A stretch of 64,000 nucleotides of DNA from a plasmid. The position numbers were made by a program, and so were the translations under genes. Under the pieces are notes generated by a model that was given only the letters and a program-made list of their open reading frames with translations, was not told where the DNA came from and made no database searches. The stretch lies in sequence record NZ_CP033968.1; one strand, written 5' to 3'. Shown piece after piece: positions 1 to 64,000 of the stretch (positions are counted from its first letter, which is position 1; each line of letters begins with the position of its first letter).

Positions 1-225
1 AGGCAATTGCGTCTCGTCGCATCGCAGCTCGATCGGTTCGACGTAGTGCGGTGTAAACTGAAATTTTCCGCAGTAATACCACATGAAGAATGGCCAACTC
101 ATTAGCGCATACAGGAGGGGAGGGGCCCACCAGTACCCGTGGCCAGGATTGGCTTTAACCGTGATCACAACACAGATTGCCACGGCGTAGAACATTGCGT
201 AGCACATCCATCGTTTTGCTTTCAT
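1..225 (-). CDS. hypothetical hydrophobic protein, N-terminal part; the gene runs off the window start
   Basis: The ATG at 225..223 on the minus strand opens a frame with no stop before position 1. It reads MKAKRWMCYAMFYAVAICVVITVKANPGHGYWWAPPLLYALMSWPFFMWYYC, which is hydrophobic and Trp/Tyr-rich. The local GC is lower than the rest of the window, and the track omits it because it lacks a stop. Confidence 0.3.
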   Translation of the reverse strand, partial: MKAKRWMCYAMFYAVAICVVITVKANPGHGYWWAPPLLYALMSWPFFMWYYCGKFQFTPHYVEPIELRCDETQLP

Positions 226-396
226 CTGCTGCACCCTTGCGCGGTAGTCTGGACGCGAGAGAGATGACGAACATCCGCGAAGAATGGGTACTTGTCTCGG
301 GTGGAGAACGAGAAGGTGGCTTCCATGTCAGCCGTTGGGGGCGCAGCAATGAGAAAACCCGGCCACGAAATGTGGCCGGGTCGGAGGGGTTACCAA

Positions 397-1140
397 TCAG
401 ACGAGCGATTTGAGTCGGTTCCACTCGGCGTCAACGTCCCAGGCTGAGACTGCGGAGAATCTCGCGACAAGTTCGTGGATGGTGATGTCGTGGGTGGGCT
501 CATCAAGCGTGAGTATCGCGCTCAACTGGGGAGCGCCGCTTTCAAACGCCTCAAGGCAAGTGAAGACATGATCAATCTCGCTCGGCCACCCGCTTGTGCC
601 CTGCAGCTGAAGACTCGGCGTCGGCAGTCCAACCTGTTGCGCAATTAGCAGCCCGCCTTGTTGCAGCTTTCCGGCGATCAAAGCAAGCTGGTCATTGGAG
701 ATCGCTCCTGCGACGACGACACACTCACTTACCTGGCAGCTAGCAGCGTCGCAATACACCAGCTCAAGTTTTGTGTTCTCACCTTGGTACCGTATGCCAT
801 GGTGGTGGGGATCGTCGAACACCGTGGTGACCAGTTCGCGATACGCTTCCGGAAGGAGGCGCGTGTCGAGGCCGGCGGCCGTATCAAAGTCGATCACCTC
901 GATGGTGACCTGTCCATCGTGAGCGGTGTTGAGGATACCGTCCTTGGTGGTGACAAGAACGATAGCCGGACTGACTGCCCCGGTGCCAGCCTCGAGCTCA
1001 ATCAAAGTGATTGCGGCTTCGAGGCCAATGATGTCGTTTTCCTTTGGATCATACAGGTTCGCTTCGATGCCGCTCCTGATATCTTCCAATTGCGCCTTGG
1101 CGGCTTCGATGACTCTCACGAGTGCTGCTTGCTGATTCAT
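397..1140 (-). CDS. hypothetical protein (247 aa), immediately downstream of the exonuclease gene
   Basis: A long ORF with typical high-GC codon usage and a GGAG ~8 nt upstream of the ATG. I recognise no motif in it. Confidence 0.6.
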   Translation of the reverse strand: MNQQAALVRVIEAAKAQLEDIRSGIEANLYDPKENDIIGLEAAITLIELEAGTGAVSPAIVLVTTKDGILNTAHDGQVTIEVIDFDTAAGLDTRLLPEAYRELVTTVFDDPHHHGIRYQGENTKLELVYCDAASCQVSECVVVAGAISNDQLALIAGKLQQGGLLIAQQVGLPTPSLQLQGTSGWPSEIDHVFTCLEAFESGAPQLSAILTLDEPTHDITIHELVARFSAVSAWDVDAEWNRLKSLV

Positions 1141-1269
1141 GCTGGGTCTCCGTGAAAGGGGAGGTTGAAGGCCGAGATGGAAAGCCTTGTGAGGAGAAAT
1201 GGCGCACAGCTCTGCGTAGATCTGGCCGCGAAGAAGAAAAAAAGCCTCCCGGGTGTGGGAGGCTTGGGG

Positions 1270-2265
1270 TTAGATGACAAGCTCGACGGTGTCTCGATAC
1301 TTGCCAAGATTCGGTGGAGCGTCGGGCACTGCGATCGCCTTCGGACGATGAATCTGCAAGGGCGTCGTATCCACGTCAGTGAGATTGAAGTCCTTTGCAA
1401 CGGTGATTCGGAAGGACTCTTTGCCTTTGCCGCGGTACGAATCCACATCCGTGTCGGTCACTACCACGCCTTTGTCAGCAAGCAGCTTTGTGTAGTCCAC
1501 TTCGCCTTTCTTGTTGGTTCTGGATAGAAGCACGCCACAGCCTTCTCGCAGCTTTTCACCAGGTGCCAACAATGCAATGAGTGCTTCACGGGCCAACTGC
1601 TCTCGTTCCTCCAACTCGTCTCTCTCGCGCTTGATAAGGAGGTAGTGAGTCGCTGCTGCTGCCCACTCATCGGACTCCCATATCCCAGACTGTACTCGCT
1701 CCCAGAAGATGACCTCTGCGGCGACAATCTGGTCAATGCGGGCCTGATCGCGAGGCACTCGCAACAAGACGCCGTCCTGGCCGTCAAACGAGTAGTAGTT
1801 CCCGTAGTCAGCCTCAGCAACGAAAATCTGTTGCTGGACCTGGTCGACGTACTCCTCAGGCACCAGGCCGCTGAGGGCCAGTTTGTGGGCACGTTCACCA
1901 GGACACTTGACCTCGAGCGGCTCGCCCGAGAACAAGTCGAAACCGTCGAACGACGCCCGAATGAACGGGTGGACGGCACTCTCGGCGACGAGGGGGGTGA
2001 CTGTGGTGTTCGTCAGCTTCTCGTACTGCGCCCGCGCAAGAGGTTCTAGGAGTTTTCCCCGCTCGCGGATCTTCTGAAGGATGGGATTGCGTTTCGGGTC
2101 GGTACCCTTACCCGTCTTATGCTTGAAAAGCTCATAAGCGCGAGTGTAGTGCGACTTTCCCATGATGATTGGGGCATCTGATGCTCCGATGCCCTTGAAG
2201 CGCCAAGCAAGCCATTCAGGTGAGCCCTGAATAGTTGCTGGCCCTGACAGGACTTGCATTGCCAT
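1270..2265 (-). CDS. YqaJ-like viral-recombinase-type exonuclease (lambda Exo / PD-(D/E)XK family) with an extra C-terminal region
   Basis: The N-terminus GSPEWLAWRFKGIGASDAPIIMGKS matches the YqaJ domain signature. I chose the internal start M12 at 2265 because AAGGAG lies 6 nt upstream; the track ORF extends to 2298. Confidence 0.8.
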   Translation of the reverse strand: MAMQVLSGPATIQGSPEWLAWRFKGIGASDAPIIMGKSHYTRAYELFKHKTGKGTDPKRNPILQKIRERGKLLEPLARAQYEKLTNTTVTPLVAESAVHPFIRASFDGFDLFSGEPLEVKCPGERAHKLALSGLVPEEYVDQVQQQIFVAEADYGNYYSFDGQDGVLLRVPRDQARIDQIVAAEVIFWERVQSGIWESDEWAAAATHYLLIKRERDELEEREQLAREALIALLAPGEKLREGCGVLLSRTNKKGEVDYTKLLADKGVVVTDTDVDSYRGKGKESFRITVAKDFNLTDVDTTPLQIHRPKAIAVPDAPPNLGKYRDTVELVI

Positions 2266-2639
2266 GGAGATCTCCTTGGGGTTGCCATGCCATAGCACGG
2301 CGTCTTCGCTTGACCCAAGGAGATGTCGAACGTGTGCAGCTAAGCCGCGCTGGTGGCCAACGGAGGGCCGCGCTAGAACGGCCTAGACAATTCCGGTGAT
2401 GATGTGAGAGGCATCGACACGGCGTAACGACCGGGGCTCCTGGGCGACGAAACCCGCGCCAACGTGATCCAGGGAAAACCGTTCCCGAAGCCGGGCCGAC
2501 AGAACGAGACGTAGGGGAAGTTACTGTCCAGCAGACAGCGGAAGTATCTAGCTGGCAGAAAACGTATTTCAGATTGAAAAAGCCCTCCGCTACGAATAGC
2601 GAAGGGCGTGTCTTACTTGCGCGGGCTTGCGAACGGTGC

Positions 2640-3074
2640 TTACTCCTTTAGGAAGAGCCCAGGCAGGATGCCAACTCCGGCACCCGAACGTAGCCTCTCG
2701 CAGTCTTGGCACCAGAAGGACTTCTTGTTACCCATCAACGTTGTGGTCAGCGGGTTCAGCCCAAGCACGAATGCGTCCTTACGGCTTGGCACCAAGATCA
2801 TGAACTCGTGCCCCTGGCTATCCCAACTCTTCCAGGTGACGTCGAACGTTCCGACGGACCCTGCCCATTGGCTGCTTGGGTCCTTCGTGACCTCGAGAGT
2901 TCCGGTTCCTTCCTTGGCATCACCACCGAAATTGTTGAGGGAGAGTTTCGCCGTGACACCGACAGAACTTCCCCCAAACATATTCGTCGCGGTGTACACC
3001 GCAGGCTTGTCCGAGCACGCAGAGACCCCAATGGCTCCAATGGCCACCAGCAGGGCGAGGAAGAGCTTTCTCAT
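2640..3074 (-). CDS. putative lipoprotein
   Basis: MRKLFLALLVAIGAIGVSAC is a signal peptide with a lipobox cysteine. The start at 3074 has a GGAG upstream; the track ORF runs further up to 3224. Confidence 0.5.
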   Translation of the reverse strand: MRKLFLALLVAIGAIGVSACSDKPAVYTATNMFGGSSVGVTAKLSLNNFGGDAKEGTGTLEVTKDPSSQWAGSVGTFDVTWKSWDSQGHEFMILVPSRKDAFVLGLNPLTTTLMGNKKSFWCQDCERLRSGAGVGILPGLFLKE

Positions 3075-3247
3075 GTATTTTTTCTCCGATAGGTTGGTTG
3101 GACGCAAGTTCATCGTCATGTCCTTGCGCGGAAGGAATGACTCACAGGAAGCCATAACTGGCGTCACGTATATGCGGTTGTCGGGCATCTCAGAGGGTCC
3201 TGCTATGCCGAATCGTCGGCACAACCTTCATTAACGGAGAGATACCC

Positions 3248-3919
3248 ATGACGCTTTACTCGAAACCATGTTCGATTCACAACCAGCTCCGGACTGGGGC
3301 TCATATGCTGAGTGGTGACGTACGCGCCTTCGTGGAGAGTCAGGCGTTCACTGATGGCTTAGTCACCGCTGAGAAGTACGATGTTGAGAAGGCCAGAATG
3401 ACCATCGCCATGCTGAAATGCGTCGCCCTGGACCCCCTGCGCGGAGCAGATCTCCATGCGTTCATCACGCAGGGGGAGGGAAAGCTTCGCTGCAACCTCG
3501 CGTTTGACCGCCTGGCAAACTTTGTGGGTTTGTTCGAGATCGATTTGGCGGCTCCGCTCGCCAAAGCACTGGTCGATGCCGTCGAACAGAACCTGCGCGG
3601 CCGAATGTTCAAAGCGGCGCAAACTAGTCGGCGTATTGAGCGTAGGTCAGTAGGCATGCTGGCAAAGGCGGCCAGGAGGGGGAATGCCGCTTATCGGGCC
3701 TCGCTTGACGCCGCCATGCCAAAAGGAGTGCTTCGCTGGAGCCCTACGCCAGAGGACTACTTCCGCGCCAACGCAGAGTTTGATCGAGCGTACGGTAATG
3801 CCAGGGAGAACATCGAGCGCCGACTTAGCGCTCTGGGCCGAGTGGCTTCGCCGGGGTTCACCGGCGGCTACACGGAAGCCGTCGCTGGATTCCTGCACAG
3901 TTACCTTTCGAGCAACTAG
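3248..3919 (+). CDS. hypothetical protein (223 aa)
   Basis: GGAGAG sits 7 nt before the ATG, and the ORF is clean with high GC3. Confidence 0.6.
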   Translation: MTLYSKPCSIHNQLRTGAHMLSGDVRAFVESQAFTDGLVTAEKYDVEKARMTIAMLKCVALDPLRGADLHAFITQGEGKLRCNLAFDRLANFVGLFEIDLAAPLAKALVDAVEQNLRGRMFKAAQTSRRIERRSVGMLAKAARRGNAAYRASLDAAMPKGVLRWSPTPEDYFRANAEFDRAYGNARENIERRLSALGRVASPGFTGGYTEAVAGFLHSYLSSN

Positions 3920-3993
3920 GCGTTTGCAGTCCATAAACAAAAAGGGCCCGCTTGTGTTACAAGCGGGCCTTCTTCTTTGTCGGTTATCCTGGC

Positions 3994-4668
3994 CTACTGG
4001 GCAATCTTGAGATTGATAGCGCGGCTGAGTCCTTCGCTGGCGTTCACCAGCCGCAGATCGTCGAGCGTCAGTTCAGGATTGTAGGAAGCCGCCACGGAAG
4101 TCGCGCAGCTGCGGCCCACCCGGCAAACCTCATACTCCACGACGAGCACGGGCTTCTTTACGGCCGCCGCGGAGCCTGCTGCCGCAGGATCGGTAGTCGC
4201 TGGATTCTGGCTAGTGAGGTCCTTATTCACGTGGTCCAGATTCACCAGCACATCGTTGGCCATATAGCTTGGGTCGGAACAAGTGCCAAAAGCCAGGCAA
4301 AGTCCAATTGAGGCTGCGATTCCAACCCCTGTGCTCAGGCTGACTTTACCGTCTTTGCCTTGTGGTGTGTACTTGTCTGCCTCGCCGGCGTAAAGCTCGC
4401 GCACGGAGTAGCGGATGCCTGGGTCGTCGTTGGAGACGTTGTACCCAGCCGCGGCAATCTTCTGGCTTAGCTTTTCAGCTACTGCCTCTTGTCCCTCTGG
4501 AGCAGTGACCCCAACCTTGCCCGAAAAGGAGCCGAGATTGGTATTCACATGCGCAGCGATAACTCGATAGTCGTCAGTCGCAACAATTGACGGCTTTGCT
4601 GCGAATGCAGGGGAACTGCAGGCCGTGATCAGGACCGCGATGGCGGCGAAAACTCCTCGAAAGTTCAT
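3994..4668 (-). CDS. putative secreted protein or lipoprotein
   Basis: MNFRGVFAAIAVLITACSSPAFA is a signal peptide, and GGAGGG lies upstream of the ATG. Confidence 0.6.
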   Translation of the reverse strand: MNFRGVFAAIAVLITACSSPAFAAKPSIVATDDYRVIAAHVNTNLGSFSGKVGVTAPEGQEAVAEKLSQKIAAAGYNVSNDDPGIRYSVRELYAGEADKYTPQGKDGKVSLSTGVGIAASIGLCLAFGTCSDPSYMANDVLVNLDHVNKDLTSQNPATTDPAAAGSAAAVKKPVLVVEYEVCRVGRSCATSVAASYNPELTLDDLRLVNASEGLSRAINLKIAQ

Positions 4669-4785
4669 GTGACCCTCCTAGTAACACGTATGTATATTAT
4701 TGCTGGGGTTGATTGTATATGGATTGTCAAGTTTTGGGGAAGTTACCCCGGGGATGTGTGATACGACTGCGCTGTGTGAGAGCTC

Positions 4786-4821
4786 ATAAAAAAACTGGGC
4801 TCGCGTATCACGTGAGCCCAG
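4786..4821 (-). terminator. rho-independent terminator candidate for a leftward transcript
   Basis: The hairpin ctgggctcgcgtatcacgtgagcccag is preceded by an A7 run on the plus strand, which is a U-run after the stem on the minus-strand RNA. Confidence 0.4.
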
Positions 4822-5617
4822 TCTTGAGAACATCGAACGCCGTAGCATTCGACCAAAGGGTGCCGAGGCACCGTTTCAAGACTGGGCCCATAGCTTTACC
4901 TGATTGGATTCGTCGACAGCAGTACGACGTTTCTAGGCTAGGTGTGCCTTTGCGACTCCCCACCAGTATGCACATGGCCGCTGTGTGATGGACTTTGCGT
5001 CCGGGGATAGTCATTGGCGCTTGCTCCCGTAGGGGGGAGCACTTGAGGGTTTGTATCTCTACGACCCATTCCTCCGTTGGTTCCGTGCGGAATCACGTGT
5101 TGTCCAACGCTCGGGAGACACCCGGCGTGCGACAGTTGTCGGTTCTCAGCGAATCCAGTGACCGAAGTCACGTTCATCTAAGACATCGGCGTGCATAGCC
5201 GTCGTCGAGCACACAAAACAATCACGTGGGAGGCGTTGGGGAAAGATACGCTCAAGCGGTGATGGGGCATTGCGCTGGCCCGTCACCCTAGATGACTACA
5301 AGGGAGGCGTCGCTACCTCGGATCAGCCTGGTGTCTCCAGTTCCTGCATCCGTTGAACCTTGCCCTTGGTGATGTGCAACATCCGCGCATACAGGGACTG
5401 GGCGGGTATGCCGTGTGACCTCTCCTTCTCCTTCCTTTCCTTCCTGTGCTGCAGCCTGCCTGTTCCTATCTTGCTGGGAGGGTGAGACCAGACCCGATGG
5501 GGAAGGGTGTCCGCGCCCGACCACCCACCGAAGCCGACCGGGGACAGTTGCTAATTCATGTGACTCATCTCTCCAGAGTCAAACAACAGCGGCGCTGCCG
5601 CCCCCTAGGAGCTTTGG

Positions 5618-5887
5618 ATGGACACTAACGAAACTCACTCTGGCGAAACGCGAATCGAGCGCATCACTGGCGGCCACAATCGCGTTCTCGTGCTGCATAC
5701 CAAGGACTCGGAAACCACCATTGTCATTCCGCCTGGTGTCAACGAGCACGATTGGATGGGACTGGAAGCCGAGCGGAACAGGCGAGAGGCGGCAAGTCTC
5801 TTCGATCGAGCACAGCAGCTGGCGGCTCGTGCTAAGCGGCTGGATTTGGCCGCCGGCTTGTGCAAGCCGTCAAATCCGTCGAACTGA
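5618..5887 (+). CDS. hypothetical protein (89 aa)
   Basis: AGGAG lies 6 nt upstream of the ATG. Confidence 0.45.
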   Translation: MDTNETHSGETRIERITGGHNRVLVLHTKDSETTIVIPPGVNEHDWMGLEAERNRREAASLFDRAQQLAARAKRLDLAAGLCKPSNPSN

Positions 5888-6096
5888 ATGGGGATCGCCT
5901 CGGCGATCGCTCCTCCTGTAACCGTGGTGCCCACCGAGTACCCTCTCACGAGGTACCGGTGGGTTTTTCTTTTCAGGGGACTCAAATGGCTACCAACTGC
6001 ATGAACTCGCCTCCCGCTCCGGCGCCGCGGCATCACCGCCACATGGCGTGTCCAAGCACCAATGAGAAAGGCCCCTCAAAGAGGGGCCGGTGGGAG

Positions 6097-6324
6097 TTAG
6101 AAGCCTTGCTGGGCCATGAGAGACCTAACAAGGGCGGGGGCCACACTGACGATGATGCCAATCAGTGCCAGTTTGAAGCCCAGAGACTGAGCGTCCAGAC
6201 TGGCCACGAATGCGCGAAGGTGGAAGGCGACAAAGACGACCTTGTACATGAAGTCAAGAATCTCTTTGGCTACCCACCCTGCGATGTTCGCGCCGGCGAT
6301 GATGATTTGGACGAATTTGTCCAT
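6097..6324 (-). CDS. small two-TM membrane protein (75 aa)
   Basis: The internal start MDKFVQIIIAGANIAGWV has a GGAG 9 nt upstream and is followed by two hydrophobic segments. Confidence 0.4.
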   Translation of the reverse strand: MDKFVQIIIAGANIAGWVAKEILDFMYKVVFVAFHLRAFVASLDAQSLGFKLALIGIIVSVAPALVRSLMAQQGF

Positions 6325-6514
6325 TGGTGCTGCTCCACGCGAGAGGTTGGCCGGCTTGCGCCGGGTGCCCGGGAAATGGGCCACCCACCGGATCGGGGGT
6401 GAGAGCGGCCAGCTCGCTGGTCTGGCGTTCGATCAAACTACTGAACTGCTCTCTCGCGTATAGCTAGGACGATTTGGACGCCTGCATCCGAACCACATTC
6501 CTTCAATCGGCTTG

Positions 6515-6850
6515 TCAAACCTGGCCTGTAGCCGCCGTTCTCAGGTAGCCGGCGTGATACGGGGCGCAGCCCATAATCCAGCGGCCTTCTAGTTCGAGGT
6601 CGTAGTCCGAGAACGACGTTCCCGACGCATTGCATCTGGCCTCGTTCTCGATGACGGCATCGAGGCGGACAATCTCTGTCTCATTAAGCGGTCGAATGCC
6701 TGTCTGGCGGGAGCTGCTAGCCCAAGCCTTGTACTCGGGAGTACCGTGCTCGTCGAGCCAATCTCGATGCTTGAACATCTCCCTGTCCGTGGTGAAGCCG
6801 AGGGCGACCGCTTCGTCGCTGACGCCTGAAATTGCTGCTTTTCCTGTCAT
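6515..6850 (-). CDS. hypothetical protein (111 aa)
   Basis: AAGGAG lies 7 nt upstream of the ATG. Confidence 0.55.
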   Translation of the reverse strand: MTGKAAISGVSDEAVALGFTTDREMFKHRDWLDEHGTPEYKAWASSSRQTGIRPLNETEIVRLDAVIENEARCNASGTSFSDYDLELEGRWIMGCAPYHAGYLRTAATGQV

Positions 6851-7037
6851 TTCGTACTCCTTCGAGTTGAACCGTGCAAGCTGATATGCCGCACACGAAG
6901 GAAGAAGGGCGAGACCTGCTCCGGCAAAAAAAGCCCGCTCCGGATGAACCGGCAGCGGGCTGGGCGGGAGTCAACGGGTGTATTGTTAAAGCCGACCAAG
7001 TTCGACGCTGCCGGGCAGCGGCAAATCGGGGTGAGAC

Positions 7038-8061
7038 CGTGATTCAGTTCCTTGCAGACCAGATAGACCAGCTCGACCTTGCTCTAGACCAGCTCGCGTT
7101 GCAGGATCGGAACTTTGACCGGTTCGCTATGATGCTGACGGACAATGTCGTCGAACTGACATTGCACCGGCATGCAGAAGACACTCGAGTACTTGAATCG
7201 GATCTGCGCCTTGGGGGCCAGACTCCAGGAATCGATCAGAAGATTGTGTCGGAAGCTTTGGGGGCGAGGTTCGACGGCAAGGTAAAGTTGGCGCGTACGA
7301 CCGGGCTGATTGATGCGGAATTGAGCGCGACGCTGCTTTATCTCCATGGTTTCCGGAATACTGCGTACCACCGCGGTGCCCGGCATGAGGGCGTTCTGCA
7401 TTCGGTTTCGCTCTTCTACGTGCGGTGCGCCTGCGAGATTCTTGCGCGGTACCAGCCCCTTGGGTGGTACTCAGCGAGCGGGGACAAGATCTCGCACCGC
7501 GCTGTGAAGTACCTTGGCTCCATGAAAGGAAAATTGCCAACCGAACCTTTCGGGCGCGCATGGGCCCAGATATCGGAAGTCGCACTGCATCTGGGGGACA
7601 GGCTCGTAGCTGATCTGCACTGCGACATGCAGAAGACTATAGAGACGTTCGCCGAAAGCCTGGGATTGCTTGCGCAGTACCCTGAGCCTGGTGGTACACC
7701 GCGCAGCACTGTGATCATTGAGAGTCAGGTGTGGCACGTTGCCTTTTCGTCCGTGGGGGAAGACTATGCTCGAGTCCACGGTGGACCGACGTCGCCGTCG
7801 GCTGACTACGTGCGCTGGATAGAAGCCAACTTCCCATGGATCGACCGCGTTGACCCGGTTCCGTCGTGGCGAAGGCGAGCCGCCACACTCGCGAAGGAAA
7901 AGAATCCGCATTCGGCCGTTAAGAAGTACTGCGACTTCATGCGGCAGTCTGAAATGTTGCGTGAAGCGATCGATGCGGCTGCTGCTCAGCTCAACGCCCA
8001 TCTGAACAACCTGGTGGATTCGTACCTCGAAGAACAGGCTCTTCAGCGAGGGAAGCCGTGA
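7038..8061 (+). CDS. hypothetical protein; the start is uncertain
   Basis: The body of the ORF reads like a real protein. The track start at 6874 precedes an A-run plus hairpin at 6925-6960, so I chose the GTG at 7038 with an upstream GGGGTGAG; the ATG at 7126 is also possible. Confidence 0.5.
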
Positions 8062-8098
8062 AGGAAAAAAATGAAAACGCCCCTTCGGAAAGGGGCGT
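8062..8098 (-). terminator. rho-independent terminator ending the leftward small-gene operon
   Basis: The hairpin acgccccttcggaaaggggcgt is followed on the minus-strand RNA by a uuuucauuuuuuu tract. Confidence 0.6.
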
Positions 8099-8110
8099 CA
8101 CAGCGGTTGA

Positions 8111-8284
8111 TTAAGCATCCTGAGCGGCGTCGCGCATCAGTGAAGTGGCCTCAGCGTACGAGAGCCCATTGTCACGATAGTAGAGCGCACCCTGATGGAT
8201 GGCGCCGTCGTGGCTGTAGCCTTCCTTGCGGTACTCGAGATACTTGTCGGTTGCCCGAGCGAGCTGTTCGAGGGTGAACTGCAT
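8111..8284 (-). CDS. small hypothetical protein (57 aa), absent from the ORF track because it is under 60 aa
   Basis: Hand translation gives MQFTLEQLARATDKYLEYRKEGYSHDGAIHQGALYYRDNGLSYAEATSLMRDAAQDA. A GAGG lies 6 nt upstream, and the terminator is immediately 3'. Confidence 0.4.
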   Translation of the reverse strand: MQFTLEQLARATDKYLEYRKEGYSHDGAIHQGALYYRDNGLSYAEATSLMRDAAQDA

Positions 8285-8332
8285 TTCTGCCTCACTTGGT
8301 GGTGCGTTGCAAAGCGCCGCGAGAACGACGGA

Positions 8333-8605
8333 CTAGAGTTGATATGCGATTGCCTGACGCAGGGCAGAGGCGTCCATGTAGGCGCCATGCTTCGCGATGT
8401 AGCGGCCGATTGCTACGTCCAGCTTGACTACTTTCAGCTTTCGCATGCTGTTCAATGCTCTGAACGCTTCTTCGCGAGTGCATCCCGTGATCTCCTGTAC
8501 TGTTTCCACGAAGTTCTCTTCAGCGTTCGCAATGCGTTGGGCGACGGGTTTCGCTCCAGGGAGCCGTGCGTTCTGGTGCATACCTGCCTTGGCCTTAGCG
8601 GTCAT
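8333..8605 (-). CDS. hypothetical protein (90 aa)
   Basis: GGAGG lies upstream, and the gene abuts the upstream ORF stop. Confidence 0.45.
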   Translation of the reverse strand: MTAKAKAGMHQNARLPGAKPVAQRIANAEENFVETVQEITGCTREEAFRALNSMRKLKVVKLDVAIGRYIAKHGAYMDASALRQAIAYQL

Positions 8606-8823
8606 CAGATGCCGCCTCCGTACCCAAGCTGGGACATGATCCAGTCGCAGACAAAGCGGCGCTTCACCTGATCAGCTTTCAGCTCCGAGTCCTCACCTGC
8701 TTCACGAATCACCACCGCTGCAATGTCACCGCGCGTGCGATCGTGGCCGACGGTAGGCAAAGAGCGAACAACTGCGCTGAAGACTCGCTTGCCCGCCGTT
8801 GCCTTGACTGCGTCAAAGTCCAT
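8605..8823 (-). CDS. hypothetical protein (72 aa)
   Basis: An ORF in an operon-like arrangement with its neighbours. Confidence 0.4.
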   Translation of the reverse strand: MDFDAVKATAGKRVFSAVVRSLPTVGHDRTRGDIAAVVIREAGEDSELKADQVKRRFVCDWIMSQLGYGGGI

Positions 8824-8885
8824 TTCTTTCCTTTGTGTTTCGACCGCAACGGCGGCCGTCGCATATGCCTGGTTGTCGATAATCG

Positions 8886-9116
8886 TCAGATCACTTGCCC
8901 ATGAAGAGCTTGAACCTCGCGATAGTTGTTGGCCATGTCATGAAGCCAGCACACCTTGATGCGTAGATCGTCCGATGAGGGAGACACGTCCCACTCAACA
9001 AGGCTGTAGCAATGCCCGCCTTCATCGAACACTCGTGCTTCTGAACTTCCCATGGAGATGCGGTTGAACCCCTTGTTTCTAAGAAATTTCTGAACGCGCT
9101 TCCCGTTTGCGGTCAT
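8886..9116 (-). CDS. hypothetical protein (76 aa)
   Basis: An AAGGGAAAG purine tract lies upstream of the ATG. Confidence 0.4.
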   Translation of the reverse strand: MTANGKRVQKFLRNKGFNRISMGSSEARVFDEGGHCYSLVEWDVSPSSDDLRIKVCWLHDMANNYREVQALHGQVI

Positions 9117-9175
9117 CGTTCTTTCCCTTGAATGTTGTGTTGTTCCATCGCCCGCCGAAGCGGGCGGGTCGGGTG

Positions 9176-9373
9176 CTAGATCTTGCGAACGGTACCGCTC
9201 GCGATGTTCCAGCCGTTAGGCGCGAAACCTTTGCGGTTTCCCCACTTGTCGCTTTCGATGAAGGAGCCGTCGTTCAGGTTGAACTGCTCGCCGCCATCCT
9301 GCAGCGGCTTTACGCTGCGAGAGTTGGCGCGAAGAAACGTGCTGGATTTCAAGATGAAGTCTTTGGCCTGCAT
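9176..9373 (-). CDS. hypothetical protein (65 aa)
   Basis: The internal start MQAKDFILK has a GAAGGGAA 8 nt upstream; the track ORF is longer, running to 9451. Confidence 0.4.
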   Translation of the reverse strand: MQAKDFILKSSTFLRANSRSVKPLQDGGEQFNLNDGSFIESDKWGNRKGFAPNGWNIASGTVRKI

Positions 9374-9414
9374 TTCTCGATTCCCTTCGCCCGGGTTTGC
9401 GGGCAGATTTGTGG

Positions 9415-9954
9415 TTAGCGTTCCGCGGATTCGCCGTCGATCTCGAAGCAATATGGGTTGCTCTCGTCCGTGGAGACTTCCGCGAGGATCGGCTCGCCGT
9501 TAGGCCATGAACCAAGGTTGGCGGAGTTGCCTTGAATACGGTCGAGCAACTTGATTGCTTCCGCCTTGCTGGTGGCCTTGACGCGCACCGCGCAGGACAG
9601 CCGTACATCAAACGCGTACTCGTGAATCTCTGTCGTAGTACCGATGGTCACCGGGTCCGTCGACATGTCGGTCAGTGCGGTCGCAAAGTAGTGACCGTAT
9701 GCCAGCGGATCGGGGTCACTTGGCATCGAAACCAGGAATAGCAGTTCATCGCATTTGGCCAATCCGTTGACCTCCATGCCGACGGCTGCAATGGAGACCC
9801 GTTGGCCGCGGTACTTCTCCAGGTTGGGCAGCTTCTGAATTGCCTCGTCAGAGAAACGAGCCGATTTGAGACTGGCAGCAAATGCAGCTGCCTTGCTCGG
9901 GTCCTTGAAAATGCTGTCTGCTCCGCAGACGAGTTTGTTGCGGGCTTCTGCCAT
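9415..9954 (-). CDS. hypothetical protein (179 aa)
   Basis: AGAGGAGAG lies 4-5 nt upstream. Its 5' region is copy 1 of the duplicated cassette. Confidence 0.55.
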   Translation of the reverse strand: MAEARNKLVCGADSIFKDPSKAAAFAASLKSARFSDEAIQKLPNLEKYRGQRVSIAAVGMEVNGLAKCDELLFLVSMPSDPDPLAYGHYFATALTDMSTDPVTIGTTTEIHEYAFDVRLSCAVRVKATSKAEAIKLLDRIQGNSANLGSWPNGEPILAEVSTDESNPYCFEIDGESAER

Positions 9955-10059
9955 GGATCTCTCCTCTTGAAGGTTGGACTTGCATGAGGCAATGAGACAC
10001 AGGCAAGACTATGTGCCAGCGGAAAGGAAAACGCCCCTCACTGGCTGGCCAGGAGGGGC
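9952..10059 (-). repeat. copy 1 of a ~110-bp intergenic cassette (terminator hairpin + promoter-like segment + RBS + ATG)
   Basis: It is about 80% identical to 10729..10838. It has an identical 24-nt 5' end catggatctctcctcttgaaggtt and an identical hairpin cccctcactggctggccaggagggg with a T-rich tail on the minus strand. Confidence 0.6.
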
Positions 10060-10082
10060 GGGGGAGTTGGGAGGTCAGAGCA

Positions 10083-10253
10083 TCAAGCCGTGTTGGAGGG
10101 CTGGTCGACGCAGAGCTCCTCGAAAGCCGGGCAGCTTTCAACTTCATCTACGTCTTCGGTTGGCCAGTTCTTCGAGCACTGGCTCAACTCTCCAGGCCTG
10201 TACGTGCAGTGCGCGCAGGTCGCGCACAGATCATCATCGGAAATTGAGCGCAT
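10083..10253 (-). CDS. small Cys-rich protein (56 aa), absent from the ORF track
   Basis: Hand translation gives MRSISDDDLCATCAHCTYRPGELSQCSKNWPTEDVDEVESCPAFEELCVDQPSNTA. AAGGAG lies 9 nt upstream, and the cassette hairpin lies 3' of the gene. Confidence 0.45.
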   Translation of the reverse strand: MRSISDDDLCATCAHCTYRPGELSQCSKNWPTEDVDEVESCPAFEELCVDQPSNTA

Positions 10254-10285
10254 TTTTCTCGTCTCCTTGCGTGGTGTTCCGTGGT

Positions 10286-10510
10286 TCAGTGGCCGCCGAG
10301 TAGCGCGGGTTGTGGTTCGGCAGTGAGGCTAGCCTTGTATTGACGGGCAAGCTTGAGGCTGTACGACGCGTTCGCCCGTGTTCTGTCCGCCAGCCAGGTT
10401 CCGGCCAGTTGGCCGCGCGCCCGGTGGATGCGAGCCCAGCGGGCGAGATATCGAGCGTCACGTACGAGCCACTCAATAGCCTCGCGGATTTCAGCCTGAG
10501 TCATGGTCAT
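10286..10510 (-). CDS. hypothetical protein (74 aa)
   Basis: An ORF whose start overlaps the stop of the upstream gene. Confidence 0.45.
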   Translation of the reverse strand: MTMTQAEIREAIEWLVRDARYLARWARIHRARGQLAGTWLADRTRANASYSLKLARQYKASLTAEPQPALLGGH

Positions 10511-10731
10511 CCCCTTGCCTGGTGACCCGGCTCAGACTTGCCCAGGTTGATGAGCGCCGCGCGAAGCTCGTTGTGGTCCATGCGGTTGATAGCTACTTGT
10601 GCCTCGATCTTCCGCTCCAGCGGCAAGAGCGCGTGGATGTTCGCCTTCAAAACCTTGCGCGCCGTTTCGCAGAATTTGATGGCGTCCAGGCCTGCTTGGT
10701 TCGGACTGTGTTGGCTGGGGATTTGTGGCAT
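10507..10731 (-). CDS. hypothetical protein (74 aa)
   Basis: Its start sits inside copy 2 of the cassette, with the same RBS as the gene at 9415..9954. Confidence 0.5.
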   Translation of the reverse strand: MPQIPSQHSPNQAGLDAIKFCETARKVLKANIHALLPLERKIEAQVAINRMDHNELRAALINLGKSEPGHQARG

Positions 10732-10838
10732 GGATCTCTCCTCTTGAAGGTTTATCTTGCAAGAGGCAATGAGACACAGGCGGGACTAAGCGTAGACGGG
10801 AAGGGAAGAAAAACCCCTCACTGGCTGGCCAGGAGGGG
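10729..10838 (-). repeat. copy 2 of the ~110-bp terminator-promoter-RBS cassette
   Basis: See copy 1 at 9952..10059. Confidence 0.6.
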
Positions 10839-10845
10839 GTGGAGG

Positions 10846-11235
10846 CTAGTTGGCAGGTACGATCCGGAGCGTGAAGGTATCCGGAAGCTTTCGCCCGAGG
10901 ATGACGGAGGCGCACTGTCGGAATCGCTCCGACCAGGCTCCGGTTGTTCGGCGCCCGCTAGGTGCGCAGATCTTCCAGGCAGTTTCAATCTGGTCGTGCT
11001 GATCCTGAGTGACTTCGATGATCGAAGCGATTTCCTTCTCAATCCACGCGTCCGCAACTTCCACAGCGCGGCAGCGCGATGATTCGGTTCCCGCCGCGAC
11101 CCAGTCGCCGCCGATTTCGCCTAGGACTTCAAACGTGCCAAGGATTCTGTTGGACGGTACGGCATGGATTACGCGAACGACGATTTCGCCCTCGACGCGC
11201 GAATACACTTCAGTTCGCTCTACTTGGTTCGGCAT
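10846..11235 (-). CDS. hypothetical protein (129 aa)
   Basis: GGGAG lies 7 nt upstream. Confidence 0.5.
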   Translation of the reverse strand: MPNQVERTEVYSRVEGEIVVRVIHAVPSNRILGTFEVLGEIGGDWVAAGTESSRCRAVEVADAWIEKEIASIIEVTQDQHDQIETAWKICAPSGRRTTGAWSERFRQCASVILGRKLPDTFTLRIVPAN

Positions 11236-11350
11236 CAGTTACTCCCTACGGGTTGGTTTGCAGAGGAGTAATGCGGCGCATGTGGGAATAACCGCGGTGC
11301 CGTAGTCGCGGGCAGGGGCACGCTGATGTGCAGGTGCCCGCAGGGCGGAC

Positions 11351-11620
11351 CTATCCATTGCTTCCACTGAACGGATTGGGTGCAACTCCCGGGGGTGCCA
11401 CGGCAACTTGATCTGGCAACGGCCCGGCCTCGAGCGAAGCGACAATCAGGTCGAGGTTTGCTTTCAATGCCTTTGCCATGCTGAGGCCCGCTTTGTCCCT
11501 TGTCAGGTCTAAGCTTCCATAGATGGATACGCGATCAAGGCGGTTCTCGATGGTCATCTCGCCGATGGCTACGACCTCGGACTCGTTTGCAAACGGGCTG
11601 AGCGTTTGTGAGGTGGACAT
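11351..11620 (-). CDS. hypothetical protein (89 aa)
   Basis: The internal start MSTSQTLSPF has an AAAGGA 7 nt upstream and abuts the upstream gene stop. Confidence 0.45.
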   Translation of the reverse strand: MSTSQTLSPFANESEVVAIGEMTIENRLDRVSIYGSLDLTRDKAGLSMAKALKANLDLIVASLEAGPLPDQVAVAPPGVAPNPFSGSNG

Positions 11621-11621
11621 C

Positions 11622-12221
11622 TCAGATCCTTTGTTCGGCCTTGCCGAGCTTTGGGGCGATCGCCTTTGCCTTGGCGACAACGTTGGTCCCGGGAATGAAG
11701 TCGTGCAGGAACTGGCCGTTTGCACTCATCAGGGGGATGAGAAGCAGCAGGCCAGCCACTGCAGCGAGGAAAGCCGGCGAAGCGATGAAGAGGAGGCAAG
11801 TCAGGGTAACCACCTTCATCGCACTTCGCAGCAGAATTTCCCCAAAGCGCAGCTTTCGGTCGGCCGCGCTGCGCGTGGCCAGTCGGAACAGCCACTTGCC
11901 GGGAGTTCCTTCCATCCGCAGCTTGGCAAACATTGATTCGTAGGCCCACCAGATGGCGGGGAGGCCGGCCATCACGTATGGCGCGATACCTCGCGCGATC
12001 GCTTCGTACCAGGCAAAAGTCAGGTGGTCAGCAGGCACACCCGCAAAGATCACCTGCAGCTGCTCGGCTGACGGCATATCCATCATCATCGCCGCTATCC
12101 ACGCTGCACCGATGGTTGCTGCGGCCACTACCGCTGCGAGGATACATGCATCTACGGCATTTGCGCCCAGCCGCCTACTGATGAGCAGGACCCTTGGCAG
12201 GACGTTTCGTTTCGTGATCAT
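11622..12221 (-). CDS. RDD-family membrane protein
   Basis: It has multiple TM segments, and the motif EGTPGKWLFRLATRSAADRKLRFGEILLRSAMK resembles the RDD family core. AGGAA lies 8 nt upstream. Confidence 0.55.
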   Translation of the reverse strand: MITKRNVLPRVLLISRRLGANAVDACILAAVVAAATIGAAWIAAMMMDMPSAEQLQVIFAGVPADHLTFAWYEAIARGIAPYVMAGLPAIWWAYESMFAKLRMEGTPGKWLFRLATRSAADRKLRFGEILLRSAMKVVTLTCLLFIASPAFLAAVAGLLLLIPLMSANGQFLHDFIPGTNVVAKAKAIAPKLGKAEQRI

Positions 12222-13075
12222 TGGGAATTTCCTATCGCGTGAGTAGTTGTGCTGCCCGGGAAAAGGTCTTTCAGGACCCGCTCGGCAGATTTTTCGATCC
12301 CCCGATCCGATCTGCCGCGGAGTTCGGGGCGGGGGAGGGGGAGCTTCGATGCCTTGGCTTCTGCCGGCAAACTTGGGAAGAAGACCAAGCCGGCCATCGC
12401 TTCAAGCTCAGGGAGTGAGACGACCTCGTAGGCTGTCCCGGGTTCGTTGTTGACAACGTAGGCCGCTCCCTTCTGTGCGGCTGGGTCGAAGACGACCTTG
12501 AAAATTCGGTCCGGGACCAGGACGCGCCCATTGAGCTGTTTGACCTTGGCGCCGGTGAAGAGTGGGCCGGTGATGACATAGAGCGAGCCGCGACGCTCGA
12601 CAAGGTTGCGGACAGCCATCTCGATTCCGGCAAAAAGGTGGCGGTTGTTGTCCGGGTCCTGAGCGACGATGTTGCTGAGTGTGAAGCTCTCATACCGGGC
12701 CTCGGGAGTGCTCATGTCGCCACTTGGGGCGAGGTGACCTCGGTCTAGCCCCGACCGTGCAAAGTCCGCTAGTTCGGCGCGGTCCTTGGATGGGAGGCGC
12801 GAATCAGGGTGAAACGCGTCCGCCCGCTGCAGCGATCGGGCGGCGCGAATACGCGAAGGCGTGAGATGTTCCGCCGACCAGATAGCCGCACGGCTTAGGG
12901 GCGAATGCATGACGGCGAACTCGGTAAAGCAGAGCTCCGTAGCGCCCTGCGCCAGGCGGGCGTTTGCGACGATAGGAGCCGTGCCCTGGTAGTAGCTTCG
13001 CGCGCAGGCTGGGTCTTGGGCGTACCCCGGGATTGCCAGCACGCACAGCAGGGCGGCGAGCAGGTGCGATTTCAT
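12218..13075 (-). CDS. secreted DNA/RNA non-specific endonuclease (Serratia NucA / EndoG family)
   Basis: MKSHLLAALLCVLAIPGYA is a signal peptide, and DRGHLAPSGD matches the DRGH catalytic motif. I chose the ATG at 13075; the track start is a TTG at 13114. Confidence 0.8.
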   Translation of the reverse strand: MKSHLLAALLCVLAIPGYAQDPACARSYYQGTAPIVANARLAQGATELCFTEFAVMHSPLSRAAIWSAEHLTPSRIRAARSLQRADAFHPDSRLPSKDRAELADFARSGLDRGHLAPSGDMSTPEARYESFTLSNIVAQDPDNNRHLFAGIEMAVRNLVERRGSLYVITGPLFTGAKVKQLNGRVLVPDRIFKVVFDPAAQKGAAYVVNNEPGTAYEVVSLPELEAMAGLVFFPSLPAEAKASKLPLPRPELRGRSDRGIEKSAERVLKDLFPGSTTTHAIGNSQ

Positions 13076-13587
13076 CGTAATCTGGTCCTCTTTGGCGGCT
13101 CGTACACAGTGCAAGGAGAGATCCCCTGGCCAATGCGTGCAGGAATGAAGTTGGCAAGTTGAGATGCGTCATCGACCCAGCCGGCCAATCCTCCGTTCTG
13201 CGCCACGTTCTGAAGGAATGCCCATTGATCGTCGGTGGGCTCCTTTCCCGGGCGCTTCACTTCCACAGCGAAGAATCGACCATCTTTCAGTTGTCCGACG
13301 ATGTCTGAGACGCCAGGGATAGAGAACCGGACAAAGCGCTTCTGATCCCCTTCGCCGTACACAGCCACGCCTGTGTTCATGCGCATGACCCAAGCAACGC
13401 TGGGATGCTGCTCGAGCAGCTCCATGCATGCCAGCAGTACTTTGGTTTCGCGCGGCGACGGCGGATCGGTCGGCTTCGCTCTCGCCGCCCGCTTCGTGGG
13501 CTTCTCCTGGGGAACCACCGGCGTGCTGGTCTTCTGAGCACGACCGAGCAGCGCCTCGTACTCCTTCTCGCTGAGCCGTTTTCCCAT
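13072..13587 (-). CDS. VRR-NUC domain nuclease (PD-(D/E)XK)
   Basis: SDIVGQLKDGRFFAVEVKRPGKEPTDDQWAFL matches the VRR-NUC core. Its stop overlaps the start of the downstream endonuclease (ATGA). Confidence 0.7.
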   Translation of the reverse strand: MGKRLSEKEYEALLGRAQKTSTPVVPQEKPTKRAARAKPTDPPSPRETKVLLACMELLEQHPSVAWVMRMNTGVAVYGEGDQKRFVRFSIPGVSDIVGQLKDGRFFAVEVKRPGKEPTDDQWAFLQNVAQNGGLAGWVDDASQLANFIPARIGQGISPCTVYEPPKRTRLR

Positions 13588-13589
13588 TG

Positions 13590-14180
13590 CTAGCCGAACA
13601 TGTCGCCAAGTTTTTCCAGTGCTTCGAGCGCTACGGGGTCGATGCTCTGGGGGCTCGCCGGCGCCGGATGCGCGGCTGGGACGGTTCCAGGGTTTGCGGC
13701 AACGGCAATGGCAGGGGGCACGATCGTGGCAGGCGTTTCCGCTTCCTCCATACCCTGCGCGAGAAGTGGTTGGATGGGCTCGACCACTGTTTCGCGCAAG
13801 GGTGGTGGTTGCTCCGCCGGCGCCTCTGCTACCGGAGACGGGGTAGCAGGACGGGCAGCCGGCCGGGCTGAAATTGCGCGGGGCTTCAGCACCCTGGCAG
13901 AGCGTCCCTTGGCGCCTCGGCGCACCTGCTTGTCGTGCGGTGCGGATTCGATGAGACCCCCGGGACCAGCCAGTGCCTCCTCAATGGCGTCATCCAATGT
14001 TCCTGCATCCCGGTGCTTGATGAACCACTGATACAGGACGCCCCGGATGAGAGGGGTTTCGGTCCGGTATGGCATTTCTGCGAGGAACTCCAGAGCCCCG
14101 GGGCAGGTTGCCTCCGCGATCACCAGGTTGATGCGCCGCTCCGGTTCGTCTGGGTCGAACACCCGGATGAGCTTAGGCAT
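13590..14180 (-). CDS. hypothetical protein immediately downstream of the parM-like gene; possible ParR-type adaptor
   Basis: The assignment rests on position in a parMR-like arrangement only. There is no motif evidence, and the C-terminal half is Pro/Ala-rich. Confidence 0.45.
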   Translation of the reverse strand: MPKLIRVFDPDEPERRINLVIAEATCPGALEFLAEMPYRTETPLIRGVLYQWFIKHRDAGTLDDAIEEALAGPGGLIESAPHDKQVRRGAKGRSARVLKPRAISARPAARPATPSPVAEAPAEQPPPLRETVVEPIQPLLAQGMEEAETPATIVPPAIAVAANPGTVPAAHPAPASPQSIDPVALEALEKLGDMFG

Positions 14181-15201
14181 CTACGGTTTCCTGTTGGCTC
14201 TGCCGCTTCATCGCTTGGCGCAGCGCCACGCCCATGCCGTAACGGCCGAAGCCATTGGCTACTGACATGCGGGGGTTGTCAAGGAGAATGCAGTGCGACC
14301 ACTTCTTCTTGATTTCCTCATAGAGCAGCGGGGCGCCACCGCCGGCCAGGATCACGCCGTGCAACTTCCGCACGTCCATGGACAGCAAGGAGTCGGCCTT
14401 GGCGTTGATCTTCTGGGCAACGTGCGAGACCGCCTTTGCAACTTCTTCGGAGATGTCGATTTCTTGACCAAACTGCAAAATCGATTTGGTCCGGATCGCG
14501 GTTTCGCACTCGATGAGATTCGAGTGAATCCCGCGGCCATCGAGAATGCGTACCAGATGCTCCGCGGCGAAATTCAGCCCTTCGCATGTGCCGGCGCCGC
14601 GTTCAACGTACTGCCCTTCGAGCATCAGCAGAAAGTCGGTCGTGAAGTGGCCGACTTCGATGACAGCCCAACTCTTCGTCCGCCCGGATGCGTCAGTGAT
14701 ATGACTCCGGATCGGGAGCCCCTTTTCGTCGAGGTAGAAGTCGCAATACGCGCCCATCGGTTGGGGCAGGACCCGCATCTCGGCCTTAACGACACGTTCC
14801 GTGACCTCTTTGAGCCGAGCTTGCTGGGAAGAGAACAAGTTCGCTGGGGTACCGATCACCAGAAGCGGCTTGTCGAGGCCCGGAACCCCCATGGCTTCAA
14901 AGCGCTTCATGGTCGAGGCGACCAACACCTGGTACTCGGGGGTGTTGATCCAGTCGTTCGACAGGCCGGCATTGGCGCCGGGGCTGCCCTGCAACCGAGC
15001 AGTGTCGCCCGTGAAGAACTGCTTTCCCTCGATTTCGACGGTTTCGATGGCGGCTCGTCGAGCGGTCGTCTCGTCGGAGATCCCGATGGCGGGCGAGACG
15101 ATGGAGGGGAAGGTGAGGGGGTAGGACTCGCCTTGGGCAAAGGCGACGGCCTTGACGGCGCTACGGCCCACGTCGAGGCCAATGATGGTTTGGGTCAGCA
15201 T
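14173..15201 (-). CDS. parM: actin-like segregation ATPase (ParM/StbA family)
   Basis: The N-terminus IIGLDVGRSAVKAV is the phosphate-1 motif of actin-fold ATPases, and the protein is of ParM size. I chose the internal start MLTQTIIGLDVG; the track ORF extends to 15345. Confidence 0.75.
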   Translation of the reverse strand: MLTQTIIGLDVGRSAVKAVAFAQGESYPLTFPSIVSPAIGISDETTARRAAIETVEIEGKQFFTGDTARLQGSPGANAGLSNDWINTPEYQVLVASTMKRFEAMGVPGLDKPLLVIGTPANLFSSQQARLKEVTERVVKAEMRVLPQPMGAYCDFYLDEKGLPIRSHITDASGRTKSWAVIEVGHFTTDFLLMLEGQYVERGAGTCEGLNFAAEHLVRILDGRGIHSNLIECETAIRTKSILQFGQEIDISEEVAKAVSHVAQKINAKADSLLSMDVRKLHGVILAGGGAPLLYEEIKKKWSHCILLDNPRMSVANGFGRYGMGVALRQAMKRQSQQETVDA

Positions 15202-15436
15202 GAAATTCTCACAGTGCAGAGTCGAAAAGGCCCCGCAACCGGGGCCGGCCACCGATGCGCAATCCGCTGTGCGCAATGTGTACTGCTCATTGTTCACTGC
15301 AGATACCGCACCTGTTACGCGTCCGCATTTTAGAATACATAACACGTATTGACAAGACGACTGTAGCGAACGGAGAATTGCCCCCCCGGGGTTGTTTACG
15401 CAATGTGATAAGCAACCCCCAAAGGACGCTTAATAC
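15202..15436. promoter_or_regulatory. divergent control region upstream of parM; candidate centromere/promoter
   Basis: It contains direct repeats of GCGCAATGTG/ACGCAATGTGA, two G/C hairpins, and the AACACGTATTGACAAG motif. Confidence 0.35.
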
Positions 15437-15961
15437 ATGGTGCGTAACCAACCCCCCGAGATCGACGATTTTGCAGTTGCCCTGACCGCGGCCCGAAAGG
15501 CGGTCGAGGAGACGGAAAACCTTATCCGAATCATTGATTCAACCCTCGAACGTATTGATTCCCTGATGTACGTGATGCAGCCGTTTCAGTCCGGCCGAAT
15601 TGGCATAAAGCGGGTGTTCAGTAACGGGAGATTGCGCTGGCAAGTGCGAATCTTTCGGCAGCTCCGTAGCCGCAAGTGGGTCTCCTCGTTTGCGAGCCAC
15701 AAGGGGTTGCGGCGCCGCGTGAAGCGTTCCCGGGAGTGGGAGGCAAACTACAAGTTCCTGCAGTTGCTCTGCGATCGAGTCACCCTGCTGTTTGAGTTGC
15801 GGTCGCAAGCGGTGGACCGGCTCTGGCGTTTCTCGCATGGATCGACCCGTTCCACCAGGGCCCGAGAGGCTGCGATAAGCGACACGGTCGCCCTAGTGGA
15901 CGGGCTGCTGGAGCGGATCGAGGCACGGTTCGAAGGCGATATGGAACTTGAGGACGAATAG
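15437..15961 (+). CDS. hypothetical protein (174 aa)
   Basis: AAAGGA lies upstream of the ATG. The ORF is clean, ends in an acidic tail, and has no recognised motif. Confidence 0.5.
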   Translation: MVRNQPPEIDDFAVALTAARKAVEETENLIRIIDSTLERIDSLMYVMQPFQSGRIGIKRVFSNGRLRWQVRIFRQLRSRKWVSSFASHKGLRRRVKRSREWEANYKFLQLLCDRVTLLFELRSQAVDRLWRFSHGSTRSTRAREAAISDTVALVDGLLERIEARFEGDMELEDE

Positions 15962-17522
15962 GCTAAGCGGGATCAATGCCGACCAAGGCCCTGGTGCAGA
16001 GACTGTGCCGGGGCTTTTTCTTTATGGGTAGCGAGTGTCTCGGCCGGGCCGGATATTGGGCGAAGATTGGATTGAGGCGGACGTAGAGGAGATAGCTGCC
16101 AGGCGGAGGTCCTGTGGGGAGTCGGGATTTCTGCCACGCGGGGTATTGGGCGGAGGGAGTCCTGGGCTCTGTGCGATGGGAGACGGGACTGGCTCTGGCG
16201 GGATCTCGGGTTTGGCCTGTTCTGCGGCTTTGCGTAGTGCGCTGTTCTGCGGGCGGGTGGATGGGCTGGTTGTCTCACTCTGCCGACCGGTGGTCGTTCT
16301 CTCGCCTGCGCGGGTGTCCGCCTTGTTCCCTTGTTCTCTCTCTGTCCGATTGGGCGGCCGGTGGTCCTGTGCTTGTTGCGGTGGGGCGGGGAGGTAGCCG
16401 GCGATGGCTTGGTGCGGAGTGAGCTTGGGCGCGGAGTGAGAACTTCGGTTGGCGGTGGCTTGGGTTTGGTGTCCCTCGGCGGCCCGTGGTCCGCCGGAGG
16501 CTTTGGTGTCGCCGGCGCATCAGCGCGGGCCCCGTGAGGGGCTATGGTTCTGCCGACGGGATAACTATTTGTCCTGCCGGGGCTCGTTCTGGTGGTGTGC
16601 GGGCTGGGCTTGTGCGCCCTCCTGCGTCGGGGTTGTTGCGCCGCCGTGAGCATAACCATTTGTCCTCTTCCTTCCTTGTGTCGCCGCGGGATCTCGCTCC
16701 CTGTTCTTCCTGAGAGCCGGGTGCGCTGCTGCTGTCCTGCTGCCGGGGCGGGATTGGGCTGCTCCTTCTTGCCCGGTCATCTCTCACCGGAACTGTGGAT
16801 GGGATCGAATGGATCTAATGGATGAAGGGGAGGGGCGGCCGGTGTCGTTCTGCCGATGGCGTGTCGGGGAGCCGGGTGGATCTGTCGGCGGGGCGGAGGT
16901 CTTGGGCTGGGGTGGTTGTTCTGCTGGCGTGGGAATGGTGCTGGTGGTGGATGGTTGTGGCGCTGGGTGGCTGGTTCTGTCGGCGGGGGATCGGGTGGAG
17001 CGGCGTTGTGCTGGCGGGAGACTGATGGTGTTGGTTCTGAGAGTGGCGGCGGTGCGGTGGTGGTGTCAGGCGGAGTGAGAAGTTTCGCTGGCGATGGTGC
17101 GAGAGAAGTCGGGTATGAGCTCGGATCGAGTGGGGCTGGTGTATCGGCAGGCGATGGCGTGGGTGAAGTCGGGTATGGGCGGGGCGGGGGCGGGAGATTG
17201 GCTGGCGATGGCGTGTTGCGGTGTGGTTGTTGGGCAGGCGGTTGTTTTGGCCGTGTGGGGGAGGGCTGGCGTACCTGGTGCCGTAGCCGCCGGCGCCGTG
17301 GGGGCGACGCCCGGCGAAGCCGGGCTGGGGTGTTGCCCCGGGGTAAATGTTTGGCCGGAGGGCTTCTCTTGGGCGCTCCCCTGTGGGTAAATGGTTGCCC
17401 CTGCTACCGGGTTCTATGACCGGCGTCGGTGAGTAAATGCTTGGCCGTTGCTGTTTCGCTGGTCTGGGTGCGGTGTATGTTGGTGTTGCTCTACCCATGC
17501 GTAACACGTATGCATAATTTGC
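15962..17522 (+). repeat. ~1.5 kb non-coding GT-skewed repeat-rich tract
   Basis: The top strand is roughly 50% G, 30% T, 13% C and 5% A. Imperfect direct repeats include GCGATGG(C/T)G at least 5 times, gttctg(c/t)(c/g)g at least 6 times, ATAAC(T/C)ATTTGTCCT twice and GTAAATGNTTG(G)CC four times. Only low-complexity P/R/H- or G/W-rich ORFs occur in any frame. Confidence 0.55.
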
Positions 17523-17551
17523 TTGATTGATCTAAGTACTGTGCGTATGAT
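17523..17551 (+). promoter_or_regulatory. sigma70-like promoter for the membrane/helicase operon
   Basis: TTGATT and TATGAT are separated by 17 bp, just after the AACACGTAT motif. Confidence 0.45.
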
Positions 17552-17588
17552 GGGTATAAATGGTTGGCCACATATGAAGGGGTATGAG

Positions 17589-17858
17589 ATGCGTACGAAG
17601 GTGAAGGTTGGTCTGATGATTGGAGGTGTCGTGCTGGTAGCAGCGGCGATCGTGCTGGCGCCCGTGCTGCGCGACCTGCCTTGGCTGAAGTGGACCCTGT
17701 ACGTGTGCGCTGCACTGATGCTGTCCCCGCTGTTCATGGGCGGTCTCGTGGACGTGCCCGCCACCACCCCGGAAGATCCGACCTTCGAAAAGAATCGCAT
17801 CGGCGATGCAAGGCAGGACGTCTGGGGGTTCAACGGCCAAGACAGCAACAACGACTAA
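17589..17858 (+). CDS. small membrane protein (89 aa)
   Basis: GAAGGGG lies 8 nt upstream. The N-terminus MRTKVKVGLMIGGVVLVAAAIVLA is followed by a second hydrophobic segment. Confidence 0.5.
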   Translation: MRTKVKVGLMIGGVVLVAAAIVLAPVLRDLPWLKWTLYVCAALMLSPLFMGGLVDVPATTPEDPTFEKNRIGDARQDVWGFNGQDSNND

Positions 17859-17893
17859 GCGCGGCGAAACTGGAAAGGATGAAAGGGGTCGAG

Positions 17894-19687
17894 ATGAGCA
17901 AGGCTACGCACGAACAACTTACCGCGATCAACAGCGCCGTCCGTCGCCTGGTGGTCCAGGCCTGCCCGGGTGCCGGCAAGACGTTCACCCTGAGGGAGTA
18001 CGCCCTGGTGCGTCCCTCGGAGCGCATCCTGTACCTCACCTACACGAAGTCTCTCCAGACTGAAGCCGAGGGCAAGTTCCCCCAGAACGTCGAATGCCGC
18101 ACCACTCACTCCCTTGCGTGGTCGTTCGGCCGTCGCTTCAAGGACGCCGGTAAGCTGGGCGACCTGCGCCCGAGCGACTTCGCCCGCGCCTTCGGCATCG
18201 AGATCGGCTTTGCCAGTATCCTGGTGACGACTGTCACGAGCTTTCTGTTCTCCGCGGATACCGACTTCGAGCCGCACCATGTGCCGGACACGATCGCCGA
18301 GGCAGATGTCGCTGAGACCCTGAAGTGGGGCCGGCTCGCTTGGGAGGCCATGCAGGATCTCGGCCGCAAGAACGTTCCCATGCCCCATGACGGCTATCTC
18401 AAGCTGTTCCAGCTTTCGAAGCCGGACCTGTCGCGTCGCTACGATCGCATCCTGTTCGACGAAGGCCAGGACGCCAACCCGGTCACGACCTCGATCGTTC
18501 TTGCCCAGAATTGCCCTGTGGTGATCGTCGGCGACCGGTATCAGGCGATCTTTGCCTTCCGGGGTGCCGTCAATGCCATGGACATGATCCAACCGGATGA
18601 AACGGTCTACCTCACCCAGAGCCATCGCTTCGGCCCTGGCATTGCCCGGCTGGCCACGATGCTCCTCTCCGCGTTCCGCGGCGAAGAGCGACCTGTGTAC
18701 AGTGCCTTCCCGGATCGGCCGACTGGCTACACGGTCGACGTTTCCAAGCCGTACGCGGTCATCGGCCGCACGAACGCCAAGCTGTTCGACAAGGCTGTCG
18801 CCATGCTGGGCAACAAGCGTCTGCACTTTGTCGGTGGGCTCAGTAATTACCCATTTGACAAGTTGGTGGACGTTTGGAACCTGATGAGCGGCCAGCCGGC
18901 CGCCGTCAAGGACCAGTTGCTCAAGACCTTTGGTTCGCTGGAGAAGCTCGAGGAGTACGCGACGGGCGTTGACGACAAGGAGATTCTCTCCCTGATCGGT
19001 GTGGTGAAGGAGTACCGCAGCGCGATCCCGTCGCTGGTCGAGAGGATCAAGGCGGAAGCAGTGGAACAAGCAGAGCACGCTGACGTTCTGCTCTCGACGG
19101 CCCATCGTGCGAAGGGTCTCGAATTCAGCCAGGTACTGCTGCTCGACGACTTTGAAGACTTCGTCACGGCCAATGGCGAGCTGCTGACTCTGGATACGCC
19201 CGAACTGGTCCAGGAACTGCACCTGCTGTTCGTGGCACTCACCCGAGCCGAGGACGTTATCGAGCTCAACGCCCAGATGCAGGACATCATCGCGATCCTA
19301 GGGGATCGCGTGCCTGAAGCTCAGCCAACCCCGGGCGAGAGGAGCACCGAACAAGTGGGGGAGCAGCTTGGCCAGATTCCGGGTTTTGATTACGTGCCGG
19401 TTGTGTATACGTGTGATGTAGCGGAAAATGTCACACGTGAACAAAAGGCACCGGTGGTCGCGCTGGCGCAAGTGCCGGTTGGTGCTGGCACTGACATTGA
19501 GAAATCGGTGGAGCTGGCGATCCTCCGGCAAGGCCTCCTCCACGTTCCGCGGCTGGCGCAAGAGGTTGGCGTGAGCCGCGAGGTGATGGCGGATGTCATC
19601 GTCGAGATGATCCGGAAGGGCCTGCTGGCCGAGTCGCTCTTCCTGGGTAGCCCGGAAGTAGTCAGCCGGCTGCGGGTGGCTGCGTGA
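17894..19687 (+). CDS. SF1 UvrD/Rep-like DNA helicase
   Basis: It carries Walker A GAGKT, a DEGQD box and QSHRFG, and is UvrD-like throughout. AAAGGGG lies 8 nt upstream of the ATG at 17894; the track ORF from 17681 overlaps the previous gene. Confidence 0.8.
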   Translation: MSKATHEQLTAINSAVRRLVVQACPGAGKTFTLREYALVRPSERILYLTYTKSLQTEAEGKFPQNVECRTTHSLAWSFGRRFKDAGKLGDLRPSDFARAFGIEIGFASILVTTVTSFLFSADTDFEPHHVPDTIAEADVAETLKWGRLAWEAMQDLGRKNVPMPHDGYLKLFQLSKPDLSRRYDRILFDEGQDANPVTTSIVLAQNCPVVIVGDRYQAIFAFRGAVNAMDMIQPDETVYLTQSHRFGPGIARLATMLLSAFRGEERPVYSAFPDRPTGYTVDVSKPYAVIGRTNAKLFDKAVAMLGNKRLHFVGGLSNYPFDKLVDVWNLMSGQPAAVKDQLLKTFGSLEKLEEYATGVDDKEILSLIGVVKEYRSAIPSLVERIKAEAVEQAEHADVLLSTAHRAKGLEFSQVLLLDDFEDFVTANGELLTLDTPELVQELHLLFVALTRAEDVIELNAQMQDIIAILGDRVPEAQPTPGERSTEQVGEQLGQIPGFDYVPVVYTCDVAENVTREQKAPVVALAQVPVGAGTDIEKSVELAILRQGLLHVPRLAQEVGVSREVMADVIVEMIRKGLLAESLFLGSPEVVSRLRVAA

Positions 19688-19808
19688 TGGTTTCCCAGGA
19701 GGGATGGCTGGTTGCGGCACCCGCGTGGCGTCGCCATAGCCGTCGGTGGCTCCTGAAGGTGGAACATCTCATGTCGTTGGATTGGTCAAGTTTCGGAGAA
19801 TTGGGACG

Positions 19809-20213
19809 ATGAAGAACAAGGTCCGAGCACTCACCGAGCAGCAGGCGAAAGAAGTCTGGGCGATTCTCGTGCGCTGCTGCGGCGCACGAGATGTCGTCAC
19901 GACGGCCGCAATCTTTGCGCGGCTCATGTCCGGTTGCACAGTCCCCATCCGATGGACGTTCGATAGCGCCAATGGCAGCGCGGTGTTCTGCGCTCCGGAG
20001 ATGCGTGTCATCCCACGGGTGTCCATTCCGACCGGCACCTGGGTGGCGATGCTCCTGCGGGCGAACGAAGAGCTCTCTTTCATCGTGCCCGCCGGCGCCG
20101 AGATCGACTGCCGCTCGCTGGCGGAGCTCGCTTCGTGTGACCGGACCCAGGCCGCGGCGTCACTGGACGCACAGGGGGCAGGGGCTCAAGCCACTGCGCG
20201 CGTCGCAATCTGA
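19809..20213 (+). CDS. hypothetical protein (134 aa)
   Basis: An internal ATG lies 18 nt after the GGATTGGTCAAG motif; the track start is a GTG at 19746. Confidence 0.45.
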   Translation: MKNKVRALTEQQAKEVWAILVRCCGARDVVTTAAIFARLMSGCTVPIRWTFDSANGSAVFCAPEMRVIPRVSIPTGTWVAMLLRANEELSFIVPAGAEIDCRSLAELASCDRTQAAASLDAQGAGAQATARVAI

Positions 20214-20243
20214 TTTTGACGTTTGGTCAAGAAACCAAGAATC

Positions 20244-20774
20244 ATGAGCTCCATTGAACTTCATACTCGCTGCGGCCTAAAGTGCGTTCGTCTCGGCGGC
20301 GGCTGGTACTTCAATCCGAAGGTCAGCACGCAGGGCTTCTGCTACGTCGGCGATTCGACGGCACCCGATACCGAGATCGGCCCCGGCAGTCGCTACTACG
20401 GTCCCGACGTATGGGAGTCCAAAGACGGACCCATGTACGGGCGTGAACTACTCAAGGTTCGCCCGGTGCACTGGGATGCATGGTTTGCCGGTCACCTCAA
20501 CGAAGCATATGGCGGCGATCGCCAGTACGACCGCATGAAGGCGTGGCCTGCGAAACTCGAGCTCACCGATGCCGGGCGCGACAAGGGGCTCCACGAACTG
20601 GATGGCCTGGTGGTGGGCAGCGAGGAAGAGTTCGTTGCTCGCCTGAAGTTCTTCGCCCAGGTGCCTGCCGTGGCAGTGCGCAAATCGGGTGTCACCGAAC
20701 AGAAGGGCGCTTTCCCGCGACCGAATCCAGTCGTGGCAGTCACGTCCGCTGCGTGGCTCGGCGCCCAGCTCTGA
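20244..20774 (+). CDS. hypothetical protein (176 aa)
   Basis: The ATG lies 14 nt after the GACGTTTGGTCAAG motif. The track start is a TTG inside the motif. Confidence 0.5.
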   Translation: MSSIELHTRCGLKCVRLGGGWYFNPKVSTQGFCYVGDSTAPDTEIGPGSRYYGPDVWESKDGPMYGRELLKVRPVHWDAWFAGHLNEAYGGDRQYDRMKAWPAKLELTDAGRDKGLHELDGLVVGSEEEFVARLKFFAQVPAVAVRKSGVTEQKGAFPRPNPVVAVTSAAWLGAQL

Positions 20775-20831
20775 CGATGGCACATCTGGATTCGACGTTT
20801 GGTCAAGTCGGAACGGGTTTGGGGGGATTCG

Positions 20832-21395
20832 ATGGAAAGGCTTGATCACGAGCCATCGAGCCGCACGGCGCGGAAGGCGCAACGGCTGCTGTCATTGGGT
20901 TTGCCAAGCGACGAGACAGCAGGGCGCCGAGGTGAATCCCGGAGCGCGGCCTGGCCTGTCGAGCCGGACCCCGCCGCGATCGACCTCGCAAAGGGGATTC
21001 TCGGTGCCCGATTCGAGGCGGACCACAAAGACCTGAATGCCATGCAGCGGGCCGCGCGAGATGCAGGGCTCGCGTTCGAGCTCACGCTCTTCGGCCCGGA
21101 TGCAGCGGATGCGAGGTGCGTTGTCACGGAGGTGGCGGCATGGAACCTGCGCATAGCGCCGGCGGCGCGAATCCATCGACGGATTGGCGCCTTGTCGCGG
21201 AAGGTGAGCAGATCGGTCGCCGCATCGGTTGCTCGTGTAGACCCGACCACCCTGGGCGGCCGTGGGGCAGCCGGCCGTCAGCGCGATCACAGCCGCGCTG
21301 CAGAAGGCCGCGCCATCCTGCGCGGCCAGATCGCCCGGCTTGAGGCCGAACTCACTCGGCGAGCAGCTGAGTCGTCAGCGGACGACCAGCGATGA
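20832..21395 (+). CDS. hypothetical protein (187 aa)
   Basis: The ATG follows GGGGGGA, 25 nt after the GACGTTTGGTCAAG motif. The track start is a TTG inside the motif. Confidence 0.5.
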   Translation: MERLDHEPSSRTARKAQRLLSLGLPSDETAGRRGESRSAAWPVEPDPAAIDLAKGILGARFEADHKDLNAMQRAARDAGLAFELTLFGPDAADARCVVTEVAAWNLRIAPAARIHRRIGALSRKVSRSVAASVARVDPTTLGGRGAAGRQRDHSRAAEGRAILRGQIARLEAELTRRAAESSADDQR

Positions 21396-21436
21396 TCGCC
21401 CGTATCCAATTCTGCGAGATCAACGGAGAACGAAGC

Positions 21437-22012
21437 ATGCCGCGCACCACCACCGAACGCCCACGCATCGACGCGCTGTACTTCGGCGAACGCCTGGAGC
21501 GCGTGCTGTCCGGCATCCACCGTTACACGCCGGCGGAGCTAGCCCGCGAGTTGACCCGCATGGCCATGGTCGCCGCTCCGGACATTGCCGTGAGGGAAAT
21601 CGAAGAGCGCCGCGCGTCGATCGGTAGCGCCGCAGCGGACGCTCCGCCGACAGAAGCTTGCAGCGAGGACGGCGTGGCCACGACCGAGGCCGCGTGTGCC
21701 GATCCGAACGGCACCGCGCTGCGCAAAGCTGTTCTTGCGGGTTTGGTCAAGCTGGGCCACGAAATCGACGATGACCGCGTCACCATCTACCGGGCAAAGG
21801 AGGATTCGGGCAACGCGCTTCACCAGGTAACCGAGGCGATCGTGAGTGCGGTGAGCGCCGTTCTCGCTCGAACGGATCTGGTATGCCGGCCGGCGTCCTA
21901 CGCAAGCCTGTTTGAAATGGACTTCGGCAATGCGGAGATCGTGGCGCTCTCCCGAGACGGGGAAAAGCAGGGCGCCGTACAGGCCGCGGCAGCCGTGGAG
22001 GCCGGACGATGA
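21437..22012 (+). CDS. hypothetical protein (191 aa)
   Basis: GGAGAA lies upstream of the internal ATG. Confidence 0.5.
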   Translation: MPRTTTERPRIDALYFGERLERVLSGIHRYTPAELARELTRMAMVAAPDIAVREIEERRASIGSAAADAPPTEACSEDGVATTEAACADPNGTALRKAVLAGLVKLGHEIDDDRVTIYRAKEDSGNALHQVTEAIVSAVSAVLARTDLVCRPASYASLFEMDFGNAEIVALSRDGEKQGAVQAAAAVEAGR

Positions 22013-22803
22013 ACCACAATCTTTCGCCGAAGCCAGTGCCGGCGATTGCCGTTCTGAGATGGGCACGACAGGCCGGGGACCTGATTCGTCGCGGCTTCAT
22101 CGCCTGGGTGGCGCTGATGGCTGTGTTCTGCATCGCCGCCAGCCTGGTCCGGACATCCGTCGTGCTGGCCACCGTGTTGTCTTCAATGGCGTTCCTCTTT
22201 GGCATTCGCGTCGCTGCACTTGTTGACGACACATCGGAACGCACGATCGGTGAGATGGTGGGCGTGGTAATGGGCGGGTTTGGCGTGACACTGCGCTACG
22301 CGGGTGTTGTCGTACTCACGGTGGCCGTACTGAACGCGCTGCCGGCGCTGCTGCTCGGCAACATCACGGCCGCCTTGCGTCCATTCCACAACCCGGGCCT
22401 GCAGTCGATCTGGAGCGCCACCGACACGTTCACCGCGATCAACGAAATGTTCGTTCTGCCGATCGCAGGAATGCTGATGTTCCTGTGCTGCTTCATCATG
22501 CCGCTCGTGGCGTCGACCTTCCAGTACCACCTGATCAGCTTCTTTGGCGTCAACTGGCGTCAGGCGTACCGAACCGGTCGAGCGGGGCTGCCGCGCATGA
22601 ACATCGGCGCCATCTTTGGCTTCTACCTGGTTGCCTTTGGACTTCTCGCCCTGACGGTCGCGTTCGCGCCGATCGCGGCGCCGGTAGTCTTCGCTTTCCT
22701 TTCCGCCTTCTCGTACGTCGCGTTCCGAGAGATCTATCTCGGAATCGGCACGAATCGGAAGGTCGCCCTGGCCGAGTTGCGTGCCGCGGCTTCCTTTACC
22801 TAA
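22009..22803 (+). CDS. polytopic membrane protein (264 aa)
   Basis: Its start overlaps the upstream stop (ATGA), and it has 6-7 hydrophobic segments. Confidence 0.6.
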   Translation: MNHNLSPKPVPAIAVLRWARQAGDLIRRGFIAWVALMAVFCIAASLVRTSVVLATVLSSMAFLFGIRVAALVDDTSERTIGEMVGVVMGGFGVTLRYAGVVVLTVAVLNALPALLLGNITAALRPFHNPGLQSIWSATDTFTAINEMFVLPIAGMLMFLCCFIMPLVASTFQYHLISFFGVNWRQAYRTGRAGLPRMNIGAIFGFYLVAFGLLALTVAFAPIAAPVVFAFLSAFSYVAFREIYLGIGTNRKVALAELRAAASFT

Positions 22804-22819
22804 CAAACAGGAGATCCTC

Positions 22820-23047
22820 ATGCATGCAGGACAAGTCAGTATGTCCAACGGAGTCACCATCGACGTGGTGCAACAGGAAACCGGTGCCGTTTTGCTCGAG
22901 TTCGGACGAGCAGGGAACTACACGGGTTTGCTGATGGCGGGCAATACCCGTGACGAGGTCCTCGCCAAGCTGGGTGAGCTCACTGCCTTGGTCGCCGCTC
23001 TGCCGCAGACGGCGCAGGCGGAAGAGCCCGCTCTGGCCGGTGCCTGA
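22820..23047 (+). CDS. hypothetical protein (75 aa)
   Basis: AGGAG lies upstream of the internal ATG. Confidence 0.4.
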   Translation: MHAGQVSMSNGVTIDVVQQETGAVLLEFGRAGNYTGLLMAGNTRDEVLAKLGELTALVAALPQTAQAEEPALAGA

Positions 23048-23100
23048 CGGCGGCCGGTCAACCACCAGAATCCAGAAGAGACCGCGCAAGGGAGCGGGCC

Positions 23101-23469
23101 ATGGCCAAAGACGATTTCATCCGCATCAAGTACACCCGCGAAGTCGACGGGCGCAAGAAGCGCAGCTCGGTTTCCGTGGACCCAGACCTCTTCGAGATCT
23201 TTGCGAAGATCCGCGGCACTGTTCCGGCAGCTCGCGCAGTGCTGCGTGAATGGGCGGTTGCGGTCGACGCGGACCGCCAGTGGCAGGATGGCCTGGGTGT
23301 CGATGGCGGCATCGGCCTTTCTCGCATGGTGCAGAGGCGGATGTTCTCCGAGATCAACACGTTCGTCGACAAGGGCATGGTGGTGATCCAGAAGGAGGAT
23401 GCGGATCTGCATCCGAACGCCCCGCGTCCGACAAGGAGCGCGGCCCGCCGGCGGAGTGTCTCAGCCTGA
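23101..23469 (+). CDS. hypothetical protein (122 aa)
   Basis: GGGAG lies upstream. Confidence 0.5.
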   Translation: MAKDDFIRIKYTREVDGRKKRSSVSVDPDLFEIFAKIRGTVPAARAVLREWAVAVDADRQWQDGLGVDGGIGLSRMVQRRMFSEINTFVDKGMVVIQKEDADLHPNAPRPTRSAARRRSVSA

Positions 23470-23484
23470 GTGAAGCTTATCGGC

Positions 23485-23513
23485 TTGACAACATTTACCA
23501 CTCACGTATTATA
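23485..23513 (+). promoter_or_regulatory. strong sigma70-like promoter for the long rightward operon
   Basis: TTGACA and TATTAT are separated by 17 bp. ACGTAT overlaps the -10, and ATACGTGTTATTA lies just downstream. Confidence 0.5.
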
Positions 23514-23549
23514 CATACGTGTTATTAATCTATTTTCAGGATTGCGGCG

Positions 23550-23777
23550 ATGAGTGCAGAGTCGGGACGTTCGAAGTTCCCCCAGTTCGTTACCAAGGAA
23601 GCTGAGCTTCGCCACAGGGAAGAAGCCTGCATCGCCAGGATCGAGAGCCTGCAACGCAAGCTTGCTGAAGGCAGTGTCATTCCGGTACCGGAGCTGCGCT
23701 CGGATCTGGCTACTGCGAAGCGGGAGTTGGCCGAGGTACGTGCGAGCATGGCGGAAGAGGGCATTGCGGCCCTGTAA
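23550..23777 (+). CDS. small coiled-coil protein (75 aa)
   Basis: It is the first ORF after the promoter. Confidence 0.45.
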   Translation: MSAESGRSKFPQFVTKEAELRHREEACIARIESLQRKLAEGSVIPVPELRSDLATAKRELAEVRASMAEEGIAAL

Positions 23778-23802
23778 TGCGAGACCTCGAGAGCAATCAA
23801 CC

Positions 23803-23931
23803 ATGAAAAAGTACGCCATGGAGTTCTATCGCCGAAACTCGGTTGTGCTGCTCGCGTTGGCGGTAACCGTGGCAAGCGTTGTATTGACTATCGGTGCTGC
23901 GCATCTGGTCCACACATTCATCCTGACGTGA
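23803..23931 (+). CDS. tiny membrane peptide (42 aa)
   Basis: It reads MKKYAMEFYRRNSVVLLALAVTVASVVLTIGAAHLVHTFILT. The overlapping longer track ORF in another frame is less plausible. Confidence 0.3.
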   Translation: MKKYAMEFYRRNSVVLLALAVTVASVVLTIGAAHLVHTFILT

Positions 23932-23932
23932 C

Positions 23933-24331
23933 ATGAAACCGCAAGAACTGGCAAAAAATCCGGCAGGACAAGACCAAATTGCACGAGCGCGGGAGCTTTG
24001 CGATGGATCTCTAGCATTGACCGCACGGTTGTCTGCGCTACTGAGGACGAAACCGACACGAGGGCAGATGCTCGACTTTCTCGAAGAGTTGAACAAGTCG
24101 GCAAAACAAACGGCGTACGAGGAAGGCATCAAGCGCATCTGTGAGGCGGTCGGCATCCTGGAGCCGTCTCCACAAGACAGGCTCATGGCTATGCAAGTAG
24201 GCATGCTTCGCGAGCAGAACGAGTTACTGCATCACATTGCAACCGGCGTTGGCGCGATTCCGAAAGACAAGCCACTTAGCTTCACCGGTGCGGTAGGCGC
24301 GGCGATTGTTGGCACCCTGCTCACACGCTGA
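23933..24331 (+). CDS. hypothetical protein (132 aa)
   Basis: It follows the preceding ORF's stop with no gap. Confidence 0.5.
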   Translation: MKPQELAKNPAGQDQIARARELCDGSLALTARLSALLRTKPTRGQMLDFLEELNKSAKQTAYEEGIKRICEAVGILEPSPQDRLMAMQVGMLREQNELLHHIATGVGAIPKDKPLSFTGAVGAAIVGTLLTR

Positions 24332-24516
24332 GCCGTGCTCCGTCTGGAATTCTCCTCTCCTTGATAGTGCTCGGCAGCCGCTGAAATGCATGCTGCTAAA
24401 CAAGGGAAAAGACGGAAGAGTAGGTCGCTGCAAGGTTGCGGTGCGTGGCCCGCGTGAGGCAAACCAACAACGACTGTAGTCCAAGTACACACAATCGACA
24501 CGTAAGGAATCGCGCA

Positions 24517-24723
24517 ATGGCAACGCACATCGACAACGACACTGCTGACCTCATCAATACTGTCGTGGACTTCGCGGCACAGTCGCGCAAGCAGTATGCG
24601 GACAGCAAGGAATGGACGACGACCGATTCGCATGGATGTGAAACCATCCGTGTTCCTGTGGCCCTGCTGAACCGCATTCGCGACCTCGGCATCGCCATCC
24701 AAAGCGCAACCTCTCACGCCTAA
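24517..24723 (+). CDS. hypothetical protein (68 aa)
   Basis: AAGGAA lies upstream of the internal ATG. Confidence 0.45.
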   Translation: MATHIDNDTADLINTVVDFAAQSRKQYADSKEWTTTDSHGCETIRVPVALLNRIRDLGIAIQSATSHA

Positions 24724-24741
24724 CCATCTGAGTGGCAGAAG

Positions 24742-25173
24742 ATGACCATCGAGATCAACATTTTTGGCGACCCGCCGACGCAGTCGGAGATTGACGGGAA
24801 CCTCCGTGCAGACAGGAGGAGCCTTACGACCGGAGAGAAGATAGCACTTGGCCCAGGCGTACTAGGCCTTGAGGTTCTGGTCGGTGCGGCCGTCGACGCA
24901 TTCAATGGTGAGTCCAACCGCATCACCGGGAAGAGCTCTCCGTGGGAAGCCGCTCCGGGCGCCATTGACTGGGACTGGTCCAGATCGATCTTTGCGGAAA
25001 GCTACGCAAACAAAGTGCGTGCCATGAAGCGCGATCTGGTGCGATGTGAAGTGACAGCATTGACGCGCCAGTTCAACCTGGAGCAAAAGGCGATCTCTGC
25101 TGTGAAGGAAGCCGGGGCGGTCGCGGGAAGCATTGCTGATACGATTCTATCCAGCGTCGTCGGCAAGAAGTGA
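24742..25173 (+). CDS. hypothetical protein (143 aa)
   Basis: An ORF within the co-directional operon. Confidence 0.5.
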   Translation: MTIEINIFGDPPTQSEIDGNLRADRRSLTTGEKIALGPGVLGLEVLVGAAVDAFNGESNRITGKSSPWEAAPGAIDWDWSRSIFAESYANKVRAMKRDLVRCEVTALTRQFNLEQKAISAVKEAGAVAGSIADTILSSVVGKK

Positions 25174-25223
25174 TCACCAGGGGCGGCGCTTAGGCTGAGG
25201 GTCTCACCGGAGGGTGCTCAAGC

Positions 25224-25520
25224 ATGGTCAATATCCTGGTTGCCGCTCTGGCAGCCTTTGGCGTTTCGGGCTGCATCGAACTTCCTGATTTCGGGGCGGA
25301 ATCCGCCGCACGCGAGGTGGCACAGGCCTATATCAGCGAGGTGACCGGCACCGACCCGGTCGCAATCAAGCAAAGTGTCCGGATCGCCGGTAGCAAGGCC
25401 TACGTTAGCGCCGAGCACGGCAACGGATTCAAAAGATGCGAGTTGGTTCTCAGACGGACCATCCAAGACAACATGACGGGCTGGCGGGTCGAGCATGCGA
25501 CTTGCGGCTACGCAACCTGA
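25224..25520 (+). CDS. hypothetical secreted protein (98 aa)
   Basis: GGAGGG lies upstream, and the N-terminus MVNILVAALAAFGVSGC is hydrophobic. Confidence 0.5.
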   Translation: MVNILVAALAAFGVSGCIELPDFGAESAAREVAQAYISEVTGTDPVAIKQSVRIAGSKAYVSAEHGNGFKRCELVLRRTIQDNMTGWRVEHATCGYAT

Positions 25521-25831
25521 AATGCCAAAGAGAGAAATAGACATTCAAGACGTGCTCAGGGAGCAATTTGAGTCCGGCGAAGCGGTCCTGGTACTGCAGG
25601 CGGAAATGCCTGATGCGGCCCTCTTGTTGGCGATCAGAACAGCCCTTTCGTATGGCGCCGCATTCAAGGTGGTGCCGGGGCAGCAGCTGCGACAGTTGAA
25701 CTGAGCGCCGGTGATCGCCGGGGCTCGCATACCAGGAGAGCAGTGAGAATAATGGAAATGGCACAACGCGAAGCGGCACCTCACCGTCCGATTAGTTTCG
25801 AGCTCGCTCAGCAACCCATGAAGCCGGCATC

Positions 25832-26140
25832 GTGATGACCGAGATCGAAAAGCGTGCGTGCGAGGCCTTGCACCAGGCATTCTGCCGGCTCCGCCACTTC
25901 TCCACGCGGGACCTGAACGAGTTGGGCCGAGAGCACTTGTTCATGGTCGCCGACGCGGCGCACAACATTCCGGATGCGTTGGCGGGGAACGCGTGCCATC
26001 GAGCGAATCTGGAGCGAGACGTTTTGGAGCTCGAGGCCCTGCTTGTGGAACCATACGAGATCGCTATCGACAGATACCTTGGTCGAGAGGAAACACGGGT
26101 GTCGTTCTTCGAGAGCCTTCGGTCCGCCATTGGATTCTGA
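25832..26140 (+). CDS. hypothetical protein (102 aa)
   Basis: An ORF with a weak RBS. Confidence 0.4.
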   Translation: MMTEIEKRACEALHQAFCRLRHFSTRDLNELGREHLFMVADAAHNIPDALAGNACHRANLERDVLELEALLVEPYEIAIDRYLGREETRVSFFESLRSAIGF

Positions 26141-26198
26141 CTAGCCGCACAGTCCCGATAAACTACCTAAGTCCGCTAACTGATTCCCCTTTCAACGT

Positions 26199-27020
26199 AT
26201 GCATACGTGTAATGTAGCGAATAGTGGTCAACAAGCGGCGCCGGTGCAGGGTCCAGTGGATTTGGATGCGACCAGGCGCGATGCCGCCAATCTTCCGCCC
26301 GAATGGCAAAGCGGGGTGATTGCCCTGGCGGAAGAACTGGCTGGGGCACGAGCCTTGATCGAGAACTCGAGCAAGGATGCGGTTGACGCTGCCGCGTATC
26401 GTCGAATCAATACCCCGGAAGTGGCGCACTTCGTGCACGCTTCGTACAACGAGGCGATGCACCAGCGATTGCGCTGGGGGCCTGCGCACGACATGGCCAA
26501 GTCCAATGAGGACTGGTATGCGCTCCTGGGTTACCTCGCCGGCAAGGCGCAACAGCCTGACATCCCGCTCGATAAGCGCCTCCACCATGTCATCGCGACG
26601 TCCGCGGCCTGCTTTAACTGGCACGGGGTCCTGACGGGCAGTTGGTCGGACCGTGAAGCCGCCGATGCCCTCGAGCGAGCGCGGACCCAACCCCGAGGCC
26701 CCATCCAACACTCCCTGAAATGTGACAGTGAAGTCTTCAACGCCGTTGCGGACGGGCGGAAGACGCATGAGATCCGGTTCGACGACCGTGATTACAGGCT
26801 AGGTGACGTACTGCTCCTCAAGGAGACTGTCTACTCCGCTGCGGAAATGCAGACCGGAGCACCGGTGCTCTTCACAGGGCAGGAGATCTGGCGAGTCGTC
26901 TCGCACGTGCTGACGGGATACGGCCTTTTCCCGGGTTGGGTTTGCCTCTCCCTTGAGTCCCCGAACACAAAGCGGGCCGCGCTGGGCCCGGACACCGCAG
27001 CGAATTCACCGGAGGCTTGA
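26199..27020 (+). CDS. ASCH (PUA-like) domain protein; the start is uncertain
   Basis: The C-terminus EVFNAVADGRKTHEIRFDDRDYRLGDVLLLKE resembles an ASCH domain. The first ATG lies inside the ACGTATGCATACGTG motif. Confidence 0.55.
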   Translation: MHTCNVANSGQQAAPVQGPVDLDATRRDAANLPPEWQSGVIALAEELAGARALIENSSKDAVDAAAYRRINTPEVAHFVHASYNEAMHQRLRWGPAHDMAKSNEDWYALLGYLAGKAQQPDIPLDKRLHHVIATSAACFNWHGVLTGSWSDREAADALERARTQPRGPIQHSLKCDSEVFNAVADGRKTHEIRFDDRDYRLGDVLLLKETVYSAAEMQTGAPVLFTGQEIWRVVSHVLTGYGLFPGWVCLSLESPNTKRAALGPDTAANSPEA

Positions 27021-27694
27021 AGATGACCACCATTCAGGAAGATGTCCCACAGAAACTTCTCGCGTTCGAGGTCCACGACGGTGACGATGGCTGGGCGATT
27101 CGCTTTGCGAGCACCAATGTCGTTGCTCGGCGGGAAGGCGCCGCAGAAATGGGTACGGACTTCGAGTCGGTCGAGCACTGCAAGCGCTCACCGAAGTTCG
27201 ACCAGTACGCTCCGGGCCCGGTGCCGGCTTCTGCCCTGATCGAGAACGGCTGGACCATCCAATGCAGCCACTGCGAGCGCGAGGTGGGCCAGCACATGTT
27301 CGACGCACTGGCAGACGAGGACCTCGATCCCGACGACTTCGAGATTGTCACGGAGGGGCAACGAGCCTTCTGCTCGCGAACGTGTCAGGCGGAGCACCGC
27401 GCGTGGTTCCGCGGCCGTGCCGCCGCAGAATCAGCACTGATCGAGCTCGTACTAGCGAAGTACCCGCAGGCGACGATCAAGCGGGTCCATATCTGCGGTT
27501 CCACGCTGGAACCCACCGAGCCTGGCGGTGGAATGCGATGTCTTGCGGAGTTTCTCTTCCCCGGCGCGAAGTACGGCGGCGCAACCTTCGTGTTTGGCGA
27601 CAAGAGCGTCTATGTCGCTCGCGGTGATGTCGACGCTTTCAATGCCCTCTATGGCAAATCCACGAAGACACAGGGCGAGGAGGTATCAGCATGA
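27017..27694 (+). CDS. hypothetical Cys-containing protein (225 aa)
   Basis: GGAGG lies upstream. The start overlaps the upstream stop, and the protein carries CxxC...C pairs. Confidence 0.6.
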   Translation: MKMTTIQEDVPQKLLAFEVHDGDDGWAIRFASTNVVARREGAAEMGTDFESVEHCKRSPKFDQYAPGPVPASALIENGWTIQCSHCEREVGQHMFDALADEDLDPDDFEIVTEGQRAFCSRTCQAEHRAWFRGRAAAESALIELVLAKYPQATIKRVHICGSTLEPTEPGGGMRCLAEFLFPGAKYGGATFVFGDKSVYVARGDVDAFNALYGKSTKTQGEEVSA

Positions 27695-29106
27695 CCCGAG
27701 CACCAGTAGTCGTCGGCTCGTCCGCCGCGATAGCGGCCATTGCGTACGCCGTCAAAGCCGACGAAGGCCTTACGTTCTTGCGCTGCTGGCAGCACGGCGA
27801 CTTCGACGAAATTCGGGCCGATTGGCCTGATGCCCCTGAAGCGGTGTTCATCGGCGCCGAGGCGTTCTCGCCGGCGACTGCTGGCCGGAGCGATTTGGCC
27901 CAGGAGCGATCGGCGTTTGCGGAGCAAGTCATCGCGATTCTGGAGGGTAGCGCATCTGCCTGGGACGAAATGCTGGCCGGCGAACCTGACGAGGTTGTCC
28001 GGGATCGGATGCGTGCGCGATCGAATGAGAACCGGGGGAACATCGAGCGCATCCGGATGCTGCTGTCGGAGCCGGGTACTCCGGCGCCGCATAGCAATTG
28101 TCCGATACCGGTAGATGCCACGGAAGCCAAAGAGCGCGAGCAGGTGGGATGCGCGCACTACGGGACGGGGGTGTATGCCGCGGGGCTGGCCCGTGCGGCG
28201 GACATCGCGGAAAGCACCTGCTCTCAAAGCCGCAACCATCTTTTCCGAAGCGCCGCAAAGATCATCGCCGGGAAGATCCGTGCAGAGTCGCCAGAGCCGG
28301 CGCCACGCGCAGGGGACGCCATGCTGCAGGCCTTCAATGCATCGGGCCTCAAGCCGTCGGCGGGGAATCGCAGGGCCTTCCGTGCCGGGTTTGTCGCCGC
28401 CGCTCCACCACCAGTCGTTTGGGATGGGCAACCGGCCGAGACTATTCTCTACTGGGCAGAGGCGTACTCCGGAAACGGGTTTGGTGGCGGGCACGGCATG
28501 GTCGTCAAGCTCCTGAACGAGTATGCGGATCTATGCGAGCTTGTTGCCGCGTTCGGTGCCTCGATTCGCCTTGCGCCATTCCAATGGCGTGTTCAGCCCT
28601 GGATGCTCGAGTGCTTCGGCGCGAAGATCGCCGCGGATCGCGCAGAGCGCAACCATCGCTTCTATGAAGAGGCAACCGAGCTCGTACAAGCCAACGGCAT
28701 GACATGCAGCGAAGCCCATCAGCTGGTCGACTACACGTTCGGCCGCCCGCCCGGTGAACTGAAACAGGAGATCGGGGGTGTGATGGTGACTCTCGCTGCT
28801 CTGTGCCTCGCAAGCGGCGCGGACATGCACCTGGCAGGCGAAACTGAACTGGCCAGGATCTGGACCATCGTCGAGAAGATTCGCGCGAAGCAGGCTGCAA
28901 AGCCGAAGCACTCGCCGCTTCCAGAGTACGTCCCAGCCGCGGTCTCGATGGATCGCTCCCTAAGCGATCGCATTTCACAGATCGCAATGGAAGCCGACGC
29001 AGCAGCGAACCTCGGTGGCAACCACCACCTAGCAACCACGCTAGGTGATATCAGTGAGCGGCTTCTGATGCTTGTCCATGCGTTGGAAGTACCAGCCAAA
29101 CAGTAA
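27691..29106 (+). CDS. protein with a C-terminal MazG-like nucleotide pyrophosphohydrolase domain
   Basis: FYEEATELV...EIGGVMVTLAALC is the EExxE-type MazG signature. GAGGAGG lies upstream, and the start overlaps the upstream stop. Confidence 0.6.
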   Translation: MTRAPVVVGSSAAIAAIAYAVKADEGLTFLRCWQHGDFDEIRADWPDAPEAVFIGAEAFSPATAGRSDLAQERSAFAEQVIAILEGSASAWDEMLAGEPDEVVRDRMRARSNENRGNIERIRMLLSEPGTPAPHSNCPIPVDATEAKEREQVGCAHYGTGVYAAGLARAADIAESTCSQSRNHLFRSAAKIIAGKIRAESPEPAPRAGDAMLQAFNASGLKPSAGNRRAFRAGFVAAAPPPVVWDGQPAETILYWAEAYSGNGFGGGHGMVVKLLNEYADLCELVAAFGASIRLAPFQWRVQPWMLECFGAKIAADRAERNHRFYEEATELVQANGMTCSEAHQLVDYTFGRPPGELKQEIGGVMVTLAALCLASGADMHLAGETELARIWTIVEKIRAKQAAKPKHSPLPEYVPAAVSMDRSLSDRISQIAMEADAAANLGGNHHLATTLGDISERLLMLVHALEVPAKQ

Positions 29107-29175
29107 GCAGCTCCGGGTCAGCATCAACGTGAAGGCGGATCTGGCCCCCACCCACTGCAGGAACCACAGATTGAC

Positions 29176-31929
29176 ATGACTGAGACCAGAGACACGCAGG
29201 AGGCGCAGCGAGCTATCGATGCCCGCATCGAACGGATGCGGGCCGATTTCGTGCGGCACTATAAGGCAAAAGGCTGGCCGAACTCCTACTTCGTCCCGCA
29301 CAGCGGTGGGTCGATCGATTTCGGCCGGGCGGAAACGCAGGCCAAATGGGAGGGCTGGCGGGATCACGAGATCTTCGAGTGCTCGGCCTCGCCACATCCT
29401 GGCAAGCGCGTGCTGGCGACGTTGACTGAGCTAGTGGGCGCGTTGGACAAAGCCAATATCACCGTCTCCCAGGAAGTTCGCACAGTGATAGCGGAAGCCA
29501 GCGCTGCCGCGGCACCTGGCTGGGTGCTGAGCGAAGAAGAGGTCAAAGCGATTGGGCTTTCGCACGGGCTGATCGTGCGTGAGGAAGGGCGCTTATTCGT
29601 TGCGGCGTTGGACTTTCCCGGAATGATGGAGGCTATCCGTTCCCTGGTTGCTACGCGGATCTGTGAATCGGATGGGCAAGCAACTTACGAGACCAGGAAG
29701 GCGGCAATCGTTCGTGCGCTCCTCACGGAACAGTTGCTTACCCTCCAACAGCACTTGGCTCACATTCCGCACAAGGATGACGGCATCAGGCGCATCAGTC
29801 AGAAGGCGGTTCAGGAGATGATCGAGACAGAGATCGAACATGTTGCGCAGCTCCCTGACTTCAAGCTGATCCCGTATCACGAGAACGCGCCCGTCGCGCC
29901 AGCGCCGACTGAGGCCGAGATTGCGCAGGCATGGGCAACATACAGCCAGCAGCAACGGATCGGCAAGCCGACGGTCGCCGCATTCGTGCTGGACATGCTG
30001 AGGAAGTACCCCGCGCCAGTGCAGACCGAATGCCAGTGCCGCCGTTTGGGTGGATGGGATGGCGAGCATCATCCGTTGTGCGATGCCGCCCCGGCACCCG
30101 TCGCACCGGCGAGCGATCCTGCGGCGAATAGCCAGTGTACGCATGGGTATGGCTATTTGTGCGGCAGATGCACTTCTGGCGCCGCCACGGCACCCGCTGC
30201 GAAGGCGGATGGCGAGACGATCTACAAGAAGGTCGTTGAGGCTATCAGGCTTGCGGACAACGTGGGCCGGTCACGTGGATCGAACAATTACGCACTGAAC
30301 CGTCGCGCAGTCGAAAAGCTCGTTGACCTGAAAATGGAGATTGCCGCCATGCTGCAGGCCCACCGGCACCAGAGCGGCGAGGCGGGGGAACACGCTGGCG
30401 ACACCTATCTATGCAAAGCGTGGGGCGAAACCGATCTACCTGCGGCGGCTATCGTCGTCGGCATGGCTGGCGTGCGCGCTTTCCTGATCTCGGAATGGAT
30501 CGGGTCTACGGACGCCGCTCAGGACGACGGCACGAATTCGCTGGAGGACGCCCTGCAAGACATGCAAGAGCAATGGGCGCGGGAAGGTGAAGCGTGGGAA
30601 TGGGCGCTGAGGTTCGAGATTGGCGGCGTTAGCGTGCAGAAGGTCGGATGCGCAGCCCCGGCACCCACTGCGCTGGCGGATCTCAGGGCGGTGTTGGTTG
30701 GCGCCATTGTCGAGCATACAGATTCGTCGGAAAGCTGGGCGGAAGGCATTGTTCAGCAGGCGATGCTGGCCGGGCCTTTCGGAGCGCCCGCGGCACGTTT
30801 GCCGAGCGGCGCGCCTACGGCGCAGGCGGGAGAACTCGGGCTCAAACGCACCTTCAAACGGTACGACGCGGACGGGAAGGAAGATCCGCACGGGGTGTTT
30901 GTGTACTTTCTCGACATGCTCGAAGCAGTCAGCATCGCAACGGCACTTCCCGGAGAACCAGATGTCGCGCTCCTGGCCAGCATGGCAACTTGTCTGAACC
31001 ACGGCTTTGGAATACTCCCAGCAGAAGCGCAGCGCAATATGCTTTATGACATGCGCAAGCTCTACAACGAGGTGGCGGGCCAAGGCTACTATCGCCCTGA
31101 AAGCCGGCAGACTTATACCCGTTGGCTATCCATGGAGATCGACGGCGGAGAGCGCGCGTCGGGCGGAATGGCGGACCTATTCGCATCGCAAGCCATTGCG
31201 CCGGAGCCGATCTACCAACTGCGTAGGGCAGACGGCTCATGGATTGACCAGGCCGAGCAGAGCTACCGAAACAACATTCAGTACGCAGCCAACATAGTGC
31301 GAATTGTCTATGAGGCCCCCGCAAGCGTCCAGCGCGTGGGTGGCCTCGCTAGTCATCCAGTCGTAGTCAAGCTGATCGAAGTTGCCCGATGTGCGTACCT
31401 CGCAATGGACGACTCGGAAGAGCAAGTGGTCGCACAACGGCGTTGTCACGTTGTGGATGCCGGGTCTTTCGATTCTCTGTCCAATGCGCTTGATGCTCTT
31501 GACGAACTGCCAGACGACCAACCCGGCCACGCCATGGGCCCCGCTCAAAAAGCAGAGTGGGCGCTGCGCGGGTCGGCGACAGGTGTTCATCAACCCAGCG
31601 CTGCGCCGCCGCCGGCGCCCGATCTGGAGGCGCCTGCTTCAGGCGCTGCGCCAGTTGAGCTCAAGGTGACGCCGGCCATGCGCGGCTGGCTTGAGCACAT
31701 CGGGCGTGGAGGCGAGATCCGGCGCTCTGCCCAGTTTTTCACGGGCCCATACTCGACTCCTGGTCGCGGCGGCTTGACCTATGTGATGGTCGGAAAGCTC
31801 GAGGATGCGGGTCTGATCGAATGGGAGCAGGACGAGCCATTGGGGACTATTCAGCACGTTCGTGCTCGCCTGACCGATGCGGGTCGCGCCGCCATTGAAA
31901 CGAAGAATGCGCGGGGTCGAAATGGCTGA
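29176..31929 (+). CDS. large hypothetical protein (917 aa)
   Basis: A long clean ORF with high GC3, internal Cys clusters and no recognised motif. Confidence 0.7.
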   Translation: MTETRDTQEAQRAIDARIERMRADFVRHYKAKGWPNSYFVPHSGGSIDFGRAETQAKWEGWRDHEIFECSASPHPGKRVLATLTELVGALDKANITVSQEVRTVIAEASAAAAPGWVLSEEEVKAIGLSHGLIVREEGRLFVAALDFPGMMEAIRSLVATRICESDGQATYETRKAAIVRALLTEQLLTLQQHLAHIPHKDDGIRRISQKAVQEMIETEIEHVAQLPDFKLIPYHENAPVAPAPTEAEIAQAWATYSQQQRIGKPTVAAFVLDMLRKYPAPVQTECQCRRLGGWDGEHHPLCDAAPAPVAPASDPAANSQCTHGYGYLCGRCTSGAATAPAAKADGETIYKKVVEAIRLADNVGRSRGSNNYALNRRAVEKLVDLKMEIAAMLQAHRHQSGEAGEHAGDTYLCKAWGETDLPAAAIVVGMAGVRAFLISEWIGSTDAAQDDGTNSLEDALQDMQEQWAREGEAWEWALRFEIGGVSVQKVGCAAPAPTALADLRAVLVGAIVEHTDSSESWAEGIVQQAMLAGPFGAPAARLPSGAPTAQAGELGLKRTFKRYDADGKEDPHGVFVYFLDMLEAVSIATALPGEPDVALLASMATCLNHGFGILPAEAQRNMLYDMRKLYNEVAGQGYYRPESRQTYTRWLSMEIDGGERASGGMADLFASQAIAPEPIYQLRRADGSWIDQAEQSYRNNIQYAANIVRIVYEAPASVQRVGGLASHPVVVKLIEVARCAYLAMDDSEEQVVAQRRCHVVDAGSFDSLSNALDALDELPDDQPGHAMGPAQKAEWALRGSATGVHQPSAAPPPAPDLEAPASGAAPVELKVTPAMRGWLEHIGRGGEIRRSAQFFTGPYSTPGRGGLTYVMVGKLEDAGLIEWEQDEPLGTIQHVRARLTDAGRAAIETKNARGRNG

Positions 31930-32057
31930 CAACAGAGCCGGACATGCCGTTGCAATAGGGGACTCGAACGAGAAGACGCTTCGGGAGTTGCTGCAGCTAC
32001 ACCGCAGCGCGGTGCATCAGGGGGACACCGATCTGTCCAATTCCCGCGATAGCGGAG

Positions 32058-32582
32058 ATGGAGGCTGTCTTGTCCACGTTTGAGAGCTTTGATTGCCCGG
32101 AGTGCGGAGGCAAGGAAACAGTCAAGATCATGCCGACTGCCGGCGGGCGCGGTACCGGCGAAGCCACCTCTTACGCGGCGAATTGCGCTGCGTGCAACCG
32201 CACGCTGGCGGAGGAACTGCCATCGAACTCCGATGGCAAACGGGCAACCGCCACGCGCGAGCTCAAGCGCATCCTTGCCAGGTGGCCAGAAGAAAAGGCC
32301 GGCCGGCCGCGCGTTATGAGGACGCCGCCAGTTGTGTCCATGCCGTCGGGTGCTGACGATCGCCAACGCCCCCAGGAGAGCGCAATGATCAAACTTGCGG
32401 ACAACACCTTCAAAGAACGTGACTTGCTGGAGCGCGCGATGCGCAATCTGCGGGCGATCGCGCCGCGGCGAGGCGAGATACGTTGGGTGTTGGTGCATCA
32501 GCTTTTCAGCACGGGTAGCACGGTCTCAGCAGCGATCTGCCGCGAGTTTGGTTACGACCCAGACGAGAAGGTGAAGCCATGA
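32058..32582 (+). CDS. zinc-ribbon protein (174 aa)
   Basis: FDCPECGG...CAACN is a C4 ribbon at the N-terminus. The start is uncertain, and a 53-aa ORF at 31922-32083 overlaps it. Confidence 0.5.
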   Translation: MEAVLSTFESFDCPECGGKETVKIMPTAGGRGTGEATSYAANCAACNRTLAEELPSNSDGKRATATRELKRILARWPEEKAGRPRVMRTPPVVSMPSGADDRQRPQESAMIKLADNTFKERDLLERAMRNLRAIAPRRGEIRWVLVHQLFSTGSTVSAAICREFGYDPDEKVKP

Positions 32583-33760
32583 GCAAGGGTAGCAAGATCG
32601 AGTGGACGGACCATACATTCAATGCCTGGCTCGGTTGCGAGCCTGTCAGCCCTGGCTGCGATCATTGCTACGCGGAAGTATCGACGCCAGTTCGCGTGCT
32701 GGGCGTGAAGTTTGGCACGAGGCAGCCGCGTCACCGGACATCCGCTGAGAATTGGAAGCAGCCCCTGCGCTGGGAACGAGAGCACGCGCAGTTCTATGAA
32801 GAGCACGGGCGCCGGCAGCGGGTGTTCAGCGCGAGTCTTTCAGATTGGCTAGACAATGCAGTGCCGATCGAATGGCTGGTGGATCTGCTTGACCTGGTGC
32901 GCAGGACGCCCAGTCTAGATTGGCTCCTGCTGACCAAGCGCATCGGCAACTTCAAGAAGCGGCTGGCAGAAGCCAGCGACTACGTTTGGAACAGCGGCGC
33001 CGGCGCTATCGCTGACGCGGGTTCATTGCGCGAGTGGATCGATGCATGGCGTACCGGACCCCCCCCTGAGAACGTCTTCGTCGGTGCCACCATTGTCAAT
33101 CAGGCAGAAGCGGATCGCGACATCTCGAAGTTGCTCGAGGTGCCGGCATACGTCCGGTTCCTTTCGATGGAGCCGCTACTAGCCCCAGTCGATATCAGTG
33201 ACTTCCTGACCCCGAGCTATCCGAACTGCGAAACCGGATTCGCCCAAGGCGAACGGATGGAGGTCGGGTATTGCGGCACGTGCGCCGGCCACGTCAGCGA
33301 CCCGATTCACAACCCAGCGATGCGTGACTTCGTCGACTGGGTGATCGTTGGCTGCGAGAGCGGGCCCTACGCAAGGCCAGCGCACCCGGATTGGGTAAGG
33401 AGCTTGAGGGACCAATGCGTAGCCGCCGGCGTCGCCTTCCTGTTTAAGCAGTGGGGTGAATGGTTGCCGTGGGATCATTTCAACGCTGCGCGAATCGACG
33501 ACAGTTTGGAGAGCACGCGATACGCCACGATGGAATGGAAGGGCGATCGCTGGGAAGACGTCGGACACCCCATCTGGTCTGATTCTGTCGACGGCATAAT
33601 TGATGACAGGCACTGTATGGGGCGCGTCGGGAAGAAGGCCGCGGGTCGCTTGCTCGACGGGAAACTCTACGACGGATTCCCGGTCGCAGGCGCACAACGA
33701 GTGCGACGTTCGTCGGCGCTGACCACTGGCGCGGCCGTGAGTTGCCTTGGATACGCATAA
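32579..33760 (+). CDS. phage Gp37/Gp68 family protein (PF07505/DUF5131)
   Basis: The N-terminus KIEWTDHTFNAWLGCEPVSPGCDHCYA is the family signature. The start overlaps the upstream stop (ATGA). Confidence 0.8.
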   Translation: MSKGSKIEWTDHTFNAWLGCEPVSPGCDHCYAEVSTPVRVLGVKFGTRQPRHRTSAENWKQPLRWEREHAQFYEEHGRRQRVFSASLSDWLDNAVPIEWLVDLLDLVRRTPSLDWLLLTKRIGNFKKRLAEASDYVWNSGAGAIADAGSLREWIDAWRTGPPPENVFVGATIVNQAEADRDISKLLEVPAYVRFLSMEPLLAPVDISDFLTPSYPNCETGFAQGERMEVGYCGTCAGHVSDPIHNPAMRDFVDWVIVGCESGPYARPAHPDWVRSLRDQCVAAGVAFLFKQWGEWLPWDHFNAARIDDSLESTRYATMEWKGDRWEDVGHPIWSDSVDGIIDDRHCMGRVGKKAAGRLLDGKLYDGFPVAGAQRVRRSSALTTGAAVSCLGYA

Positions 33761-33766
33761 CGCGTA

Positions 33767-33795
33767 TTGATAAACACACTGTTTGCTTGTTATAG
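33767..33795 (+). promoter_or_regulatory. candidate promoter after the AACGCGTAT motif
   Basis: TTGATA and TTATAG are separated by 17 bp. Confidence 0.35.
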
Positions 33796-34258
33796 TCAAG
33801 TCACGCGCGGTTTTTGGTGTTGCATTGGTCGCTGCCGATATGTGTGGGTTTGAAGTCGTTCAAGATCCCCGGCTTTTGGCCGTTTACCGGCATTGGGGCA
33901 TACCAGAGACTGCGAAGGACGGCCTTGGGGGCGTCGCATGGTGGGCAGGCGTGGTTGCGGAAGTCGCTGCCGTGATTCGGGCGAATAACGTGTCAGCCGC
34001 CGTCCAGGCAGTCCTGTTGTGGCACGCGGATCAGAGGTTGGCGAGACAGCGAGGGCAGCGACCTCGCGCGTTCGACGTGCCGCCCGAAACTCTCAAGGTG
34101 CGCGGTGTGTTCTGGAGGAACCTGCTCAATGGGAGCTTCCTGATGTTCATCGTAGGCTCTATTCCCTGCTGCATTGGGTTGTTCTTCATCAAGTTCGAGA
34201 ACAGCCCGAAGCGATAGCGATATCGCGGGCGGCCGGGCATTTAAGGAGGAAACTTCGG

Positions 34259-34684
34259 ATGAATCAAGTAACTGGTAGTGCGACGTCGCCAACGAAGTCG
34301 GTGTTTGATGCCTTTGGGGCGATTGGCTGTGGCCTATATGTCGGCGGCGTCGTTGCCGTCACGCTCTATTTCCTTCAGGAAGGCGGGATTCGCCTAACAG
34401 ACGGGCTTCCGGTTGCTGCAGTCGTCGCAGCGGCAGTAGCCGCTCTGTTGACGTTGGTCCGATGCGTGCTAACGGGCTTTTATGTGCCGTTGGCCTTGAT
34501 TGGCGTCTTCGTTCTCGGCTTTGGTGCTATCACGAAGATATCAGCCAACCTGCCTGATCCCACCGCCGGCGCTTTTGGCGCAGTTCAACTACGAATCGAT
34601 GGCGCAATGCCGTGGGTGTTTTTTGGTATCTGCATGATCGCCTTGGCGCTGGCGTGTTTGACGCCTCGGCAGGATCGTAACTAG
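34259..34684 (+). CDS. membrane protein (141 aa, about 4 TM)
   Basis: AAGGAGG lies upstream of the internal ATG. The track ORF from 34019 is probably too long. Confidence 0.55.
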   Translation: MNQVTGSATSPTKSVFDAFGAIGCGLYVGGVVAVTLYFLQEGGIRLTDGLPVAAVVAAAVAALLTLVRCVLTGFYVPLALIGVFVLGFGAITKISANLPDPTAGAFGAVQLRIDGAMPWVFFGICMIALALACLTPRQDRN

Positions 34685-34703
34685 AGCTCTGGGGAGGGAG
34701 GAT

Positions 34704-34985
34704 ATGGATCGCGCATACGAAATCTGGAAAGCTTACGCAATGTCGGTTGTTGCGGTGGTGTTTGCCTACCTGGACAAGACAGATGATTGGGGTTGGCCCC
34801 CCGTCTTAGCTGTGGCCCTTCCATTGCTTCCTCTTCTCGCTGTCGACTGGTTTGTGTCCCGCTGGGTCTCACTGGGTTTGTTCTTGCCCGTTGGCCTGCC
34901 CATTGGATGGTTCGTTGGTTCTCTGTTCTGCGCCTATTTTGCAAGCGAGCAGGGATCGAACCGTGAAGTGAAGCGGCAGAGGTGA
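34704..34985 (+). CDS. small membrane protein (93 aa)
   Basis: GGGAGGGAGG lies upstream. Confidence 0.55.
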   Translation: MDRAYEIWKAYAMSVVAVVFAYLDKTDDWGWPPVLAVALPLLPLLAVDWFVSRWVSLGLFLPVGLPIGWFVGSLFCAYFASEQGSNREVKRQR

Positions 34986-35019
34986 AGCGCACTGCCGACC
35001 GACCCCGTGAGGAGATGTC

Positions 35020-35616
35020 TTGACCATATGGGACTGGTTTTTCCCCGCGCGAAGGAAGCGCACGAGGGAAGGGTTGCCTTCGATCGATGTCTCCACCACG
35101 GCTGACTTCTATAAGGTCTTCACTTCACCGAACCCTGTTCTGAGTGCGGCGATCCACAACATAGCCGGCGACCAGGTTGGCACGGCCAGATACTCCATCT
35201 CGCCGCTGTCGGACCGCGTCTATGTCTTCGACATCAGAATTGCTCCACACCATCAGCGGCATGGCTATGGGACCGCAATGCTCTGCTACCTCGCAAAGGA
35301 GTATGGCCAGCCGATTACCCCCATCCACGAAGTTGAGAGCGCCAACGAGTTCTGGGGCGCCGCCCGTCGCTACAGGGGAGCCGGCCTTTCCGTAACCGAA
35401 GATATCTCGATCAGCGAGATGGCACTCGAGGCGACGCGTTGGCAGCATCTCGCGCCCATCGCAGAGTGCCTGGACAAACTGATCACTAGACGGCTGAGTG
35501 TCGATCGCGAACCCTGGCATGTTGCCGTTGGTCGCGGGTTTGGCGCGGAGGACAACGGCGACGCCGCTACTTCTGGGCCGGCGATATCGGACGATTCGAA
35601 TACTGTGAGAACATGA
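35020..35616 (+). CDS. GNAT-family N-acetyltransferase
   Basis: HQRHGYGTAMLCYLAKEYG fits the GNAT motif A. The start is a TTG with GAGGAG 6 nt upstream. Confidence 0.55.
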   Translation: MTIWDWFFPARRKRTREGLPSIDVSTTADFYKVFTSPNPVLSAAIHNIAGDQVGTARYSISPLSDRVYVFDIRIAPHHQRHGYGTAMLCYLAKEYGQPITPIHEVESANEFWGAARRYRGAGLSVTEDISISEMALEATRWQHLAPIAECLDKLITRRLSVDREPWHVAVGRGFGAEDNGDAATSGPAISDDSNTVRT

Positions 35617-35921
35617 GCAAACAAGAGAAGTTCTACGACTGGCTCTCGACTGGGGAGCCACCACCCATCAATAGGCGCGTCTACGAGGCAGCCAAGCTGC
35701 CGTTTGCATACTTGGCGCAGTTCCTGTGGTGGGTCTCTTCCCCTTGGCGCCGAGCTCTTCCACTGGCGCTCGCGGGCGTTGCTCTCCTCTGTGGCTTTTT
35801 GATCCTGATGGGGGATGAAACCATTACTTGGGGCGACTTCGGGACGGTCGCTACCGTCGCAACAGTTGTTCTGGGCGTAGTCGTCGTGATTCTCGACGTG
35901 CTGAGGGCAATATTCGAGTAA
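35613..35921 (+). CDS. small membrane protein (102 aa)
   Basis: Its start overlaps the GNAT stop. Confidence 0.5.
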   Translation: MSKQEKFYDWLSTGEPPPINRRVYEAAKLPFAYLAQFLWWVSSPWRRALPLALAGVALLCGFLILMGDETITWGDFGTVATVATVVLGVVVVILDVLRAIFE

Positions 35922-35955
35922 CGCTCCGCACTTCACTCCTATTGGGACGTTTTCA

Positions 35956-36690
35956 ATGAGCACAAGCCGGGCTACTCGCCGAGATCCTATGGCAGACGTC
36001 ATGCCACTCGAGCTTCTGGAAGTGGCGCATCTGCTGATCAGTAGAGGTCAGAATGAACTCTACTGGGAAAGAGTTCCCCTCCCGAAGCGACCGGTCGGCC
36101 AGGTCCGCTACGAAGTGGCTCGCCAGGCAGCGACCTTTGTTGTGCCATTGGTAGGTCTAACCTGCGCCGCGCAGATCTACGGGGCAACTGGCTTGCTGCT
36201 TGGGCTGCCGCTTGCATGGCTAGGCGGCTACTTCTTGGATCTGCAACTCAAGTCTGCGATTGGGAAGAAGAAGATTCGTGATGACATGATTGACGCTGGC
36301 CGCTACAAGGCGGTGGGCTGGCTGGCTGCGCAGATGGGTATGCGCCCAGACGAGATCACACTGGCGACGATCCGGAAGATGAACAAGGATTACGTCATTG
36401 TTAAGGCGCGTATGGACCTGGAGTTGGCTCGCCGCGAGGAAGCCCGCAAGGCCGCTCACGTACGGCAGTCGCCGTCCTCCGATGATGTGCATCATGATTA
36501 CACTCCGGGGGTAGTCGCTGCCGCCGGATTGGGTGCGGCAACCGCCTACACGTCAGTAGACGAAGATGACGACTACTATGATCGAGGCCAATCCTACTCG
36601 CCGGCCGTGAACCCTGCTAACGGGATGCCGATGGTTGCTGGCACCTATGTGGACGTCAACGGCAATATGTTTGGAACTGACACGTTCTGA
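35956..36690 (+). CDS. membrane protein (244 aa)
   Basis: An ORF with 2-3 TM segments. Confidence 0.55.
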   Translation: MSTSRATRRDPMADVMPLELLEVAHLLISRGQNELYWERVPLPKRPVGQVRYEVARQAATFVVPLVGLTCAAQIYGATGLLLGLPLAWLGGYFLDLQLKSAIGKKKIRDDMIDAGRYKAVGWLAAQMGMRPDEITLATIRKMNKDYVIVKARMDLELARREEARKAAHVRQSPSSDDVHHDYTPGVVAAAGLGAATAYTSVDEDDDYYDRGQSYSPAVNPANGMPMVAGTYVDVNGNMFGTDTF

Positions 36691-36759
36691 CGCCGGGATA
36701 TTTTGGACTTCGCGGAGCGCGCAGCCCGCGGAGAAGAGGGCGCCCGAACCGGAGCACGC

Positions 36760-37929
36760 ATGCGTCGCCATAGCCTGACCCTCACGCTGGCAAAGATCCT
36801 ATTCAAGGACGGGCCCGTGAAGTTCTTCCAGCTCGTCTACATCCTCGGCCGTTCGAAGCTACGGCGGACCTATGATTCCCACACACGGCGCTTTCTCCAA
36901 GCCGGCCACGCCGCGTTACTCGCCGCGGGTGTGATAGTGCTGTGGCTCGCTGTGCGAGATCCATCCCTGATCGATGCGAGGTCTACGGCCGGCCGGATCT
37001 TCTGCGGAGCGATCGGCATGGCTTTTACCCTGAGCGGTGCGACGTGGTTTCTCATGCCGGCATTTCAACGAGCGACGCTGCTGGGGGAGGTGACGGCCGG
37101 CACGTTGTACGGGATGCTCCTCGCCGGTGTCACGTGGTTGGGTTGGGAGCGTGCGGCGGCGCTCTACCAGGCCAATCCTGTAGCGTTAGTCGCTGGAGTA
37201 CTCGTCGTCGCGGCGCTTGTGCTGGCGTTTGCCCATCCGCTCTCGCTCTTTCTGCGTTTCCGATTGCTGCGGCTGCGCACCAATCACTATGCGTTCGAGA
37301 CCCCATATCACCAGATGCTCGCTTCGCGCCCAGCTAGAGGGCAGTACAGAGGCGTGGCAATTCATGAGGCTGGCCATGCTCTGATGTACAGCTTGGGCGA
37401 TCGGGTGCCAGAGGACGCGATCGCCTATATTGACTTCGACACCATCTCGCCGAACCTGGGGCAGGTTTCGCTGCCAACTCTGAAGGAGGGTGATATCAGC
37501 ATGGCCATGCTGGAGTGGAAAATGCATACATACCTCGCTGGAATGGTAGCGGAGGTTTTGCGTGCAGGGACTCACGGCATGGGCGTGTCCGGAGACCTCG
37601 AGGGCTGGAGTGAGCTAGTTGGCCCATACCTCTTGTTGCGCACCGATGTTGTGTACTTCGCCAATCCAAGTACCGAGCTGGAGATCGAGTCCAACAAGAG
37701 GGAGGTTGCAGCGTTGAAGAAACACATGCTGGCAGTGCTCACACGCTTTATGCGGGCAAACTGGCATGTCGTCGAGCGGATCGCTGACTGCCTTGAGGAG
37801 GTGGACTGCCTTGATCACCAGCAGTTGGCTGGCCTGATTTCTGGCGTGGTGCGCACGGGCGGGCTGCCGACGCCAGTTTGGCCAGACCACATGGATGGCA
37901 CGCCGCTGCGCCAGATCCCGGGCGCTTGA
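36760..37929 (+). CDS. polytopic membrane protein with a C-terminal FtsH-type (M41-like) zinc-metallopeptidase domain; no AAA ATPase domain
   Basis: HEAGHALMY is an HEXXH motif, and LAGMVAEVLRAGTHGMGVSGDLEGWSEL follows the FtsH peptidase pattern. GGAGCA precedes the internal ATG. Confidence 0.65.
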   Translation: MRRHSLTLTLAKILFKDGPVKFFQLVYILGRSKLRRTYDSHTRRFLQAGHAALLAAGVIVLWLAVRDPSLIDARSTAGRIFCGAIGMAFTLSGATWFLMPAFQRATLLGEVTAGTLYGMLLAGVTWLGWERAAALYQANPVALVAGVLVVAALVLAFAHPLSLFLRFRLLRLRTNHYAFETPYHQMLASRPARGQYRGVAIHEAGHALMYSLGDRVPEDAIAYIDFDTISPNLGQVSLPTLKEGDISMAMLEWKMHTYLAGMVAEVLRAGTHGMGVSGDLEGWSELVGPYLLLRTDVVYFANPSTELEIESNKREVAALKKHMLAVLTRFMRANWHVVERIADCLEEVDCLDHQQLAGLISGVVRTGGLPTPVWPDHMDGTPLRQIPGA

Positions 37930-37937
37930 CGTCGGGC

Positions 37938-37975
37938 ATAAAAAAACCGCCAACGCATAGCGCCGGCGGTTTCTG
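37938..37975. terminator. bidirectional rho-independent terminator between convergent genes
   Basis: An A7 run is followed by the hairpin ccgccaacgcatagcgccggcgg and then a T-rich tract. Confidence 0.55.
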
Positions 37976-37993
37976 TGGGTTAGAAATCAGTCG

Positions 37994-38173
37994 TTAAGAG
38001 CGCTGTTTCCGAAAGCCATGCAGGGAATCCTGCTTTTCCTTGTTCTGTTCGGTCGGTGTGCGGCGAGCTTCTTTGCGCACTGCCTGGATAGCACCGACTA
38101 GAGGTGCGAAGAACAGACGCGGGGCTTCCCGAGCTGCGGTAACAAACTCCGAGCGAAAGCTGGTCTTGGTCAT
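37994..38173 (-). CDS. small basic protein (59 aa), absent from the ORF track
   Basis: The ATG overlaps the upstream gene stop (ATGA coupling). Hand translation gives MTKTSFRSEFVTAAREAPRLFFAPLVGAIQAVRKEARRTPTEQNKEKQDSLHGFRKQRS. Confidence 0.3.
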   Translation of the reverse strand: MTKTSFRSEFVTAAREAPRLFFAPLVGAIQAVRKEARRTPTEQNKEKQDSLHGFRKQRS

Positions 38174-38442
38174 TCGAGCATCTCCTTGACGGCTCGATAT
38201 CCAGTGATACCGAGGTAGACCAAGTATAACACCGCGTCAACGATGGTGATCGTGTGCTCAAGGAACGAGATCACCTGGAGGGTAAAGGTCGGTATCCCGA
38301 CCGTTTCCAGGAACCGGATCAGCAAAGACAAGCCGACAGCGACGCTACCGATGATCAAGAAGATCAACGTGCCGACGACAGTATGTGCTGCGAAGTGCGC
38401 AACGGGCGCCCACCAGGCTTTGTGATGTTTCGTTTCAGCCAT
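38170..38442 (-). CDS. small membrane protein (90 aa)
   Basis: AGGAGA lies upstream of the internal ATG (MAETKHHKAWW). The protein has three hydrophobic helices. Confidence 0.5.
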   Translation of the reverse strand: MAETKHHKAWWAPVAHFAAHTVVGTLIFLIIGSVAVGLSLLIRFLETVGIPTFTLQVISFLEHTITIVDAVLYLVYLGITGYRAVKEMLE

Positions 38443-39061
38443 GTTTCTCCTGTGTTGAGTTAAGCACCTGGGAACCCCAGGGCTCCAAGCCTCCTTGCAT
38501 AGACCTGGCAACACAGGAATGCGCAACGCCTGGGGATAAGTTGGGGTGGTGCCTCAATGGACGTCGCCGGCCGGCCGATAGACAGAAGACCATTCAGTAG
38601 AACGTGAGCGTCACCGCCAACGAGTTGCTGCAGGATTTGGACCCGCTCGGCCCGCAGCGGCTGCTTGCCACCTTCGCACGATTTGCTGTCATCTTGACAA
38701 ATAGCACTCAATCGAACAAGATGCATAACATGTAGGTATATGCGTTGAGTATAGCAATAGCGATATTTGCTCAGTCGACAGGGCCATGCGGAAATGTTGC
38801 GGCGCATGTTGAGCGCCGGCGATGGTGTAGTCATCCTCCGCATCACCGGGGATCTCGAGCGGCATCATCCGAATGTTGAGATCTTCGAAGGTTGGGAGGG
38901 CTATCAGCGATTCTTGGCGCCAATCCTGCGCAGCGGGAAGCTTCAGAAGGGCGATGGGAGTACGCTGCTTTAACTGCATCGAGTTCGTTTTTGCGGCACG
39001 ACACGGAATTGCTCACGTTTGCGGCACTGATCAACGACGCTTGGGCATAGAAATCGCAACC

Positions 39062-39679
39062 ATGACTGCCACAATCGAAACACCGCTTGCCGCTGTGGGC
39101 AAAGCGATCAGCGGGATCAAGGCCAAGCATCCTGAACCTGATGCGGGCGGACGCGTTCCGAACGCGCAGATAGTAGAGTTCCATGAACGCCAGGTCGACG
39201 CTTGGCGTGCGCAGGCAGCGGAAGCCAGCCTGCTGGCACAGCACAAGTCAGAGTCAGGTGAGTCTGAGCTGGCGCTCGTACTATCGGAATGGAGCGAGCG
39301 GACGATGCGCGCAGCCGATGAGAGAGCTAGATATCTCACGTCTGCAGAGTATCAAGAATGGCTCGCGGGCCGGCAGGAGTGGTTGGCGGAGGCCACCGTT
39401 GACACGGTCGCAGCCGACAATAGCAAACGGGCGTGCGCGTTCGGCAAGGGTGTACGCGTCGTGATCGCTGAGGACATTGATAGGCGGTTCTGGCGCTATC
39501 GGTCAGGCCAGACCGGTACGGTCAGGTATGTGCTCGATGATGGCGGCGTGGAAGTACTGCTCGACGGCTACAAACGCGAAAAGCTATCCAACTGGTGGCG
39601 TCGCATCTGGCGAGGCGAAGGCGCCAACCTGGTCCCTTGGCGCGGCGTGTTCAAGGCCTCGGAATTGCGAGTCATTTGA
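39062..39679 (+). CDS. hypothetical protein; the start is uncertain and may lie as far up as 38873
   Basis: The C-terminal two-thirds of the ORF reads like a real protein. Confidence 0.4.
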   Translation: MTATIETPLAAVGKAISGIKAKHPEPDAGGRVPNAQIVEFHERQVDAWRAQAAEASLLAQHKSESGESELALVLSEWSERTMRAADERARYLTSAEYQEWLAGRQEWLAEATVDTVAADNSKRACAFGKGVRVVIAEDIDRRFWRYRSGQTGTVRYVLDDGGVEVLLDGYKREKLSNWWRRIWRGEGANLVPWRGVFKASELRVI

Positions 39680-39696
39680 ACCACAGGAGCCGTAGG

Positions 39697-39912
39697 ATGA
39701 GTACCAAGGTTTGGAACGTGATGTACATGCTTGGAAATACTGCCCGCATTGTTGGCGATGCGGGTAATCCTCAGGCCCGCAAGTCCGCGCTTCACGTAGC
39801 CGCAGTCATCGACAAGAACGGGTGGCGTGTCTGGGTGGAGCATCACAAGACAGGCAAGCGCCTTTTCGAGAGCGAGCGCGAGAAGACGCACCGGGAAGCT
39901 CCCCCCGTGTAG
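39697..39912 (+). CDS. hypothetical protein (71 aa)
   Basis: AGGAG lies upstream of the internal ATG (MSTKVWNVMYML). Confidence 0.45.
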   Translation: MSTKVWNVMYMLGNTARIVGDAGNPQARKSALHVAAVIDKNGWRVWVEHHKTGKRLFESEREKTHREAPPV

Positions 39913-39969
39913 AGGAGAAGGCGATACGCTGGACGAAGGGCGGCCCGGTAACAAAGGGAAAGGTCAAGT

Positions 39970-40179
39970 ATGGCAGGATCACTAGCAGGCCAAATCGGGC
40001 TGGCACTCTTCGGATTGCTCGTGGTGTCGGCCTTTTGCATGGGTGTAATTGCACCGCTCAATCGCTCGGTTGCGTTGACCACAATTGGGCTCAGCACTGC
40101 AACGGCTTTCGCGTCGTTTGTGGTGCCTGTATGGGAAGAGCTATGGAACTCGCACTTCATGGTGGCGGCAAGGTCTTGA
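39970..40179 (+). CDS. small membrane protein (69 aa)
   Basis: An AAAGG-containing RBS lies upstream, and the protein has two TM segments. Confidence 0.45.
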   Translation: MAGSLAGQIGLALFGLLVVSAFCMGVIAPLNRSVALTTIGLSTATAFASFVVPVWEELWNSHFMVAARS

Positions 40180-40406
40180 TGTCTGCACCACAGCAGAAGT
40201 GGCACGGTGATAACCCTGCCGTAGCACAGTATGCCCGTTTTGCTGGTCAGGACATGGCAGCGATAACCGACGATGCTGGCGCATTCGACTTGCTGTATCT
40301 CGGCTTTGTAACTGGCGGCTTCCCGACCATTGATGCAGCGAAAGACGCGGCGCCACAGTTTGCACGCCGGGTCTTGTCCCATTTGTCCAGCCTGATCGAC
40401 GGCTAG
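40143..40406 (+). CDS. hypothetical protein (87 aa)
   Basis: GGGAAGAG lies upstream of the internal ATG. It overlaps the 3' end of the previous ORF in another frame. Confidence 0.35.
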   Translation: MELALHGGGKVLMSAPQQKWHGDNPAVAQYARFAGQDMAAITDDAGAFDLLYLGFVTGGFPTIDAAKDAAPQFARRVLSHLSSLIDG

Positions 40407-40435
40407 GACCGCACTGACACTACGGAATAGACGAA

Positions 40436-40657
40436 ATGGACAACGAATTAGAGCTGAGAACTATGGTTGGCGAAGCCGACCGTACTTTGCTCGTGGCGGG
40501 GCTCCAGGCGCTGCATCGTGAGCGCCTTGCCGCCTACAACGCGGCCGTGTATGTGGCGTTCATTCGTGGTGAGCTCCATCCTCCCATGGCGATGTTTGGC
40601 TTGGACGAAGTGCACACGATGCTTCGGCGTGTCGGTGCAGCGCCGGCCCCGTTCTGA
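40436..40657 (+). CDS. hypothetical protein (73 aa)
   Basis: ORF only. Confidence 0.4.
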   Translation: MDNELELRTMVGEADRTLLVAGLQALHRERLAAYNAAVYVAFIRGELHPPMAMFGLDEVHTMLRRVGAAPAPF

Positions 40658-40669
40658 TCGGAAGCGGCG

Positions 40670-40912
40670 ATGAGCTTGATCGACGAAGCGAGGCGTTGGC
40701 GCCAACAGTGGGGCTACGTTGGCCGCGGCGGCGTAATAGTGGTTTTTGAGGGCAAGGCGCAGGGGTGGGTGAACGAGCTTAGGAATCCAGAACGCTGGCA
40801 GCCTGGCTGCGTGGCGTTCGATGAACAAGGCCGGAGCTGGACAACCATCGCTGGCAATGAACGAGACGGGGCGCTGATGTGGTTGCCCAATGACCCGATC
40901 AAGGGAGAATGA
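40670..40912 (+). CDS. hypothetical protein (80 aa)
   Basis: ORF with GGAAG upstream. Confidence 0.45.
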   Translation: MSLIDEARRWRQQWGYVGRGGVIVVFEGKAQGWVNELRNPERWQPGCVAFDEQGRSWTTIAGNERDGALMWLPNDPIKGE

Positions 40913-41133
40913 GCATGATCCTTACTGAAGCAGAGCGGGTCGCGATTCGCGGCTTGGCGTCAGGCGACAAGACGCAATTCGAGGCCGCGCAGGGCGCCTT
41001 TAATCGGGCAGCACGGCAACACGGCGTGGACTCCTGCGTAGAGCTCCAATTCATGGCTGAATTGCTTGCGCCGGTTCCGGATCTGCTACTGCGCTCACAG
41101 TATCGCGCGGCCGTACTGAAGCAAGCGATTTGA
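40909..41133 (+). CDS. hypothetical protein (74 aa)
   Basis: Its start overlaps the upstream stop. Confidence 0.45.
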   Translation: MSMILTEAERVAIRGLASGDKTQFEAAQGAFNRAARQHGVDSCVELQFMAELLAPVPDLLLRSQYRAAVLKQAI

Positions 41134-41151
41134 TGGGAAATGGACCAAATG

Positions 41152-41538
41152 AGCGTAGCAAAGTGCGTTGCATCACTACTTGTCCTCTCGGCTGTCACAG
41201 GCTGCGCAATGACGCAACAGGAATTGGCGCACGAACCGCCAAATGCAAAATTTGTCGTGGCTGCAGAGTTCGGATGTCTCTATGAAAAGGGCGCCGAAAG
41301 AGCTGCTGCCAGCTTGGGCGTGAGCGAACCGAAGATGAGCGGCTACATTAGCTCCAAAGGCGGCTACGCATGGTTCCGACAACCGCTGACCTTGATCATG
41401 CTGCGTTCCAAAGGCGCCGGCAGCACTGAGATCACGCGACAGCAACACGGAAGCGCGGCGGTCCTAGGCCAAGGCGAAGACATGCTTGCTTACTTGAAAT
41501 CGAATCCATGTGTGGTCGATCCCCAGCGCCCAGAGTAG
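41152..41538 (+). CDS. putative lipoprotein (128 aa)
   Basis: MSVAKCVASLLVLSAVTGC is a signal peptide with a lipobox. Confidence 0.5.
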   Translation, partial: SVAKCVASLLVLSAVTGCAMTQQELAHEPPNAKFVVAAEFGCLYEKGAERAAASLGVSEPKMSGYISSKGGYAWFRQPLTLIMLRSKGAGSTEITRQQHGSAAVLGQGEDMLAYLKSNPCVVDPQRPE

Positions 41539-41569
41539 CTTCACCAGCGAAGAGGAATAGCCATTCGAT

Positions 41570-42016
41570 TCACTGGCAGCGCGTATCAGTGCGCTTGACC
41601 ATCTCTCTCAACTCATCCCGAACGTGCTCCGGGAGTGTTACGCCGCTTGCCATCCTGAGGAATGCCGCTCGATGTGCTCGCGACCGAGAACACAAGGCTT
41701 CCAGCTTTGTGAATGCCTCGCGTGATACGCGATAGCTTTTGGTCTCGCGAAAGACCAGGCTCAAACAAAAATCAAGAATTGACACGCGCTTGCGCAGGAA
41801 GACCGCGACGATCACGTGATCTCGGGCCTCGCGCTCCTCTGGCGGTATGGCCCCTACGCGGACGTAGTCAATCGGCTCGGTGATGTACTCCTCATCAAGC
41901 GGCGTAGCCATATGGCGAGTCGTACGGCCACCCACGTTGAAGGTATAGTCAGGATCGAATGGTTCTTGTGCGTATTCCCAGGATGGACGTGGGATCGCGG
42001 TGCCTGGATACGTCAT
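41570..42016 (-). CDS. hypothetical protein (148 aa)
   Basis: It is coupled to the upstream gene stop. Confidence 0.5.
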   Translation of the reverse strand: MTYPGTAIPRPSWEYAQEPFDPDYTFNVGGRTTRHMATPLDEEYITEPIDYVRVGAIPPEEREARDHVIVAVFLRKRVSILDFCLSLVFRETKSYRVSREAFTKLEALCSRSRAHRAAFLRMASGVTLPEHVRDELREMVKRTDTRCQ

Positions 42017-42017
42017 T

Positions 42018-42458
42018 TCAGTTTTCAGCCCCCACGAAATCGCCGTTTGGGCGCTTGAGTCGCATCATTGGAATGCCTTTGTGTTCCAGGTGCTCAACGG
42101 ACCAGGTCTCGGACGTCTTTTTGCCGCCTGAACCGTAGAGGGAAACGGGAACACTCTTTGTGGCTGGGCCGAAGACGACGCAACCTGATCCGTCCACAGG
42201 ATGTCCACCCATGAACCAGAGGTACTTTGATGGCGGCACTGGTTCGCTGGGGCACAGATCGCTACCACTGATGACTGTAGCTTCCCCACCAACCACGAGC
42301 CGCGTCCCTGGTGGAATTACCGTGGTGTAGCCGGGCGACCCGATTGCCTTGTATGCTCCCGCGCCGATGTCCTCCAACATACCTGCGTGAGACACCCTTG
42401 CCAAACTGAGGGCGGCACCGACCAGCAGCGTCAAGGTTTTCAGAGTTCGCCTCTTCAT
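42018..42458 (-). CDS. secreted protein (146 aa)
   Basis: MKRRTLKTLTLLVGAALSLARVSHA is a signal peptide. Confidence 0.55.
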   Translation of the reverse strand: MKRRTLKTLTLLVGAALSLARVSHAGMLEDIGAGAYKAIGSPGYTTVIPPGTRLVVGGEATVISGSDLCPSEPVPPSKYLWFMGGHPVDGSGCVVFGPATKSVPVSLYGSGGKKTSETWSVEHLEHKGIPMMRLKRPNGDFVGAEN

Positions 42459-42763
42459 CGTTCAACCATCCCGTTCAGGTGTGTTCCCGGATGGATCGCG
42501 CCATCGCTCTCACCTTGTGGTCGGCCTGCGAAAAATTGGGATTGCCCAAACAGTGGGTAAAGGGTTAATGGCCCTGCCACGAAGAAGACATTGAGCATGA
42601 TGAAGTCCATCAGGAAAGTCTTCCCGAACCCGGCGCGGGCCTCTTCCGATAGAGCAGGGAGATTCCAGAAGGCAAGGCCCACCCCGCTCTTGATGCACGC
42701 CATCACGAAAGCCGCGAGCGTGACACCTAGCATCAGGGCGCCGATCATATCACTGCGTTTCAT
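42455..42763 (-). CDS. small membrane protein (about 102 aa)
   Basis: AGGAG lies upstream of the internal ATG (MKRSDMIGALML). Confidence 0.5.
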   Translation of the reverse strand: MKRSDMIGALMLGVTLAAFVMACIKSGVGLAFWNLPALSEEARAGFGKTFLMDFIMLNVFFVAGPLTLYPLFGQSQFFAGRPQGESDGAIHPGTHLNGMVER

Positions 42764-43051
42764 CCTTACTCCTGTACCTGTTTCTTGTGACTGGGGCGGG
42801 GAGGAGATTGCGCCTGGCGCCATTCCGATTAGTTCTTGCCAAAGATCCGGCGAGCGCAGACATGCAGCGGAATTCCGGTGAGAAGCAACGCGACTCCGAC
42901 GATGACGGGAGTCGCCTGCGAGGTTTCAAACAATCACGATGCGCCGCCGGACTTCGCCATCAAGTACGTAACACCAGCAACACGGACGCCACCGCAATAA
43001 CGGCGAATATACCTGGCCCAAGGGGAGCCAGTAAGTCTTTGGGAGTCTTGT

Positions 43052-43345
43052 TCACTGGATAAACTCCACCGGCTGCCCGCCGATCACGGGGCGCTCGTGC
43101 TGCATCGGCAGGCTACCGATCCTTGGTGGTGCCGAAACGTTCGGGCGAAGTGAGGCAGGAGTGGCGCGGGTTAGGGCGCGCAATGCGCTCGGAGAGATCT
43201 TGAGCGAGCGGTCCGCGTCGACATGGTTCAAACCCTGCAGCAGCTCGTTGGCCGTGATGCTCAGGTTCTGCAGAATGTTGTCCGCCTCCCATTCCGGTAT
43301 GCGGGTCTCGTCGATACGCATTAGGAACGTTTGCTCCGTCATCAT
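43052..43345 (-). CDS. hypothetical protein (97 aa) downstream of abiEii
   Basis: ORF with an AAGG upstream. Confidence 0.45.
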   Translation of the reverse strand: MMTEQTFLMRIDETRIPEWEADNILQNLSITANELLQGLNHVDADRSLKISPSALRALTRATPASLRPNVSAPPRIGSLPMQHERPVIGGQPVEFIQ

Positions 43346-43354
43346 TTGTCGGCC

Positions 43355-44305
43355 TTATTGGGTTGTCGTGAGGAGTGCATCGAAACGTTCGCGGAGCAAC
43401 TTCTCTTGGTCTGCGAAGCGGGCGTCCCCCGAGTCCCTCAGCTTCATGATGTTCTGGAGCTTCCAACGGACGGCCGGCAAGTCCTTGAGGTGAGGGAAGG
43501 CCGGCATCAGAGTCCAGTCGGGCTCTGCCTTCACAAACGAGATGAGGAAATCGCGGTGAGCCGGGGTCAGCGCCGCGGGCAATTCGGTCTGAAGCCGCTG
43601 TTGGACGGCGACCAGGCGGTCGAGGCTTACCTCTTCAGTTGTCATACCCACAAACTCGCCGTAGCTCTCCTCGAGGTTCTTCTGCTTTGGGAACAGCACT
43701 TCATGGGTTGGTCGATTGTGTCCTGCCAGGTAGCCGACAAAGCAGTCGACGAAATCGGCTTGCAGGCCGAACATCTCATAGCAGTGCATGACATCGAAGA
43801 TGTCTCTCGAGTGCTGCCGATCCATCGCGGCAACCAGCTTGCTTCCGTACAGCTCTGCCTTCTGAAGGACCGGAACCGAGATGGACTTGTTGAAGAGCTC
43901 CTGTGCTTTTGGCACGAGTTCATGCATCACAGGGGCCAGCAACGTGCCCCGAAACACATAGTTGACTTCGACCTTCACGGACGAATCGGCAGATACCGCT
44001 GTCAGCTTGACGTCGTCCCCCTTGATCTTGCTGTTCGATGCGACCTTCGTGAAATGAGCCTCGTATCCCAGCTTCTCAATCGCCTCTTTTGCGCGGGCCA
44101 GCTCTTCTCCGATGCTCTGGAGCGCCGCTTCGCGGTCCATCGTGTGCTCGGTGAACACGACGTCGATATCGACGGACAAGCGGGGTAGGTCCTGGAGGAA
44201 CAGGTTAATGGCAGTTCCCCCCTTCATAGCGAACTTGTCAGTATCGAAGACGGGCGGCGCGATATCAATGAGCAGGCGGACGGTGTCGAGATAGGTATTG
44301 TTCAT
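43355..44305 (-). CDS. abiEii: AbiEii/AbiGii-family nucleotidyltransferase toxin (DUF1814)
   Basis: FAMKGGTAINLF and DIDVVF match the family signature. It overlaps the upstream antitoxin gene by 4 nt. Confidence 0.85.
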   Translation of the reverse strand: MNNTYLDTVRLLIDIAPPVFDTDKFAMKGGTAINLFLQDLPRLSVDIDVVFTEHTMDREAALQSIGEELARAKEAIEKLGYEAHFTKVASNSKIKGDDVKLTAVSADSSVKVEVNYVFRGTLLAPVMHELVPKAQELFNKSISVPVLQKAELYGSKLVAAMDRQHSRDIFDVMHCYEMFGLQADFVDCFVGYLAGHNRPTHEVLFPKQKNLEESYGEFVGMTTEEVSLDRLVAVQQRLQTELPAALTPAHRDFLISFVKAEPDWTLMPAFPHLKDLPAVRWKLQNIMKLRDSGDARFADQEKLLRERFDALLTTTQ

Positions 44306-45027
44306 GGTTCTTGTGCGATGCTGTGCTTCAGCTTGTTCGACAACCGTTTGGCTTCGACGCGTAGATCAACATGTTCTTGGAGGTGTTTTCCCCAGTCAAA
44401 GCCGCTTTCCTCTCCCAAGACCTTCACTAGCTTGAGGACTTTCAGGCGTGTGCAACTGTCCAAGAACATGTGGAGGACCGGTGGGCGGAGGCTTCGCATC
44501 GTGACGATGATGTTCTCCACCTCTTCGAGAGTCTGGTTCTTGCCGACATCGCTCACGAGCTCGAGGAACGCGCGCTCAGGAACGGATACGAGAACAGATG
44601 GGTTTCCGTTCGGCAGCGGCTTCAGGCCTTCATCGTAGGGGAACGACTCGCCAAACAGGTTGGTCGTCTGATAGCTATAGGTAAGGTGCTTGCCGACCCA
44701 GTCCGGAAATCTGTACGCACTCTGGCCCCAAAGCACTACCTTCTCTCGGAATGCGATGTTGTGGCGGACACCTTGCCAATCCAGGGCAGTTTTCCCCCCG
44801 ACGTGCAGCCCTTTGATCCGTCGGCTCAAGAACGCCAGGATTCCGTCCCGGGTTGGTTTGTCGCCCCGGAGCAGATAGGCGCTTCTCCCGAGTTGTTCGA
44901 GCCAGGCCTCGCTGACCATATGGCTAAGGGAGCGCTCAGACACGCCCATTTCGCGGAGCATCTCTGTGTCCATCGGCTGGCCGCGTGGCGCTTGCGCCAT
45001 CAGATTGTGGAGTGGCTTGTTACGCAT
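44302..45027 (-). CDS. abiEi: AbiEi antitoxin / transcriptional regulator (type IV TA)
   Basis: It has an N-terminal wHTH, and its position and size match AbiEi. The true start may be internal. Confidence 0.8.
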   Translation of the reverse strand: MRNKPLHNLMAQAPRGQPMDTEMLREMGVSERSLSHMVSEAWLEQLGRSAYLLRGDKPTRDGILAFLSRRIKGLHVGGKTALDWQGVRHNIAFREKVVLWGQSAYRFPDWVGKHLTYSYQTTNLFGESFPYDEGLKPLPNGNPSVLVSVPERAFLELVSDVGKNQTLEEVENIIVTMRSLRPPVLHMFLDSCTRLKVLKLVKVLGEESGFDWGKHLQEHVDLRVEAKRLSNKLKHSIAQEP

Positions 45028-45051
45028 TTCTCCATTCTAGTTGATTACTGA

Positions 45052-45085
45052 TGCAAAAACCCTCGCCAAAGTGTACGTTTTTGCA
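45052..45085. promoter_or_regulatory. inverted-repeat operator candidate in the abiE promoter region
   Basis: TGCAAAAAC and GTTTTTGCA are separated by 16 bp, and the repeat lies 25 bp upstream of the abiEi start codon. Confidence 0.45.
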
Positions 45086-45192
45086 TGAAAAATGTGAAAG
45101 GCATCGAGCGCACAGAGCTCTTACATACCAAGGGGCACCAATCACGTCATCATTGGATGCTATAATTTGTGCTTGTACTTGCGGAGGCTCCT

Positions 45193-45390
45193 ATGCGTAC
45201 GACCATTGCGCTTGACGATGAACTGTTGGCCAAGGCCCAAGCCTATACGGGGCTGGAAGAGAAAACGGCACTTGTGCGCGAGGCGCTAAAGGCCTTGATC
45301 CAGCGTGAAGCCGCCAAACGACTCGCGAACCTTGGCGGGAGCCAACCGGGCATCGAAGGGGTACCGCGTCGCCGGCAGGACACCAAATGA
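45193..45390 (+). CDS. vapB: VapB-type antitoxin
   Basis: MRTTIALDDELLAKA resembles a type II antitoxin N-terminus. GGAGG lies upstream, and a TATAAT is at 45161-45166. Confidence 0.8.
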   Translation: MRTTIALDDELLAKAQAYTGLEEKTALVREALKALIQREAAKRLANLGGSQPGIEGVPRRRQDTK

Positions 45391-45758
45391 TTCTTGTCGA
45401 CACGTCGGTCTGGATTGACCACCTCAACGCTTCTGATCCGATGCTGATCAGCCTCTTAACCCAGGAGCGTGTGCTGATTCATCCCTATGTGATCGGTGAG
45501 ATTTCGCTTGGTAGTCTGCGGGACCGAGATGTCGTGCTTGGCGCTCTGCGCGATTTGCCGCGAGCGCCTGTCGCAACACCAGAGGAGACCCTGTATTTGA
45601 TCGAGCGCGAAGGCTTGTTCAACCGTGGAATCGGATATGGCGATACATCATTGTTGGCATCCGCGCGTCTCCAACCAGGCATCGCCATCTGGACGCGTGA
45701 CAAGCGATTGAAGAAAGTTGCTGATGAACTCTGTCTCGGCGCGGTCCTTTCGCACTAG
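45387..45758 (+). CDS. vapC: VapC PIN-domain toxin
   Basis: ILVDTSVWIDHL fits the PIN domain, and the gene overlaps vapB by 4 nt. Confidence 0.85.
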   Translation: MILVDTSVWIDHLNASDPMLISLLTQERVLIHPYVIGEISLGSLRDRDVVLGALRDLPRAPVATPEETLYLIEREGLFNRGIGYGDTSLLASARLQPGIAIWTRDKRLKKVADELCLGAVLSH

Positions 45759-45835
45759 CTCGCGGTAGTGCGGAAGCGGCCGGCCGTGCAGTCAATCACC
45801 AGGCCGGCCCTCTGGTGGACAGGAGAATTAGAAGA

Positions 45836-46483
45836 ATGACCATGGAAGTCAAACACCACCTGTTGAATCCGGATGGATCGTATAGCCCGATCATCCCGGA
45901 TGAACCGATTGGAGGCACTGCCGCGCAGTACGCCAGTTTTATTCAGGCTGAAAACGAGAGAGACGCTGAGGCGCGGGCTCTCATGATGGCCGGGAAGGTT
46001 GTTCTGGGCGCGATTGCCGAGAGAATGGCCGCGCCAAACGACCGCGCGCAACATGAGGCTGAACCACTCGGAATGCGGATCGCAGAAGACCTCGCGGTGG
46101 TGTTCGCAGCGACGATGACGAAAACAGGATCGGTGAGCCACCAGACGGTGGATCAGATTAAGACCATTGAGGCCCCGGTACAAGTTGTCAATGGCGACGC
46201 ACCGAATACGGTAGACGAAGAGGCCAAGGTCCTTGCAACGTCACTGCCAGGCGTGGAGTCGGTCGCCGGCGAAGACGGCTCGATGCTCGTCCGGTTCAGC
46301 GACGGAACTGAGGCTACTGTCACGCGCAGCTTTCTCGCGTGGACGGGCGATCCGACGTTTGAGCTTTGGCTCCCTCGTGATGAGCGGACTGGCATGGCCA
46401 AGATGATGCCCAAGCTTTCAAGAGGTGAAGTACTTAACCCGCTCGGTCAACTCGCGGCGGCAGCCGCGAAGCGCGCAGCATAG
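45836..46483 (+). CDS. hypothetical protein (215 aa)
   Basis: AGGAGA lies 8 nt upstream of the ATG. Confidence 0.5.
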   Translation: MTMEVKHHLLNPDGSYSPIIPDEPIGGTAAQYASFIQAENERDAEARALMMAGKVVLGAIAERMAAPNDRAQHEAEPLGMRIAEDLAVVFAATMTKTGSVSHQTVDQIKTIEAPVQVVNGDAPNTVDEEAKVLATSLPGVESVAGEDGSMLVRFSDGTEATVTRSFLAWTGDPTFELWLPRDERTGMAKMMPKLSRGEVLNPLGQLAAAAAKRAA

Positions 46484-46503
46484 GCGGATGCCTTCCTTGC
46501 ACC

Positions 46504-48078
46504 ATGCGCCAAGTTACCCAAGCTGATTTTCTTGCCCGCGCGCTCGAGGTGCACGGTGACCGCTACGACTACAGTCGTGCCATCTACAGTGGTTCAAATT
46601 CCAAACTCACCATCGTCTGCCGCACTCACGGGCCTTTTGAACAAACGCCCAGCAATCACTACAAGGGAAAGGGCTGTCGAGCTTGCGCCGGCGTCCAACC
46701 GTACACACTGCAGTCATTCGTTGACCGAGCGCGATCGCTCCATGGCGATCGGTATGGCTACGCCGAAGCCTTGCTGGTCAACGCACTGACCCCGCTCACA
46801 ATACGCTGCTCGGTACATGGGCTGTTCGAGCAAACGCCGCGTAGACACCTGTCCGGCGGCGGTTGCCCAAAATGTGCGATCACGCTTGGCGCAGATCGCC
46901 AGCGCGGTACGGCCGATAGCTTCATTGCCAAAGCCCATTCGGTGCATGGGGATCGATACGACTACAGCCGCGTCGCATATGCCGCGACGCACACGAAGGT
47001 TGTAATTGTCTGTCCCGAGCACGGGCCTTTTGAGCAAACCCCTGCGGCCCATCAGCGCGGCGCGGGCTGCCCAGCGTGCGCGGGCGTGGCTCGATTGGAC
47101 ACGAGTTCATTTGTCGCCCGCGCACGCGCAATCCATGGGCAGCGATTCGGATACGAGCGCACGGTGTATAGCAGTACGGCCAGCAAGCTCGTCGTGACCT
47201 GTCCGGAACACGGCGACTTTGAGATCCACCCGAGCGTGCACCTACGAGCAAATGGAGGTGGCGGCTGTCGATCGTGTATGGCCGAGCGTTTGTCTACGCG
47301 ATTCAGCAGAGGGACGGCTGGCTTCGTCGCCGACGCCCGCAAGGCGCACGGCGACAAGTACGACTACAGCGCAGTAGAGTATGTGAACAAGGAGCTCGAG
47401 GTTGTCATCGCTTGCCCGGTCCATGGTGAATTCCGCCAGCGGGCCGGCGTGCACATCACGGGCGGCGAGTGCCCGGCGTGCAGCTACGCCAAGCGCGGCG
47501 ATAAGCAGCGAATGAGCGAGGGCGAGTTTCTGGGGCGGGCGCGAGCCGCGCACGGTGACAGATACGACTACGGCCTCCTGAGCTACGCTGGCATGCACGA
47601 CTACGTGACGATCGTGTGCCCGGAACACGGCCCTTTTGAGCAAGTCGCAAACAGCCATATGCGGGGATGTGGGTGTCCAAGCTGCGCCGAACACGGGTTT
47701 GACCCCGACCAACCAGCCACGGTCTATGTCCTTGTCGTCATTGGTGACGAGGGTGGCTTTACCGGGTATGGCATCACGCGGGATCTGGACACCAGGCTGC
47801 GTGCACATCGGAAAAATCTGTCCGACGCCGGTTGGACTATCGCCAGGCTACATTTCGCAGAATTTGCGCATGGCCGAGACGCCCTCGACGTGGAGGCGTT
47901 GATCAAAGAGACCTTCGAGCTGACTGCTCAGGAGATCGATGGCTTTCGCACTGAGGCGACCCATCCGTGCAACTATGAGAAGATCATTCGGATCGTCGAC
48001 GAGCGTAAGCGGAAATGCAAAGGCGGAACATCAGTTGGACAAACTCAAATACAAGATCAAGGCGGCCAAAATCGCTAA
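46504..48078 (+). CDS. protein with six tandem ~50-aa zinc-ribbon modules and a C-terminal T5orf172/GIY-YIG-like domain
   Basis: The module HGDRYDYS..V.Y......KV.IVCPEHGPFEQTP..H..G.GCP.CA is repeated six times. The tail VYVLVVIGDEGGFTGYGITRDLDTRLRAHRK fits the T5orf172 pattern. Confidence 0.7.
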   Translation: MRQVTQADFLARALEVHGDRYDYSRAIYSGSNSKLTIVCRTHGPFEQTPSNHYKGKGCRACAGVQPYTLQSFVDRARSLHGDRYGYAEALLVNALTPLTIRCSVHGLFEQTPRRHLSGGGCPKCAITLGADRQRGTADSFIAKAHSVHGDRYDYSRVAYAATHTKVVIVCPEHGPFEQTPAAHQRGAGCPACAGVARLDTSSFVARARAIHGQRFGYERTVYSSTASKLVVTCPEHGDFEIHPSVHLRANGGGGCRSCMAERLSTRFSRGTAGFVADARKAHGDKYDYSAVEYVNKELEVVIACPVHGEFRQRAGVHITGGECPACSYAKRGDKQRMSEGEFLGRARAAHGDRYDYGLLSYAGMHDYVTIVCPEHGPFEQVANSHMRGCGCPSCAEHGFDPDQPATVYVLVVIGDEGGFTGYGITRDLDTRLRAHRKNLSDAGWTIARLHFAEFAHGRDALDVEALIKETFELTAQEIDGFRTEATHPCNYEKIIRIVDERKRKCKGGTSVGQTQIQDQGGQNR

Positions 48079-48198
48079 GCGTCTGAAGAAGGCGCAACGC
48101 GATTTGAAGCGCGGCGACAAACGCGCTCAAGAGCGCATAGCACACCATGAACAACAGCAGGTACTTCACAAGCTGACGGACCGATAGGGAAAGCAAAC

Positions 48199-48531
48199 AT
48201 GAGCAACTTCGCAGAAGCAGCTGCCGTAGACGCGATGGCAGACAAGATCGCCCAACTGGAAAGCCAGGTTGCGCATCTGCAATTGCAGTTGGAGAACGAG
48301 CGCGCGGCGACGCTCGGCGCAATGCTCGGCCCGTTGCGAGCGAGGGAGATCGTTCTGCTCAACATTGGCAGCGACAATTCATCGAAGCTGGTCGAGCGTC
48401 TGTCGCAAGACTTCGGGCCGCATGTCGACGAGGTGGTCCGCCACTTGTTTGATTTGAACCACGCTCCCTGTTCGGATCAGAAACGTGAGGAATTCCGGAC
48501 GCTTTTCAACAAAGGCATGACGAAGTTCTGA
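48199..48531 (+). CDS. hypothetical protein (110 aa)
   Basis: GGGAAAG lies upstream. Confidence 0.5.
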   Translation: MSNFAEAAAVDAMADKIAQLESQVAHLQLQLENERAATLGAMLGPLRAREIVLLNIGSDNSSKLVERLSQDFGPHVDEVVRHLFDLNHAPCSDQKREEFRTLFNKGMTKF

Positions 48532-48560
48532 TCGAAGCATCGGAAACCAACGGGAACAGT

Positions 48561-49064
48561 ATGAGCACGCAAAACGACGTAGACGAACAGAAAATCGCGA
48601 GTGATGAGTTTGCCTACAAGGACGCCGCGGATCGCTGGATTGCGGGCTTCTCTTCGCGTCGCGACGCGATGCTCGCTGGCATCAATGTTGGCCTTCATTC
48701 CGTCGTTACTGCTGAGGTATCGCCTCAATGTCCTTCGTACTTCGCTCGGTTCGAGGCACGACACGTCCTTCGCCAGATGATTGACGGTCTAGCGTACGGA
48801 GAGCAGCACGGTAAATTGGTGTCGTCGGAAGAGGCTCGGGTGATCTTGAGCCCGATCGCTGACGCGAGTTTGGCAGACGGACTCGAAGGTGGGCAGTCCA
48901 GCCCCGAGTGGCTGAAGCAGCTGGATTTGATGAATCGCCTTGAGCAATGCGTTGCAGATTGGGTTGCCGCAACCAACCCGACCATGCCGCATCCCAAGTT
49001 CATTCGCTACGGTTCTGAGCAGGTGCATGTGGCCGGCGGGAACTTGGGCATCCCTTTCCTCTAA
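48561..49064 (+). CDS. hypothetical protein (167 aa)
   Basis: ORF with an RBS-like GGGAAC upstream. Confidence 0.5.
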   Translation: MSTQNDVDEQKIASDEFAYKDAADRWIAGFSSRRDAMLAGINVGLHSVVTAEVSPQCPSYFARFEARHVLRQMIDGLAYGEQHGKLVSSEEARVILSPIADASLADGLEGGQSSPEWLKQLDLMNRLEQCVADWVAATNPTMPHPKFIRYGSEQVHVAGGNLGIPFL

Positions 49065-49128
49065 GTAAAGCACCGAGCGAGAGCTACGCCCCGCACCGGC
49101 CGGATGCCGGCGTTTGCCAGGGGATCAT

Positions 49129-49677
49129 ATGTCGGGAATCTGGCGCAAGATGCGCAACGTGGTGATGCGCGGCTTCGGGTACGTGCCCAACGAGAAGGCC
49201 GTGCGAGCCGAGGAGCTTTTTGTTGACGGGGTCGTGAAGTATCTGGAACTGATGGGCAGTGCGCTAGATCTGGCTTGGCGGCGCATTCCTATCGATTCCG
49301 CCACGCCCTTGGTGGGCTACGTCTACGGGCTGTGCAAGGCACTAGCGATAGCTGCTGAGGAGAAAGACCCGGAAGTGTTCTTCTATGGCGCGTGGCGTGT
49401 GTTGTACCGCGCCTATCCAGGTCGTAAGGACTTCGAGGCGATCTTGCAGCGTTGCGAATTCGATGCGCCGGCCTTTGTTGAGGGTCGGGACTTTGGCTTT
49501 GCAGACGCAGCACTCATTCTCACAGGCAGCAGCCCGGTTTCAAGATTTACCGCCTTGCTGGCTCGCCACTGTCCGCAGTGTATCGGCAACGAGCTTATTC
49601 TGGAGAGGGCGCTAGAGGCCGAGAGCCCCGGCACCCTGCGGGCGGCTGGGCCGGAGGCGCCAGGACGACGGCAATAG
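49129..49677 (+). CDS. hypothetical protein (182 aa)
   Basis: CAGGGGA lies upstream of the internal ATG. Confidence 0.5.
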   Translation: MSGIWRKMRNVVMRGFGYVPNEKAVRAEELFVDGVVKYLELMGSALDLAWRRIPIDSATPLVGYVYGLCKALAIAAEEKDPEVFFYGAWRVLYRAYPGRKDFEAILQRCEFDAPAFVEGRDFGFADAALILTGSSPVSRFTALLARHCPQCIGNELILERALEAESPGTLRAAGPEAPGRRQ

Positions 49678-49688
49678 GGGAGCCCTCT

Positions 49689-50237
49689 TCACTGGCGCGG
49701 TTCGCCGCTCACGACCGAAGGTCTTCCGCCGCGTTTCCCGAAGTACGAATTGACCCGCGCCTGTTGGTCCTCTACCAGCAAAGCATTGGCTGGATTTTGC
49801 GCGAACTGGATCATCCACTCTTCGTCTACGCGCTTGACTCTGCTCTTGTCTATTGCGCGAGCGACAAGGTAGTACCTGTACGCAGGTCCAGCGAGTTCCA
49901 ATCCGACCGCGCGTCGTGCCATTAGCCATGCGCTCTTGGCCGCCGGCGCGTGCGTTGCTGGATTGCCCAGACGATAGTTCTTCATCCGTTTGCGCCAGCG
50001 CCTATGTATCGTGATATCCGCGAGTTCCCTTCCGCGCCAGTGCACAAAGCCCTCGACCGAACCTGTCCACTTGCCGTTCTCCCAGGTCACCCGATGGGGC
50101 TTGCGAATTTCGTCGGCGGTCGGTTCGGCCCGTTGGAGTTCATACGGTCCGTTGTGGACCGGCTCCTCCTTCATCGGCATCCAAACCCCGACCACAAACG
50201 GAGATTTCTTCTTCTTGTCGACTGCGTTCTCTTCCAT
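49689..50237 (-). CDS. hypothetical protein (182 aa)
   Basis: AGGAA lies 4 nt upstream. Confidence 0.55.
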   Translation of the reverse strand: MEENAVDKKKKSPFVVGVWMPMKEEPVHNGPYELQRAEPTADEIRKPHRVTWENGKWTGSVEGFVHWRGRELADITIHRRWRKRMKNYRLGNPATHAPAAKSAWLMARRAVGLELAGPAYRYYLVARAIDKSRVKRVDEEWMIQFAQNPANALLVEDQQARVNSYFGKRGGRPSVVSGEPRQ

Positions 50238-50457
50238 TGTTCATTCCTGCACGGTGTGCCGTTATCGTTCCTTGGTCAATCTACGGGCGATCGTGAATCT
50301 CGGCAAGTGGCGAATGGGACACTATTCACTCAATGAAATTTTTCTAGCTAAAACATACATTTCGACGAGGGTATTTGCGCGCGGAATGATGTTTTTTGTG
50401 TGAGGCACGTATTCGGTCGGAAGGTGCGCGGAGACGAATCGAGTCCAGATAACGGTT

Positions 50458-51192
50458 CTACTCAGAATCCGCGGCCTCGGCGCGGCCTTCCGCCCATGCC
50501 TGCAACAGGATAGGCTCGTCGGCAAACATGATGGGGGGCTCATCCAGGCCTGCGTGGTAGTCACGTCTACCGACGGCCTCAGCTGCTCTCTCGACGGCCT
50601 CCCTTTCACTGCGCCATTCCTCAGGGTAGGCAATGCGGGTGATGCGTGCCAGCGCGAGAGCAATCCGCTCGTCCAGCCCTCGCATGCGAGGGGCAGGTGG
50701 CTTCGGGCGGGATTTCGGCGCCGGCAACATTCCGAAATGGGCCTGAGAAATTGATACTCGCCGACGAAGGTGGGTCGCCTGAGCTCGAAGCCCCTTCGCG
50801 GTACTGAAGTTATCCCAGCCAGCCTCGATGGACGCTTCAGACGCGAGTTCACCGGCCTGGGTAAGCATTGCGGCCCATTGCTCGGGTGAGTCAAACTCGG
50901 TTAGCCAGCCATTCCCCTCATAGCATTGAAGGACCGCCTCGTCGCAGTTCAGGAGGAGGACGCGGCTCGGCGTGAACTGGCCGTCGTACTCTTCGTATTC
51001 GTCCGCTGACCTCGACTCGGCGTGATACCGCTGCCACGCTGATTCAGCGAGGGCCTTGCCATCCGTCATTGAAAGCGGATGACTGATCGGCACCTGCCGG
51101 CGGCCATCCATGTAGAAGTACGCGAGCCCTGGATGCTCGTCGTACATGTCTCGGCATACCTGGCCCTCTACAACAATGCTGGAGACCTGCAT
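50458..51192 (-). CDS. hypothetical acidic protein (244 aa)
   Basis: A long ORF with a weak RBS. Confidence 0.5.
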   Translation of the reverse strand: MQVSSIVVEGQVCRDMYDEHPGLAYFYMDGRRQVPISHPLSMTDGKALAESAWQRYHAESRSADEYEEYDGQFTPSRVLLLNCDEAVLQCYEGNGWLTEFDSPEQWAAMLTQAGELASEASIEAGWDNFSTAKGLRAQATHLRRRVSISQAHFGMLPAPKSRPKPPAPRMRGLDERIALALARITRIAYPEEWRSEREAVERAAEAVGRRDYHAGLDEPPIMFADEPILLQAWAEGRAEAADSE

Positions 51193-51257
51193 TTGTGCAC
51201 TCGTGTGGTGAATACCGCTGCCCTGAGAACTAACGCGCCTCGTTCATCTCTACTGCG

Positions 51258-52109
51258 CTAGCGGGCGGATAGCAGGACGCTGAGAGGGGCAAGGAGGCTC
51301 CTGCCGCCGGCGAACACGCCGACCATCTGTGCGGCGCCGAACAAGAACAGCAGGAGGCCAAACCCCTTGGCAAACCGGTGGCGGTTCCTAGCGTCGGGCC
51401 GCAATGGCTCGAAAGCGTTCAGAAATACGGACAGGACGATGGCAATCGTGGCCACCGCCAACATTCCCAGCCACGACAGCATCAGGCCGCGGCTCTTGCT
51501 CTGATCGGTTGCCGCCGGCGGTATGTTCATCTCCTCGAGGGGGGCGGCTGCCGGGGCTGGCTCTGGCGCGGAGGCGATCGGCGCAATCGGCGTCGGCATG
51601 GGCGGCGCCGGCGGGGATGAGATTGCTTTCACGGGGGAGGGCGTGCCCTTGACTTTGAACCGCGCTTCCTGCGGCGGGAAGCAGACGCCCACCCCGGCAC
51701 AGCCCTGATACCTGACTGTCATCTTGAAGCGATGGGGGGCTTGCTCTGCCACTGTCAGCCGCACCGTGGCGTCCCTGGAAAACACCTTCTGCTGACCAAG
51801 AACCCGATCCACCCTCACTTCTGCTGCTGGGAAAACAGGGTCGCTAAGGCCGCCAGGTGGGTCGGTCTCGATGCGGATCTTGTCCCGATAGAGGTGATAT
51901 CCGTCGGCGATCGAGAACCGGATCTCAATCTCGTGCCCGTGCTGCTGCACCGTCGGGCGGAATGCCTGGTCGGGGCTGAGGGTTTGCTCAACGGCCACGC
52001 CGGAAGAGGCAATGGCCATCGCGATGGGATCGTCGGTAGGCGATGCGAGTGCGATCGCCGGAACTGCGGCTATGACTGCCGCGGAAACTAGGGAAAATGC
52101 TGCCCACAT
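51258..52109 (-). CDS. DsbD N-terminal (nDsbD/DsbC-like) domain protein with a signal peptide and a C-terminal TM anchor
   Basis: YHLYRDKI and YQGCAGVGVCFPP are nDsbD signatures. The start is MWAAFSLVSAAVIAAVPAIALA, and the track ORF extends to 52247. Confidence 0.6.
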   Translation of the reverse strand: MWAAFSLVSAAVIAAVPAIALASPTDDPIAMAIASSGVAVEQTLSPDQAFRPTVQQHGHEIEIRFSIADGYHLYRDKIRIETDPPGGLSDPVFPAAEVRVDRVLGQQKVFSRDATVRLTVAEQAPHRFKMTVRYQGCAGVGVCFPPQEARFKVKGTPSPVKAISSPPAPPMPTPIAPIASAPEPAPAAAPLEEMNIPPAATDQSKSRGLMLSWLGMLAVATIAIVLSVFLNAFEPLRPDARNRHRFAKGFGLLLFLFGAAQMVGVFAGGRSLLAPLSVLLSAR

Positions 52110-52165
52110 GTTGAGTCTACTTGTCACACATAAAGTTGCCGGGCACGTGGGGCTCGCAGTACATC

Positions 52166-52570
52166 TCATCCGCGACTGCGCTGCGCCCCGCATTCGGGAC
52201 AACGCATCGATGAAGCTCTCTGGCTCGGAGTTTGACGCTTCAACCACCTTTCGAACGGGAGCATCGTGGCAGCTCCGACGGCCATGACATAGATCGTGAC
52301 CACACCGAGTGTCAAAGCGAAGGTCGTCAGGTCATGAAATAGGGTTCCTGGCTCAGGTATGGCGCTCGAGAACCACGCGCGCAATGGAATGAGCCATGGT
52401 TCGTACATTGCCAAAGCCGAGAAGAACAGGAAGATCACCCCGAGCAGTATCGTTAGCACATGCGTAGCTGCATCACCGTTACCCATGCTTCGATGCTCGA
52501 CATAGACACTGCGAGCAAGGATGCATACTCCGGTGATCAAACAAATGCCCGCCCAAATCCAATCCAACAT
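52166..52570 (-). CDS. membrane protein (134 aa) with a C-terminal CPEC motif
   Basis: AAGGACAGGA lies upstream of the internal ATG (MLDWIWAGICLIT). Confidence 0.5.
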   Translation of the reverse strand: MLDWIWAGICLITGVCILARSVYVEHRSMGNGDAATHVLTILLGVIFLFFSALAMYEPWLIPLRAWFSSAIPEPGTLFHDLTTFALTLGVVTIYVMAVGAATMLPFERWLKRQTPSQRASSMRCPECGAQRSRG

Positions 52571-52708
52571 GGTCCTGTCCTTCATTTGGGCCCCTGCGCG
52601 GAGCGTTCTCGAAGCGCCGGCTGCCGGCCGACCGGTACGGCCCACTCTGCCGTTACGCGGCGGGTTGCCGCTCCCTTTCCAACTCACGAAATCTGTCGTG
52701 CACCGGCC

Positions 52709-52945
52709 TCAGAACGGCATCGGCGGCAGCAATGGGCTGGCCAAGGACAACAGCACGACCACAATCACCGCCGCAAATCCGGCACTCCATCGGCGTTGGG
52801 TAATCATCATTGCCCCCGCAATGATGCACGCAGCGGCTGGCAACAGACCTTTGAGGAGGCCCAGCCAGTAGCCCAAGCCACAAAGACAAATTGCGAAAAC
52901 CAGTCCAGCCACGCCTGCCATCTTGGATCGATCAGCTGCTTCCAT
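52709..52945 (-). CDS. small membrane protein (78 aa)
   Basis: GGAGGGG lies upstream of the internal ATG. Confidence 0.45.
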   Translation of the reverse strand: MEAADRSKMAGVAGLVFAICLCGLGYWLGLLKGLLPAAACIIAGAMMITQRRWSAGFAAVIVVVLLSLASPLLPPMPF

Positions 52946-53073
52946 TTTCCCCTCCGAAGGCGAGCGCAACGCACTCGGGTACTACCGGCTCCCGGCCGGT
53001 GCGGTGTGCTCCAATACAGGCACAGCGAATACAATACGCGTATTGTTACCTGTTATTGTAAATTTCGTCAAGT

Positions 53074-53358
53074 TCATGTCATCCCGGCGGCTTGCCGTTC
53101 GCATGCTTGAGGCGCTCTCGCCTCCGCGTCGGCGTTGAACTTCTGATCGAGCTCGCGCCGAGACTCTTCGCTGAGTACTCCATCGTCAAACAGCAAGGTG
53201 CACGGCTCCACCTTGGTTCGGAGGCCCCTCCACGCCCTCCGAACGAATGGCACCCAATCCTTGGCAGCCGCTTTGCTCGGATAGGCATTTCCAATGCGCG
53301 TCCATCCCGAGGCAGGATGCAAGATCATCGTGAAATACACAGTCTTTGTCGTTCGCAT
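53074..53358 (-). CDS. hypothetical protein (94 aa)
   Basis: GAGGA lies 8 nt upstream. Confidence 0.45.
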   Translation of the reverse strand: MRTTKTVYFTMILHPASGWTRIGNAYPSKAAAKDWVPFVRRAWRGLRTKVEPCTLLFDDGVLSEESRRELDQKFNADAEARAPQACERQAAGMT

Positions 53359-53384
53359 GGGTACCGTCCTCGCCCAGGGGCAGC

Positions 53385-53681
53385 CTAGGGCGTTGGTGGA
53401 TTCTTGGCCTTCATGACGGCCATGTGCGCAGCGACTGCTTCATCCTTGAGAACGATCACGATCGGGCCCTCTCGGAAGTCGCCACTCATGGTCCCGTGCA
53501 GGGCGTCCTGTTCGTCCTCGGTGAGATTGCGCCATTTCGCAATCCAGTCGACTTTCCCGAAGAGCAACCCGGACGGCCCGGTGGCACATGACTGCCCCAC
53601 TGATATACCGTTCTCGCGGCACCATGCGCGGGCCGCTTCTAGCGCGCCCCATGTGCCTTGCTGGCAGAATTCGATTTGCAT
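53385..53681 (-). CDS. hypothetical protein (98 aa)
   Basis: ORF only. Confidence 0.45.
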   Translation of the reverse strand: MQIEFCQQGTWGALEAARAWCRENGISVGQSCATGPSGLLFGKVDWIAKWRNLTEDEQDALHGTMSGDFREGPIVIVLKDEAVAAHMAVMKAKNPPTP

Positions 53682-53742
53682 GTGACTTGATCAATCCGAA
53701 AGAGATTCACACTTCCAACGTCTGCGCGACATAGCAACGATC

Positions 53743-54021
53743 TCAGTCGCCAAGGCTCTCGATGCAATAGGGGCGATTCTCATTGCCCGGGAGATTCCAG
53801 TCCCACGCTGAAACCTTGGCGCTGCAACCAGCAACAGGACATTCCAAAGGAGAAAGGTCGCGCGCACGGTCTATGGGCTCTGCCTGGATCGAGAGGCTCA
53901 ACGGCTGGCCATGTACTGGGCACAATCCACGTTCCAGTCTCCACAAGCGTTGTAGGTCAACGGGTAGTCGCCGCTTGCTCCGCGCATCAGCCGCCAGGAA
54001 CGACGAGAAATCCCCGGTCAT
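53743..54021 (-). CDS. hypothetical Cys-containing protein (92 aa)
   Basis: ORF only. Confidence 0.4.
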   Translation of the reverse strand: MTGDFSSFLAADARSKRRLPVDLQRLWRLERGLCPVHGQPLSLSIQAEPIDRARDLSPLECPVAGCSAKVSAWDWNLPGNENRPYCIESLGD

Positions 54022-54206
54022 TTACTTGCCTTCGCTTCCAAGAACAACGCGGCATCGGAAAAGGCTCTTGCAGCCGCCCCAACAGAGTTCGCATAGCGGT
54101 CAAACCCCAACTCGCGTAACTTGGCTGCTTTCTCTTCGGCGTCATACGCTTGGCGCCACAGGCCTTTAGTGAGCCGGGATACCGATGGTTTCTTACGTTG
54201 TTTCAT
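54018..54206 (-). CDS. small basic protein (62 aa)
   Basis: GAGGGG lies upstream of the internal ATG (MKQRKKPSV). Confidence 0.4.
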   Translation of the reverse strand: MKQRKKPSVSRLTKGLWRQAYDAEEKAAKLRELGFDRYANSVGAAARAFSDAALFLEAKASK

Positions 54207-54280
54207 GTCGCCCCTCAGTCGTGTTTGGCGTTGGAATTCACGGAGATGGTTGTGCCCGCGACAACGCGTCAAAAGGTGGT

Positions 54281-55720
54281 TCAAGCGAACGGAGCGTCGA
54301 TCGGCATCTTCCTGAGCAACGTTGTGGTCAGCGAGAAATAACCCCCCTCCAGGCGCGGGGCGTAGTCACGCACCCATTGCGCTGCGAGAGGCGAGCGGAG
54401 CGCGGCCTCGACTCGATCAAGCACGCCAGGCTCACCGCACACGATGCTCAGGTTGTGGTTGATCGGCAGAATGCCGGGCGGGACGCGCACGGCCTTAGGC
54501 GACGTGGCGATCCGCGGCACGAGCAATGTCTCGCGGGACAGATCCATGCGGTGAAAGGTCTCCGGCGGTAGCCAGAAGGTACCCCGCCGGCCCCGTGCCG
54601 CCATCTTGTGCATATGGCGCTGCAAGTGCTCAATCAGGCGATTGCACGGCGTCACACCAGGCGCCGTCCTGATGGCGAATCGCCGCGGCGTGCAAAGGCG
54701 GCCGTCGACAATGTCATCGGTGTCGACCGCTGGCACCAGGTACTCGCCCGGCAGCGTCGCGGCCGTTTCTTTGTCCACCACAAAGATCCCGGAAGAGCCG
54801 AGCCATGGTGCGATGCGTACCTGGGCGAACTGTTCCAGCGTTGGAAGGCCTTCATAACGGCTTTCGTCGACGCCTGGATAGATTGGCCGCTCCGTAAGCA
54901 CGCGAAAATCGTGCGAACGCTGCGGAGGCTCGGCCGTCGCCTTCAGCACGACAGACACAGGGTGAACCCGCGGGGGCGTGCCCGAGCGACGGTTCTTCGG
55001 GCGATAGAACACCGAGCTTGAATCCAACCGTTCAAGGTGGGAAATGGCAAGCCGGGTCCCTAAGGTCGCGCGAAGTTCCGCGGCCCCGGCATTCAGGAGC
55101 CAACGATCGGCAGTTACAAACCCGATCTGACCATCCGGATGAATGGCACGACTGCAACGCTCCAGGAAGCTATGCAGAAGATCTTTCGCAGCGAAATCCG
55201 GGACATGGCCGGAATAGAGGTCCTGCAGAACGGGCGGGACGTTGACCCAGCGCAGGTAGGGCGGATTGCCGGCGACAACGTGATAGACGGCCGTTTGCGG
55301 CCCGTCAGTCAGGAAATCCCGGTTATGGACCATCGACTCGGCCACTTTGGTGGCAGTCGCGTGGTCATAGCCATGTCGGCACAGCGTAGCTGCGACACGT
55401 GCACGCGCCTCGATGCACGCGCCTGCGTGCACCTCCCAGCCCTCGACTTGCGCCAGCAGACTGGCGCTTGTTAGGCGCGAGTGCTTGCTGGCTGCAAGGA
55501 GCTTTCCAAGGGCACGCTCAAGGAACATGCCGTCACCGCAGCTCGGGTCGACCAGCCGGCGCCCATCCCGAGGCCAGTCAAGCCGCCCAAGGAGTTGGTC
55601 CACCACCGGCCCCGCGGTATAGATCGCCGTCGCCTGGTGCAGTCGCTCAACCGCTTCTGCTCGAGCCTGATCAATTTGGCTGTGCTGTGACTGCCGATAC
55701 TCAGTGATTTCGGTCTGCAT
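54281..55720 (-). CDS. N6-adenine DNA methyltransferase (gamma-class; N-terminal catalytic domain followed by a long TRD-like region)
   Basis: Motif I is DPSCGDGMFL and motif IV is GNPPY. The start is the internal ATG (MQTEITEY) with GGGAAA upstream; the track begins at a GTG at 55849. Confidence 0.8.
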   Translation of the reverse strand: MQTEITEYRQSQHSQIDQARAEAVERLHQATAIYTAGPVVDQLLGRLDWPRDGRRLVDPSCGDGMFLERALGKLLAASKHSRLTSASLLAQVEGWEVHAGACIEARARVAATLCRHGYDHATATKVAESMVHNRDFLTDGPQTAVYHVVAGNPPYLRWVNVPPVLQDLYSGHVPDFAAKDLLHSFLERCSRAIHPDGQIGFVTADRWLLNAGAAELRATLGTRLAISHLERLDSSSVFYRPKNRRSGTPPRVHPVSVVLKATAEPPQRSHDFRVLTERPIYPGVDESRYEGLPTLEQFAQVRIAPWLGSSGIFVVDKETAATLPGEYLVPAVDTDDIVDGRLCTPRRFAIRTAPGVTPCNRLIEHLQRHMHKMAARGRRGTFWLPPETFHRMDLSRETLLVPRIATSPKAVRVPPGILPINHNLSIVCGEPGVLDRVEAALRSPLAAQWVRDYAPRLEGGYFSLTTTLLRKMPIDAPFA

Positions 55721-56095
55721 TGTGTTTCCCGGAGGGCCGGGCGGATCTCCCGCCCGGTGCATTCCTGTTGCGTTAGGAAGCCTTATCGGCATCGGCGAAT
55801 GGCTCCGGCACGGCTTCATAGCGGTGCGCTTGACCTCGGAGTGCGGCACCTTGGTTCCCGCAGCTCACGAGTGTCTGTGCCAAGTTTGGGTCTAGGACGT
55901 CGTCACGAACCAACACGCGCTCGCCATTCGCTTCGATAAGCCAGATTTCGTACACGTAGTGCGCCCCCTCTCTCTATGCAGAGCTCTGGCAAGGACAAAA
56001 CGATCAGCCGACAGGCCGGTGGATGTCTGCCGCTCTCACTCTGGCGACGATTTTGCGTATGATATAGTATAGATACGTGTTACGTATCGAAGCGT

Positions 56096-56464
56096 ATGTA
56101 TTCGACGACATCACTACCGCCCATGAACCAACTAGTCAGTGAACCAGCGCCACCACAGACGGTGGAATCCGAGGCCCTCTTCCTGTGTGGTGAGGCGTTC
56201 ATGCAGATTCGCAAGCTCAGCGGGATCGTGGCAGAGCCAAAGCCTCGCCGCGGCGTTTTCGGACGATTTTCCCCAACTGATCGGGGTGCGGCGGATCGCC
56301 GTTCCAGGGCCGCCGCGTTGATCTACGAGCTTTCCGACGTCGCCCACAACCTGCCCGAGATGGTGAGGCTGGGGGTGCATACCAAACAGTTCGCCTACTT
56401 CTCTCAGCAAACGAACAAGCTTGCGGGGGCGCTAGTAGAGGCACGCAGCCTAGCGAGGATTTGA
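56096..56464 (+). CDS. hypothetical protein (122 aa)
   Basis: The first ORF after an AT-rich promoter-like island, with no clear RBS. Confidence 0.4.
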   Translation: MYSTTSLPPMNQLVSEPAPPQTVESEALFLCGEAFMQIRKLSGIVAEPKPRRGVFGRFSPTDRGAADRRSRAAALIYELSDVAHNLPEMVRLGVHTKQFAYFSQQTNKLAGALVEARSLARI

Positions 56465-56946
56465 CTATGGAGATCAGTTACACCGGTCTTGTGGTCGTCT
56501 GCGCGATCCTCGCGGTGCTCGTCTACCTCGTCGTCAAGAGGCTGCAGTCGGGGTCGAAGTACTCCCCCAAACACTACCAAACGATCCCACTGTTGACCGA
56601 GCATGAGCAGGACTTGTTCTGGCGCCTGAAAGAGGCCGCCGGCCGGGACCTGATCGTCGCACCACAGGTGGTGTTTGGAGCGTTCCTCAAGGTCAAGACC
56701 ATGGCGTTGGTCGACAAGACAAAGGCGCGTCACCAGGTGGCCCACAACCGCGGCGACTTCATCGTCTGCAACAAGGAATTCCGTGTGGTCGCTGTCATCG
56801 AGCTCGACGACGCGACGCATGACAAGAGCGCGCAGAAGGCGCTTGACCGCCGCCGCGACCAGCTGCTGAAGACCGTAGGGGTCAAGGCAATCCGGTACCG
56901 GAAGATGCCTGAGGTCGCGAAGATCCGTGCGGATCTCGGGCTTTGA
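56461..56946 (+). CDS. DUF2726 (NERD/PD-(D/E)XK-like) domain protein with an N-terminal TM helix
   Basis: GDFIVCNKEFRVVAVIELDDATHD fits the DUF2726 core. GAGGA lies 8 nt upstream. Confidence 0.6.
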   Translation: MTMEISYTGLVVVCAILAVLVYLVVKRLQSGSKYSPKHYQTIPLLTEHEQDLFWRLKEAAGRDLIVAPQVVFGAFLKVKTMALVDKTKARHQVAHNRGDFIVCNKEFRVVAVIELDDATHDKSAQKALDRRRDQLLKTVGVKAIRYRKMPEVAKIRADLGL

Positions 56947-57350
56947 GTATCTCCACAATACCTACCAGTATGATCATGCTCCACTCAATCGGCTTCGTCC
57001 TTCTCTCTGCTGCGGCAATCGCGGTTCTCTACTTCCTCTGGCGCAAGACGCCCAAAGCCCCGGTACTGCTGGAAGATCGCGTGGCTGCAAGCCTGTCCCA
57101 TTTCGGCATCGTCATTGCCCTGGCGCTTGGAATCGGGGCAGTTGTCCTCATTGACGAAGAGCTCCTGTCGGCATGCCGTTGGGTTGCGTCATTTGTGCCG
57201 GAGACAAACTCGCCGCTTGACGCTGTGCCGGTCACGATTCTTGACCTGGCCGGCAGCTTTGGCATTGTTGCTGCGATCTTCGCCGCGGCGCTGCTCATTG
57301 CTATCGCTGACGATCGCGCCCGTCCCTGTTCCTTGCCCGTAGGCCGGTGA
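56943..57350 (+). CDS. membrane protein (135 aa)
   Basis: Overlapping start; 4 TM segments. Confidence 0.5.
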   Translation: MSISTIPTSMIMLHSIGFVLLSAAAIAVLYFLWRKTPKAPVLLEDRVAASLSHFGIVIALALGIGAVVLIDEELLSACRWVASFVPETNSPLDAVPVTILDLAGSFGIVAAIFAAALLIAIADDRARPCSLPVGR

Positions 57351-57835
57351 CCATGGACAGGCTCGAGCTTCTTTCGACCGCAATGCGAGCGGGTTGCTTC
57401 TATGCGGTCTACCGGTTGGTGATCGCGATCTTCTACCCTTGGCTTGCCAGTGCTGTGTGGCAAGAGTCGGTGGGGCCGCTGCTGGTGAGGCACTGGCCCA
57501 GGCTGGCGCAAGCTGATGACGCAGCGAGGATGTCGTATCTGCCTTCTCGACAGAGCGAGCCGGCGGTCTTCCGCCTTGGCACGCTCTCTATCAGCGATGT
57601 GACTCAGGGGGTTCGGGACGGGCTGCTGCTCGGCGTGCTCGCGGCGCTTGTGCCAGAGATCGTTCGGCCGTTCTTCTTGACGTCGCTACTTGCCTTCGTC
57701 CTCGCAATTCAAGGCTGGCGGTTTGCCCGAGCGCAAGGCGCTGCGGCCACCGACATCGGGTTTGACGCGGTGAGGGACGTTCTGCTGTTCGCCGGCGCGA
57801 TCGCCGCGGTGCAGTGGAGTGGGGTGCTTGCGTAG
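57347..57835 (+). CDS. membrane protein (162 aa)
   Basis: Overlapping start; hydrophobic. Confidence 0.5.
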   Translation: MTMDRLELLSTAMRAGCFYAVYRLVIAIFYPWLASAVWQESVGPLLVRHWPRLAQADDAARMSYLPSRQSEPAVFRLGTLSISDVTQGVRDGLLLGVLAALVPEIVRPFFLTSLLAFVLAIQGWRFARAQGAAATDIGFDAVRDVLLFAGAIAAVQWSGVLA

Positions 57836-57885
57836 AGGCGGCGAGCAGCGCCGCAGTTCGTCAAGTGAGATAGGGGAGGTCTGTC

Positions 57886-58734
57886 ATGTCCATCAACGCT
57901 CAGTCGCAACGAAGCATCAAGATCCTCCTCAATCTGTCGGCGGGACTTGAGGAAACCGGGCGTACCTACCCAGACGGTGTTGTGAGATTGAACTCCAACA
58001 TCCGCCACGCCGCTGCCGCCGGCGCCGCGGCCCTCAGCCAGCTGCAGGGGGTGCCACTGCCGACCGTGCCTGAGAAGGCGGGTGCCGCCGCTGACGCAAG
58101 GAAGCGCGCACCCGAGGCCGGGCCGGTCGAGATGCCGTCGCCAGTCGAATGGCTGGATCGCCTCAAGCTCGCCAAGGGCTTCCATGCGGACGTCACCCTT
58201 GCCGAGTATCTCGGCGTGTCGAAGCAGCATTTTTCGCAATGGCGCACTGGGAAGGCGTCGCTGTCCGTGGACGAAGCCTGGAAAGTCGCACTGGGTCTGG
58301 ATGTCGATCCGCTGCTTGTCATCGCCAGCGTTCAATTCCACGCCAGCCAGAATGACAAGCGCCAGGTCTGGATAGATCTCGCGCGCACACGGCTGGTGGG
58401 GACATCCGACGGTGCGACGCCCAAGGCAGACACTGATCGCGCTCCTGGGCTGGAATCCAAGGGATCGAAGTGGTCGCCGGAGGAAGATGCGCTCCTCAAG
58501 GATGAGGTTGAGCGCAAGGTGCCCTACGTTGACATCGCAGCTTCGCATCGCCGCTCGGTGGCCGCCATTCTTTACAGGCTGTACAACGTGCACGATCTGT
58601 TGGGCGATGCTGAGATGGAAGAGCTCTGCGGCCTCCACTCTGTTCGGTTCTCGCCGAAGGCAGTAGCCCCCGCTGAAGAGTCGAGTGCCAAGCCTGAAGA
58701 CCCCCCTGTAGCGGGCGATCGGGTCTTCATCTGA
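57886..58734 (+). CDS. XRE-type HTH regulator with a C-terminal Myb/SANT-like motif
   Basis: LAEYLGVSKQHFSQWRTGK is an HTH, and WSPEEDALLKDEV resembles a Myb/SANT motif. GGGGAGG lies upstream. Confidence 0.55.
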   Translation: MSINAQSQRSIKILLNLSAGLEETGRTYPDGVVRLNSNIRHAAAAGAAALSQLQGVPLPTVPEKAGAAADARKRAPEAGPVEMPSPVEWLDRLKLAKGFHADVTLAEYLGVSKQHFSQWRTGKASLSVDEAWKVALGLDVDPLLVIASVQFHASQNDKRQVWIDLARTRLVGTSDGATPKADTDRAPGLESKGSKWSPEEDALLKDEVERKVPYVDIAASHRRSVAAILYRLYNVHDLLGDAEMEELCGLHSVRFSPKAVAPAEESSAKPEDPPVAGDRVFI

Positions 58735-58854
58735 GCGGTTCTGCGGGCGTGAAGCCGATGATCCTCCGCGAGGCCGCAGCTTAAATGCAAGCCGCTCCAG
58801 GGGACTTCTCAGGCGTCTGCCCAACTAGGTGAAGACGCGCCAAACTAGCTTCAC

Positions 58855-58890
58855 GCGCCCCCACGTAACGGTGGGGGCTTTTTTCTTTCT
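58855..58890 (+). terminator. rho-independent terminator
   Basis: The hairpin gcgcccccacgtaacggtgggggc is followed by ttttttctttct. Confidence 0.65.
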
Positions 58891-58915
58891 GAAGCTCGTG
58901 TGCGGCGGTGTGCCA

Positions 58916-59914
58916 ATGTCCTCTAACAGCTGGCCGACATGCTCAACAAAAGGGTGCTGTCGGGTGCTCTATACTGCGCAGATCACAGAGATCCATCATG
59001 GAGTTCGTGCAATGGCCCGTGCTAGCAATTCCTCCGGTTCGTCGGGGCCCTATCGTGCCGCGACTCGGCAGCAGTTGGCAGGACATGATGCCTTGCTTAG
59101 ATGGGCGATTGGCGTCGACGGGGTTGGCCTCGCGTTGGCGGAGTTGCGGAAGCAGCACTGGTTGGCAGCAGCCTTTAAGTCAGCTTTGCCGTCACTTAGA
59201 AAAGAAATCGAGGGGGACTTGGATGCACTGGAGTCGGACGCCAGGCAAGCCCAGATCTGGCGTCAGATTCCTGAACTCACTTTTGGCAAATGCGTAGAGT
59301 CTTTCGATTTCCAATTCAATCCAGGTGTGGCTCAGTACTCTGAGCATTCCGTGACCAAGCAGGTTTGGGGCGGGCGGGAAGAGGTAGCTGAATATCGCCC
59401 ACTCACCGTATGTGACGCGACCATACAAGTGCGAGCAAGAGCCAAGCCAGAGTTTCATCTTGTGCGTAATCCTACGTACGTCGGGAGCAAACGCACGTAT
59501 GAACACATCAAATCCCCTATTGATGGTCTACGGAGTTTCTACAGGCATTGGGATGGACAAGTAGTGGTCAACTGTTACCCAGAGGAATCCCCGCTCACCA
59601 TGATGGGAAATGACCTTGCCCTACTGAGCAGCTCATGCACAGAGTACAAGAAGCGGCGCAATGGCTCTGGGAACATCCTGTTTGTGGTCGAAGACGAGGA
59701 GGCGTATGACTTTCTGCGTAGATCGTGCAACGTTATCCTCCACGACTGCGGAGGTATTGCGGCAGAGGAGCTTTCATTCTTTGATCAGTGGATCTCAAGC
59801 AAAGGCGATGAGGTCGAGGTTACTGACCTCGACCTTGCAGACGCGCTTATCCCAGAGGAGGGGTCTGATACGAGTGGAAAAGCGACTCGACGTACCCGTA
59901 GAACCAAGAGTTAG
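58916..59914 (+). CDS. hypothetical protein (332 aa)
   Basis: The start is the first ATG after the terminator. The track ORF from 58829 spans the terminator and is unlikely. Confidence 0.5.
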   Translation: MSSNSWPTCSTKGCCRVLYTAQITEIHHGVRAMARASNSSGSSGPYRAATRQQLAGHDALLRWAIGVDGVGLALAELRKQHWLAAAFKSALPSLRKEIEGDLDALESDARQAQIWRQIPELTFGKCVESFDFQFNPGVAQYSEHSVTKQVWGGREEVAEYRPLTVCDATIQVRARAKPEFHLVRNPTYVGSKRTYEHIKSPIDGLRSFYRHWDGQVVVNCYPEESPLTMMGNDLALLSSSCTEYKKRRNGSGNILFVVEDEEAYDFLRRSCNVILHDCGGIAAEELSFFDQWISSKGDEVEVTDLDLADALIPEEGSDTSGKATRRTRRTKS

Positions 59915-60186
59915 CGAGTTTCCGCATGGGCCACATCCGTCATTGCGTGAACTTTCAATCAGGAACAAATGTCGCTAACCGCTCAGTTGCTCTCCACCAC
60001 TCTTGCAACCATGCATTTTGCACTCGTCTCGTGCGATTGGGAGAAGGCCGAAGCGGCGGCCCATGCGGCGCGGGATCTGGCCGCCCGCCTTCTTGCCGGC
60101 GAGTACGAGTAGGAGAACGCAATGCAAGCGCCTTGCCCAATTGCAGCCTACTCCAAGCCAGTTGGTCGTCCAGGTAGGGGAAGCTG

Positions 60187-61278
60187 ATGCGCCATGAGTA
60201 CGATGTCCATACGGACGTCCTTGAGACTATCGTTGCGGCGACACCGGTCACGAAGAAGCACTCTGCGTTGCTGACTGCATTCGCGACCCGCACGGAGTTT
60301 CGTGGCGCCAGGTACGTGACAAGCAGCGACGAATTCAGCAGCCGTCCCGCACGGATCTTGAACTCCGATGGCGATGAGATTGCTGCAGACTACCGTGTGT
60401 GGGTTCAGCAGCAACTCGACGAGCACCGCGGCAATATCGATGCGCTGTGTGCCAGTAGTCGCGGCAAGGGCTACCTGCTGACAGAGATCCAGCCCGTCCT
60501 GCACTACTTCGTTCATGACCGTGGTTGCGCCCAGGACAACTTCGTTCAGATCGAGGTTTGGGCGGAGGTGGAATTTTGCGAACGCGAATTGTTCGCCCGC
60601 CGGGCGCCTAACTGGGGCCGTCCGTCTTTGCAGGAGCTCCGTGATGGCCGGCCTGACATGGGTTTGGAGGAGCGCTTCGAGCGGCGGGACTTGGGGGCCG
60701 CCCGATACAGGCTTGAAAGCGCCATCGACATGCAAGCGTTTGTCGCTGTCGCGGAATCGCTCTGTTCCGAGCGGCACCGGAAAGGCGGTAACATCCTTGT
60801 ACGTGTCACGGATGCCGATACCGGGGAGGAGTCTGTGACATCGGTACGGGATCTGACACCGGGCTATGATCAACTGCGCGTACGGGAGCGGCGGATATTT
60901 GACGACTGGACAGCTTCAAGTGCGGGGCGGTCCGGCGAACGCATCTGCATGCGCTGGGTGTTCCAGACGTCGGATTGGCCAGACGAGAAGGGTGTTCGTT
61001 GGGTCTCCTTTGTCCCGCGGTGGGCACACAAGAAGAACATTGCCGCGCTGAAGAACACCGGCAAGCTCGACGCATATGGCCTATACGGGCGCCTCACTCA
61101 ATTCGACAGCCGCATCGGGATGCCTTTCGCCTGGTATTTTTACGGGCTGCATGGCAACCGGGTGAGGGATGCCCACCTTGAGCGCGTTGTCGAGGCGGCC
61201 GAGGAAGGTCTGATCGTACTGCCTGAGAATGACTATCGCGTGCTACGGCGTTGGCGTGATGTTCCCTATGGTTTTTGA
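60187..61278 (+). CDS. hypothetical protein (363 aa)
   Basis: AGGGGAAG lies 4 nt upstream. Confidence 0.55.
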   Translation: MRHEYDVHTDVLETIVAATPVTKKHSALLTAFATRTEFRGARYVTSSDEFSSRPARILNSDGDEIAADYRVWVQQQLDEHRGNIDALCASSRGKGYLLTEIQPVLHYFVHDRGCAQDNFVQIEVWAEVEFCERELFARRAPNWGRPSLQELRDGRPDMGLEERFERRDLGAARYRLESAIDMQAFVAVAESLCSERHRKGGNILVRVTDADTGEESVTSVRDLTPGYDQLRVRERRIFDDWTASSAGRSGERICMRWVFQTSDWPDEKGVRWVSFVPRWAHKKNIAALKNTGKLDAYGLYGRLTQFDSRIGMPFAWYFYGLHGNRVRDAHLERVVEAAEEGLIVLPENDYRVLRRWRDVPYGF

Positions 61279-61307
61279 CGGACGGATGATGCTGGAAAAG
61301 ACTTTGG

Positions 61308-61589
61308 ATGTATGTATGCAAGCTCCGCGAGCTGCTGGAAGAAACTCATGGTTCGCGAGCCATGGTGTACAAGGACCTCTTCGCCCTTGGCTGCTGGCTC
61401 CATCTGAACGGTAAGAGGGCCGTTGGGGAGAAGATCATCAAGGAGGTCATCACTTCCGTCTCGGGACTAGGCAACCGCACCTATCTCGCCTCCGTTGCAA
61501 AGCAGATCGCTGGGAATGAGGGAGGCTGGGCTGCTGAGATCTTCGCGCACCAGGAGGTCAACGATTTGTTCGCCAGCGAGGCAGCGTAG
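61308..61589 (+). CDS. hypothetical protein (93 aa)
   Basis: ORF only. Confidence 0.4.
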   Translation: MYVCKLRELLEETHGSRAMVYKDLFALGCWLHLNGKRAVGEKIIKEVITSVSGLGNRTYLASVAKQIAGNEGGWAAEIFAHQEVNDLFASEAA

Positions 61590-61845
61590 GCCCCTGGCCC
61601 CACTGCATGGGCAGCTTTCTCCGTTTGGGCCCGATAGCATCTACCGAATACCACCGACGCAATCGCGTCATCCCGAAGTGACAACGTCGACCGTGTACCG
61701 GCTGTTACGCCGGCGCAGTGAGTATTGGTAGAATTTGTCAAAAGTACATAAAACGTGCATCGGGAGGATTTCGAGTGCAGGATTTTCAGGGAAGCGTTGG
61801 CCGGCTCGGCGGCCTGGTGGGGGCAGTAGGACTGGGGTCGAAGTG

Positions 61846-63528
61846 ATGGGTGGCCCTGTCGTGCTTGTCGACTTCGAGAATGTGCAGGCGATCGATTTTG
61901 GGCGGCTAGCGCCGGACACCCGCATCGCCGTGTTCGCGGGCGAGCTGCAGCGGAAAGTACCGATCGAGGTGGCCATGGGGCTGCAGGAGATGGGGGAGCG
62001 CGCTCGCTGGGTGCGCTCGAGCGGCACCGGTCCAAACGCACTTGACTTTCATATTGCCTTCGAGCTCGGCCGAATGGCGCAGGCTGGTGAGCAGGGACCG
62101 GTGGTGGTCCTGTCTCGGGACAAGGGCTTTGATCCGCTACTCGATTGGCTCCGGACTCAGCACGGAATCCCCGCCAGCCGTGTTACGACCATCGCAGAAG
62201 CATTCGGATACACTCCAGACGCCCCATACGCGCCGCAGGCAGCAGAGCCGATTGTGGTTGACTTTGGGGCCGTGACGCCGGCGCCAAGGCCGACGCAACC
62301 GGCCTTGCAGAGCAATGGCATGCATGTCGCGGAACCGCATTTCATGCGATCCCTTCAGGCAGAGGCAAGCAGCGTGGTTCCAAGGTCGGTACCCCAGGCA
62401 GTGCCTGTGCCGGCGAGCAAAGCGGTTGGCGCCAGTGGCGCGATGCACAGTACAGAAAAGCGCCGCCTTCGTTGGTACCAGCAGACTCTCAGGCGGGCTG
62501 GCGTCCTTGAGCGTGTCGAGGGTGAGAGGGGGGTTTGGAAGCTCGCCGATGCGGCGAGCAAGGATCTGTGCAAGGCGCAGGCGACGACGAAACTGGTTGC
62601 CTTCAGTACAGATCTCGGCGTCGCAATATGGAGCAAGGCCGAAAGCACCTTCCCCAGTTTTGACGAGCCGATCGCGCTCGTGGTCACTTCGACTCCATAT
62701 CCATTGAGACGGCCGCGTGCGTACGGGAACCCGACGGAGGCCGATTTCGTTGACTTCATCTGCCATGCTGTAGAGCCGATTGCCAAAAATCTGATCCCGG
62801 GCGCCTCAGTGATATTGAACATTGGCCTGGATATCTTCGAGGAAGGGAGCCCGGCGCGTTCTCTTTACCCTGAACGGCTTACTCTGGCCCTGCGCGATCG
62901 ACTCGGATTGAGCCTTATGGACCGCATCCCCTGGGTGAACTACTCGAAGCCGCCGGGCCCCACGTACTGGGCCTGTGTGAAGCGGGTCCAGCTCTCCGCC
63001 GCATATGAGCAGGTGCTCTGGCTGACAAACGATCCAATGAGGGTCCGATCCGATAACCGGCGCGTACTTGAACCGCATACAGATCGACACTTGGAGCTCA
63101 TGCAGAGCGGCGGCGCCAACCGGACTGCAGTCTACGGGGACGGAGCATACCGACTGCGGCCAAACTCCTTTGGCAAGGTCACTTCCGGCAAGATTCCGCG
63201 AAACGTCATAGAGCGCGGTCATGCCTGTTCGGACACACGCGCCTATCGCCAGCATGCGAAGGCGCTTGGCCTTCCGATTCACGGCGCCATGCAGCCGACC
63301 GATATCGCGGACTTCTTTATCCGCCTCTGCACAGAACCTGGTGAGTTGGTGGTTGACCTCTTTGCCGGGACCGTGAAGACGGGGCTGGCAGCAGAACGCC
63401 TGGGCAGGCGGTGGCTGGTGACCGAAATGATGCTCTCCTACCTCCGAGGTGCGGCGGAGATGTTCCGCGGTGCGCCTGGATTCGATCTCAATCCTGCGCT
63501 CGAGTGTGTCGGTGGGATGCGCAGCTGA
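61846..63528 (+). CDS. NYN-domain (PIN-like RNase fold) protein fused to a beta-class N4/N6 DNA methyltransferase
   Basis: The N-terminus VVLVDFENV is an NYN domain. Motif IV TSTPY precedes motif I VVDLFAGTVKTGLAAERLGRRWLVTE, which is the beta-class order. The start ATG overlaps the stop of a 23-aa upstream ORF (tgATG) that has GGGAGGA as its RBS. Confidence 0.75.
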   Translation: MGGPVVLVDFENVQAIDFGRLAPDTRIAVFAGELQRKVPIEVAMGLQEMGERARWVRSSGTGPNALDFHIAFELGRMAQAGEQGPVVVLSRDKGFDPLLDWLRTQHGIPASRVTTIAEAFGYTPDAPYAPQAAEPIVVDFGAVTPAPRPTQPALQSNGMHVAEPHFMRSLQAEASSVVPRSVPQAVPVPASKAVGASGAMHSTEKRRLRWYQQTLRRAGVLERVEGERGVWKLADAASKDLCKAQATTKLVAFSTDLGVAIWSKAESTFPSFDEPIALVVTSTPYPLRRPRAYGNPTEADFVDFICHAVEPIAKNLIPGASVILNIGLDIFEEGSPARSLYPERLTLALRDRLGLSLMDRIPWVNYSKPPGPTYWACVKRVQLSAAYEQVLWLTNDPMRVRSDNRRVLEPHTDRHLELMQSGGANRTAVYGDGAYRLRPNSFGKVTSGKIPRNVIERGHACSDTRAYRQHAKALGLPIHGAMQPTDIADFFIRLCTEPGELVVDLFAGTVKTGLAAERLGRRWLVTEMMLSYLRGAAEMFRGAPGFDLNPALECVGGMRS

Positions 63529-63663
63529 TACCCCGGGGTAATAGTAGTTGCCAACAGAATTTGGCTGCGGTCTAATGTACACATGTTGAGTGACAAACAC
63601 TCTTTAACCGAATTCTGACGCTCCTGAGTTGGAAATGGCCTGACGGCCAACCTTGCACCACGA

Positions 63664-63697
63664 GGCCCGCCCTTAAAAAAGGCGGGCCTTTTGGTTT
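63664..63697 (+). terminator. rho-independent terminator
   Basis: The hairpin ggcccgcccttaaaaaaggcgggcc is followed by ttttggttt. Confidence 0.6.
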
Positions 63698-63826
63698 GTG
63701 GGCTTTACCTGCAGCGCGGGGAGTAATCCCTAGGGGAATGCCGAACAAATTGGGTCTTATTCCGCGTCCTGCCCCGGACTTGTCTATAGTAGGATGTTAT
63801 AAGCAAGGTAAATTGGAGACCGGTGA

Positions 63827-64000
63827 ATGGCTACATTGAAAGACCTTCTTGCCCAGAAGGAAAAATTAGAGGCGCAGATCGCGGAGACTCGCCAGACTGA
63901 GGTGGCGGGCGTCATTCAGAAGATTCAGGAACTGATGGCGGAATATGGGCTGACGGTGGACGACGTCGCCAAGCGCTCGCGGCGCGGCCCTAAGAAGGGC
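63827..64000 (+). CDS. H-NS-like nucleoid protein, N-terminal part; the gene runs off the window end
   Basis: MATLKDLLAQKEKLEAQIAETRQTEVAGVIQKIQELMAEYGLTVDDV resembles an H-NS family oligomerisation domain. GGAG lies upstream. Confidence 0.65.
   Translation, partial: MATLKDLLAQKEKLEAQIAETRQTEVAGVIQKIQELMAEYGLTVDDVAKRSRRGPKKG

Follow-up and report, generated by a model that had tools for sequence, protein, structure and literature searches.

The backbone of the pMOL30/pBVIE01/IncpSTY family of megaplasmids carries a recurrent 20-bp motif, which is probably the operator of a backbone-encoded repressor, with a 282-aa HTH protein as its likeliest binder. The data show the motif, how well it is conserved, that it is restricted to the backbone and that it overlaps mapped transcription starts, whereas protein binding, a repressive effect and the identity of the binder are inferred.

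Definition and Enrichment of the Motif

The window (the whole 64,000-nt stretch analyzed) represents the backbone of a pMOL30-type megaplasmid of Cupriavidus metallidurans. The element is typed as a conjugative megaplasmid, MPF_F (MOB-suite), no phage structural genes were found among the annotated or scanned window genes, and the GC content of the window is 59.6% rather than the 64% given in the preliminary description. That description had reported a 9–10-mer containing ACGTAT at eight places, at the start of most transcription units. The motif is present at all eight, and its recurrence holds for AACRCGTAT, with six copies in the window versus 0.35 expected, a number that none of 100 dinucleotide shuffles attained. 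For the bare hexamer ACGTAT the enrichment in the window is only ∼2-fold (20 versus 9.6 expected), and the true unit is ∼20 bp rather than the hexamer. In an unbiased k-mer count, ACACGTAT ranks second among enriched intergenic 8-mers (6 versus 0.31 expected), with only one copy in 45.6 kb of coding DNA.

A PWM scan of the window with the 20-bp model ATACAT-AAC-RCGTAT-nn-ATA gave 10 sites of 17–35 bits; 10 sites thus reach at least 16 bits, while a Markov background predicts 0.39 sites of 10 bits or more. The PWM was trained on seven sites (leave-one-out scores of 22–32 bits) and recovered three on which it had not been trained, at 38721 (23 bits), 19402 (19 bits), and 53029 (17 bits). The first two are absent from the earlier list, and the third is the site given there as 53033. 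The sites, together with the mapped start of the helicase operon, are as follows.

4677..4696, plus strand: motif site CCTAGTAACACGTATGTATA, 30 bits (PWM)
15335..15354, plus strand: motif site ATACATAACACGTATTGACA, 31 bits, in the divergent intergenic region between parM and the 174-aa gene
17497..17516, plus strand: motif site ATGCGTAACACGTATGCATA, 33 bits, upstream of the operon of an 89-aa ORF and the UvrD-like helicase
17558, plus strand: mapped transcription start of the helicase operon (pMOL30 TSS_16390+4, score 265, class 's')
19402..19421, minus strand: motif site CTACATCACACGTATACACA (motif strand), 19 bits, in the 3' part of the helicase gene
23510..23529, minus strand: motif site ATTAATAACACGTATGTATA, 35 bits, with a partial inverted copy at 23503-23509
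26198..26217, minus strand: motif site CTACATTACACGTATGCATA, 30 bits, upstream of the DUF3850 gene
33753..33772, plus strand: motif site ACGCATAACGCGTATTGATA, 28 bits, at the end of the Gp37/Gp68-family gene
38721..38740, plus strand: motif site ATGCATAACATGTAGGTATA, 23 bits
53029..53048, no strand assigned: weaker palindromic site with core AATACGCGTATT, 17 bits, between two minus-strand genes
56068..56087, minus strand: motif site ATACGTAACACGTATCTATA, 33 bits, a perfect dyad ATACGT-AAC-ACGTAT

The invariant centre of the motif is the 9-bp TAAC(A/G)CGTA and, in 60 pooled sites, the information content drops to background directly beyond columns −6..14. The ACGT cores of the half-sites are separated by 8, 10 or 13 bp, a variable spacing that is unusual for a simple dimer. 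The partial palindromes described previously were confirmed, with the 14-bp ACGTATGCATACGT at 26195-26208 overlapping site 26198..26217 and the dyad noted above at 56068. The sites reside in moderately AT-rich patches (local GC of 0.38–0.53 within ±40 bp). Of 53 candidate unit starts, 11 (about one in five) have a site in the upstream gap scanned, and the earlier wording of "most transcription units" was therefore overstated; among gaps of at least 200 bp the fraction is 7 of 13, counting 33753 just beyond the scanned span.

Conservation in a Megaplasmid Family

The 20-mer recurs at the orthologous places on megaplasmids of Burkholderia, Caballeronia, Methylibium, and Pseudomonas (IncpSTY), as well as in metagenomes, and is conserved in plasmids whose hosts span two proteobacterial classes. 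In Burkholderia YI23, Caballeronia, Cupriavidus TMH.W2, Burkholderia M701, P. aeruginosa pHN39-SIM, and Methylibium RPME01 it is kept although the sequence on either side has diverged. Seven loci share one and the same parM-side 20-mer, although ParM is only 48–74% and the helicase 41–66% identical, and the 20-mer of site 15335..15354 is unchanged in L003, L004, L006, and L008 and the metagenome loci L019 and L025. Site 4677..4696 has orthologues at 6721 in L003, 7726 in L004, and 12942 in L008, and the position of site 19402..19421 is likewise kept (21492 in L003 and L004, 11512 in L006, and 21626 in L007). Counterparts of site 56068 are located upstream of HTH or DUF2726-HTH genes in L008, L010, L011, L012, and L013. 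The megaplasmid family with this motif takes in both metal-resistance and carbapenemase plasmids.

On pMOL30, all 14 motif sites lie in backbone segments, and a scan of the metal-resistance islands (∼160 kb) found 0. This plasmid is without the parM module, including the 174- and 196-aa genes, and uses ParAB, with the motif sites retained.

Motif Sites and Transcription Starts

Start sites in strain CH34 have been mapped by Cappable-seq (PMC9045368; method given in PMC13492112). Of 10 pMOL30 sites, four hold a TSS within the motif (0.27 expected, P = 1.5e-4), and for six a TSS is either internal or at most 45 nt away (0.59 expected, P < 5e-5). This coincidence, together with the conservation at orthologous sites across classes, bears out the previous suggestion of a shared cis-regulatory element on promoters. 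A recognisable sigma-70-like −35/−10 pair is present at every motif-associated TSS on pMOL30, and a simple sigma-70 scorer reproduced the four TSSs common to pMOL30 and the window within 2 nt. The motif is located in the spacer at pMOL30 TSSs 18269 and 38587, at −9..+11 of TSSs 9976, 23533, and 36162, and at −11..+9 of TSS 19137, and both its register and its strand relative to +1 differ among promoters. Such differences are the behavior of an operator and not of a promoter element, and coverage of the spacer, −10 or +1 in differing registers points to a repressor operator rather than a special promoter class.

Site 23510..23529, the strongest in the window, covers ∼−11..+9 of TTGACA-N16/17-TATTAT/ATTATA, with the mapped start at window 23521 (pMOL30 TSS_19137+4, score 84, 's'), and site 38721..38740 spans −9..+11 of TTGACA-N17-CAAGAT, with the mapped start at window 38730 (pMOL30 TSS_23533+4, score 273). 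Site 19402..19421 spans −34..−15 of an internal plus-strand promoter, TTGTGT-N17-GAAAAT, which starts at window 19437 (pMOL30 TSS 18269). At site 15335..15354, the predicted minus-strand parM promoter TTGTCA-N17-TAAAAT holds the motif core in its spacer, and TTGACA-N18-GAGAAT is predicted on the plus strand. The final six bases of site 33753..33772 form the −35 of a predicted promoter TTGATA-N18-TATAGT, site 53029..53048 is at −13..+6 of a predicted minus-strand promoter TTGACG-N18-AACAAT, and site 56068..56087 is at −9..+10 of a predicted plus-strand promoter. The latter site heads the operon 56123-58734, the last gene of which encodes the HTH protein, with an N6-methylase gene divergent from it. 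Site 4677..4696 sits 9–28 nt upstream of the start codon of a minus-strand 224-aa gene (3994-4668), just beyond the minus-strand terminator of a conserved non-coding element, and the sigma-70 pairs predicted there are weak on both strands. Two sites go against the operator reading: 17497..17516 is at −61..−42 of the mapped promoter TTGATT-N17-TATGAT, outside the core promoter, and sigma-70 prediction gave no convincing promoter at 26198..26217. The mapped start at 17558 falls within the last TAAATGGTTGGC repeat.

In the proposed mechanism, one plasmid-encoded repressor would switch off many backbone genes jointly from operators on the ordinary sigma-70-type promoters of backbone units. Under its control would come parM together with the gene divergent from it, the helicase operon, several sets of small unknown genes, and the operon of the regulator itself; on pMOL30, sequence upstream of the F-type transfer genes would be added. 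The placement of the operator would differ between promoters, filling the −35/−10 spacer, covering −10 and +1, or abutting the −35, such that the bound repressor could prevent RNA polymerase from binding or from forming an open complex. Where the operator is centred near −41 (two sites) or −52 (one site), the bound protein could instead contact polymerase, as lambda CI does.

The Candidate Repressor

57886..58734, plus strand: candidate regulator, 282 aa, three modules (Pfam, alignment, AlphaFold, and Foldseek)

The HTH candidate begins with a helical module, continues with a Cro/CI-type HTH (residues ∼86–171), and has at its C terminus a module of three/four helices whose sequence bears a Myb/SANT-like signature. 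It matches Pfam PF07022 (Phage_CI_repr) at 26.9 bits (cut-off of 22) and also HTH_3, and its AlphaFold model is matched by Foldseek to 434 Cro, P22 C2, C.AhdI, and SinR. The family forms only 38 clusters among 5.8 billion proteins, with Cupriavidus, Ralstonia, Burkholderia, Caballeronia, and Pseudomonas as the named sources, and the candidate is found in PLSDB on 25 megaplasmids of the same genera; the family is confined to these megaplasmids. The recognition-helix region QFSxWRTGK is near-invariant from Cupriavidus to Pseudomonas at an overall identity of 36–41%.

Each of the six lineages examined has a motif site ahead of the HTH gene or operon, antisense in five and as an overlapping plus/minus pair in P. 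koreensis. Because sites are frequent at backbone unit starts, this is weak evidence for autoregulation. The candidate may act as an autoregulated dimer or higher oligomer on alternating ATACGT-like half-sites. The preliminary description had proposed this protein as a possible binder, and it is a reasonable candidate, but two motif-bearing plasmids are without it: no homologue was found on pMOL30 (best tblastn E = 0.3), which keeps 14 motif sites, and no orthologue was detected on Methylibium RPME01, which keeps good ones. These absences may reflect secondary loss, although a different binder fits equally. Given that motif promoters fire in CH34, whose pMOL30 is without the HTH gene, the HTH protein, if it is the binder, would repress rather than activate. 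The preliminary description also named an H-NS-like protein, to which none of the present results points; a CG-centred 20-bp motif invariant across classes is, to our knowledge, unlike H-NS targets.

Alternative Readings of the Motif

23101..23469, plus strand: rival binder, basic 122-aa protein (pI 10.2), in every lineage including pMOL30 (Rmet_6047)
15437-15961: rival binder, 174-aa protein divergent from parM
Downstream of parM: rival binder, 196-aa protein

That the operator is read by one of these other conserved backbone proteins is the less probable reading, at perhaps one chance in five in our judgment, and all three are kept in the six helicase loci fetched, Methylibium included. The 122-aa protein accompanies the 14 sites of pMOL30 where the HTH protein is missing, its gene lies directly upstream of the strongest site, 23510, ending 41 bp before it, and its model (a β-hairpin plus helices) suggests an N-terminal strand/helix/helix order that recalls ribbon-helix-helix proteins. 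A fold search with this model gave no significant match, however, and the pMOL30 promoter directly downstream of Rmet_6047 is active despite Rmet_6047 expression. The most invariant site is in the promoter region of parM and the 174-aa gene, yet the 174- and 196-aa genes are gone from pMOL30 with the parM module while the sites are still present. Pfam found no DNA-binding domain in any of the three proteins. It is very unlikely that the sites serve the ParM system as scattered centromere-like or partition sites, bound by its adaptor and doubling as transcriptional silencers, in the manner of the KorB/ParB sites of RK2 and the dispersed sopC sites of N15. The best-conserved site is exactly where parC would be expected, in the parM promoter, and every locus with parM also keeps a putative ParR-like adaptor (13590-14180). 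In type II systems parC consists of many direct repeats arrayed beside parM, whereas there is a single site at parM here, and pMOL30, having lost parM, retains its sites on active promoters. A better candidate for parC or for iterons is the clustered repeat TAAATGnTTGSC, with four copies in 17344-17568.

The preliminary description also considered a promoter class read by a dedicated factor. Little credence can be given to the motif as part of a special or activator-dependent promoter, served by its own sigma factor, polymerase or activator. Its length of ∼20 bp is that of phage-polymerase promoters, three plus-oriented pMOL30 sites all place the TSS at position 10 of the 20-mer, and three window sites have activator-like positions (two at −50..−31 and one at −61..−42). 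Against this stand the ordinary sigma-70-like hexamers, the variable register and orientation, and the activity of motif promoters without the HTH protein. Moreover, Pfam scans of 30 window proteins revealed no sigma factor or RNA polymerase, and a 917-aa window protein is without polymerase features. Of the eight motif-adjacent TSSs, five were scored strong RpoD and three 'ba'/'sba' by the study authors (PMC9045368). A conserved host-encoded regulator, not a plasmid protein, would account for the conservation across two host classes and for the persistence of the motif on plasmids without the HTH gene, but it is equally improbable, as no site occurs in the ∼160 kb of accessory DNA that share the cell. 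The motif resembles no proteobacterial global-regulator consensus well known to us, and no paper in the library searched names it as a binding site.

Comparison with Known Regulons

A plasmid-encoded repressor acting through this operator would most resemble the following systems. In the KorA/KorB regulon of the IncP-1 plasmids RK2/RP4, many short conserved operator copies lie on backbone sigma-70 promoters of replication, partition, transfer, and 'kil'-type operons, in classes at −10, −35 or further upstream, and the regulator genes are themselves operator-controlled, as proposed here. The operators differ in sequence (OA of KorA is GTTTAGCTAAAC and OB of KorB is TTTAGCSGCTAAA), the plasmid families are unrelated, and the putative regulon described here has as its candidate regulator a three-module Cro/CI-type HTH protein and no KorA or ParB homologue. 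The Omega repressor of the inc18 plasmid pSM19035 is similarly a global plasmid regulator, with half-sites that vary in number, spacing, and orientation and heptads that precede copy-control, partition, and stability promoters. Omega is, however, a ribbon-helix-helix protein of Firmicutes on 7-bp WATCACW repeats, as opposed to a 20-bp composite with an invariant 9-bp centre, and a binder of that type (the 122-aa protein) is here a rival hypothesis only, unconfirmed by the fold search.

The central domain of the candidate, above the Pfam threshold for Phage_CI_repr/HTH_3, superposes on 434 Cro and P22 C2, and the operators overlap promoters as those of lambda CI do, with positions near −41 that would permit CI-like activation. 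Unlike lambda-type CI, no peptidase S24 (LexA-like) C-terminal domain was detected in it by Pfam; it has instead an extra N-terminal module and the Myb/SANT-like C-terminal module, and the operators are spread over >50 kb with no immunity-region cluster. P1 C1 is a single repressor with more than 12 dispersed, largely asymmetric operators of ∼17 bp that overlap promoters, on an element that is likewise large, extrachromosomal, and rich in phage-type DNA-metabolism genes. Neither operators nor proteins share sequence similarity with those here, and the present element is a conjugative megaplasmid (MPF_F). Some P1 C1 operators are overlapping inverted pairs, to which the overlapping inverted site pairs on pMOL30, 36153/36165 and 131333/131345, are comparable.

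A 20-bp Motif in the Backbone of a Cupriavidus Megaplasmid

The window is the backbone of a Cupriavidus metallidurans megaplasmid, 99.95–100% identical per aligned segment and in reverse orientation to BS1 plasmid p1 (NZ_CP037902.1, 364 kb, MOBP/MPF_F) and partly common to pMOL30 of strain CH34. Several segments of 1.3–3.9 kb in NZ_CP037902.1, two IS66 copies among them, are missing from the window, with the following junctions.

41765–41772, 57488–57495, 59409–59415, 61559–61569, and 62423: junctions of the segments absent relative to NZ_CP037902.1

The remainder is 99.9–100% identical, so the window stems either from a relative with fewer IS copies or from another assembly. Its GC content was measured as 59.6%, rather than the 64% given in the preliminary description. 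RefSeq coding sequences were placed on the window by exact sequence and the majority are annotated as hypothetical; the recognizable products are ParM, VRR-NUC, a non-specific endonuclease, RDD, a UvrD-like helicase, DUF3850, Gp37/Gp68, GNAT, AbiEi/Eii, VapBC, GIY-YIG, DsbD_N, an N6-methylase, DUF2726, and one Cro/CI-type HTH protein. The literature describes the ∼60-kb backbone common to pMOL30, pBVIE01, and related megaplasmids as largely enigmatic, and papers on the IncpSTY group treat the rep, par, and tra markers only. Two large proteins, of 917 residues (29176–31929) and 442 residues (27778–29106), have no Pfam match; the former contains Ala/Pro-rich low-complexity linkers and a C-terminal segment that appears winged-helix-like by eye.

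A short AT-rich word had been reported at eight places, and the motif was found at all eight. AACRCGTAT occurs six times in the window against 0.35 expected, and in a k-mer count blind to the motif ACACGTAT ranks second among the enriched intergenic 8-mers (six copies versus 0.31 expected), with a single copy in the 45.6 kb of coding DNA. Alignment of the sites revealed a longer unit of ∼20 bp. A position weight matrix (PWM) trained on seven window sites, with leave-one-out scores of 22–32 bits, recovered three sites on which it had not been trained, at 38721 (23 bits), at 19402 within the helicase gene (19 bits), and at 53029 (17 bits). This gives 10 sites in the window versus ∼0.4 expected (0.39 matches at 10 bits or more on a Markov background), distributed over nine intergenic regions and one intragenic promoter. 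The earlier placement of the motif at most transcription units proved too broad, with a site in the scanned upstream gap of 11 out of 53 candidate unit starts; for gaps of at least 200 bp the figure is 7 out of 13, counting site 33753, which lies just outside the scan. The unbiased intergenic k-mer count also returned a second enriched word family, ACGCAATG / CAATGAGA / CTCATTGC (five copies each versus ∼0.4 expected), found for example near 15395–15405. A search of the window for tandem repeats produced one short array only, unrelated to the motif.

Conservation of the Motif across Relatives

Relatives were identified by tblastn against plasmids; a helicase search of genome contigs gave two loci only. 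The gene order around the helicase is fixed (RDD, a hypothetical protein, ParM, a divergent gene of ∼175 codons, a gene-free gap of 1.6–2.3 kb, a small ORF, and the helicase), and this synteny is kept in Burkholderia sp. YI23 byi_2p, Caballeronia grimmiae p2, Burkholderia sp. M701 pM7012, Cupriavidus sp. TMH.W2, Pseudomonas aeruginosa pHN39-SIM, and Methylibium petroleiphilum RPME01. High-scoring sites were found with the Cupriavidus PWM at orthologous positions in all of the syntenic relatives. The 20-mer on the parM side, ATACATAACACGTATTGACA, does not differ between the window, four relatives' loci (L003, L004, L006, and L008), and two metagenomic contigs, next to proteins with identities of 48–74% (ParM) and 41–66% (helicase), and side-by-side comparison reveals it to be kept amid diverged flanks. 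The intragenic site in the 3′ part of the helicase gene likewise shares its position and orientation across the window, L003, L004, L006, and L007. The Pseudomonas plasmids that bear the motif are members of the IncpSTY group, among which are carriers of blaVIM and blaSIM.

The consensus of 60 pooled distinct sites is ATACAT-AAC-RCGTAT-nn-ATA(C/A)(G/T), with information falling to background outside it. The center is an invariant, CG-containing 9-bp block conserved across bacterial classes, and the whole is interpretable as a set of three ATACGT-like half-sites that alternate in orientation, of which the central one is invariant.

The Motif Overlies Ordinary Promoters

The whole of pMOL30 was scanned with the PWM at a threshold of at least 12 bits, revealing 14 sites: ten in the first 40 kb of the backbone, three at 131–136 kb, directly upstream of the DsbC-traW-traU-trbC genes, and one at 207.6 kb. 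All 14 are in the backbone, with no site in the ∼160 kb of czc, pbr, mer, sil, and cop resistance islands. For pMOL30, this answers in part the refuting condition set in the preliminary description, which concerned the frequency of the motif in AT-rich intergenic DNA of the host chromosome.

In strain CH34, 5,763 primary 5′ ends have been mapped (Grosse et al. 2022, PMC9045368) by Cappable-seq, an enrichment of 5′-triphosphate RNA, the suffix 4 denoting pMOL30 (PMC13492112). The pMOL30 sheet of PMC9045368, in NC_007971.2 coordinates, was compared with the ten motif sites in the first 45 kb. Four of these sites contain a transcription start (TSS) within the motif itself, versus 0.27 by random placement (P = 1.5e-4), and six have one within 45 nt, versus 0.59 (P < 5e-5). 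For the tra-proximal sites 131333, 136275, and 207602, no TSS is recorded in these unchallenged cells.

Table. Motif-associated transcription starts of pMOL30 and their promoters
TSS 9976: inside site 9967–9986
TSS 19137: inside site 19126–19145; TTGACA-N17-ATTATA-N6-G
TSS 23533: inside site 23524–23543; TTGACA-N17-CAAGAT-N7-A
TSS 36162: inside site 36153–36172; TTGGCA-N17-TATGAT-N7-G
TSSs 18269 and 38587: 11–16 nt past the motif edge; TTGTGT-N17-GAAAAT-N7-G and TTGACG-N17-TAGCAT-N7-G, respectively
TSS 16390 (helicase operon): 42 nt past the motif; TTGATT-N17-TATGAT, spacer as placed by the −35/−10 scorer

All of the motif-associated starts have a σ70-type promoter, a type defined by TTGACA-like and TATAAT-like hexamers 16–18 bp apart and 5–9 nt upstream of a mapped primary 5′ end, and the majority were classed as strong RpoD promoters (PMC9045368). 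Relative to +1 the motif occupies −9 to +11, −11 to +9, or the entire spacer, on either strand with respect to transcription, so that depending on the promoter it covers the spacer, the −10 hexamer, or the start; predictions for the window agree with the mapped pMOL30 starts in this respect. A simple −35/−10 scorer reproduces four shared starts to within 2 nt (17558, 19437, 23521, and 38730 in the window) and predicts overlapping promoters at most of the other window sites. The predicted minus-strand promoter of parM is near-consensus, TTGTCA-N17-TAAAAT (TAGAAT in Burkholderia), with the motif core forming its spacer.

A Probable Operator Rather than a Promoter Class

The preliminary description had left two readings of a shared operator or promoter element, a binding site of one element-encoded regulator and a promoter class served by a dedicated factor, and the data favor the operator. 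Copies lie at backbone promoters in excess of chance and overlap the core promoter or TSS, and a sharply bounded, deeply conserved, backbone-specific 20-mer placed over ordinary promoters in several registers has the anatomy of a global-repressor operator. This anatomy supports an operator role for the motif, where a protein would bind and repress. Promoters of a dedicated polymerase or alternative sigma factor would carry the motif at one position and orientation relative to +1, would lack σ70 hexamers, and would be accompanied by a polymerase or sigma factor encoded on the element. The 20-bp, promoter-like word had raised the suspicion that the 917-aa protein (29176–31929) is a single-subunit RNA polymerase; that protein has no Pfam match and no polymerase motifs, and the candidate was rejected. 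No sigma factor or RNA polymerase turned up among 30 window proteins scanned against Pfam. Since σ70 hexamers are present as well, and the register and strand of the motif vary from promoter to promoter, the promoter-class reading was abandoned.

Partition and nucleoid proteins offer two further explanations for a recurrent AT-rich site. In type II (ParMRC) systems, parC is an array of several direct repeats that directly precedes parM. Only one copy of the motif is present in the 235-bp region upstream of parM, with no tandem array, so the motif is not a parC array. Nucleation sites of H-NS and MvaT consist of degenerate, AT-rich, curved DNA with no long invariant core, and to our knowledge none resembles a motif with an invariant CG-containing 9-bp center.

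An operator dispersed over backbone promoters has functional analogues in three known systems, KorA/KorB of IncP-1 plasmids, C1 of the plasmid-prophage P1, and omega of inc18 plasmids. The candidate HTH protein is not homologous to KorA, KorB (ParB), or C1, its Pfam matches being Phage_CI_repr and HTH_3 only, and as far as we know the motif is unlike the OA, OB, and C1 consensus operators. With neither operators nor candidate protein homologous, the motif does not belong to the KorA/KorB, C1, or omega families. The 20-mer was nowhere mentioned as a regulatory site in the literature searched, and the motif regulon appears to be an undescribed instance of a well known kind of system. As global plasmid repressors with dispersed operators are already established, the advance lies in the instance and not in a new principle.

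A Candidate Repressor

The protein that may bind the motif was sought within the window, and a plausible candidate is the following.

57886–58734, plus strand: 282-aa Cro/CI-type HTH protein

Of 30 window proteins scanned against Pfam, it alone has a clear DNA-binding domain, scoring 26.9 bits for PF07022 (cut-off 22) and 22.9 for HTH_3 (cut-off 23). The family comprises 38 clusters among 5.8 billion proteins, all of similar length, with named sources in Cupriavidus, Ralstonia, Burkholderia, Caballeronia, and Pseudomonas only; in PLSDB the protein is found in exactly 25 plasmids, all of this megaplasmid family. The alignment contains three conserved modules with variable Pro/Ala linkers between them. 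From Cupriavidus to Pseudomonas the recognition-helix region, QFSxWRTGK, hardly changes, paralleling the invariance of the DNA motif. AlphaFold models the HTH domain (residues 86–171, pLDDT ∼90) and a C-terminal helical domain (residues 198–250) with confidence, and in Foldseek the former superposes on 434 Cro, P22 C2, C.AhdI, and SinR; target-normalized TM-scores to 434 Cro, C.AhdI, SinR, and ImmR are 0.64–0.70, with weak E-values for the whole multidomain model. By sequence profile and modeled fold, the protein is assigned to the Cro/CI (XRE, HTH_3) superfamily. Its C-terminal module (residues ∼190–260) carries the signature GxKW(S/T)xEEDxxL...HRRSxxAILxRL, is modeled as three to four helices (pLDDT ∼85), and seems to resemble a Myb/SANT repeat; the profile match to MYB21 is weak (E = 0.34), and the whole-model fold search was dominated by the HTH domain. 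If true, a second DNA-reading module would be unusual in a bacterial Cro/CI-type repressor.

A motif site, possibly for autoregulation, lies upstream of the HTH gene or the DUF2726-HTH operon in six lineages, at a position, the start of a unit, where sites are common anyway. This site has the same antisense orientation in five of the six lineages and forms an overlapping plus/minus pair in Pseudomonas koreensis; in the window it is site 56068, a perfect 6-3-6 dyad (ATACGT-AAC-ACGTAT). Inspection of the site lists by eye revealed no clear pattern of covariation between motif variants and recognition-helix variants. Methylibium RPME01 keeps motif sites and has no detectable HTH protein, and the same holds for pMOL30 (best E = 0.3). 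For pMOL30 the absence fits a recent loss, which would explain the activity of its motif promoters; if the HTH protein is the binder, promoters that are active in its absence point to a repressor rather than an activator. The parM module is also lost from pMOL30, and its 14 motif sites are kept, on active promoters. With both the HTH homologue and parM gone and the sites retained, pMOL30 may be a constitutively derepressed derivative of a larger plasmid of the BS1 type.

Three other proteins could instead be the binder: a 122-aa basic protein (23101–23469, plus strand), the 174-aa protein divergent from parM, and a 196-aa protein downstream of parM. The 122-aa protein is conserved everywhere, pMOL30 included, and its β-α-α N terminus is compatible in secondary structure with a ribbon-helix-helix fold, but Foldseek returned no significant fold match for it.

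A wider reading, which we put forward as speculative and consider improbable, is that a single three-module repressor reads the 20-bp operator and silences a phage-like "establishment" regulon of ∼60 kb subject to zygotic induction, as a switch common to beta- and gammaproteobacterial megaplasmids. The Cro/CI HTH and the Myb/SANT-like second helical module would both contact the composite operator. Nucleases, helicase, methylases, the ParM partition system, the DUF2726 nuclease, and genes beside the transfer region would be among the genes silent in resident cells; when conjugation brings the plasmid into a cell that lacks the repressor, the entire regulon would switch on together and then shut down. 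Such a switch would extend to the carbapenemase-carrying IncpSTY plasmids, and repressor-less derivatives such as pMOL30 would run the establishment regulon constitutively.

A sharply defined single operator provides an experimental handle on the control of an enigmatic backbone, as it delimits a regulon and predicts which promoters are co-regulated. It further suggests that the pMOL30 of the model strain CH34 is a derivative that lacks the regulator and is possibly derepressed. Because the same motif is present in Pseudomonas megaplasmids carrying blaVIM and blaSIM, the regulator could offer a means of influencing how these plasmids are maintained and transferred.

Other Conserved Non-coding Features

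Two further features were found in non-coding parts of the window.

4788–5370, minus strand: non-coding element, ∼560 nt, recognized by DNA conservation
17344–17568: TAAATGnTTGSC repeat, four exact copies, spaced 44, 46, and 123 bp

The non-coding element is 79% identical to its Burkholderia/Caballeronia counterparts and ∼74% to those of Pseudomonas, exceeding the neighboring protein genes at the DNA level. Its minus-strand end is formed by an intrinsic terminator, CTGGGCTC-loop-GAGCCCAG-T7 (4788–4830), located shortly ahead of motif site 4677. Metagenomes scanned for the pattern gave 12 matches, of which six are complete homologues, two are truncated, and four (L021, L023, L026, and L028) were discarded as chance matches. 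Folded as a consensus, the minus strand forms 108 pairs in 21 helices, with 96% of cells paired, and 21 pairs show double-sided changes, versus 9.1 ± 2.0 in shuffles (0/500) and 0–5 with slid partners. Rfam gave no match in the window, nor in 4600–5700 at E ≤ 1. The element is a candidate for a new large structured RNA of these megaplasmids, with about five lineages behind the comparison.

The four TAAATGnTTGSC copies compare with ∼1 expected by chance. Burkholderia YI23 and Caballeronia retain the cluster with all four copies, whereas other relatives have one or two. The helicase-operon start mapped at 17558 falls within the last copy; the cluster is possibly an iteron, a parC-like site, or a second operator. 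The surrounding 1.6-kb stretch (15962–17588) contains no credible ORF and has a G+T-rich plus strand, with a GC skew of 0.28 and an AT skew of −0.5. Nearly all relatives have a gap of 1.6–2.3 kb at this position, separating the parM-divergent gene from the helicase operon, with patchy DNA conservation, and in the YI23 record a 351-aa hypothetical protein is annotated within this otherwise gene-free position.

Follow-up and report, generated by a model that had tools for sequence, protein, structure and literature searches.

The window, a 64,000-nt stretch of sequence record NZ_CP033968.1, belongs to a pMOL30-type Cupriavidus megaplasmid that was typed as conjugative (MOBP/MPF_F). On its minus strand lies a co-directional array of 7 kb, running from parM to a 57-aa ORF, with a strong promoter at its head (parM) and a canonical terminator at its end (8076..8099, minus strand). 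Two paralogous cassettes, A (9933-10078) and B (10710-10858), interrupt this array and share about 80-87% identity. Cassette B follows a 129-aa gene (10846..11235) and leads into two 74-aa ORFs (10507..10731 and 10286..10510) that overlap by 4 nt; next comes a 56-aa Cys-rich ORF (10083..10253) with an AAGGAG site, after which cassette A leads into a 179-aa ORF (9415..9954), all four ORFs being on the minus strand. The first-pass annotation had placed a single unannotated Cys-rich ORF between the copies; that ORF and its AAGGAG site are there, but the two 74-aa ORFs are enclosed as well, and all three enclosed genes (10083..10731, minus strand) are conserved in the Ni-2-type plasmid. The Cys-rich ORF is missing from the available plasmid gene tables (the PLSDB table being incomplete) and has 206 homologous cluster representatives. 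The 74-aa protein, with only two homologues, offers no comparative leverage. No homology was found between the two cassette-downstream proteins (179 and 74 aa). Pfam, PHROGs and NCBIfam returned nothing for eight small proteins of the array; matches among the scanned array proteins were limited to RDD and a below-cutoff VRR-NUC, and a 65-aa ORF gave one weak PHROG of unknown function.

Alignment of cassettes A and B with MAFFT gave a mean column identity of 87%, and ungapped repeat finding gave 79% over 98 nt, with 93% over the 30-nt hairpin block. The two ~80% identical stretches initially marked at 9952-10059 and 10729-10838 were thereby confirmed, their ~110-bp span being real in its coordinates but shorter than the repeat, which reaches the cassette limits given above. 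The homology enters both downstream ORFs by ~22 nt and extends 12-18 nt upstream of the hairpin; in copy B this upstream extension consists of the last codons (VPAN*) of the 129-aa gene. Identity is patchy, being perfect over 25, 19, and 24 nt and about 50% in between. The three perfect blocks, namely the 25-nt hairpin CCCCTCCTGGCCAGCCAGTGAGGGG, the 19-nt core GCCTGTGTCTCATTGCCTC, and the 24-nt block AACCTTCAAGAGGAGAGATCCATG, each occur exactly twice in the 64-kb window, for a chance expectation of 0.00-0.02 with 3 mismatches tolerated, so that the identical hairpin, conserved core, and identical ribosome-binding site (RBS) block described earlier were all recovered. The 24-nt block (10729..10752 in B and 9952..9975 in A, minus strand) holds the Shine-Dalgarno (SD) sequence and start codon of ORF 10507..10731 in B and is the same in A, where it includes the start codon of ORF 9415..9954. 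Each copy of the originally marked repeat does end at one of these minus-strand ATG codons, and both cassettes provide the same strong RBS.

The terminator hairpin of cassette B, CCCCTC-CTGG(CCAG)CCAG-U-GAGGGG (10814..10838, minus strand), lies 8 nt past the stop codon of the 129-aa gene, with a ΔG of -16.9 to -17.9 kcal/mol (z = -2.8) and a score d = 28, and is followed by the U-tract TTTTTCTT (10806..10813, minus strand; read directly, tail score 4.4). In cassette A (10032..10060, minus strand) the 25-nt core at 10034-10058 is lengthened by two extra G-C pairs; this hairpin starts 24 nt past the stop of the Cys-rich ORF, has a ΔG of -22.7 to -23.7 kcal/mol and d = 26, and is followed by the U-tract TTTTCCTTT at 10031-10023 (minus strand). 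Across four sequence variants the stems are 10-13 bp long, with ΔG of -17 to -25 kcal/mol and z of -2.8 to -5.0, and the d'Aubenton-Carafa-type score is positive in all four (d = 11-28; the array-end terminator reaches 5.2 by the same scoring). Differences among the variants are located in the loop or lengthen the stem; in the Ni-2-type plasmid the hairpin of cassette A has changed in its loop alone, from CCAG to UAAG. As judged from sequence, both cassette hairpins have the anatomy of intrinsic (rho-independent) terminators, in agreement with the first-pass annotation. Both were missed by a stricter built-in terminator scan of the window, presumably on account of the bulge in the stem or the interruption of the T run. 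An antisense RNA or a plus-strand terminator was rejected, there being no T run after the hairpin on the plus strand.

What had been described as a conserved core belongs to a 23-nt box, yTTAc-N8-cTGT-N4-CAT, which is followed by an arm complementary to the SD sequence of the gene downstream. The box reads GCTTAGTCCCGCCTGTGTCTCAT in cassette B (10769..10791, minus strand; CAT at 10771-10769; family profile E = 1.8e-7) and ACATAGTCTTGCCTGTGTCTCAT in cassette A (9992..10014, minus strand; CAT at 9994-9992; E = 1.1e-7). Its best conserved columns include T-17 (12/12), A-16 (10/12), G-6 (12/12), and T-5 (11/12), and its distance to the ATG is nearly constant (37-49 nt in 11 members). Profile searches returned ~35 diverged copies of box plus leader on a related 347-kb plasmid and ~10 on pMOL30, nearly all of them a short way ahead of a gene start. 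With nhmmer profiles against NZ_CP043439.1, 36 matches were obtained at E < 3, and ~19 of the ~25 non-seed matches are placed 15-90 nt ahead of an annotated start and in the orientation of the gene, against an expectation of ~4%. Members occur on both strands. An intrinsic-terminator-like hairpin stands no more than 130 nt upstream of 14 of the 36 boxes, compared with 5 of 300 random segments, and in one member the terminator ends 25 nt ahead of the CAT.

Two further members lie in the window itself. A third, diverged unit of the same design (6848..6960, minus strand; profile E = 0.11, terminator d = 42) comprises the hairpin GCCCGCTGCCGGTTCATCCGGAGCGGGC (6960-6933), a T7 run, a box with CAT at 6888-6886, and the SD sequence AAGGAG, and leads to ATG 6850 of a 111-aa ORF (6515..6850). 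The other, which lacks a terminator (3072..3157, minus strand; E = 0.0044), has the box AGTTATGGCTTCCTGTGAGTCAT (CAT at 3139-3137), a GCAAGG motif, the SD sequence GGAG, and ATG 3074, which is in frame with ORF 2640..3224. Taken at the level of sequence matches, 30 or more genes of this Cupriavidus megaplasmid are preceded by a putative control module, and cassettes A and B appear to be the youngest two of ~35 such upstream modules on this plasmid type and not a private duplication. Copy counting, which had been proposed as a check, gives only two close copies per plasmid, beside the ~35 diverged ones.

Close copies were found in only a few near-identical plasmids, and every plasmid that has the locus retains both. 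Exact-word scans of genome and metagenome collections returned near-identical Cupriavidus copies only, plus chance matches that included Azospira. Near cassette B the divergence from the Ni-2-type plasmid rises abruptly, and cassette A is bordered by an indel and a deletion; the modular gene acquisition suggested earlier is plausible on these grounds, although they are circumstantial. Integron attC sites were considered and rejected, as no GTTRRRY or RYYYAAC core sites were seen. The locus lies ~100 kb from the tra/ssb region and is therefore not part of the leading region.

No sigma-70-type promoter was found on the gene strand of either cassette, where the best PWM score is 0.5 in B and 1.8 in A, below both the median (3.4 per 180 nt) and the 99th percentile (10.8) of the background. 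The only strong promoter of this type on the minus strand within 5000-16000 is TTGTCA-17-TAAAAT (15327..15355; PWM 13.3), upstream of parM, and this is the presumed source of transcripts reaching the cassettes. Sigma-70-like promoters are likewise scarce upstream of the 36 family boxes, where the median best score is 2.6 and one of the 36 regions scores at least 7. In one member a strong sigma-70 promoter stands 88 nt upstream, so that the box there is just part of the leader. It had been proposed that each copy terminates the upstream gene and restarts expression of the next. The terminating half of this proposal agrees with the hairpin anatomy, but the restarting half is unsupported, since the cassettes have no sigma-70-type promoter and the only strong one is at parM; restart is still conceivable, given that copies of the conserved box are found after terminators at other places on the plasmid. 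The box matched none of the promoter consensus sequences tested. For sigma-54, cassette A has TGGCAC-N6-TTGC, which is one base too long, and B has no counterpart; sigma-32, ECF, and RfaH-ops elements were compared by eye with their consensus sequences, and the conserved positions and spacing do not fit. An apparent start-site match at 41403 (PMC7563307) belongs to the chromid column and was discarded. A plasmid-encoded phage-type RNA polymerase was also rejected, the 917-aa ORF considered having neither a Pfam match nor a DxDGD motif.

A point overlooked at first reading is that the core complementary to the RBS is predicted to fold into a hairpin that hides it. In cassette B (10740..10766, minus strand; MFE -19.3 kcal/mol, z = -2.5) the 5' arm CCTCTTG (10766-10760) and the 3' arm CAAGAGG (10746-10740) enclose the loop CAAGATAAACCTT (10759-10747); the 3' arm overlaps the SD sequence GAGGAG, and outer pairs GUCUC/GAGAU and GC.UG/CA.GC extend the structure to the AUG. 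The arm is a perfect 7-bp complement to the RBS (p = 0.02 by shuffling). In cassette A (9963..9989, minus strand; MFE -19.5 to -20.8 kcal/mol) the arms are CCTCATG (9989-9983, with one A.A mismatch) and CAAGAGG (9969-9963) around the loop CAAGTCCAACCTT, in which the sequence CAAGTCCAACC equals the family consensus; the fold of this copy is no better than that of shuffled sequences (z = -0.3).

Across the family the arms differ yet remain complementary (CCTCTTG/CAAGAGG, CTCCGGG/CCCGGAG, CTCCTGT/ACAGGAG, CCCATAG/CTATGGG, and CTCTCC/GGAGAG), and arm–RBS complementarity is significant (Fisher p = 1e-4). Since the arms do not line up in a MAFFT alignment of family members, RNAalifold yielded no consensus structure there; in permutation tests on duplex energy, each arm with its own RBS gave -7.37 kcal/mol compared with -6.03 kcal/mol for re-paired sequences (32 instances, permutation p = 5e-5). 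Part of this signal is generic, since all arms are anti-SD-like, and in ~4 of 10 well-scoring members the complementarity is at chance level. A C-to-U change in the pMOL30 orthologue retains a G.U pair; the four cassette variants by themselves show 0 compensatory changes, and in copy A the stem is weakened by two single substitutions. Pairing of the arm with the SD sequence is supported by sequence and family statistics, and an occluding function would follow from it. No pairing partner was found for the TTA and TGT of the 5' half of the box. A leader peptide, TTG-CCT-CTT-GCA-AGA-TAA, was rejected as it occurs in copy B alone. Rfam covariance models gave 0 matches at gathering score over the whole window, and the sole match at E < 10 within 9300-11400 was an irrelevant plus-strand RT-15 (14.5 bits, the gathering score being 82 bits). 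The module matches none of the described RNA or promoter families tested, and a literature search found no described counterpart of the leader.

In strain CH34, the motif genes of pMOL30 have NPKM values of 1-17, compared with 250-294 for parB and Rmet_6055 (PMC9045368 suppl. 1). No start sites are listed for CH34 at the ~10 pMOL30 family members (Grosse et al. 2022, PMC9045368). Cassettes A and B themselves are absent from CH34.

From these observations we propose that each copy is an insulated, RBS-occluding expression module, and that the pair are recent paralogues of a plasmid-wide family forming a regulon signal, a proposal to which we give about an even chance. Going by the anatomy, transcription from the parM promoter would be halted or strongly attenuated at the G+C-rich hairpin and its U-tract, and expression of the next gene would then depend on the 23-nt box. 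The box is most likely, though we hold this with evenly balanced confidence, a compact non-sigma-70 site for start or licensing, which would depend on a factor and stay silent once the plasmid is established. RNA from about the CAT onward would fold at once, the arm after the CAT pairing with its own SD and start region and the apical loop bearing GCAAG(U/G)..AAC(C); because of this pairing, translation would need a second input to open the hairpin. On the related 347-kb plasmid the same signal would stand ahead of ~35 genes or operons, with ~10 further cases on pMOL30, and because it precedes so many, the two cassette-driven units would be members of one regulon. The first-pass annotation had envisaged an insulated pair of identically regulated genes; the two downstream units very probably do share regulation, but as members of a larger family.

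A rather unlikely, though quite possible, alternative is that the cassettes hold no promoter and act as attenuators and translational gates inside one long parM-led operon, with leaky terminators lowering expression stepwise and with box and hairpin serving purely as RNA, a 5'-leader through which an sRNA or protein controls translation or mRNA stability. The architecture of the array, with one strong promoter at its head and a canonical terminator at its end, fits such an arrangement, as do the lack of sigma-70 promoters in the cassettes, the nearly fixed box-to-ATG spacing, the covariation of the arm with its own RBS, the member ~80 nt downstream of a strong sigma-70 promoter, and the pMOL30 members without mapped start sites. 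However, upstream transcription cannot arrive at several members: one unit in the window is preceded by two successive terminators and a convergent ORF, and others are located between divergent genes, in stretches of 118-224 nt that lack a sigma-70 promoter. The terminator that ends only 25 nt before the CAT and the unpaired 5' half of the box also speak against a purely RNA role.

The repetition of upstream modules before co-directional units on a conjugative plasmid could instead reflect a promoter-operator bound by a plasmid repressor, comparable with ArdK/CUP of IncN or Reg576 of p576, with the inverted repeat as operator; CTTGCAAG in copy B is indeed an 8-bp palindrome, and the near-silence of the motif genes would suit zygotic-induction-type repression, as in p576 (PMC6294495) and as proposed for pKM101 (PMC5371602). 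We regard this as improbable, because the arms vary while the centre GCAAGUCCAACC is conserved, the reverse of what a protein operator would show and the usual pattern for an RNA stem whose loop is recognised, because CUPs have core promoters whereas no -35/-10 is present here, and because of the distance of the locus from tra/ssb. That the pair is a neutral leftover of segmental duplication or recombination, carrying a terminator and an RBS by chance and having no special regulatory role, seems very improbable indeed: there are just two close copies, their homology enters flanking coding sequence at both ends, and the region is mosaic between plasmids, but the alternation of perfect and poorly conserved blocks, the retention of both copies in every plasmid with the locus, and the recurrence of the same design, diverged, at ~35 other gene starts all argue otherwise.

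Extending the proposal of an insulated, RBS-occluding module to the plasmid as a whole, we suggest tentatively, and leaning slightly against it ourselves, that box and hairpin are an undescribed expression signal of pMOL30-type Cupriavidus megaplasmids. Its nature could be that of a new class of compact promoter, recognised by a plasmid or host factor, or that of a new cis-regulatory leader RNA whose loop GCAAGUCCAACC serves as the handle for one trans-acting regulator; in both cases 30 or more genes of the backbone would stay silent in established cells and be released together, for example after transfer or stress, with the units insulated by terminators. The backbones of large environmental megaplasmids consist mostly of 'hypothetical proteins', and one signal before dozens of them would define a regulon and account for the near-silence of these genes in the model strain CH34. 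If the box were a promoter for a non-RpoD polymerase, it would join the 'non-RpoD-dependent' class on horizontally acquired DNA, to which Grosse et al. gave no assignment. The module would offer a direct experimental handle in a genetically tractable organism, and for annotation the motif could help to locate genuine start codons and small genes that have been missed. With its terminator, control box, and gated RBS in ~130 nt of natural sequence, the module would also serve synthetic biology as a compact insulated expression part.

Several known systems share elements of this design. Shine-Dalgarno-sequestering 5' leaders include RNA thermometers (ROSE, fourU) and sRNA-activated leaders (rpoS/DsrA), in which an upstream pyrimidine-rich arm pairs with the SD sequence and start codon and translation requires an opened hairpin. 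The hairpins here have no Rfam match, are far more stable than typical thermometers at about -19 kcal/mol, carry the conserved apical motif, and precede dozens of unrelated plasmid genes and not one class. Compact promoters of the phage T7 type are followed by 5' stem-loops and a strong RBS, with intergenic terminators or RNase III sites; the ~23-nt box at a fixed distance from a 5' hairpin and strong SD sequence, ahead of many terminator-separated genes, is similar, but no single-subunit RNA polymerase was found, and the box is unlike T7, T3, or SP6 promoters. Frpo/ssi elements, the single-stranded-DNA promoters of plasmid leading regions, are also plasmid-borne and hairpin-forming and lie upstream of early genes, but there a long stem rebuilds -35/-10 on the transferred strand only, whereas the stems here are of 7-19 bp without promoter hexamers, and members occur on both strands, far from tra/ssb.

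Compared by description, the CUP repeats of IncN plasmids are similar in being modules that recur where several co-directional transcription units of a conjugative plasmid begin; their proposed role is to bring many accessory or establishment genes under one regulator, and recombination between copies rearranges gene content. A CUP exceeds 400 bp in length and includes a -35/-10 core promoter together with a site for ArdK binding (PMC5371602, PMC6294495). The present modules are shorter, with a close repeat of ~146 nt and a family core of about 60-75 nt, and have no sigma-70 promoter; their conserved centre with variable arms suggests RNA structure, and oriT/tra is not adjacent to the locus. 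The Reg576 regulon of Bacillus p576 differs in having a 7-bp heptamer that flanks canonical sigma-A promoters, where no canonical promoter was found here, and a known RHH regulator. It is alike in that clustered plasmid gene promoters share a short motif, their genes being off in established cells and de-repressed after transfer, and the PardC576 leader carries inverted repeats that are predicted to form RNA stem-loops (PMC6294495).

The cassettes sit within a 7-kb co-directional array on the minus strand, with the order parM, 196-aa ORF, VRR-NUC, EndA-like nuclease, RDD protein, 88-aa ORF, 129-aa ORF, cassette B, two 74-aa ORFs, 56-aa Cys-rich ORF, cassette A, and ORFs of 179, 65, 76, 72, 90, and 57 aa. 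Neighbors mostly overlap or lie a few bases apart, and two of the three gaps above 110 nt are the cassettes. The duplicated cassette described in the first-pass annotation was borne out in every detail by sequence, alignment, and repeat searches, except that the repeat, although real, had been drawn too short: it spans ∼9933–10078 (copy A, at the ATG of the 179-aa ORF 9415..9954) and 10710–10858 (copy B, at the ATG of the 74-aa ORF 10507..10731). The Cys-rich ORF placed between the copies is present, but three genes rather than one are enclosed. The repeat reaches ∼22 nt into both downstream ORFs, whose proteins are unrelated to each other; its upstream end lies in coding sequence (VPAN*) for copy B and in non-coding DNA for copy A. 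Identity between A and B is patchy, with perfect blocks of 25, 19, and 24 nt separated by stretches of ∼50% identity, a pattern better explained by constraint or conversion than by uniform decay.

The region matches two Cupriavidus megaplasmids at 100% identity, the 364-kb NZ_CP037902.1 of C. metallidurans and the 347-kb NZ_CP043439.1 of C. campinensis MJ1, and two further ones, those of strains Ni-2 and EM10, at ∼95%; no phage match was found for it. These plasmids type as conjugative (MOBP, MPF_F) and have a replicon cluster and many backbone proteins in common with pMOL30 of strain CH34. The array is not the leading region, because it is ∼100 kb from tra, ssb, and T4CP; from the replication and parAB genes it is separated by ∼35 kb that span the record origin. 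Elsewhere in the window, two short direct-repeat families (30–34 nt, spacing 54–60 nt) at 17087–17215, upstream of a UvrD-like helicase gene, could be iteron- or centromere-like, and a 38-nt repeat present four times at 46612–47648 (plus strand), within a 524-aa ORF with DUF723, treble-clef, and zinc-ribbon matches, is probably a repeated protein domain. The 917-aa ORF at 29176–31929 (plus strand) gave no Pfam match and contains no polymerase-type DxDGD motif.

Counting of copies, a check proposed with the first-pass annotation, gave two close copies per plasmid in four PLSDB plasmids. Elsewhere, close copies were found in a single species genome of GTDB, that of Cupriavidus sp. 2SB, and in one metagenome contig, the remaining word matches in the genome and metagenome collections being chance. 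Only four sequence variants exist in total, copies A and B in each of two plasmid lineages (window-type and Ni-2-type), with A and B 80–87% identical and far nearer to each other than to other members of the family described below. As both lineages with the locus carry both copies, the duplication predates their split. Divergence from the Ni-2-type plasmid rises from 0–1% upstream of cassette B to 3–12% downstream. The Ni-2-, EM10-, and 2SB-type plasmids lack window 6034–9766 (3.7 kb), which shortens the 179-aa gene to 77 aa, and carry an additional 74-aa gene (L002 4314–4538) between the Cys-rich ORF and cassette A, just before the cassette A hairpin; in pMOL30 the 179-aa gene survives only as a 209-bp relic (99.5% identity). 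The divergence jump, extra gene, and deletion are consistent with the modular acquisition proposed earlier and with cassettes that mark a recombination-prone, cargo-swapping stretch, without amounting to proof.

The 56-aa Cys-rich ORF (10083–10253, minus strand) is missing from the plasmid gene tables consulted, of which the PLSDB table is incomplete. It is a genuine gene, whose unnamed but widespread family has 206 cluster representatives at E 1e-3 or better, occurring as stand-alone 55–100-aa proteins and as C-terminal domains with the signature SISDDDLCxxCxHCxYxPGExSxC..WP..YV..C; Pfam gave no match, ten longer homologues included. Its counterpart in the Ni-2-type plasmid begins with a GTG codon. 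Conservation of the 179-aa protein (9415–9954, minus strand) elsewhere is limited to the C-terminal ∼70 aa (HEYAFD..RVKA..ANLGxWP.G.PILAEVS..EIDGE), a domain joined to varied N-termini in unnamed proteins.

The claim that the hairpins are rho-independent terminators was accepted on anatomy. On the minus strand the hairpin starts 8 nt after the stop codon in B and 24 nt in A and is followed by a U-tract. Folding of the four variants gave −17 to −25 kcal/mol, and a d'Aubenton-Carafa-type score was positive in all four (11–28; the canonical terminator closing the array scores 5.2 on this scale). The variants differ at few positions, which lie in the loop (CCAG to UAAG) or in an internal loop or add one pair. 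Both hairpins are regarded as putative intrinsic terminators. A cassette promoter of sigma-70 type was, by comparison, unsupported: position-weight scores were 0.5 and 1.8, below the background median of 3.4 for the best score in any 180-nt window piece. Across 11 kb of minus strand the single site above 7 was TTGTCA-17-TAAAAT (15355–15327, score 13.3), 120 nt upstream of parM, and a second, built-in promoter scan concurred. The parM leader contains a terminator-like hairpin, GGCCCCGGTTGCGGGGCC followed by TTTT (15246–15225, minus strand), a possible attenuator ahead of the entire array.

A profile of the four variants was searched against the whole 347-kb plasmid, assembled from annotated stretches, and gave further weak matches, all immediately upstream of gene starts. 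Eleven instances have a common design: yTTAc-N8-cTGT-N4-CAT (the box), a 9–10-nt arm, GCAAG(U/A)nCAACC, a variable stretch, SD, and AUG, with 37–49 nt from CAT to the start codon and no conserved block further upstream of the box. A profile built from these gave 36 matches at E below 3 on the same plasmid; checked against annotation, ∼19 of the ∼25 new ones precede an annotated start by 15–90 nt and are oriented like the gene (∼4% expected by chance). pMOL30 has about 10 members. Within the window, a complete terminator–box–leader unit precedes a 111-aa gene at 6960–6848 (minus strand); it falls within the 5′-terminal part of an annotated 395-aa ORF on the plus strand (6874–8061), which has no Pfam match and whose start, or existence, is doubtful. 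Another member at 3157–3072 (minus strand; box 3157–3119), with a good SD, suggests that ORF 2640..3224 really begins at ATG 3074; the start given in the annotation, near 3188, is probably 38 codons too early. The N-terminus from ATG 3074, MRKLFLALLVA, is signal-peptide-like. Outside the window, NZ_CP043439.1 carries a third, diverged whole-cassette copy at 287640–287800 (minus strand; hairpin GCCCCTCCTGGTTCGCCAGCGAGGGGC, box ∼90 nt downstream), which adjoins an IS3 element, has no obvious ORF downstream, and may be disrupted.

In the duplicated pair, the segment from the core (the 19-nt identical block) to the start codon folds into a 19-bp imperfect hairpin (−19.3 kcal/mol, z = −2.5, copy B), in which CAAGAGG (the 5′ portion of the SD) pairs with CCUCUUG, GUCUC with GAGAU, and, at the AUG, GC.UG with CA.GC. 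The copies differ mainly in the apical loop (AUA, UUA, or UCC). The structure is not provable from the pair alone, because the copy A stem has one mismatch per lineage and no compensatory change occurs among the four variants. In the family, the loop-adjacent arm is a perfect 6–7-nt complement of the SD/start region in five independent members, no two with the same sequence: CCTCTTG/CAAGAGG, CTCCGGG/CCCGGAG, CTCCTGT/ACAGGAG, CCCATAG/CTATGGG, and CTCTCC/GGAGAG (arm shuffling, combined p = 1e-4). When the 13 nt after the C of CAT were paired with the SD-to-start segment in 32 independent members, own duplexes averaged −7.37 kcal/mol against −6.03 for re-paired ones, and 0 of 20,000 re-pairings was as good. 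This own-RBS preference is covariation exceeding generic anti-SD content. A conserved center flanked by variable complementary arms looks like an RNA stem with a recognized loop, the reverse of a protein operator. In ∼4 of 10 strong members arm complementarity is no better than chance, and RNAalifold on an unguided alignment of members returned no structure.

Whether the box is itself a promoter or start site is evenly poised. Intrinsic-terminator-like hairpins lie within 130 nt upstream of 14 of 36 boxes, versus 5 of 300 random segments; at one box the terminator stops 25 nt before CAT, unit 6960–6848 lies behind two terminators and a convergent ORF, several members occupy short divergent intergenic regions, and in the 150 nt upstream of boxes sigma-70-like sites are, if anything, depleted, all of which favors a promoter. 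The box nevertheless matches none of the consensus sequences testable here, one member has a strong sigma-70 promoter ∼80 nt upstream of it, no start sites are listed at the pMOL30 members, and the genes downstream of these are near-silent, at NPKM 1–17 versus 250–294 for parB and Rmet_6055 (Grosse et al. 2022, PMC9045368). One '5UTR' entry begins 3 nt before a CAT (42121 versus 42124), and others misfit. An exact match at 41403 in Maertens et al. 2020 (PMC7563307) was rejected as a family start site, being a chromid coordinate. Overall, we give the box an even chance of carrying start or licensing activity.

The sequences, terminator anatomy, lack of a sigma-70 promoter, box family, and arm–RBS covariation are all shown. 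In the mechanism favored here, the terminator would insulate the unit from upstream transcription, the box would decide transcription of the next unit, and the leader would hold the RBS closed until a second input came. Efficient termination, start activity of the box, and a trans-acting opener are inferred parts of this scheme. A lone CAAGTCCAACTT at NZ_CP043439.1 99625 (plus strand), outside the window, lies between minus-strand genes without box or SD; its minus-strand transcript would include a stretch complementary to the family loop, making it a speculative candidate source of a trans-acting RNA. The duplicated cassette is modest alone, gaining weight because it leads to a plasmid-wide signal, unrecognized and testable, in a model family of metal-resistance plasmids.

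Among known systems, SD-sequestering leaders are alike in hairpin logic; no Rfam family matched the cassette leader. Repression in established cells would fit the silence of the motif genes in CH34 and resemble the zygotic-induction logic shown for p576 (PMC6294495) and proposed for the pKM101 CUP regulon (PMC5371602). The nearest analogues are the CUP repeats (IncN) and the Reg576 regulon, which likewise place repeated modules upstream of co-regulated plasmid genes but, unlike the cassettes, are of other size, have canonical promoters, and act at the DNA level.

Follow-up and report, generated by a model that had tools for sequence, protein, structure and literature searches.

A conserved strand-skewed non-coding repeat tract at the helicase operon of megaplasmids: a possible binding scaffold and operator region

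What does a kilobase-scale stretch of a megaplasmid do if it encodes no protein, is built of repeats and has two strands of very different composition? Such a tract lies at positions 15962-17522 of the window, that is, of the whole 64,000 nucleotides analysed here (record NZ_CP033968.1), which come from a Cupriavidus pMOL30-family megaplasmid. We tentatively propose, with a probability of about 40%, that the tract is a cis-acting protein-binding scaffold combined with an operator region that controls the helicase operon to its right.

Locus, composition and coding status

As described in the original prediction, the tract is flanked by a parM gene on one side and an SF1 helicase gene on the other, and we could add two open reading frames in between. 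ORF174 (174 aa, 15437..15961, + strand) lies between parM and the tract and is kept in the relatives. According to a terminator scan it is followed by an intrinsic terminator at 15985..16027 (+ strand), which consists of a 15-pair stem and then a T-run. A small membrane ORF (17589-17858, + strand) stands between the tract and the UvrD-like SF1 helicase (17894-19687, + strand; matches to Pfam UvrD-helicase and UvrD_C). In the annotation of the near-identical record BS1 p1, the membrane ORF and the helicase head a co-oriented gene run of about 26 kb. Downstream of parM there is a ParR-like ORF (13590-14180, - strand) with an N-terminus that, read by eye, is RHH-like.

Homologues of ORF174 were found in 26 PLSDB plasmids (tblastn). 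Its substitutions follow the third-codon-position pattern of a coding gene, without indels, and 48 columns are invariant over nine homologues. Searches of Pfam and PDB gave no match, and no DNA-binding domain could be recognised with Pfam, PDB or Foldseek. In the AF2 model (pLDDT 83) a long helix is followed by a beta-meander plus helix and by another long helix; the beta-meander has a weak local Foldseek resemblance to PC4 homologues and Pur-alpha (probability 0.72 over 50 residues). The terminator block of ORF174 is 83% conserved between Cupriavidus and Burkholderia and intact in the L025 alignment.

The base composition of the tract is A 0.100, C 0.224, G 0.424 and T 0.252, compared with A 0.198, C 0.283, G 0.313 and T 0.206 for the window on average. 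The tract had been described as 50% G and 30% T with almost no A; this fits only the part around 16800-17100 (G 0.50-0.52, T ~0.24, A 0.10-0.11). The minimum of A in any 300-nt window is 5%. A stays below 12% in 27 consecutive 300-nt windows here and elsewhere in the 64 kb never in more than two consecutive ones. The GC skew goes up to +0.58 and the AT skew down to -0.68. Two segments can be told apart: segment I (16028..16536, + strand), A-poor and G/T-rich (A 0.09, C 0.24, G 0.42, T 0.25) and made of degenerate direct repeats in one orientation, and segment II (16667..17335, + strand), a further array of degenerate direct repeats and the most G-rich part (G 0.47, C 0.20). At the four-fold degenerate sites of the flanking genes A is about as frequent as T and, in the + strand genes, G about as frequent as C; the skew of the tract is therefore local, and a regional mutational bias can be ruled out as its cause. 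Relative to these sites, the tract has more T and less C.

The indel spectrum, the substitution phases and the frame length all agree with the claim that the tract is non-coding. Among the indels between related tracts, 47 of 56 are not multiples of three. Substitutions in the tract show no 3-nt periodicity, whereas in the flanking genes they fall strongly on third codon positions and indels are absent. The longest stop-free frame, 267 aa, is what the composition leads one to expect (shuffle mean 256). These three properties rule out a protein encoded on either strand, such as a disordered one rich in Pro and Arg on the minus strand. PGAP annotates nothing in the tract gap of all RefSeq relatives.

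Repeats, conservation and turnover

We tested motif counts against 1000 dinucleotide shuffles of the tract. The imperfect direct repeats that had been noted are real: we see 16 self-HSPs, compared with 2.9 +/- 1.6 in block-wise shuffles, and no inverted self-HSPs in the tract of the window. Single motifs are enriched as well, but some of them are less numerous than previously stated. GCGATGG[CT]G occurs three times (0.11 expected) instead of at least five times, and GTTCTG[CT][CG]G five times (0.13 expected) instead of at least six; GTTCTG alone has eight copies against 1.05 expected. The two copies of ATAAC[TC]ATTTGTCCT are indeed present, at 16561 and 16652 (91 bp apart), and the repeated unit of ~31 nt was recovered as 34 nt at 17087 and 17147, with 82% identity. 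What had been called a GGA-rich patch contains a 9-nt repeat at 16802-16823; the GGA count itself is at chance level (40 vs 35 +/- 4).

Direct self-similarity exceeds that of block-wise dinucleotide shuffles 5-18 times in every lineage tested, and inverted repeats are essentially absent. A unit HMM, built from the tracts of Burkholderia G4 and Cupriavidus TMH.W2, has ten matches in the tract of the window (0.8 +/- 0.8 in shuffles), all of them on the + strand, and 18 in a Ralstonia plasmid (less than one in shuffles). In segment I its matches lie at gap positions 68-470, and the repeat families D3, D7, D8 and D11 tie this segment to segment II. The characteristic motifs of segment II are CTGGCG/CAGGCG and GGAGTGAG; GCTGGCG occurs five times (0.94 expected) and is also part of a longer repeat unit, and a block of 65 nt (16749-16815) is conserved in Burkholderiaceae. 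The repeat units are degenerate, about 30-95 nt long and specific to the lineage. In the autocorrelation the only peaks are weak ones of some beta-proteobacterial lineages, at 17 and at about 31, 62 and 93 nt; this rules out a regular periodicity or an iteron phasing.

How far is this design kept? The layout recurs in at least eight lineages, in Cupriavidus, Ralstonia, Burkholderia/Caballeronia, Methylibium and Pseudomonas, and we compared the architecture of 14 tracts from these. The shared order begins with parM, ORF174, the terminator, a repeat segment of 0.6-1.0 kb and AGCATAACCATTTGT, and continues with 0.6-0.9 kb of G-rich repeats, three to four TAAATGGTTG boxes, the promoter, a box over the start, the membrane ORF and the helicase. 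The tract is 1.3-2.3 kb long, and its two-segment plan is kept in beta- and gamma-proteobacterial plasmids. T exceeds A in both segments of every lineage, even where the sequences cannot be aligned, and G exceeds C in segment II of all lineages; segment I of Pseudomonas is C/T-rich and not G/T-rich. In summary, the tract is conserved in position and design across many soil and clinical megaplasmids. We found no analogous tract before related helicases in an IncC plasmid or in Polaromonas pPNAP01, no phage relatives, and no description of the tract in the literature on plasmid families and GT-rich leading regions.

Synonymous sites change faster than the tract in four of five comparisons; in these, the divergence of the tract is 0.03-0.7 times the synonymous one. 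Between the window and L025, 19-22% of tract positions are substituted, compared with 35-46% of the four-fold sites of the flanking genes; the respective values are 21-22% and 30% for P. veronii and P. koreensis, and 3.4-5.2% and 9.5% for G4 and Caballeronia. Among five Cupriavidus copies, 0.3-3.1% of the tract columns are variable, against 8-10.6% at codon position 3. The exception is the Pseudomonas pair pHN39-SIM and pSTY, in which the divergence of the tract is about the synonymous rate. Segment I is nearly invariant in the five Cupriavidus plasmids, with 2 variable columns out of 589; since the other clades do not show this, recent recombination may explain it. The tracts of close relatives differ by indels of 56-155 nt. 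Both arrays turn over through local duplication and deletion, and this turnover probably carries the strand asymmetry forward. Being non-coding, built of repeats and conserved, the tract is probably not a gene but a site that acts in cis.

Sites at the promoter of the helicase operon

The right-hand 250 nt of the tract are the promoter and putative operator region of the membrane-ORF/helicase operon. A promoter scan places a sigma-70-like promoter, TTGATT-17-TATGAT, at 17523..17551 (+ strand), and its -35 and -10 columns are conserved in a multi-lineage alignment; the same scan found no sigma-70-like promoter inside the tract. Four boxes had been predicted immediately upstream of this promoter. 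All four were found (motif starts 17343, 17387, 17433 and 17556), but only three of these TAAATGGTTG boxes lie upstream of the -35. Boxes 1-3 (17341-17356, 17385-17400 and 17431-17446, + strand) have the operator-like form GGGTAAATG(T/G/C)TTG(G/C)CC and are spaced by 44 and 46 bp. Box 4, GTATAAATGGTTGGCC (17554..17569, + strand), follows directly after the -10 and thus covers the expected transcription start.

The boxes are genuine conserved sites of this promoter. They are absent elsewhere in the 64-kb window, and across lineages the enrichment of their core TAAATGGTT reaches about 230-fold. In Pseudomonas the corresponding boxes precede the small ORF, at about 197, 152 and 107 nt from its start codon; in the other lineages the offsets are similar, and the spacing is near 45 bp throughout. 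Their form is imperfectly palindromic, GGNTAA-ATGG-TTGNCC in Burkholderiaceae and GCATAA-ATGG-TTGTGC in Pseudomonas. A further motif, TAACACGTA (17502..17510, + strand), has five copies in the window where 0.07 are expected, is common to four other promoter-like regions of the window and is present in the helicase promoter of all lineages.

Related sites are found in the middle of the tract. The central putative operator cluster (16537..16666, + strand) is made of two units GGGCTATGGT..N..ATAAC(T/C)ATTTGTCC, with sites at 16561-16575 and 16649-16666, and AGCATAACCATTTGT (16649-16663) does not vary between the plasmids of beta- and gamma-proteobacteria. Mid-tract sites of the form ATAAC(C/T)ATTTGT, that is, box-related with the central 4 bp inverted, occur 0.6-0.9 kb upstream, one to three per tract and on the + strand, in all 14 tracts. 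Palindromic sites over a promoter are accompanied by related distant sites, as in an operator array. Half-box motifs within the repeats have a pooled enrichment of only 1.8-2.9 times and are not enriched in Pseudomonas, and the idea that the repeat units are weak copies of the box was discarded on these grounds. Among the proteins scanned, no repressor candidate with a recognisable DNA-binding domain was found.

Competing readings and known systems

If the tract is a scaffold with operators, a dimeric DNA-binding protein encoded by the plasmid would sit on the boxes and repress the operon, and the remote mid-tract sites could tighten this repression through DNA looping. The operon might in this way be kept firmly silent in established cells and be expressed in a burst when the plasmid enters a new host. 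The repeat arrays, in turn, would be a promoter-free scaffold for many copies of a second factor and could act as a titration or an architectural platform; since ORF174 always adjoins the tract, it is the obvious candidate for this binder. Several observations were counted against the scaffold. ORF174 has no recognisable DNA-binding domain, and the repeat units are not clearly weak box copies. A spacing of 45 bp corresponds to 4.3 helical turns, so that the boxes do not lie on one face of the helix. The tracts of pHN39-SIM and pSTY diverge at about the synonymous rate. Furthermore, the binding of a duplex needs no strand asymmetry, yet the excess of T over A is kept without alignable sequence, also where segment I is C/T-rich as in Pseudomonas, which hints at a strand-specific constraint.

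Such a constraint is the basis of another reading, possible though unlikely, in which the tract works at the level of single strands: the G/T-rich + strand would be displaced or bound as ssDNA, for example in an R-loop. The neighbouring SF1 helicase might then use it as a platform for loading or priming, the G-rich strand possibly being bound by a PC4/Pur-alpha-like ORF174, and the element might have a role in plasmid establishment, replication restart or recombination. The excess of T over A in both segments and of G over C in segment II survives a complete turnover of the sequence in all lineages. The gain of T and loss of C relative to four-fold sites is the local C-to-T signature of an exposed + strand. 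The minus-sense strand would have hardly any structure (-11 to -25 kcal/mol per 200 nt, z up to +2), and the weak similarity of the ORF174 beta-meander to PC4 and Pur-alpha points in the same direction. The trinucleotide CTG, which is recognised by E. coli DnaG, is enriched 1.2-1.6 times in 10 of 10 tracts tested. The orientation of the G-rich strand fits the transcription of ORF174 and of the operon; on the other hand, a strong intrinsic terminator stands before the tract and no promoter, internal or external, was found that reads into it. The C/T-rich segment I of Pseudomonas would not be R-loop-prone in the same sense. In one report, host UvrD has a part in converting transferred plasmid DNA from single to double strands (PMC10085688). 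Against the single-strand reading, pBVIE01 has no relaxase or oriT within 50 kb to the right of the tract. It is possible, though unlikely, that we are dealing with an undescribed class of large (1.3-2.3 kb) strand-asymmetric non-coding elements of the megaplasmid backbone that work at the single-strand level and are possibly bound by ORF174.

Maybe most of the tract has no function at all. It could be an inert, expanded satellite or spacer which inherited its skew by duplication, with only the boxes and the promoter being functional. The lineage-specific units and large indels between close relatives would agree with this, as would the near-synonymous divergence of one Pseudomonas pair and the persistence of pMOL30 without the tract. 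We consider it fairly improbable, given that plasmids of beta- and gamma-proteobacteria have preserved its length and its division into two segments and that the tract diverges at less than the synonymous rate in most comparisons. Moreover, bacterial genomes are biased towards the deletion of unused DNA.

The spread of the sequence constraint over more than 1 kb and the conserved strand asymmetry would also be found if the tract were transcribed as a long non-coding RNA, G/U-rich in sense or C/A-rich in antisense, which works as a regulator or a sponge; in one Pseudomonas plasmid, a site resembling a minus-strand promoter lies at the right-hand tract edge. However, the long structured RNA suggested in the original prediction found no support, and a non-coding RNA of any kind appears quite improbable. 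A search of Rfam with both strands of 15000-18500 gave nothing at E<=1. The folding z is about 0 in 200-nt windows of three lineages, and for whole tracts it is inconsistent (-4.0 in the window, +1.7 in pHN39-SIM). The two segments pair with each other less than shuffles do, which excludes a giant hairpin of segment I and segment II. In the best-conserved 290 nt the covariation term of RNAalifold is a penalty (+6.5), although five Burkholderiaceae sequences give this value limited power. No promoter is conserved on either strand of the tract, and GGA is not enriched. The predicted potential for G-quadruplexes did not stand up either. There are 2 canonical motifs against 1.8 expected, no more than the composition gives, and 23 runs of four or more G where 29 are expected; other tracts have 0-3 G4 motifs, and runs of at least four G are under-represented in 12 of 12 tracts tested. 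These composition-matched counts rule out a G-quadruplex enrichment.

Very improbable is a cluster of polar motifs for host machinery, either a Chi-like island at which RecBCD would stop or a KOPS-like array from which FtsK would take its direction, whose orientation would protect or direct processing towards the replicon side. GCTGGCG is one base away from both the E. coli Chi GCTGGTGG and the Pseudomonas Chi GCTGGCGC. It occurs three to seven times per tract in most beta-proteobacterial lineages (Methylibium has none), always on the + strand, and its density in the tract of the window is about nine times that in the rest of the window. Outside the tract, GGGNAGGG is biased 10:1 to the + strand, which thus carries a leading-strand-type polarity. 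Against this, GGGNAGGG occurs only 0-2 times per tract, and GCTGGCG belongs to a longer repeat unit. The Pseudomonas Chi, which is experimentally defined (PMC5959072), has counts of 0, 0, 0, 1 and 2 in five Pseudomonas tracts and is not enriched, which speaks against a Chi island; the Chi of Burkholderiaceae may differ from the octamers compared.

It is tempting to misread the tract as an iteron-type or other vegetative replication origin, as was originally suggested, since direct repeats and box-like sites lie in non-coding DNA next to a helicase gene, but this is scarcely credible: the annotated 64-kb equivalent of the window has no rep gene, the tract has a G+C content of 61-69% throughout and hence no A+T-rich unwinding element, DnaA-box-like sites are at or below chance (one match with one mismatch in the tract; 3 vs 6 expected in the whole window), the repeats are neither of iteron size (17-22 bp) nor phased like iterons, and the module is found with four replicon clusters (332, 219, 402 and 398) and with both MOBP and MOBF relaxases. 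In addition, pMOL30 and two related records are of the same rep_cluster_332 as the window, yet keep only the last 118 nt of the tract with the promoter and two boxes (box 3 and box 4 in pMOL30); the repA of pMOL30 lies about 12 kb from the helicase operon. The natural loss in pMOL30 suggests that replication can do without the tract. A centromere of parM, also considered originally, is unlikely, since in four lineages parM is immediately preceded by palindromic or tandem repeats of its own, and ORF174 with its terminator stands between parM and the tract.

The module is found on environmental catabolic and metal-resistance megaplasmids of Cupriavidus, Ralstonia, Burkholderia and Methylibium, and also on Pseudomonas megaplasmids of clinical origin (the name of one of them, pHN39-SIM, suggests the SIM carbapenemase). 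Current pipelines leave its 1.3-2.3 kb blank, and older ones fill them with spurious ORFs. Position, two-part plan and strand bias have been kept across two proteobacterial classes despite the turnover of the sequence, a design which points to an unrecognised cis-acting function in the maintenance or establishment of megaplasmids. The backbone genes are almost all annotated as "hypothetical", and the conserved boxes, together with TAACACGTA, offer a handle on their regulatory network.

How does the tract compare with known systems? Immunoglobulin class-switch regions are G-rich repeat tracts that form R-loops. Like them, the tract is of kilobase scale and made of degenerate tandem repeats, with the G-rich strand fixed relative to the neighbouring transcription. 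Unlike them, it is bacterial and plasmid-borne, with a terminator before it, no promoter reading into it and a C/T-rich segment I in Pseudomonas. Iteron arrays of origins and copy-control loci, such as RK2 oriV and P1 incA, resemble the tract in their clustered direct repeats, on which a plasmid protein could bind or be titrated. The tract differs from them in that it has no Rep gene, A+T-rich unwinding element or DnaA boxes, is dispensable in pMOL30 and does not track the replicon type.

The centromeres sopC of F (12 x 43 bp) and parC of R1 (10 x 11 bp, flanking the parMR promoter) are, like the tract, non-coding direct-repeat arrays near a partition gene, and as in parC the repeats flank a promoter. 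The tract, however, is 3-10 times longer, with degenerate units and no internal inverted repeats; unlike in parC, a gene and a terminator lie between it and parM, and the flanked promoter is that of the helicase operon.

Finally, the lac, gal and deo operons are repressed by DNA looping through remote auxiliary operators, and plasmid R388 has repeated repressor sites at its establishment and maintenance promoters. In contrast to these systems, the sites of the tract are 45 bp apart, and, unlike in lac, gal and deo, the DNA between the remote and the proximal sites is a conserved strand-skewed repeat array. On the other hand, as in all of them, a promoter has imperfectly palindromic sites repeated both around it and over it, and as with the deo operators, related sites lie far upstream, at a distance (0.6-0.9 kb) that is within the deo range.

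A conserved non-coding gap

The tract (15962-17522) is found at full length in plasmid p1 of C. metallidurans BS1 (99.9% identity) and in three other Cupriavidus megaplasmids (98.0-98.6%); the replicon type rep_cluster_332 is common to these plasmids and pMOL30. No phage relatives were matched in the sequence search. ORF174, the 174-aa ORF at 15437-15961 (+), has tblastn matches in 26 PLSDB plasmids, and a protein search adds one Ralstonia plasmid and metagenomic contigs. The module-bearing plasmids belong to replicon clusters 332, 219, 402 and 398 and carry MOBP or MOBF relaxases. At all inspected loci the gene order is identical, that is, parM and a ParR-like gene (-), ORF174 (+), a gap of 1.6-2.35 kb that carries no annotation, a small membrane ORF and a UvrD-like helicase. 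The comparison with plasmids proposed in the original prediction speaks for conservation. A record near-identical to the window has no annotation between the 174-aa hypothetical gene and the 270-nt gene preceding the helicase, and we did not find a description of the tract in the literature searched on plasmid families and GT-rich leading regions.

In the window, the helicase operon (17589-17858 and 17894-19687) is the head of a ~26-kb co-oriented gene run, mostly of unknown function. The backbone also holds N6-adenine methylase-like genes with no noted restriction partner, one of them Eco57I-like and one a PIN-domain fusion, plus a YqaJ-type exonuclease (54281-55849 (-), 61735-63528 (+), 1270-2298 (-)). 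Together with ~45 small co-oriented genes, these resemble an establishment or anti-defence region.

The tract had been described as non-coding, and this holds. Related tracts were compared in pairs (79-98% identity): of their 56 indels, 47 have a length that is not divisible by three, and substitutions are spread evenly over the three codon phases. The flanking genes, for ORF174 and the helicase, are free of indels and change 3-10 times more often at the third codon position. The indels among the five Cupriavidus copies are two, both of 1 nt in homopolymers. The longest open frame (267 aa, shuffle mean 256) is what the composition yields. Non-triplet indels and the missing phase bias rule out a protein-coding gene. 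In older GenBank records, and by metagenome gene callers, hypothetical ORFs of 180-351 aa have been annotated on either strand of homologous tracts (L004, 5390-6982; L005, 5928-6983; L012, 6272-6811; L023, 5825-6514; L025, 6139-7140); these calls are spurious, because the composition is poor in stop codons.

Boxes, central sites and the helicase promoter

A two-segment plan is common to all gaps compared. Segment I (620-975 nt) is G/T-rich in beta-proteobacterial plasmids and C/T-rich in Pseudomonas, and segment II (600-880 nt) is G-rich in all, with an extreme of 56% G and 9% C in Ralstonia; in the window they lie at 16028-16536 and 16667-17335. Across genera, the only alignable islands are the intrinsic terminator that ends ORF174 just ahead of the tract (15985-16027), a ~195-nt central core, the box region and the promoter (17523-17551). 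Between the segments (16537-16666) there are one to three ATAAC(C/T)ATTTGT sites, and AGCATAACCATTTGT is invariant from Cupriavidus through Pseudomonas. The two copies of ATAAC[TC]ATTTGTCCT reported for the tract are both present (0 expected in shuffles).

The right end of the tract holds three or four boxes, (C/G)(A/T)TAAATGGTTG, at ~45 bp spacing. The four GTAAATGNTTGGCC boxes already seen in the window (boxes 1-3 at 17341-17446, box 4 at 17554-17569) occur there in the tract/promoter region only. In Pseudomonas the boxes start 197, 152 and 107 nt upstream of the small-ORF start codon; one further box lies ~27 nt upstream of this codon, directly 3' of the -10. The box is an imperfect palindrome, GGNTAA-ATGG-TTGNCC in Burkholderiaceae and GCATAA-ATGG-TTGTGC in Pseudomonas, and the central sites differ from this palindrome in that their middle 4 bp are inverted. 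The box core is kept across lineages and the flanks are lineage-specific, as would be expected for an operator evolving together with a dimeric binding protein that the plasmid itself encodes. The anatomy of the tract is that of a promoter bracketed by boxes, with related remote sites and two selected one-directional repeat arrays.

We tentatively propose (probability about 0.4) that the tract is a cis-acting scaffold and operator region controlling the helicase operon. A putative plasmid-encoded dimer on the boxes would repress the operon, the remote central sites could reinforce repression by DNA looping, and the repeat arrays would be a promoter-free scaffold holding many copies of a second factor, for which ORF174 is a candidate because of its constant adjacency.

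A further motif, TAACACGTA, has five copies in the window (0.07 expected), at 4682-4690 (+), 15340-15348 (+), 17502-17510 (+), 23516-23524 (-) and 56074-56082 (-), and every copy adjoins a promoter-like element, either an extended -10 of the TGnTATAAT type or TTGACA. One of these sites is at the divergent promoter of parM and ORF174. Another is at the helicase promoter, where the motif is kept in all lineages, so that it is probably the mark of a plasmid-wide regulon.

Repeats, strand asymmetry and selection

Motif counts were compared with 1000 dinucleotide shuffles of the tract. GTTCTG occurs 8 times (1.05 expected). For the longer motifs of the original prediction the enrichment stands and the counts come down, to 5 from at least six for GTTCTG[CT][CG]G (0.13 expected) and to 3 from at least five for GCGATGG[CT]G (0.11 expected). 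The claimed richness of the tract in direct repeats is confirmed: its self-similarity in direct orientation is ~5 times what block-wise shuffles give, and inverted repeats are absent. Over all tracts, direct self-HSPs are 5-18 times block-wise dinucleotide shuffles and inverted ones essentially absent. A degenerate unit, GGGCGGAGTGAG-N8-CTGGCGGGGGATTGG, recurs in Burkholderiaceae tracts, spaced near multiples of ~31 nt in G4-type plasmids. A profile made of units taken from Burkholderia G4 and from Cupriavidus TMH.W2 matches 10 times in the window, 18 times in Ralstonia and 8 times in one metagenomic relative, always on the + strand (shuffles, <1); the Pseudomonas, pM7012 and Methylibium tracts have other units. 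Tracts of close relatives differ by indels of 56-155 nt, and that of pXWY has a recent tandem duplication of 77 nt.

The supposed G-quadruplex potential is at chance (2 motifs, 1.8 expected), and long runs of G are rarer than expected. The GGA count of the tract is likewise at chance (40, 35 expected), and the GGA-rich patch is a local 9-nt GGATCGAAT repeat. This repeat lies in a ~65-nt block right of the central sites (16749-16815, GCTCCTTCTTGCCCGGTCATCTCTCACCGGAAC...GGATGGGATCGAATGGATC) that is near-identical in L025, its first part being partly kept in TMH.W2, Ralstonia and G4-type plasmids.

A composition of 50% G and 30% T with almost no A had been claimed; this applies to G only at ~16800-17100 and fails tract-wide (A 0.10, C 0.22, G 0.42, T 0.25; window average A 0.20, C 0.28, G 0.31, T 0.21). 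A nevertheless falls to 5% in places, in the sole sustained A-poor stretch of the 64 kb, and the skew reaches +0.58 (GC) and -0.68 (AT). Depletion of A on the + strand is common to all gaps compared (A 4-15%). At four-fold degenerate sites of the flanking genes A is about equal to T, and G to C in + strand genes; this balance rules out a regional mutation bias. Against this reference the tract has an excess of T and a deficit of C. The asymmetry is, in part at least, a trace left in the composition by the amplification of repeats in one direction, given direct repeats in one orientation, lineage-specific units, and indels and duplications. The alternative that fares best, itself unlikely, is that the tract functions strand-specifically, at the level of single strands: the excess of T over A is kept where the sequence is no longer alignable, the shift in T and C resembles + strand exposure, and the complementary strand is almost unstructured. 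There is a real chance, if a shade smaller, that the tract represents a novel kind of element working at this level.

Inert satellite DNA is rather improbable. Between the window and L025 (69% ORF174 identity) the tract has 19-22% substitutions, and three flanking genes have 35-46% at their four-fold sites; the values are 21-22% against a neutral reference of 30% for P. veronii and P. koreensis, and 3.4-5.2% against 9.5% for G4 and Caballeronia. For pHN39-SIM and pSTY the tract is about neutral, as 19-23.5% is close to the reference of 22%. Among five Cupriavidus plasmids 2 of 589 columns vary in segment I and 3.1% in segment II, against 8-10.6% at codon position 3; the inter-box spacers are ~11% variable. 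No other clade shows such near-invariance of segment I, and recent recombination may account for part of it. On the whole, the sequence is under moderate purifying selection, and its length evolves by indels.

Less likely readings, neighbouring elements and known systems

The long structured RNA that the original prediction left open is not supported by Rfam, folding or covariation. Rfam gave no match at E<=1, z-scores of 200-nt + strand windows scatter around 0 in three lineages with the ORF174 terminator alone standing out, whole-tract folds are inconsistent across lineages with less pairing between the two segments than in shuffles, and the RNAalifold covariation term for the best-conserved 290 nt of five Burkholderiaceae plasmids is positive, that is, penalising. 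A long unstructured RNA is quite unlikely, and the promoter scan found no sigma-70-like promoter inside the tract. Still more doubtful is a polar Chi/KOPS-like island. GCTGGCG has 5 copies in the tract (0.94 expected). Outside the tract, GGGNAGGG (10:1) and GCTGGCG (21:12) are skewed to the + strand, and this KOPS-like polarity suggests that + is the leading strand across the window.

An iteron-type replication origin is very improbable: the tract is absent from pMOL30, which is of the same replicon type, the window has no rep gene, the tract has no A+T-rich element, and DnaA-box-like sites are at or below chance. pMOL30 has parA, parB and repA at 1-4.8 kb and has lost parM, ORF174 and the tract, with boxes 3 and 4 and the promoter left; its locus (L002, 7635-8184) aligns with no more than the final 118 nt of the region (window 17444-17561). 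The same is true of two related records, which are also devoid of parM, ORF174 and the tract. This state is a natural deletion or replacement with its end point within the box array.

Nor is the tract probably the parM centromere, as in four lineages separate palindromic or tandem repeats adjoin parM on its upstream side. In the window these are TGCGCAAT-type palindromic repeats (15202-15300), and other lineages have tandem repeats of their own there; because of this position across lineages they are probably the true parC. A 196-aa ORF 3' of parM (13590-14180 (-)), whose N-terminus is RHH-like (RRINLVI) and whose C-terminal tail is acidic, is by eye probably ParR. At the 5' end of ORF174 (15388-15456) a C-rich motif is duplicated, TAAGCAACCCCC at 15409 and TAACCAACCCCC at 15445 (codons 3-7), 36 nt apart, with the complementary GGGGTTGTTTACGCA at 15388. 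The 36-37-nt duplication is also seen in Pseudomonas, Burkholderia and Methylibium relatives and may fold into alternative hairpins that cover the start codon and the ribosome-binding site.

With plasmid centromere arrays and with iteron arrays the tract shares only the non-coding array of direct repeats, and it lacks those of their defining features that were tested. In classical systems of operator and auxiliary operator, on the other hand, a box array would work with remote sites as proposed here; both sequence-level defining features are present, with a repressor that is here putative. We class the tract as a cis-acting plasmid repeat/operator region.
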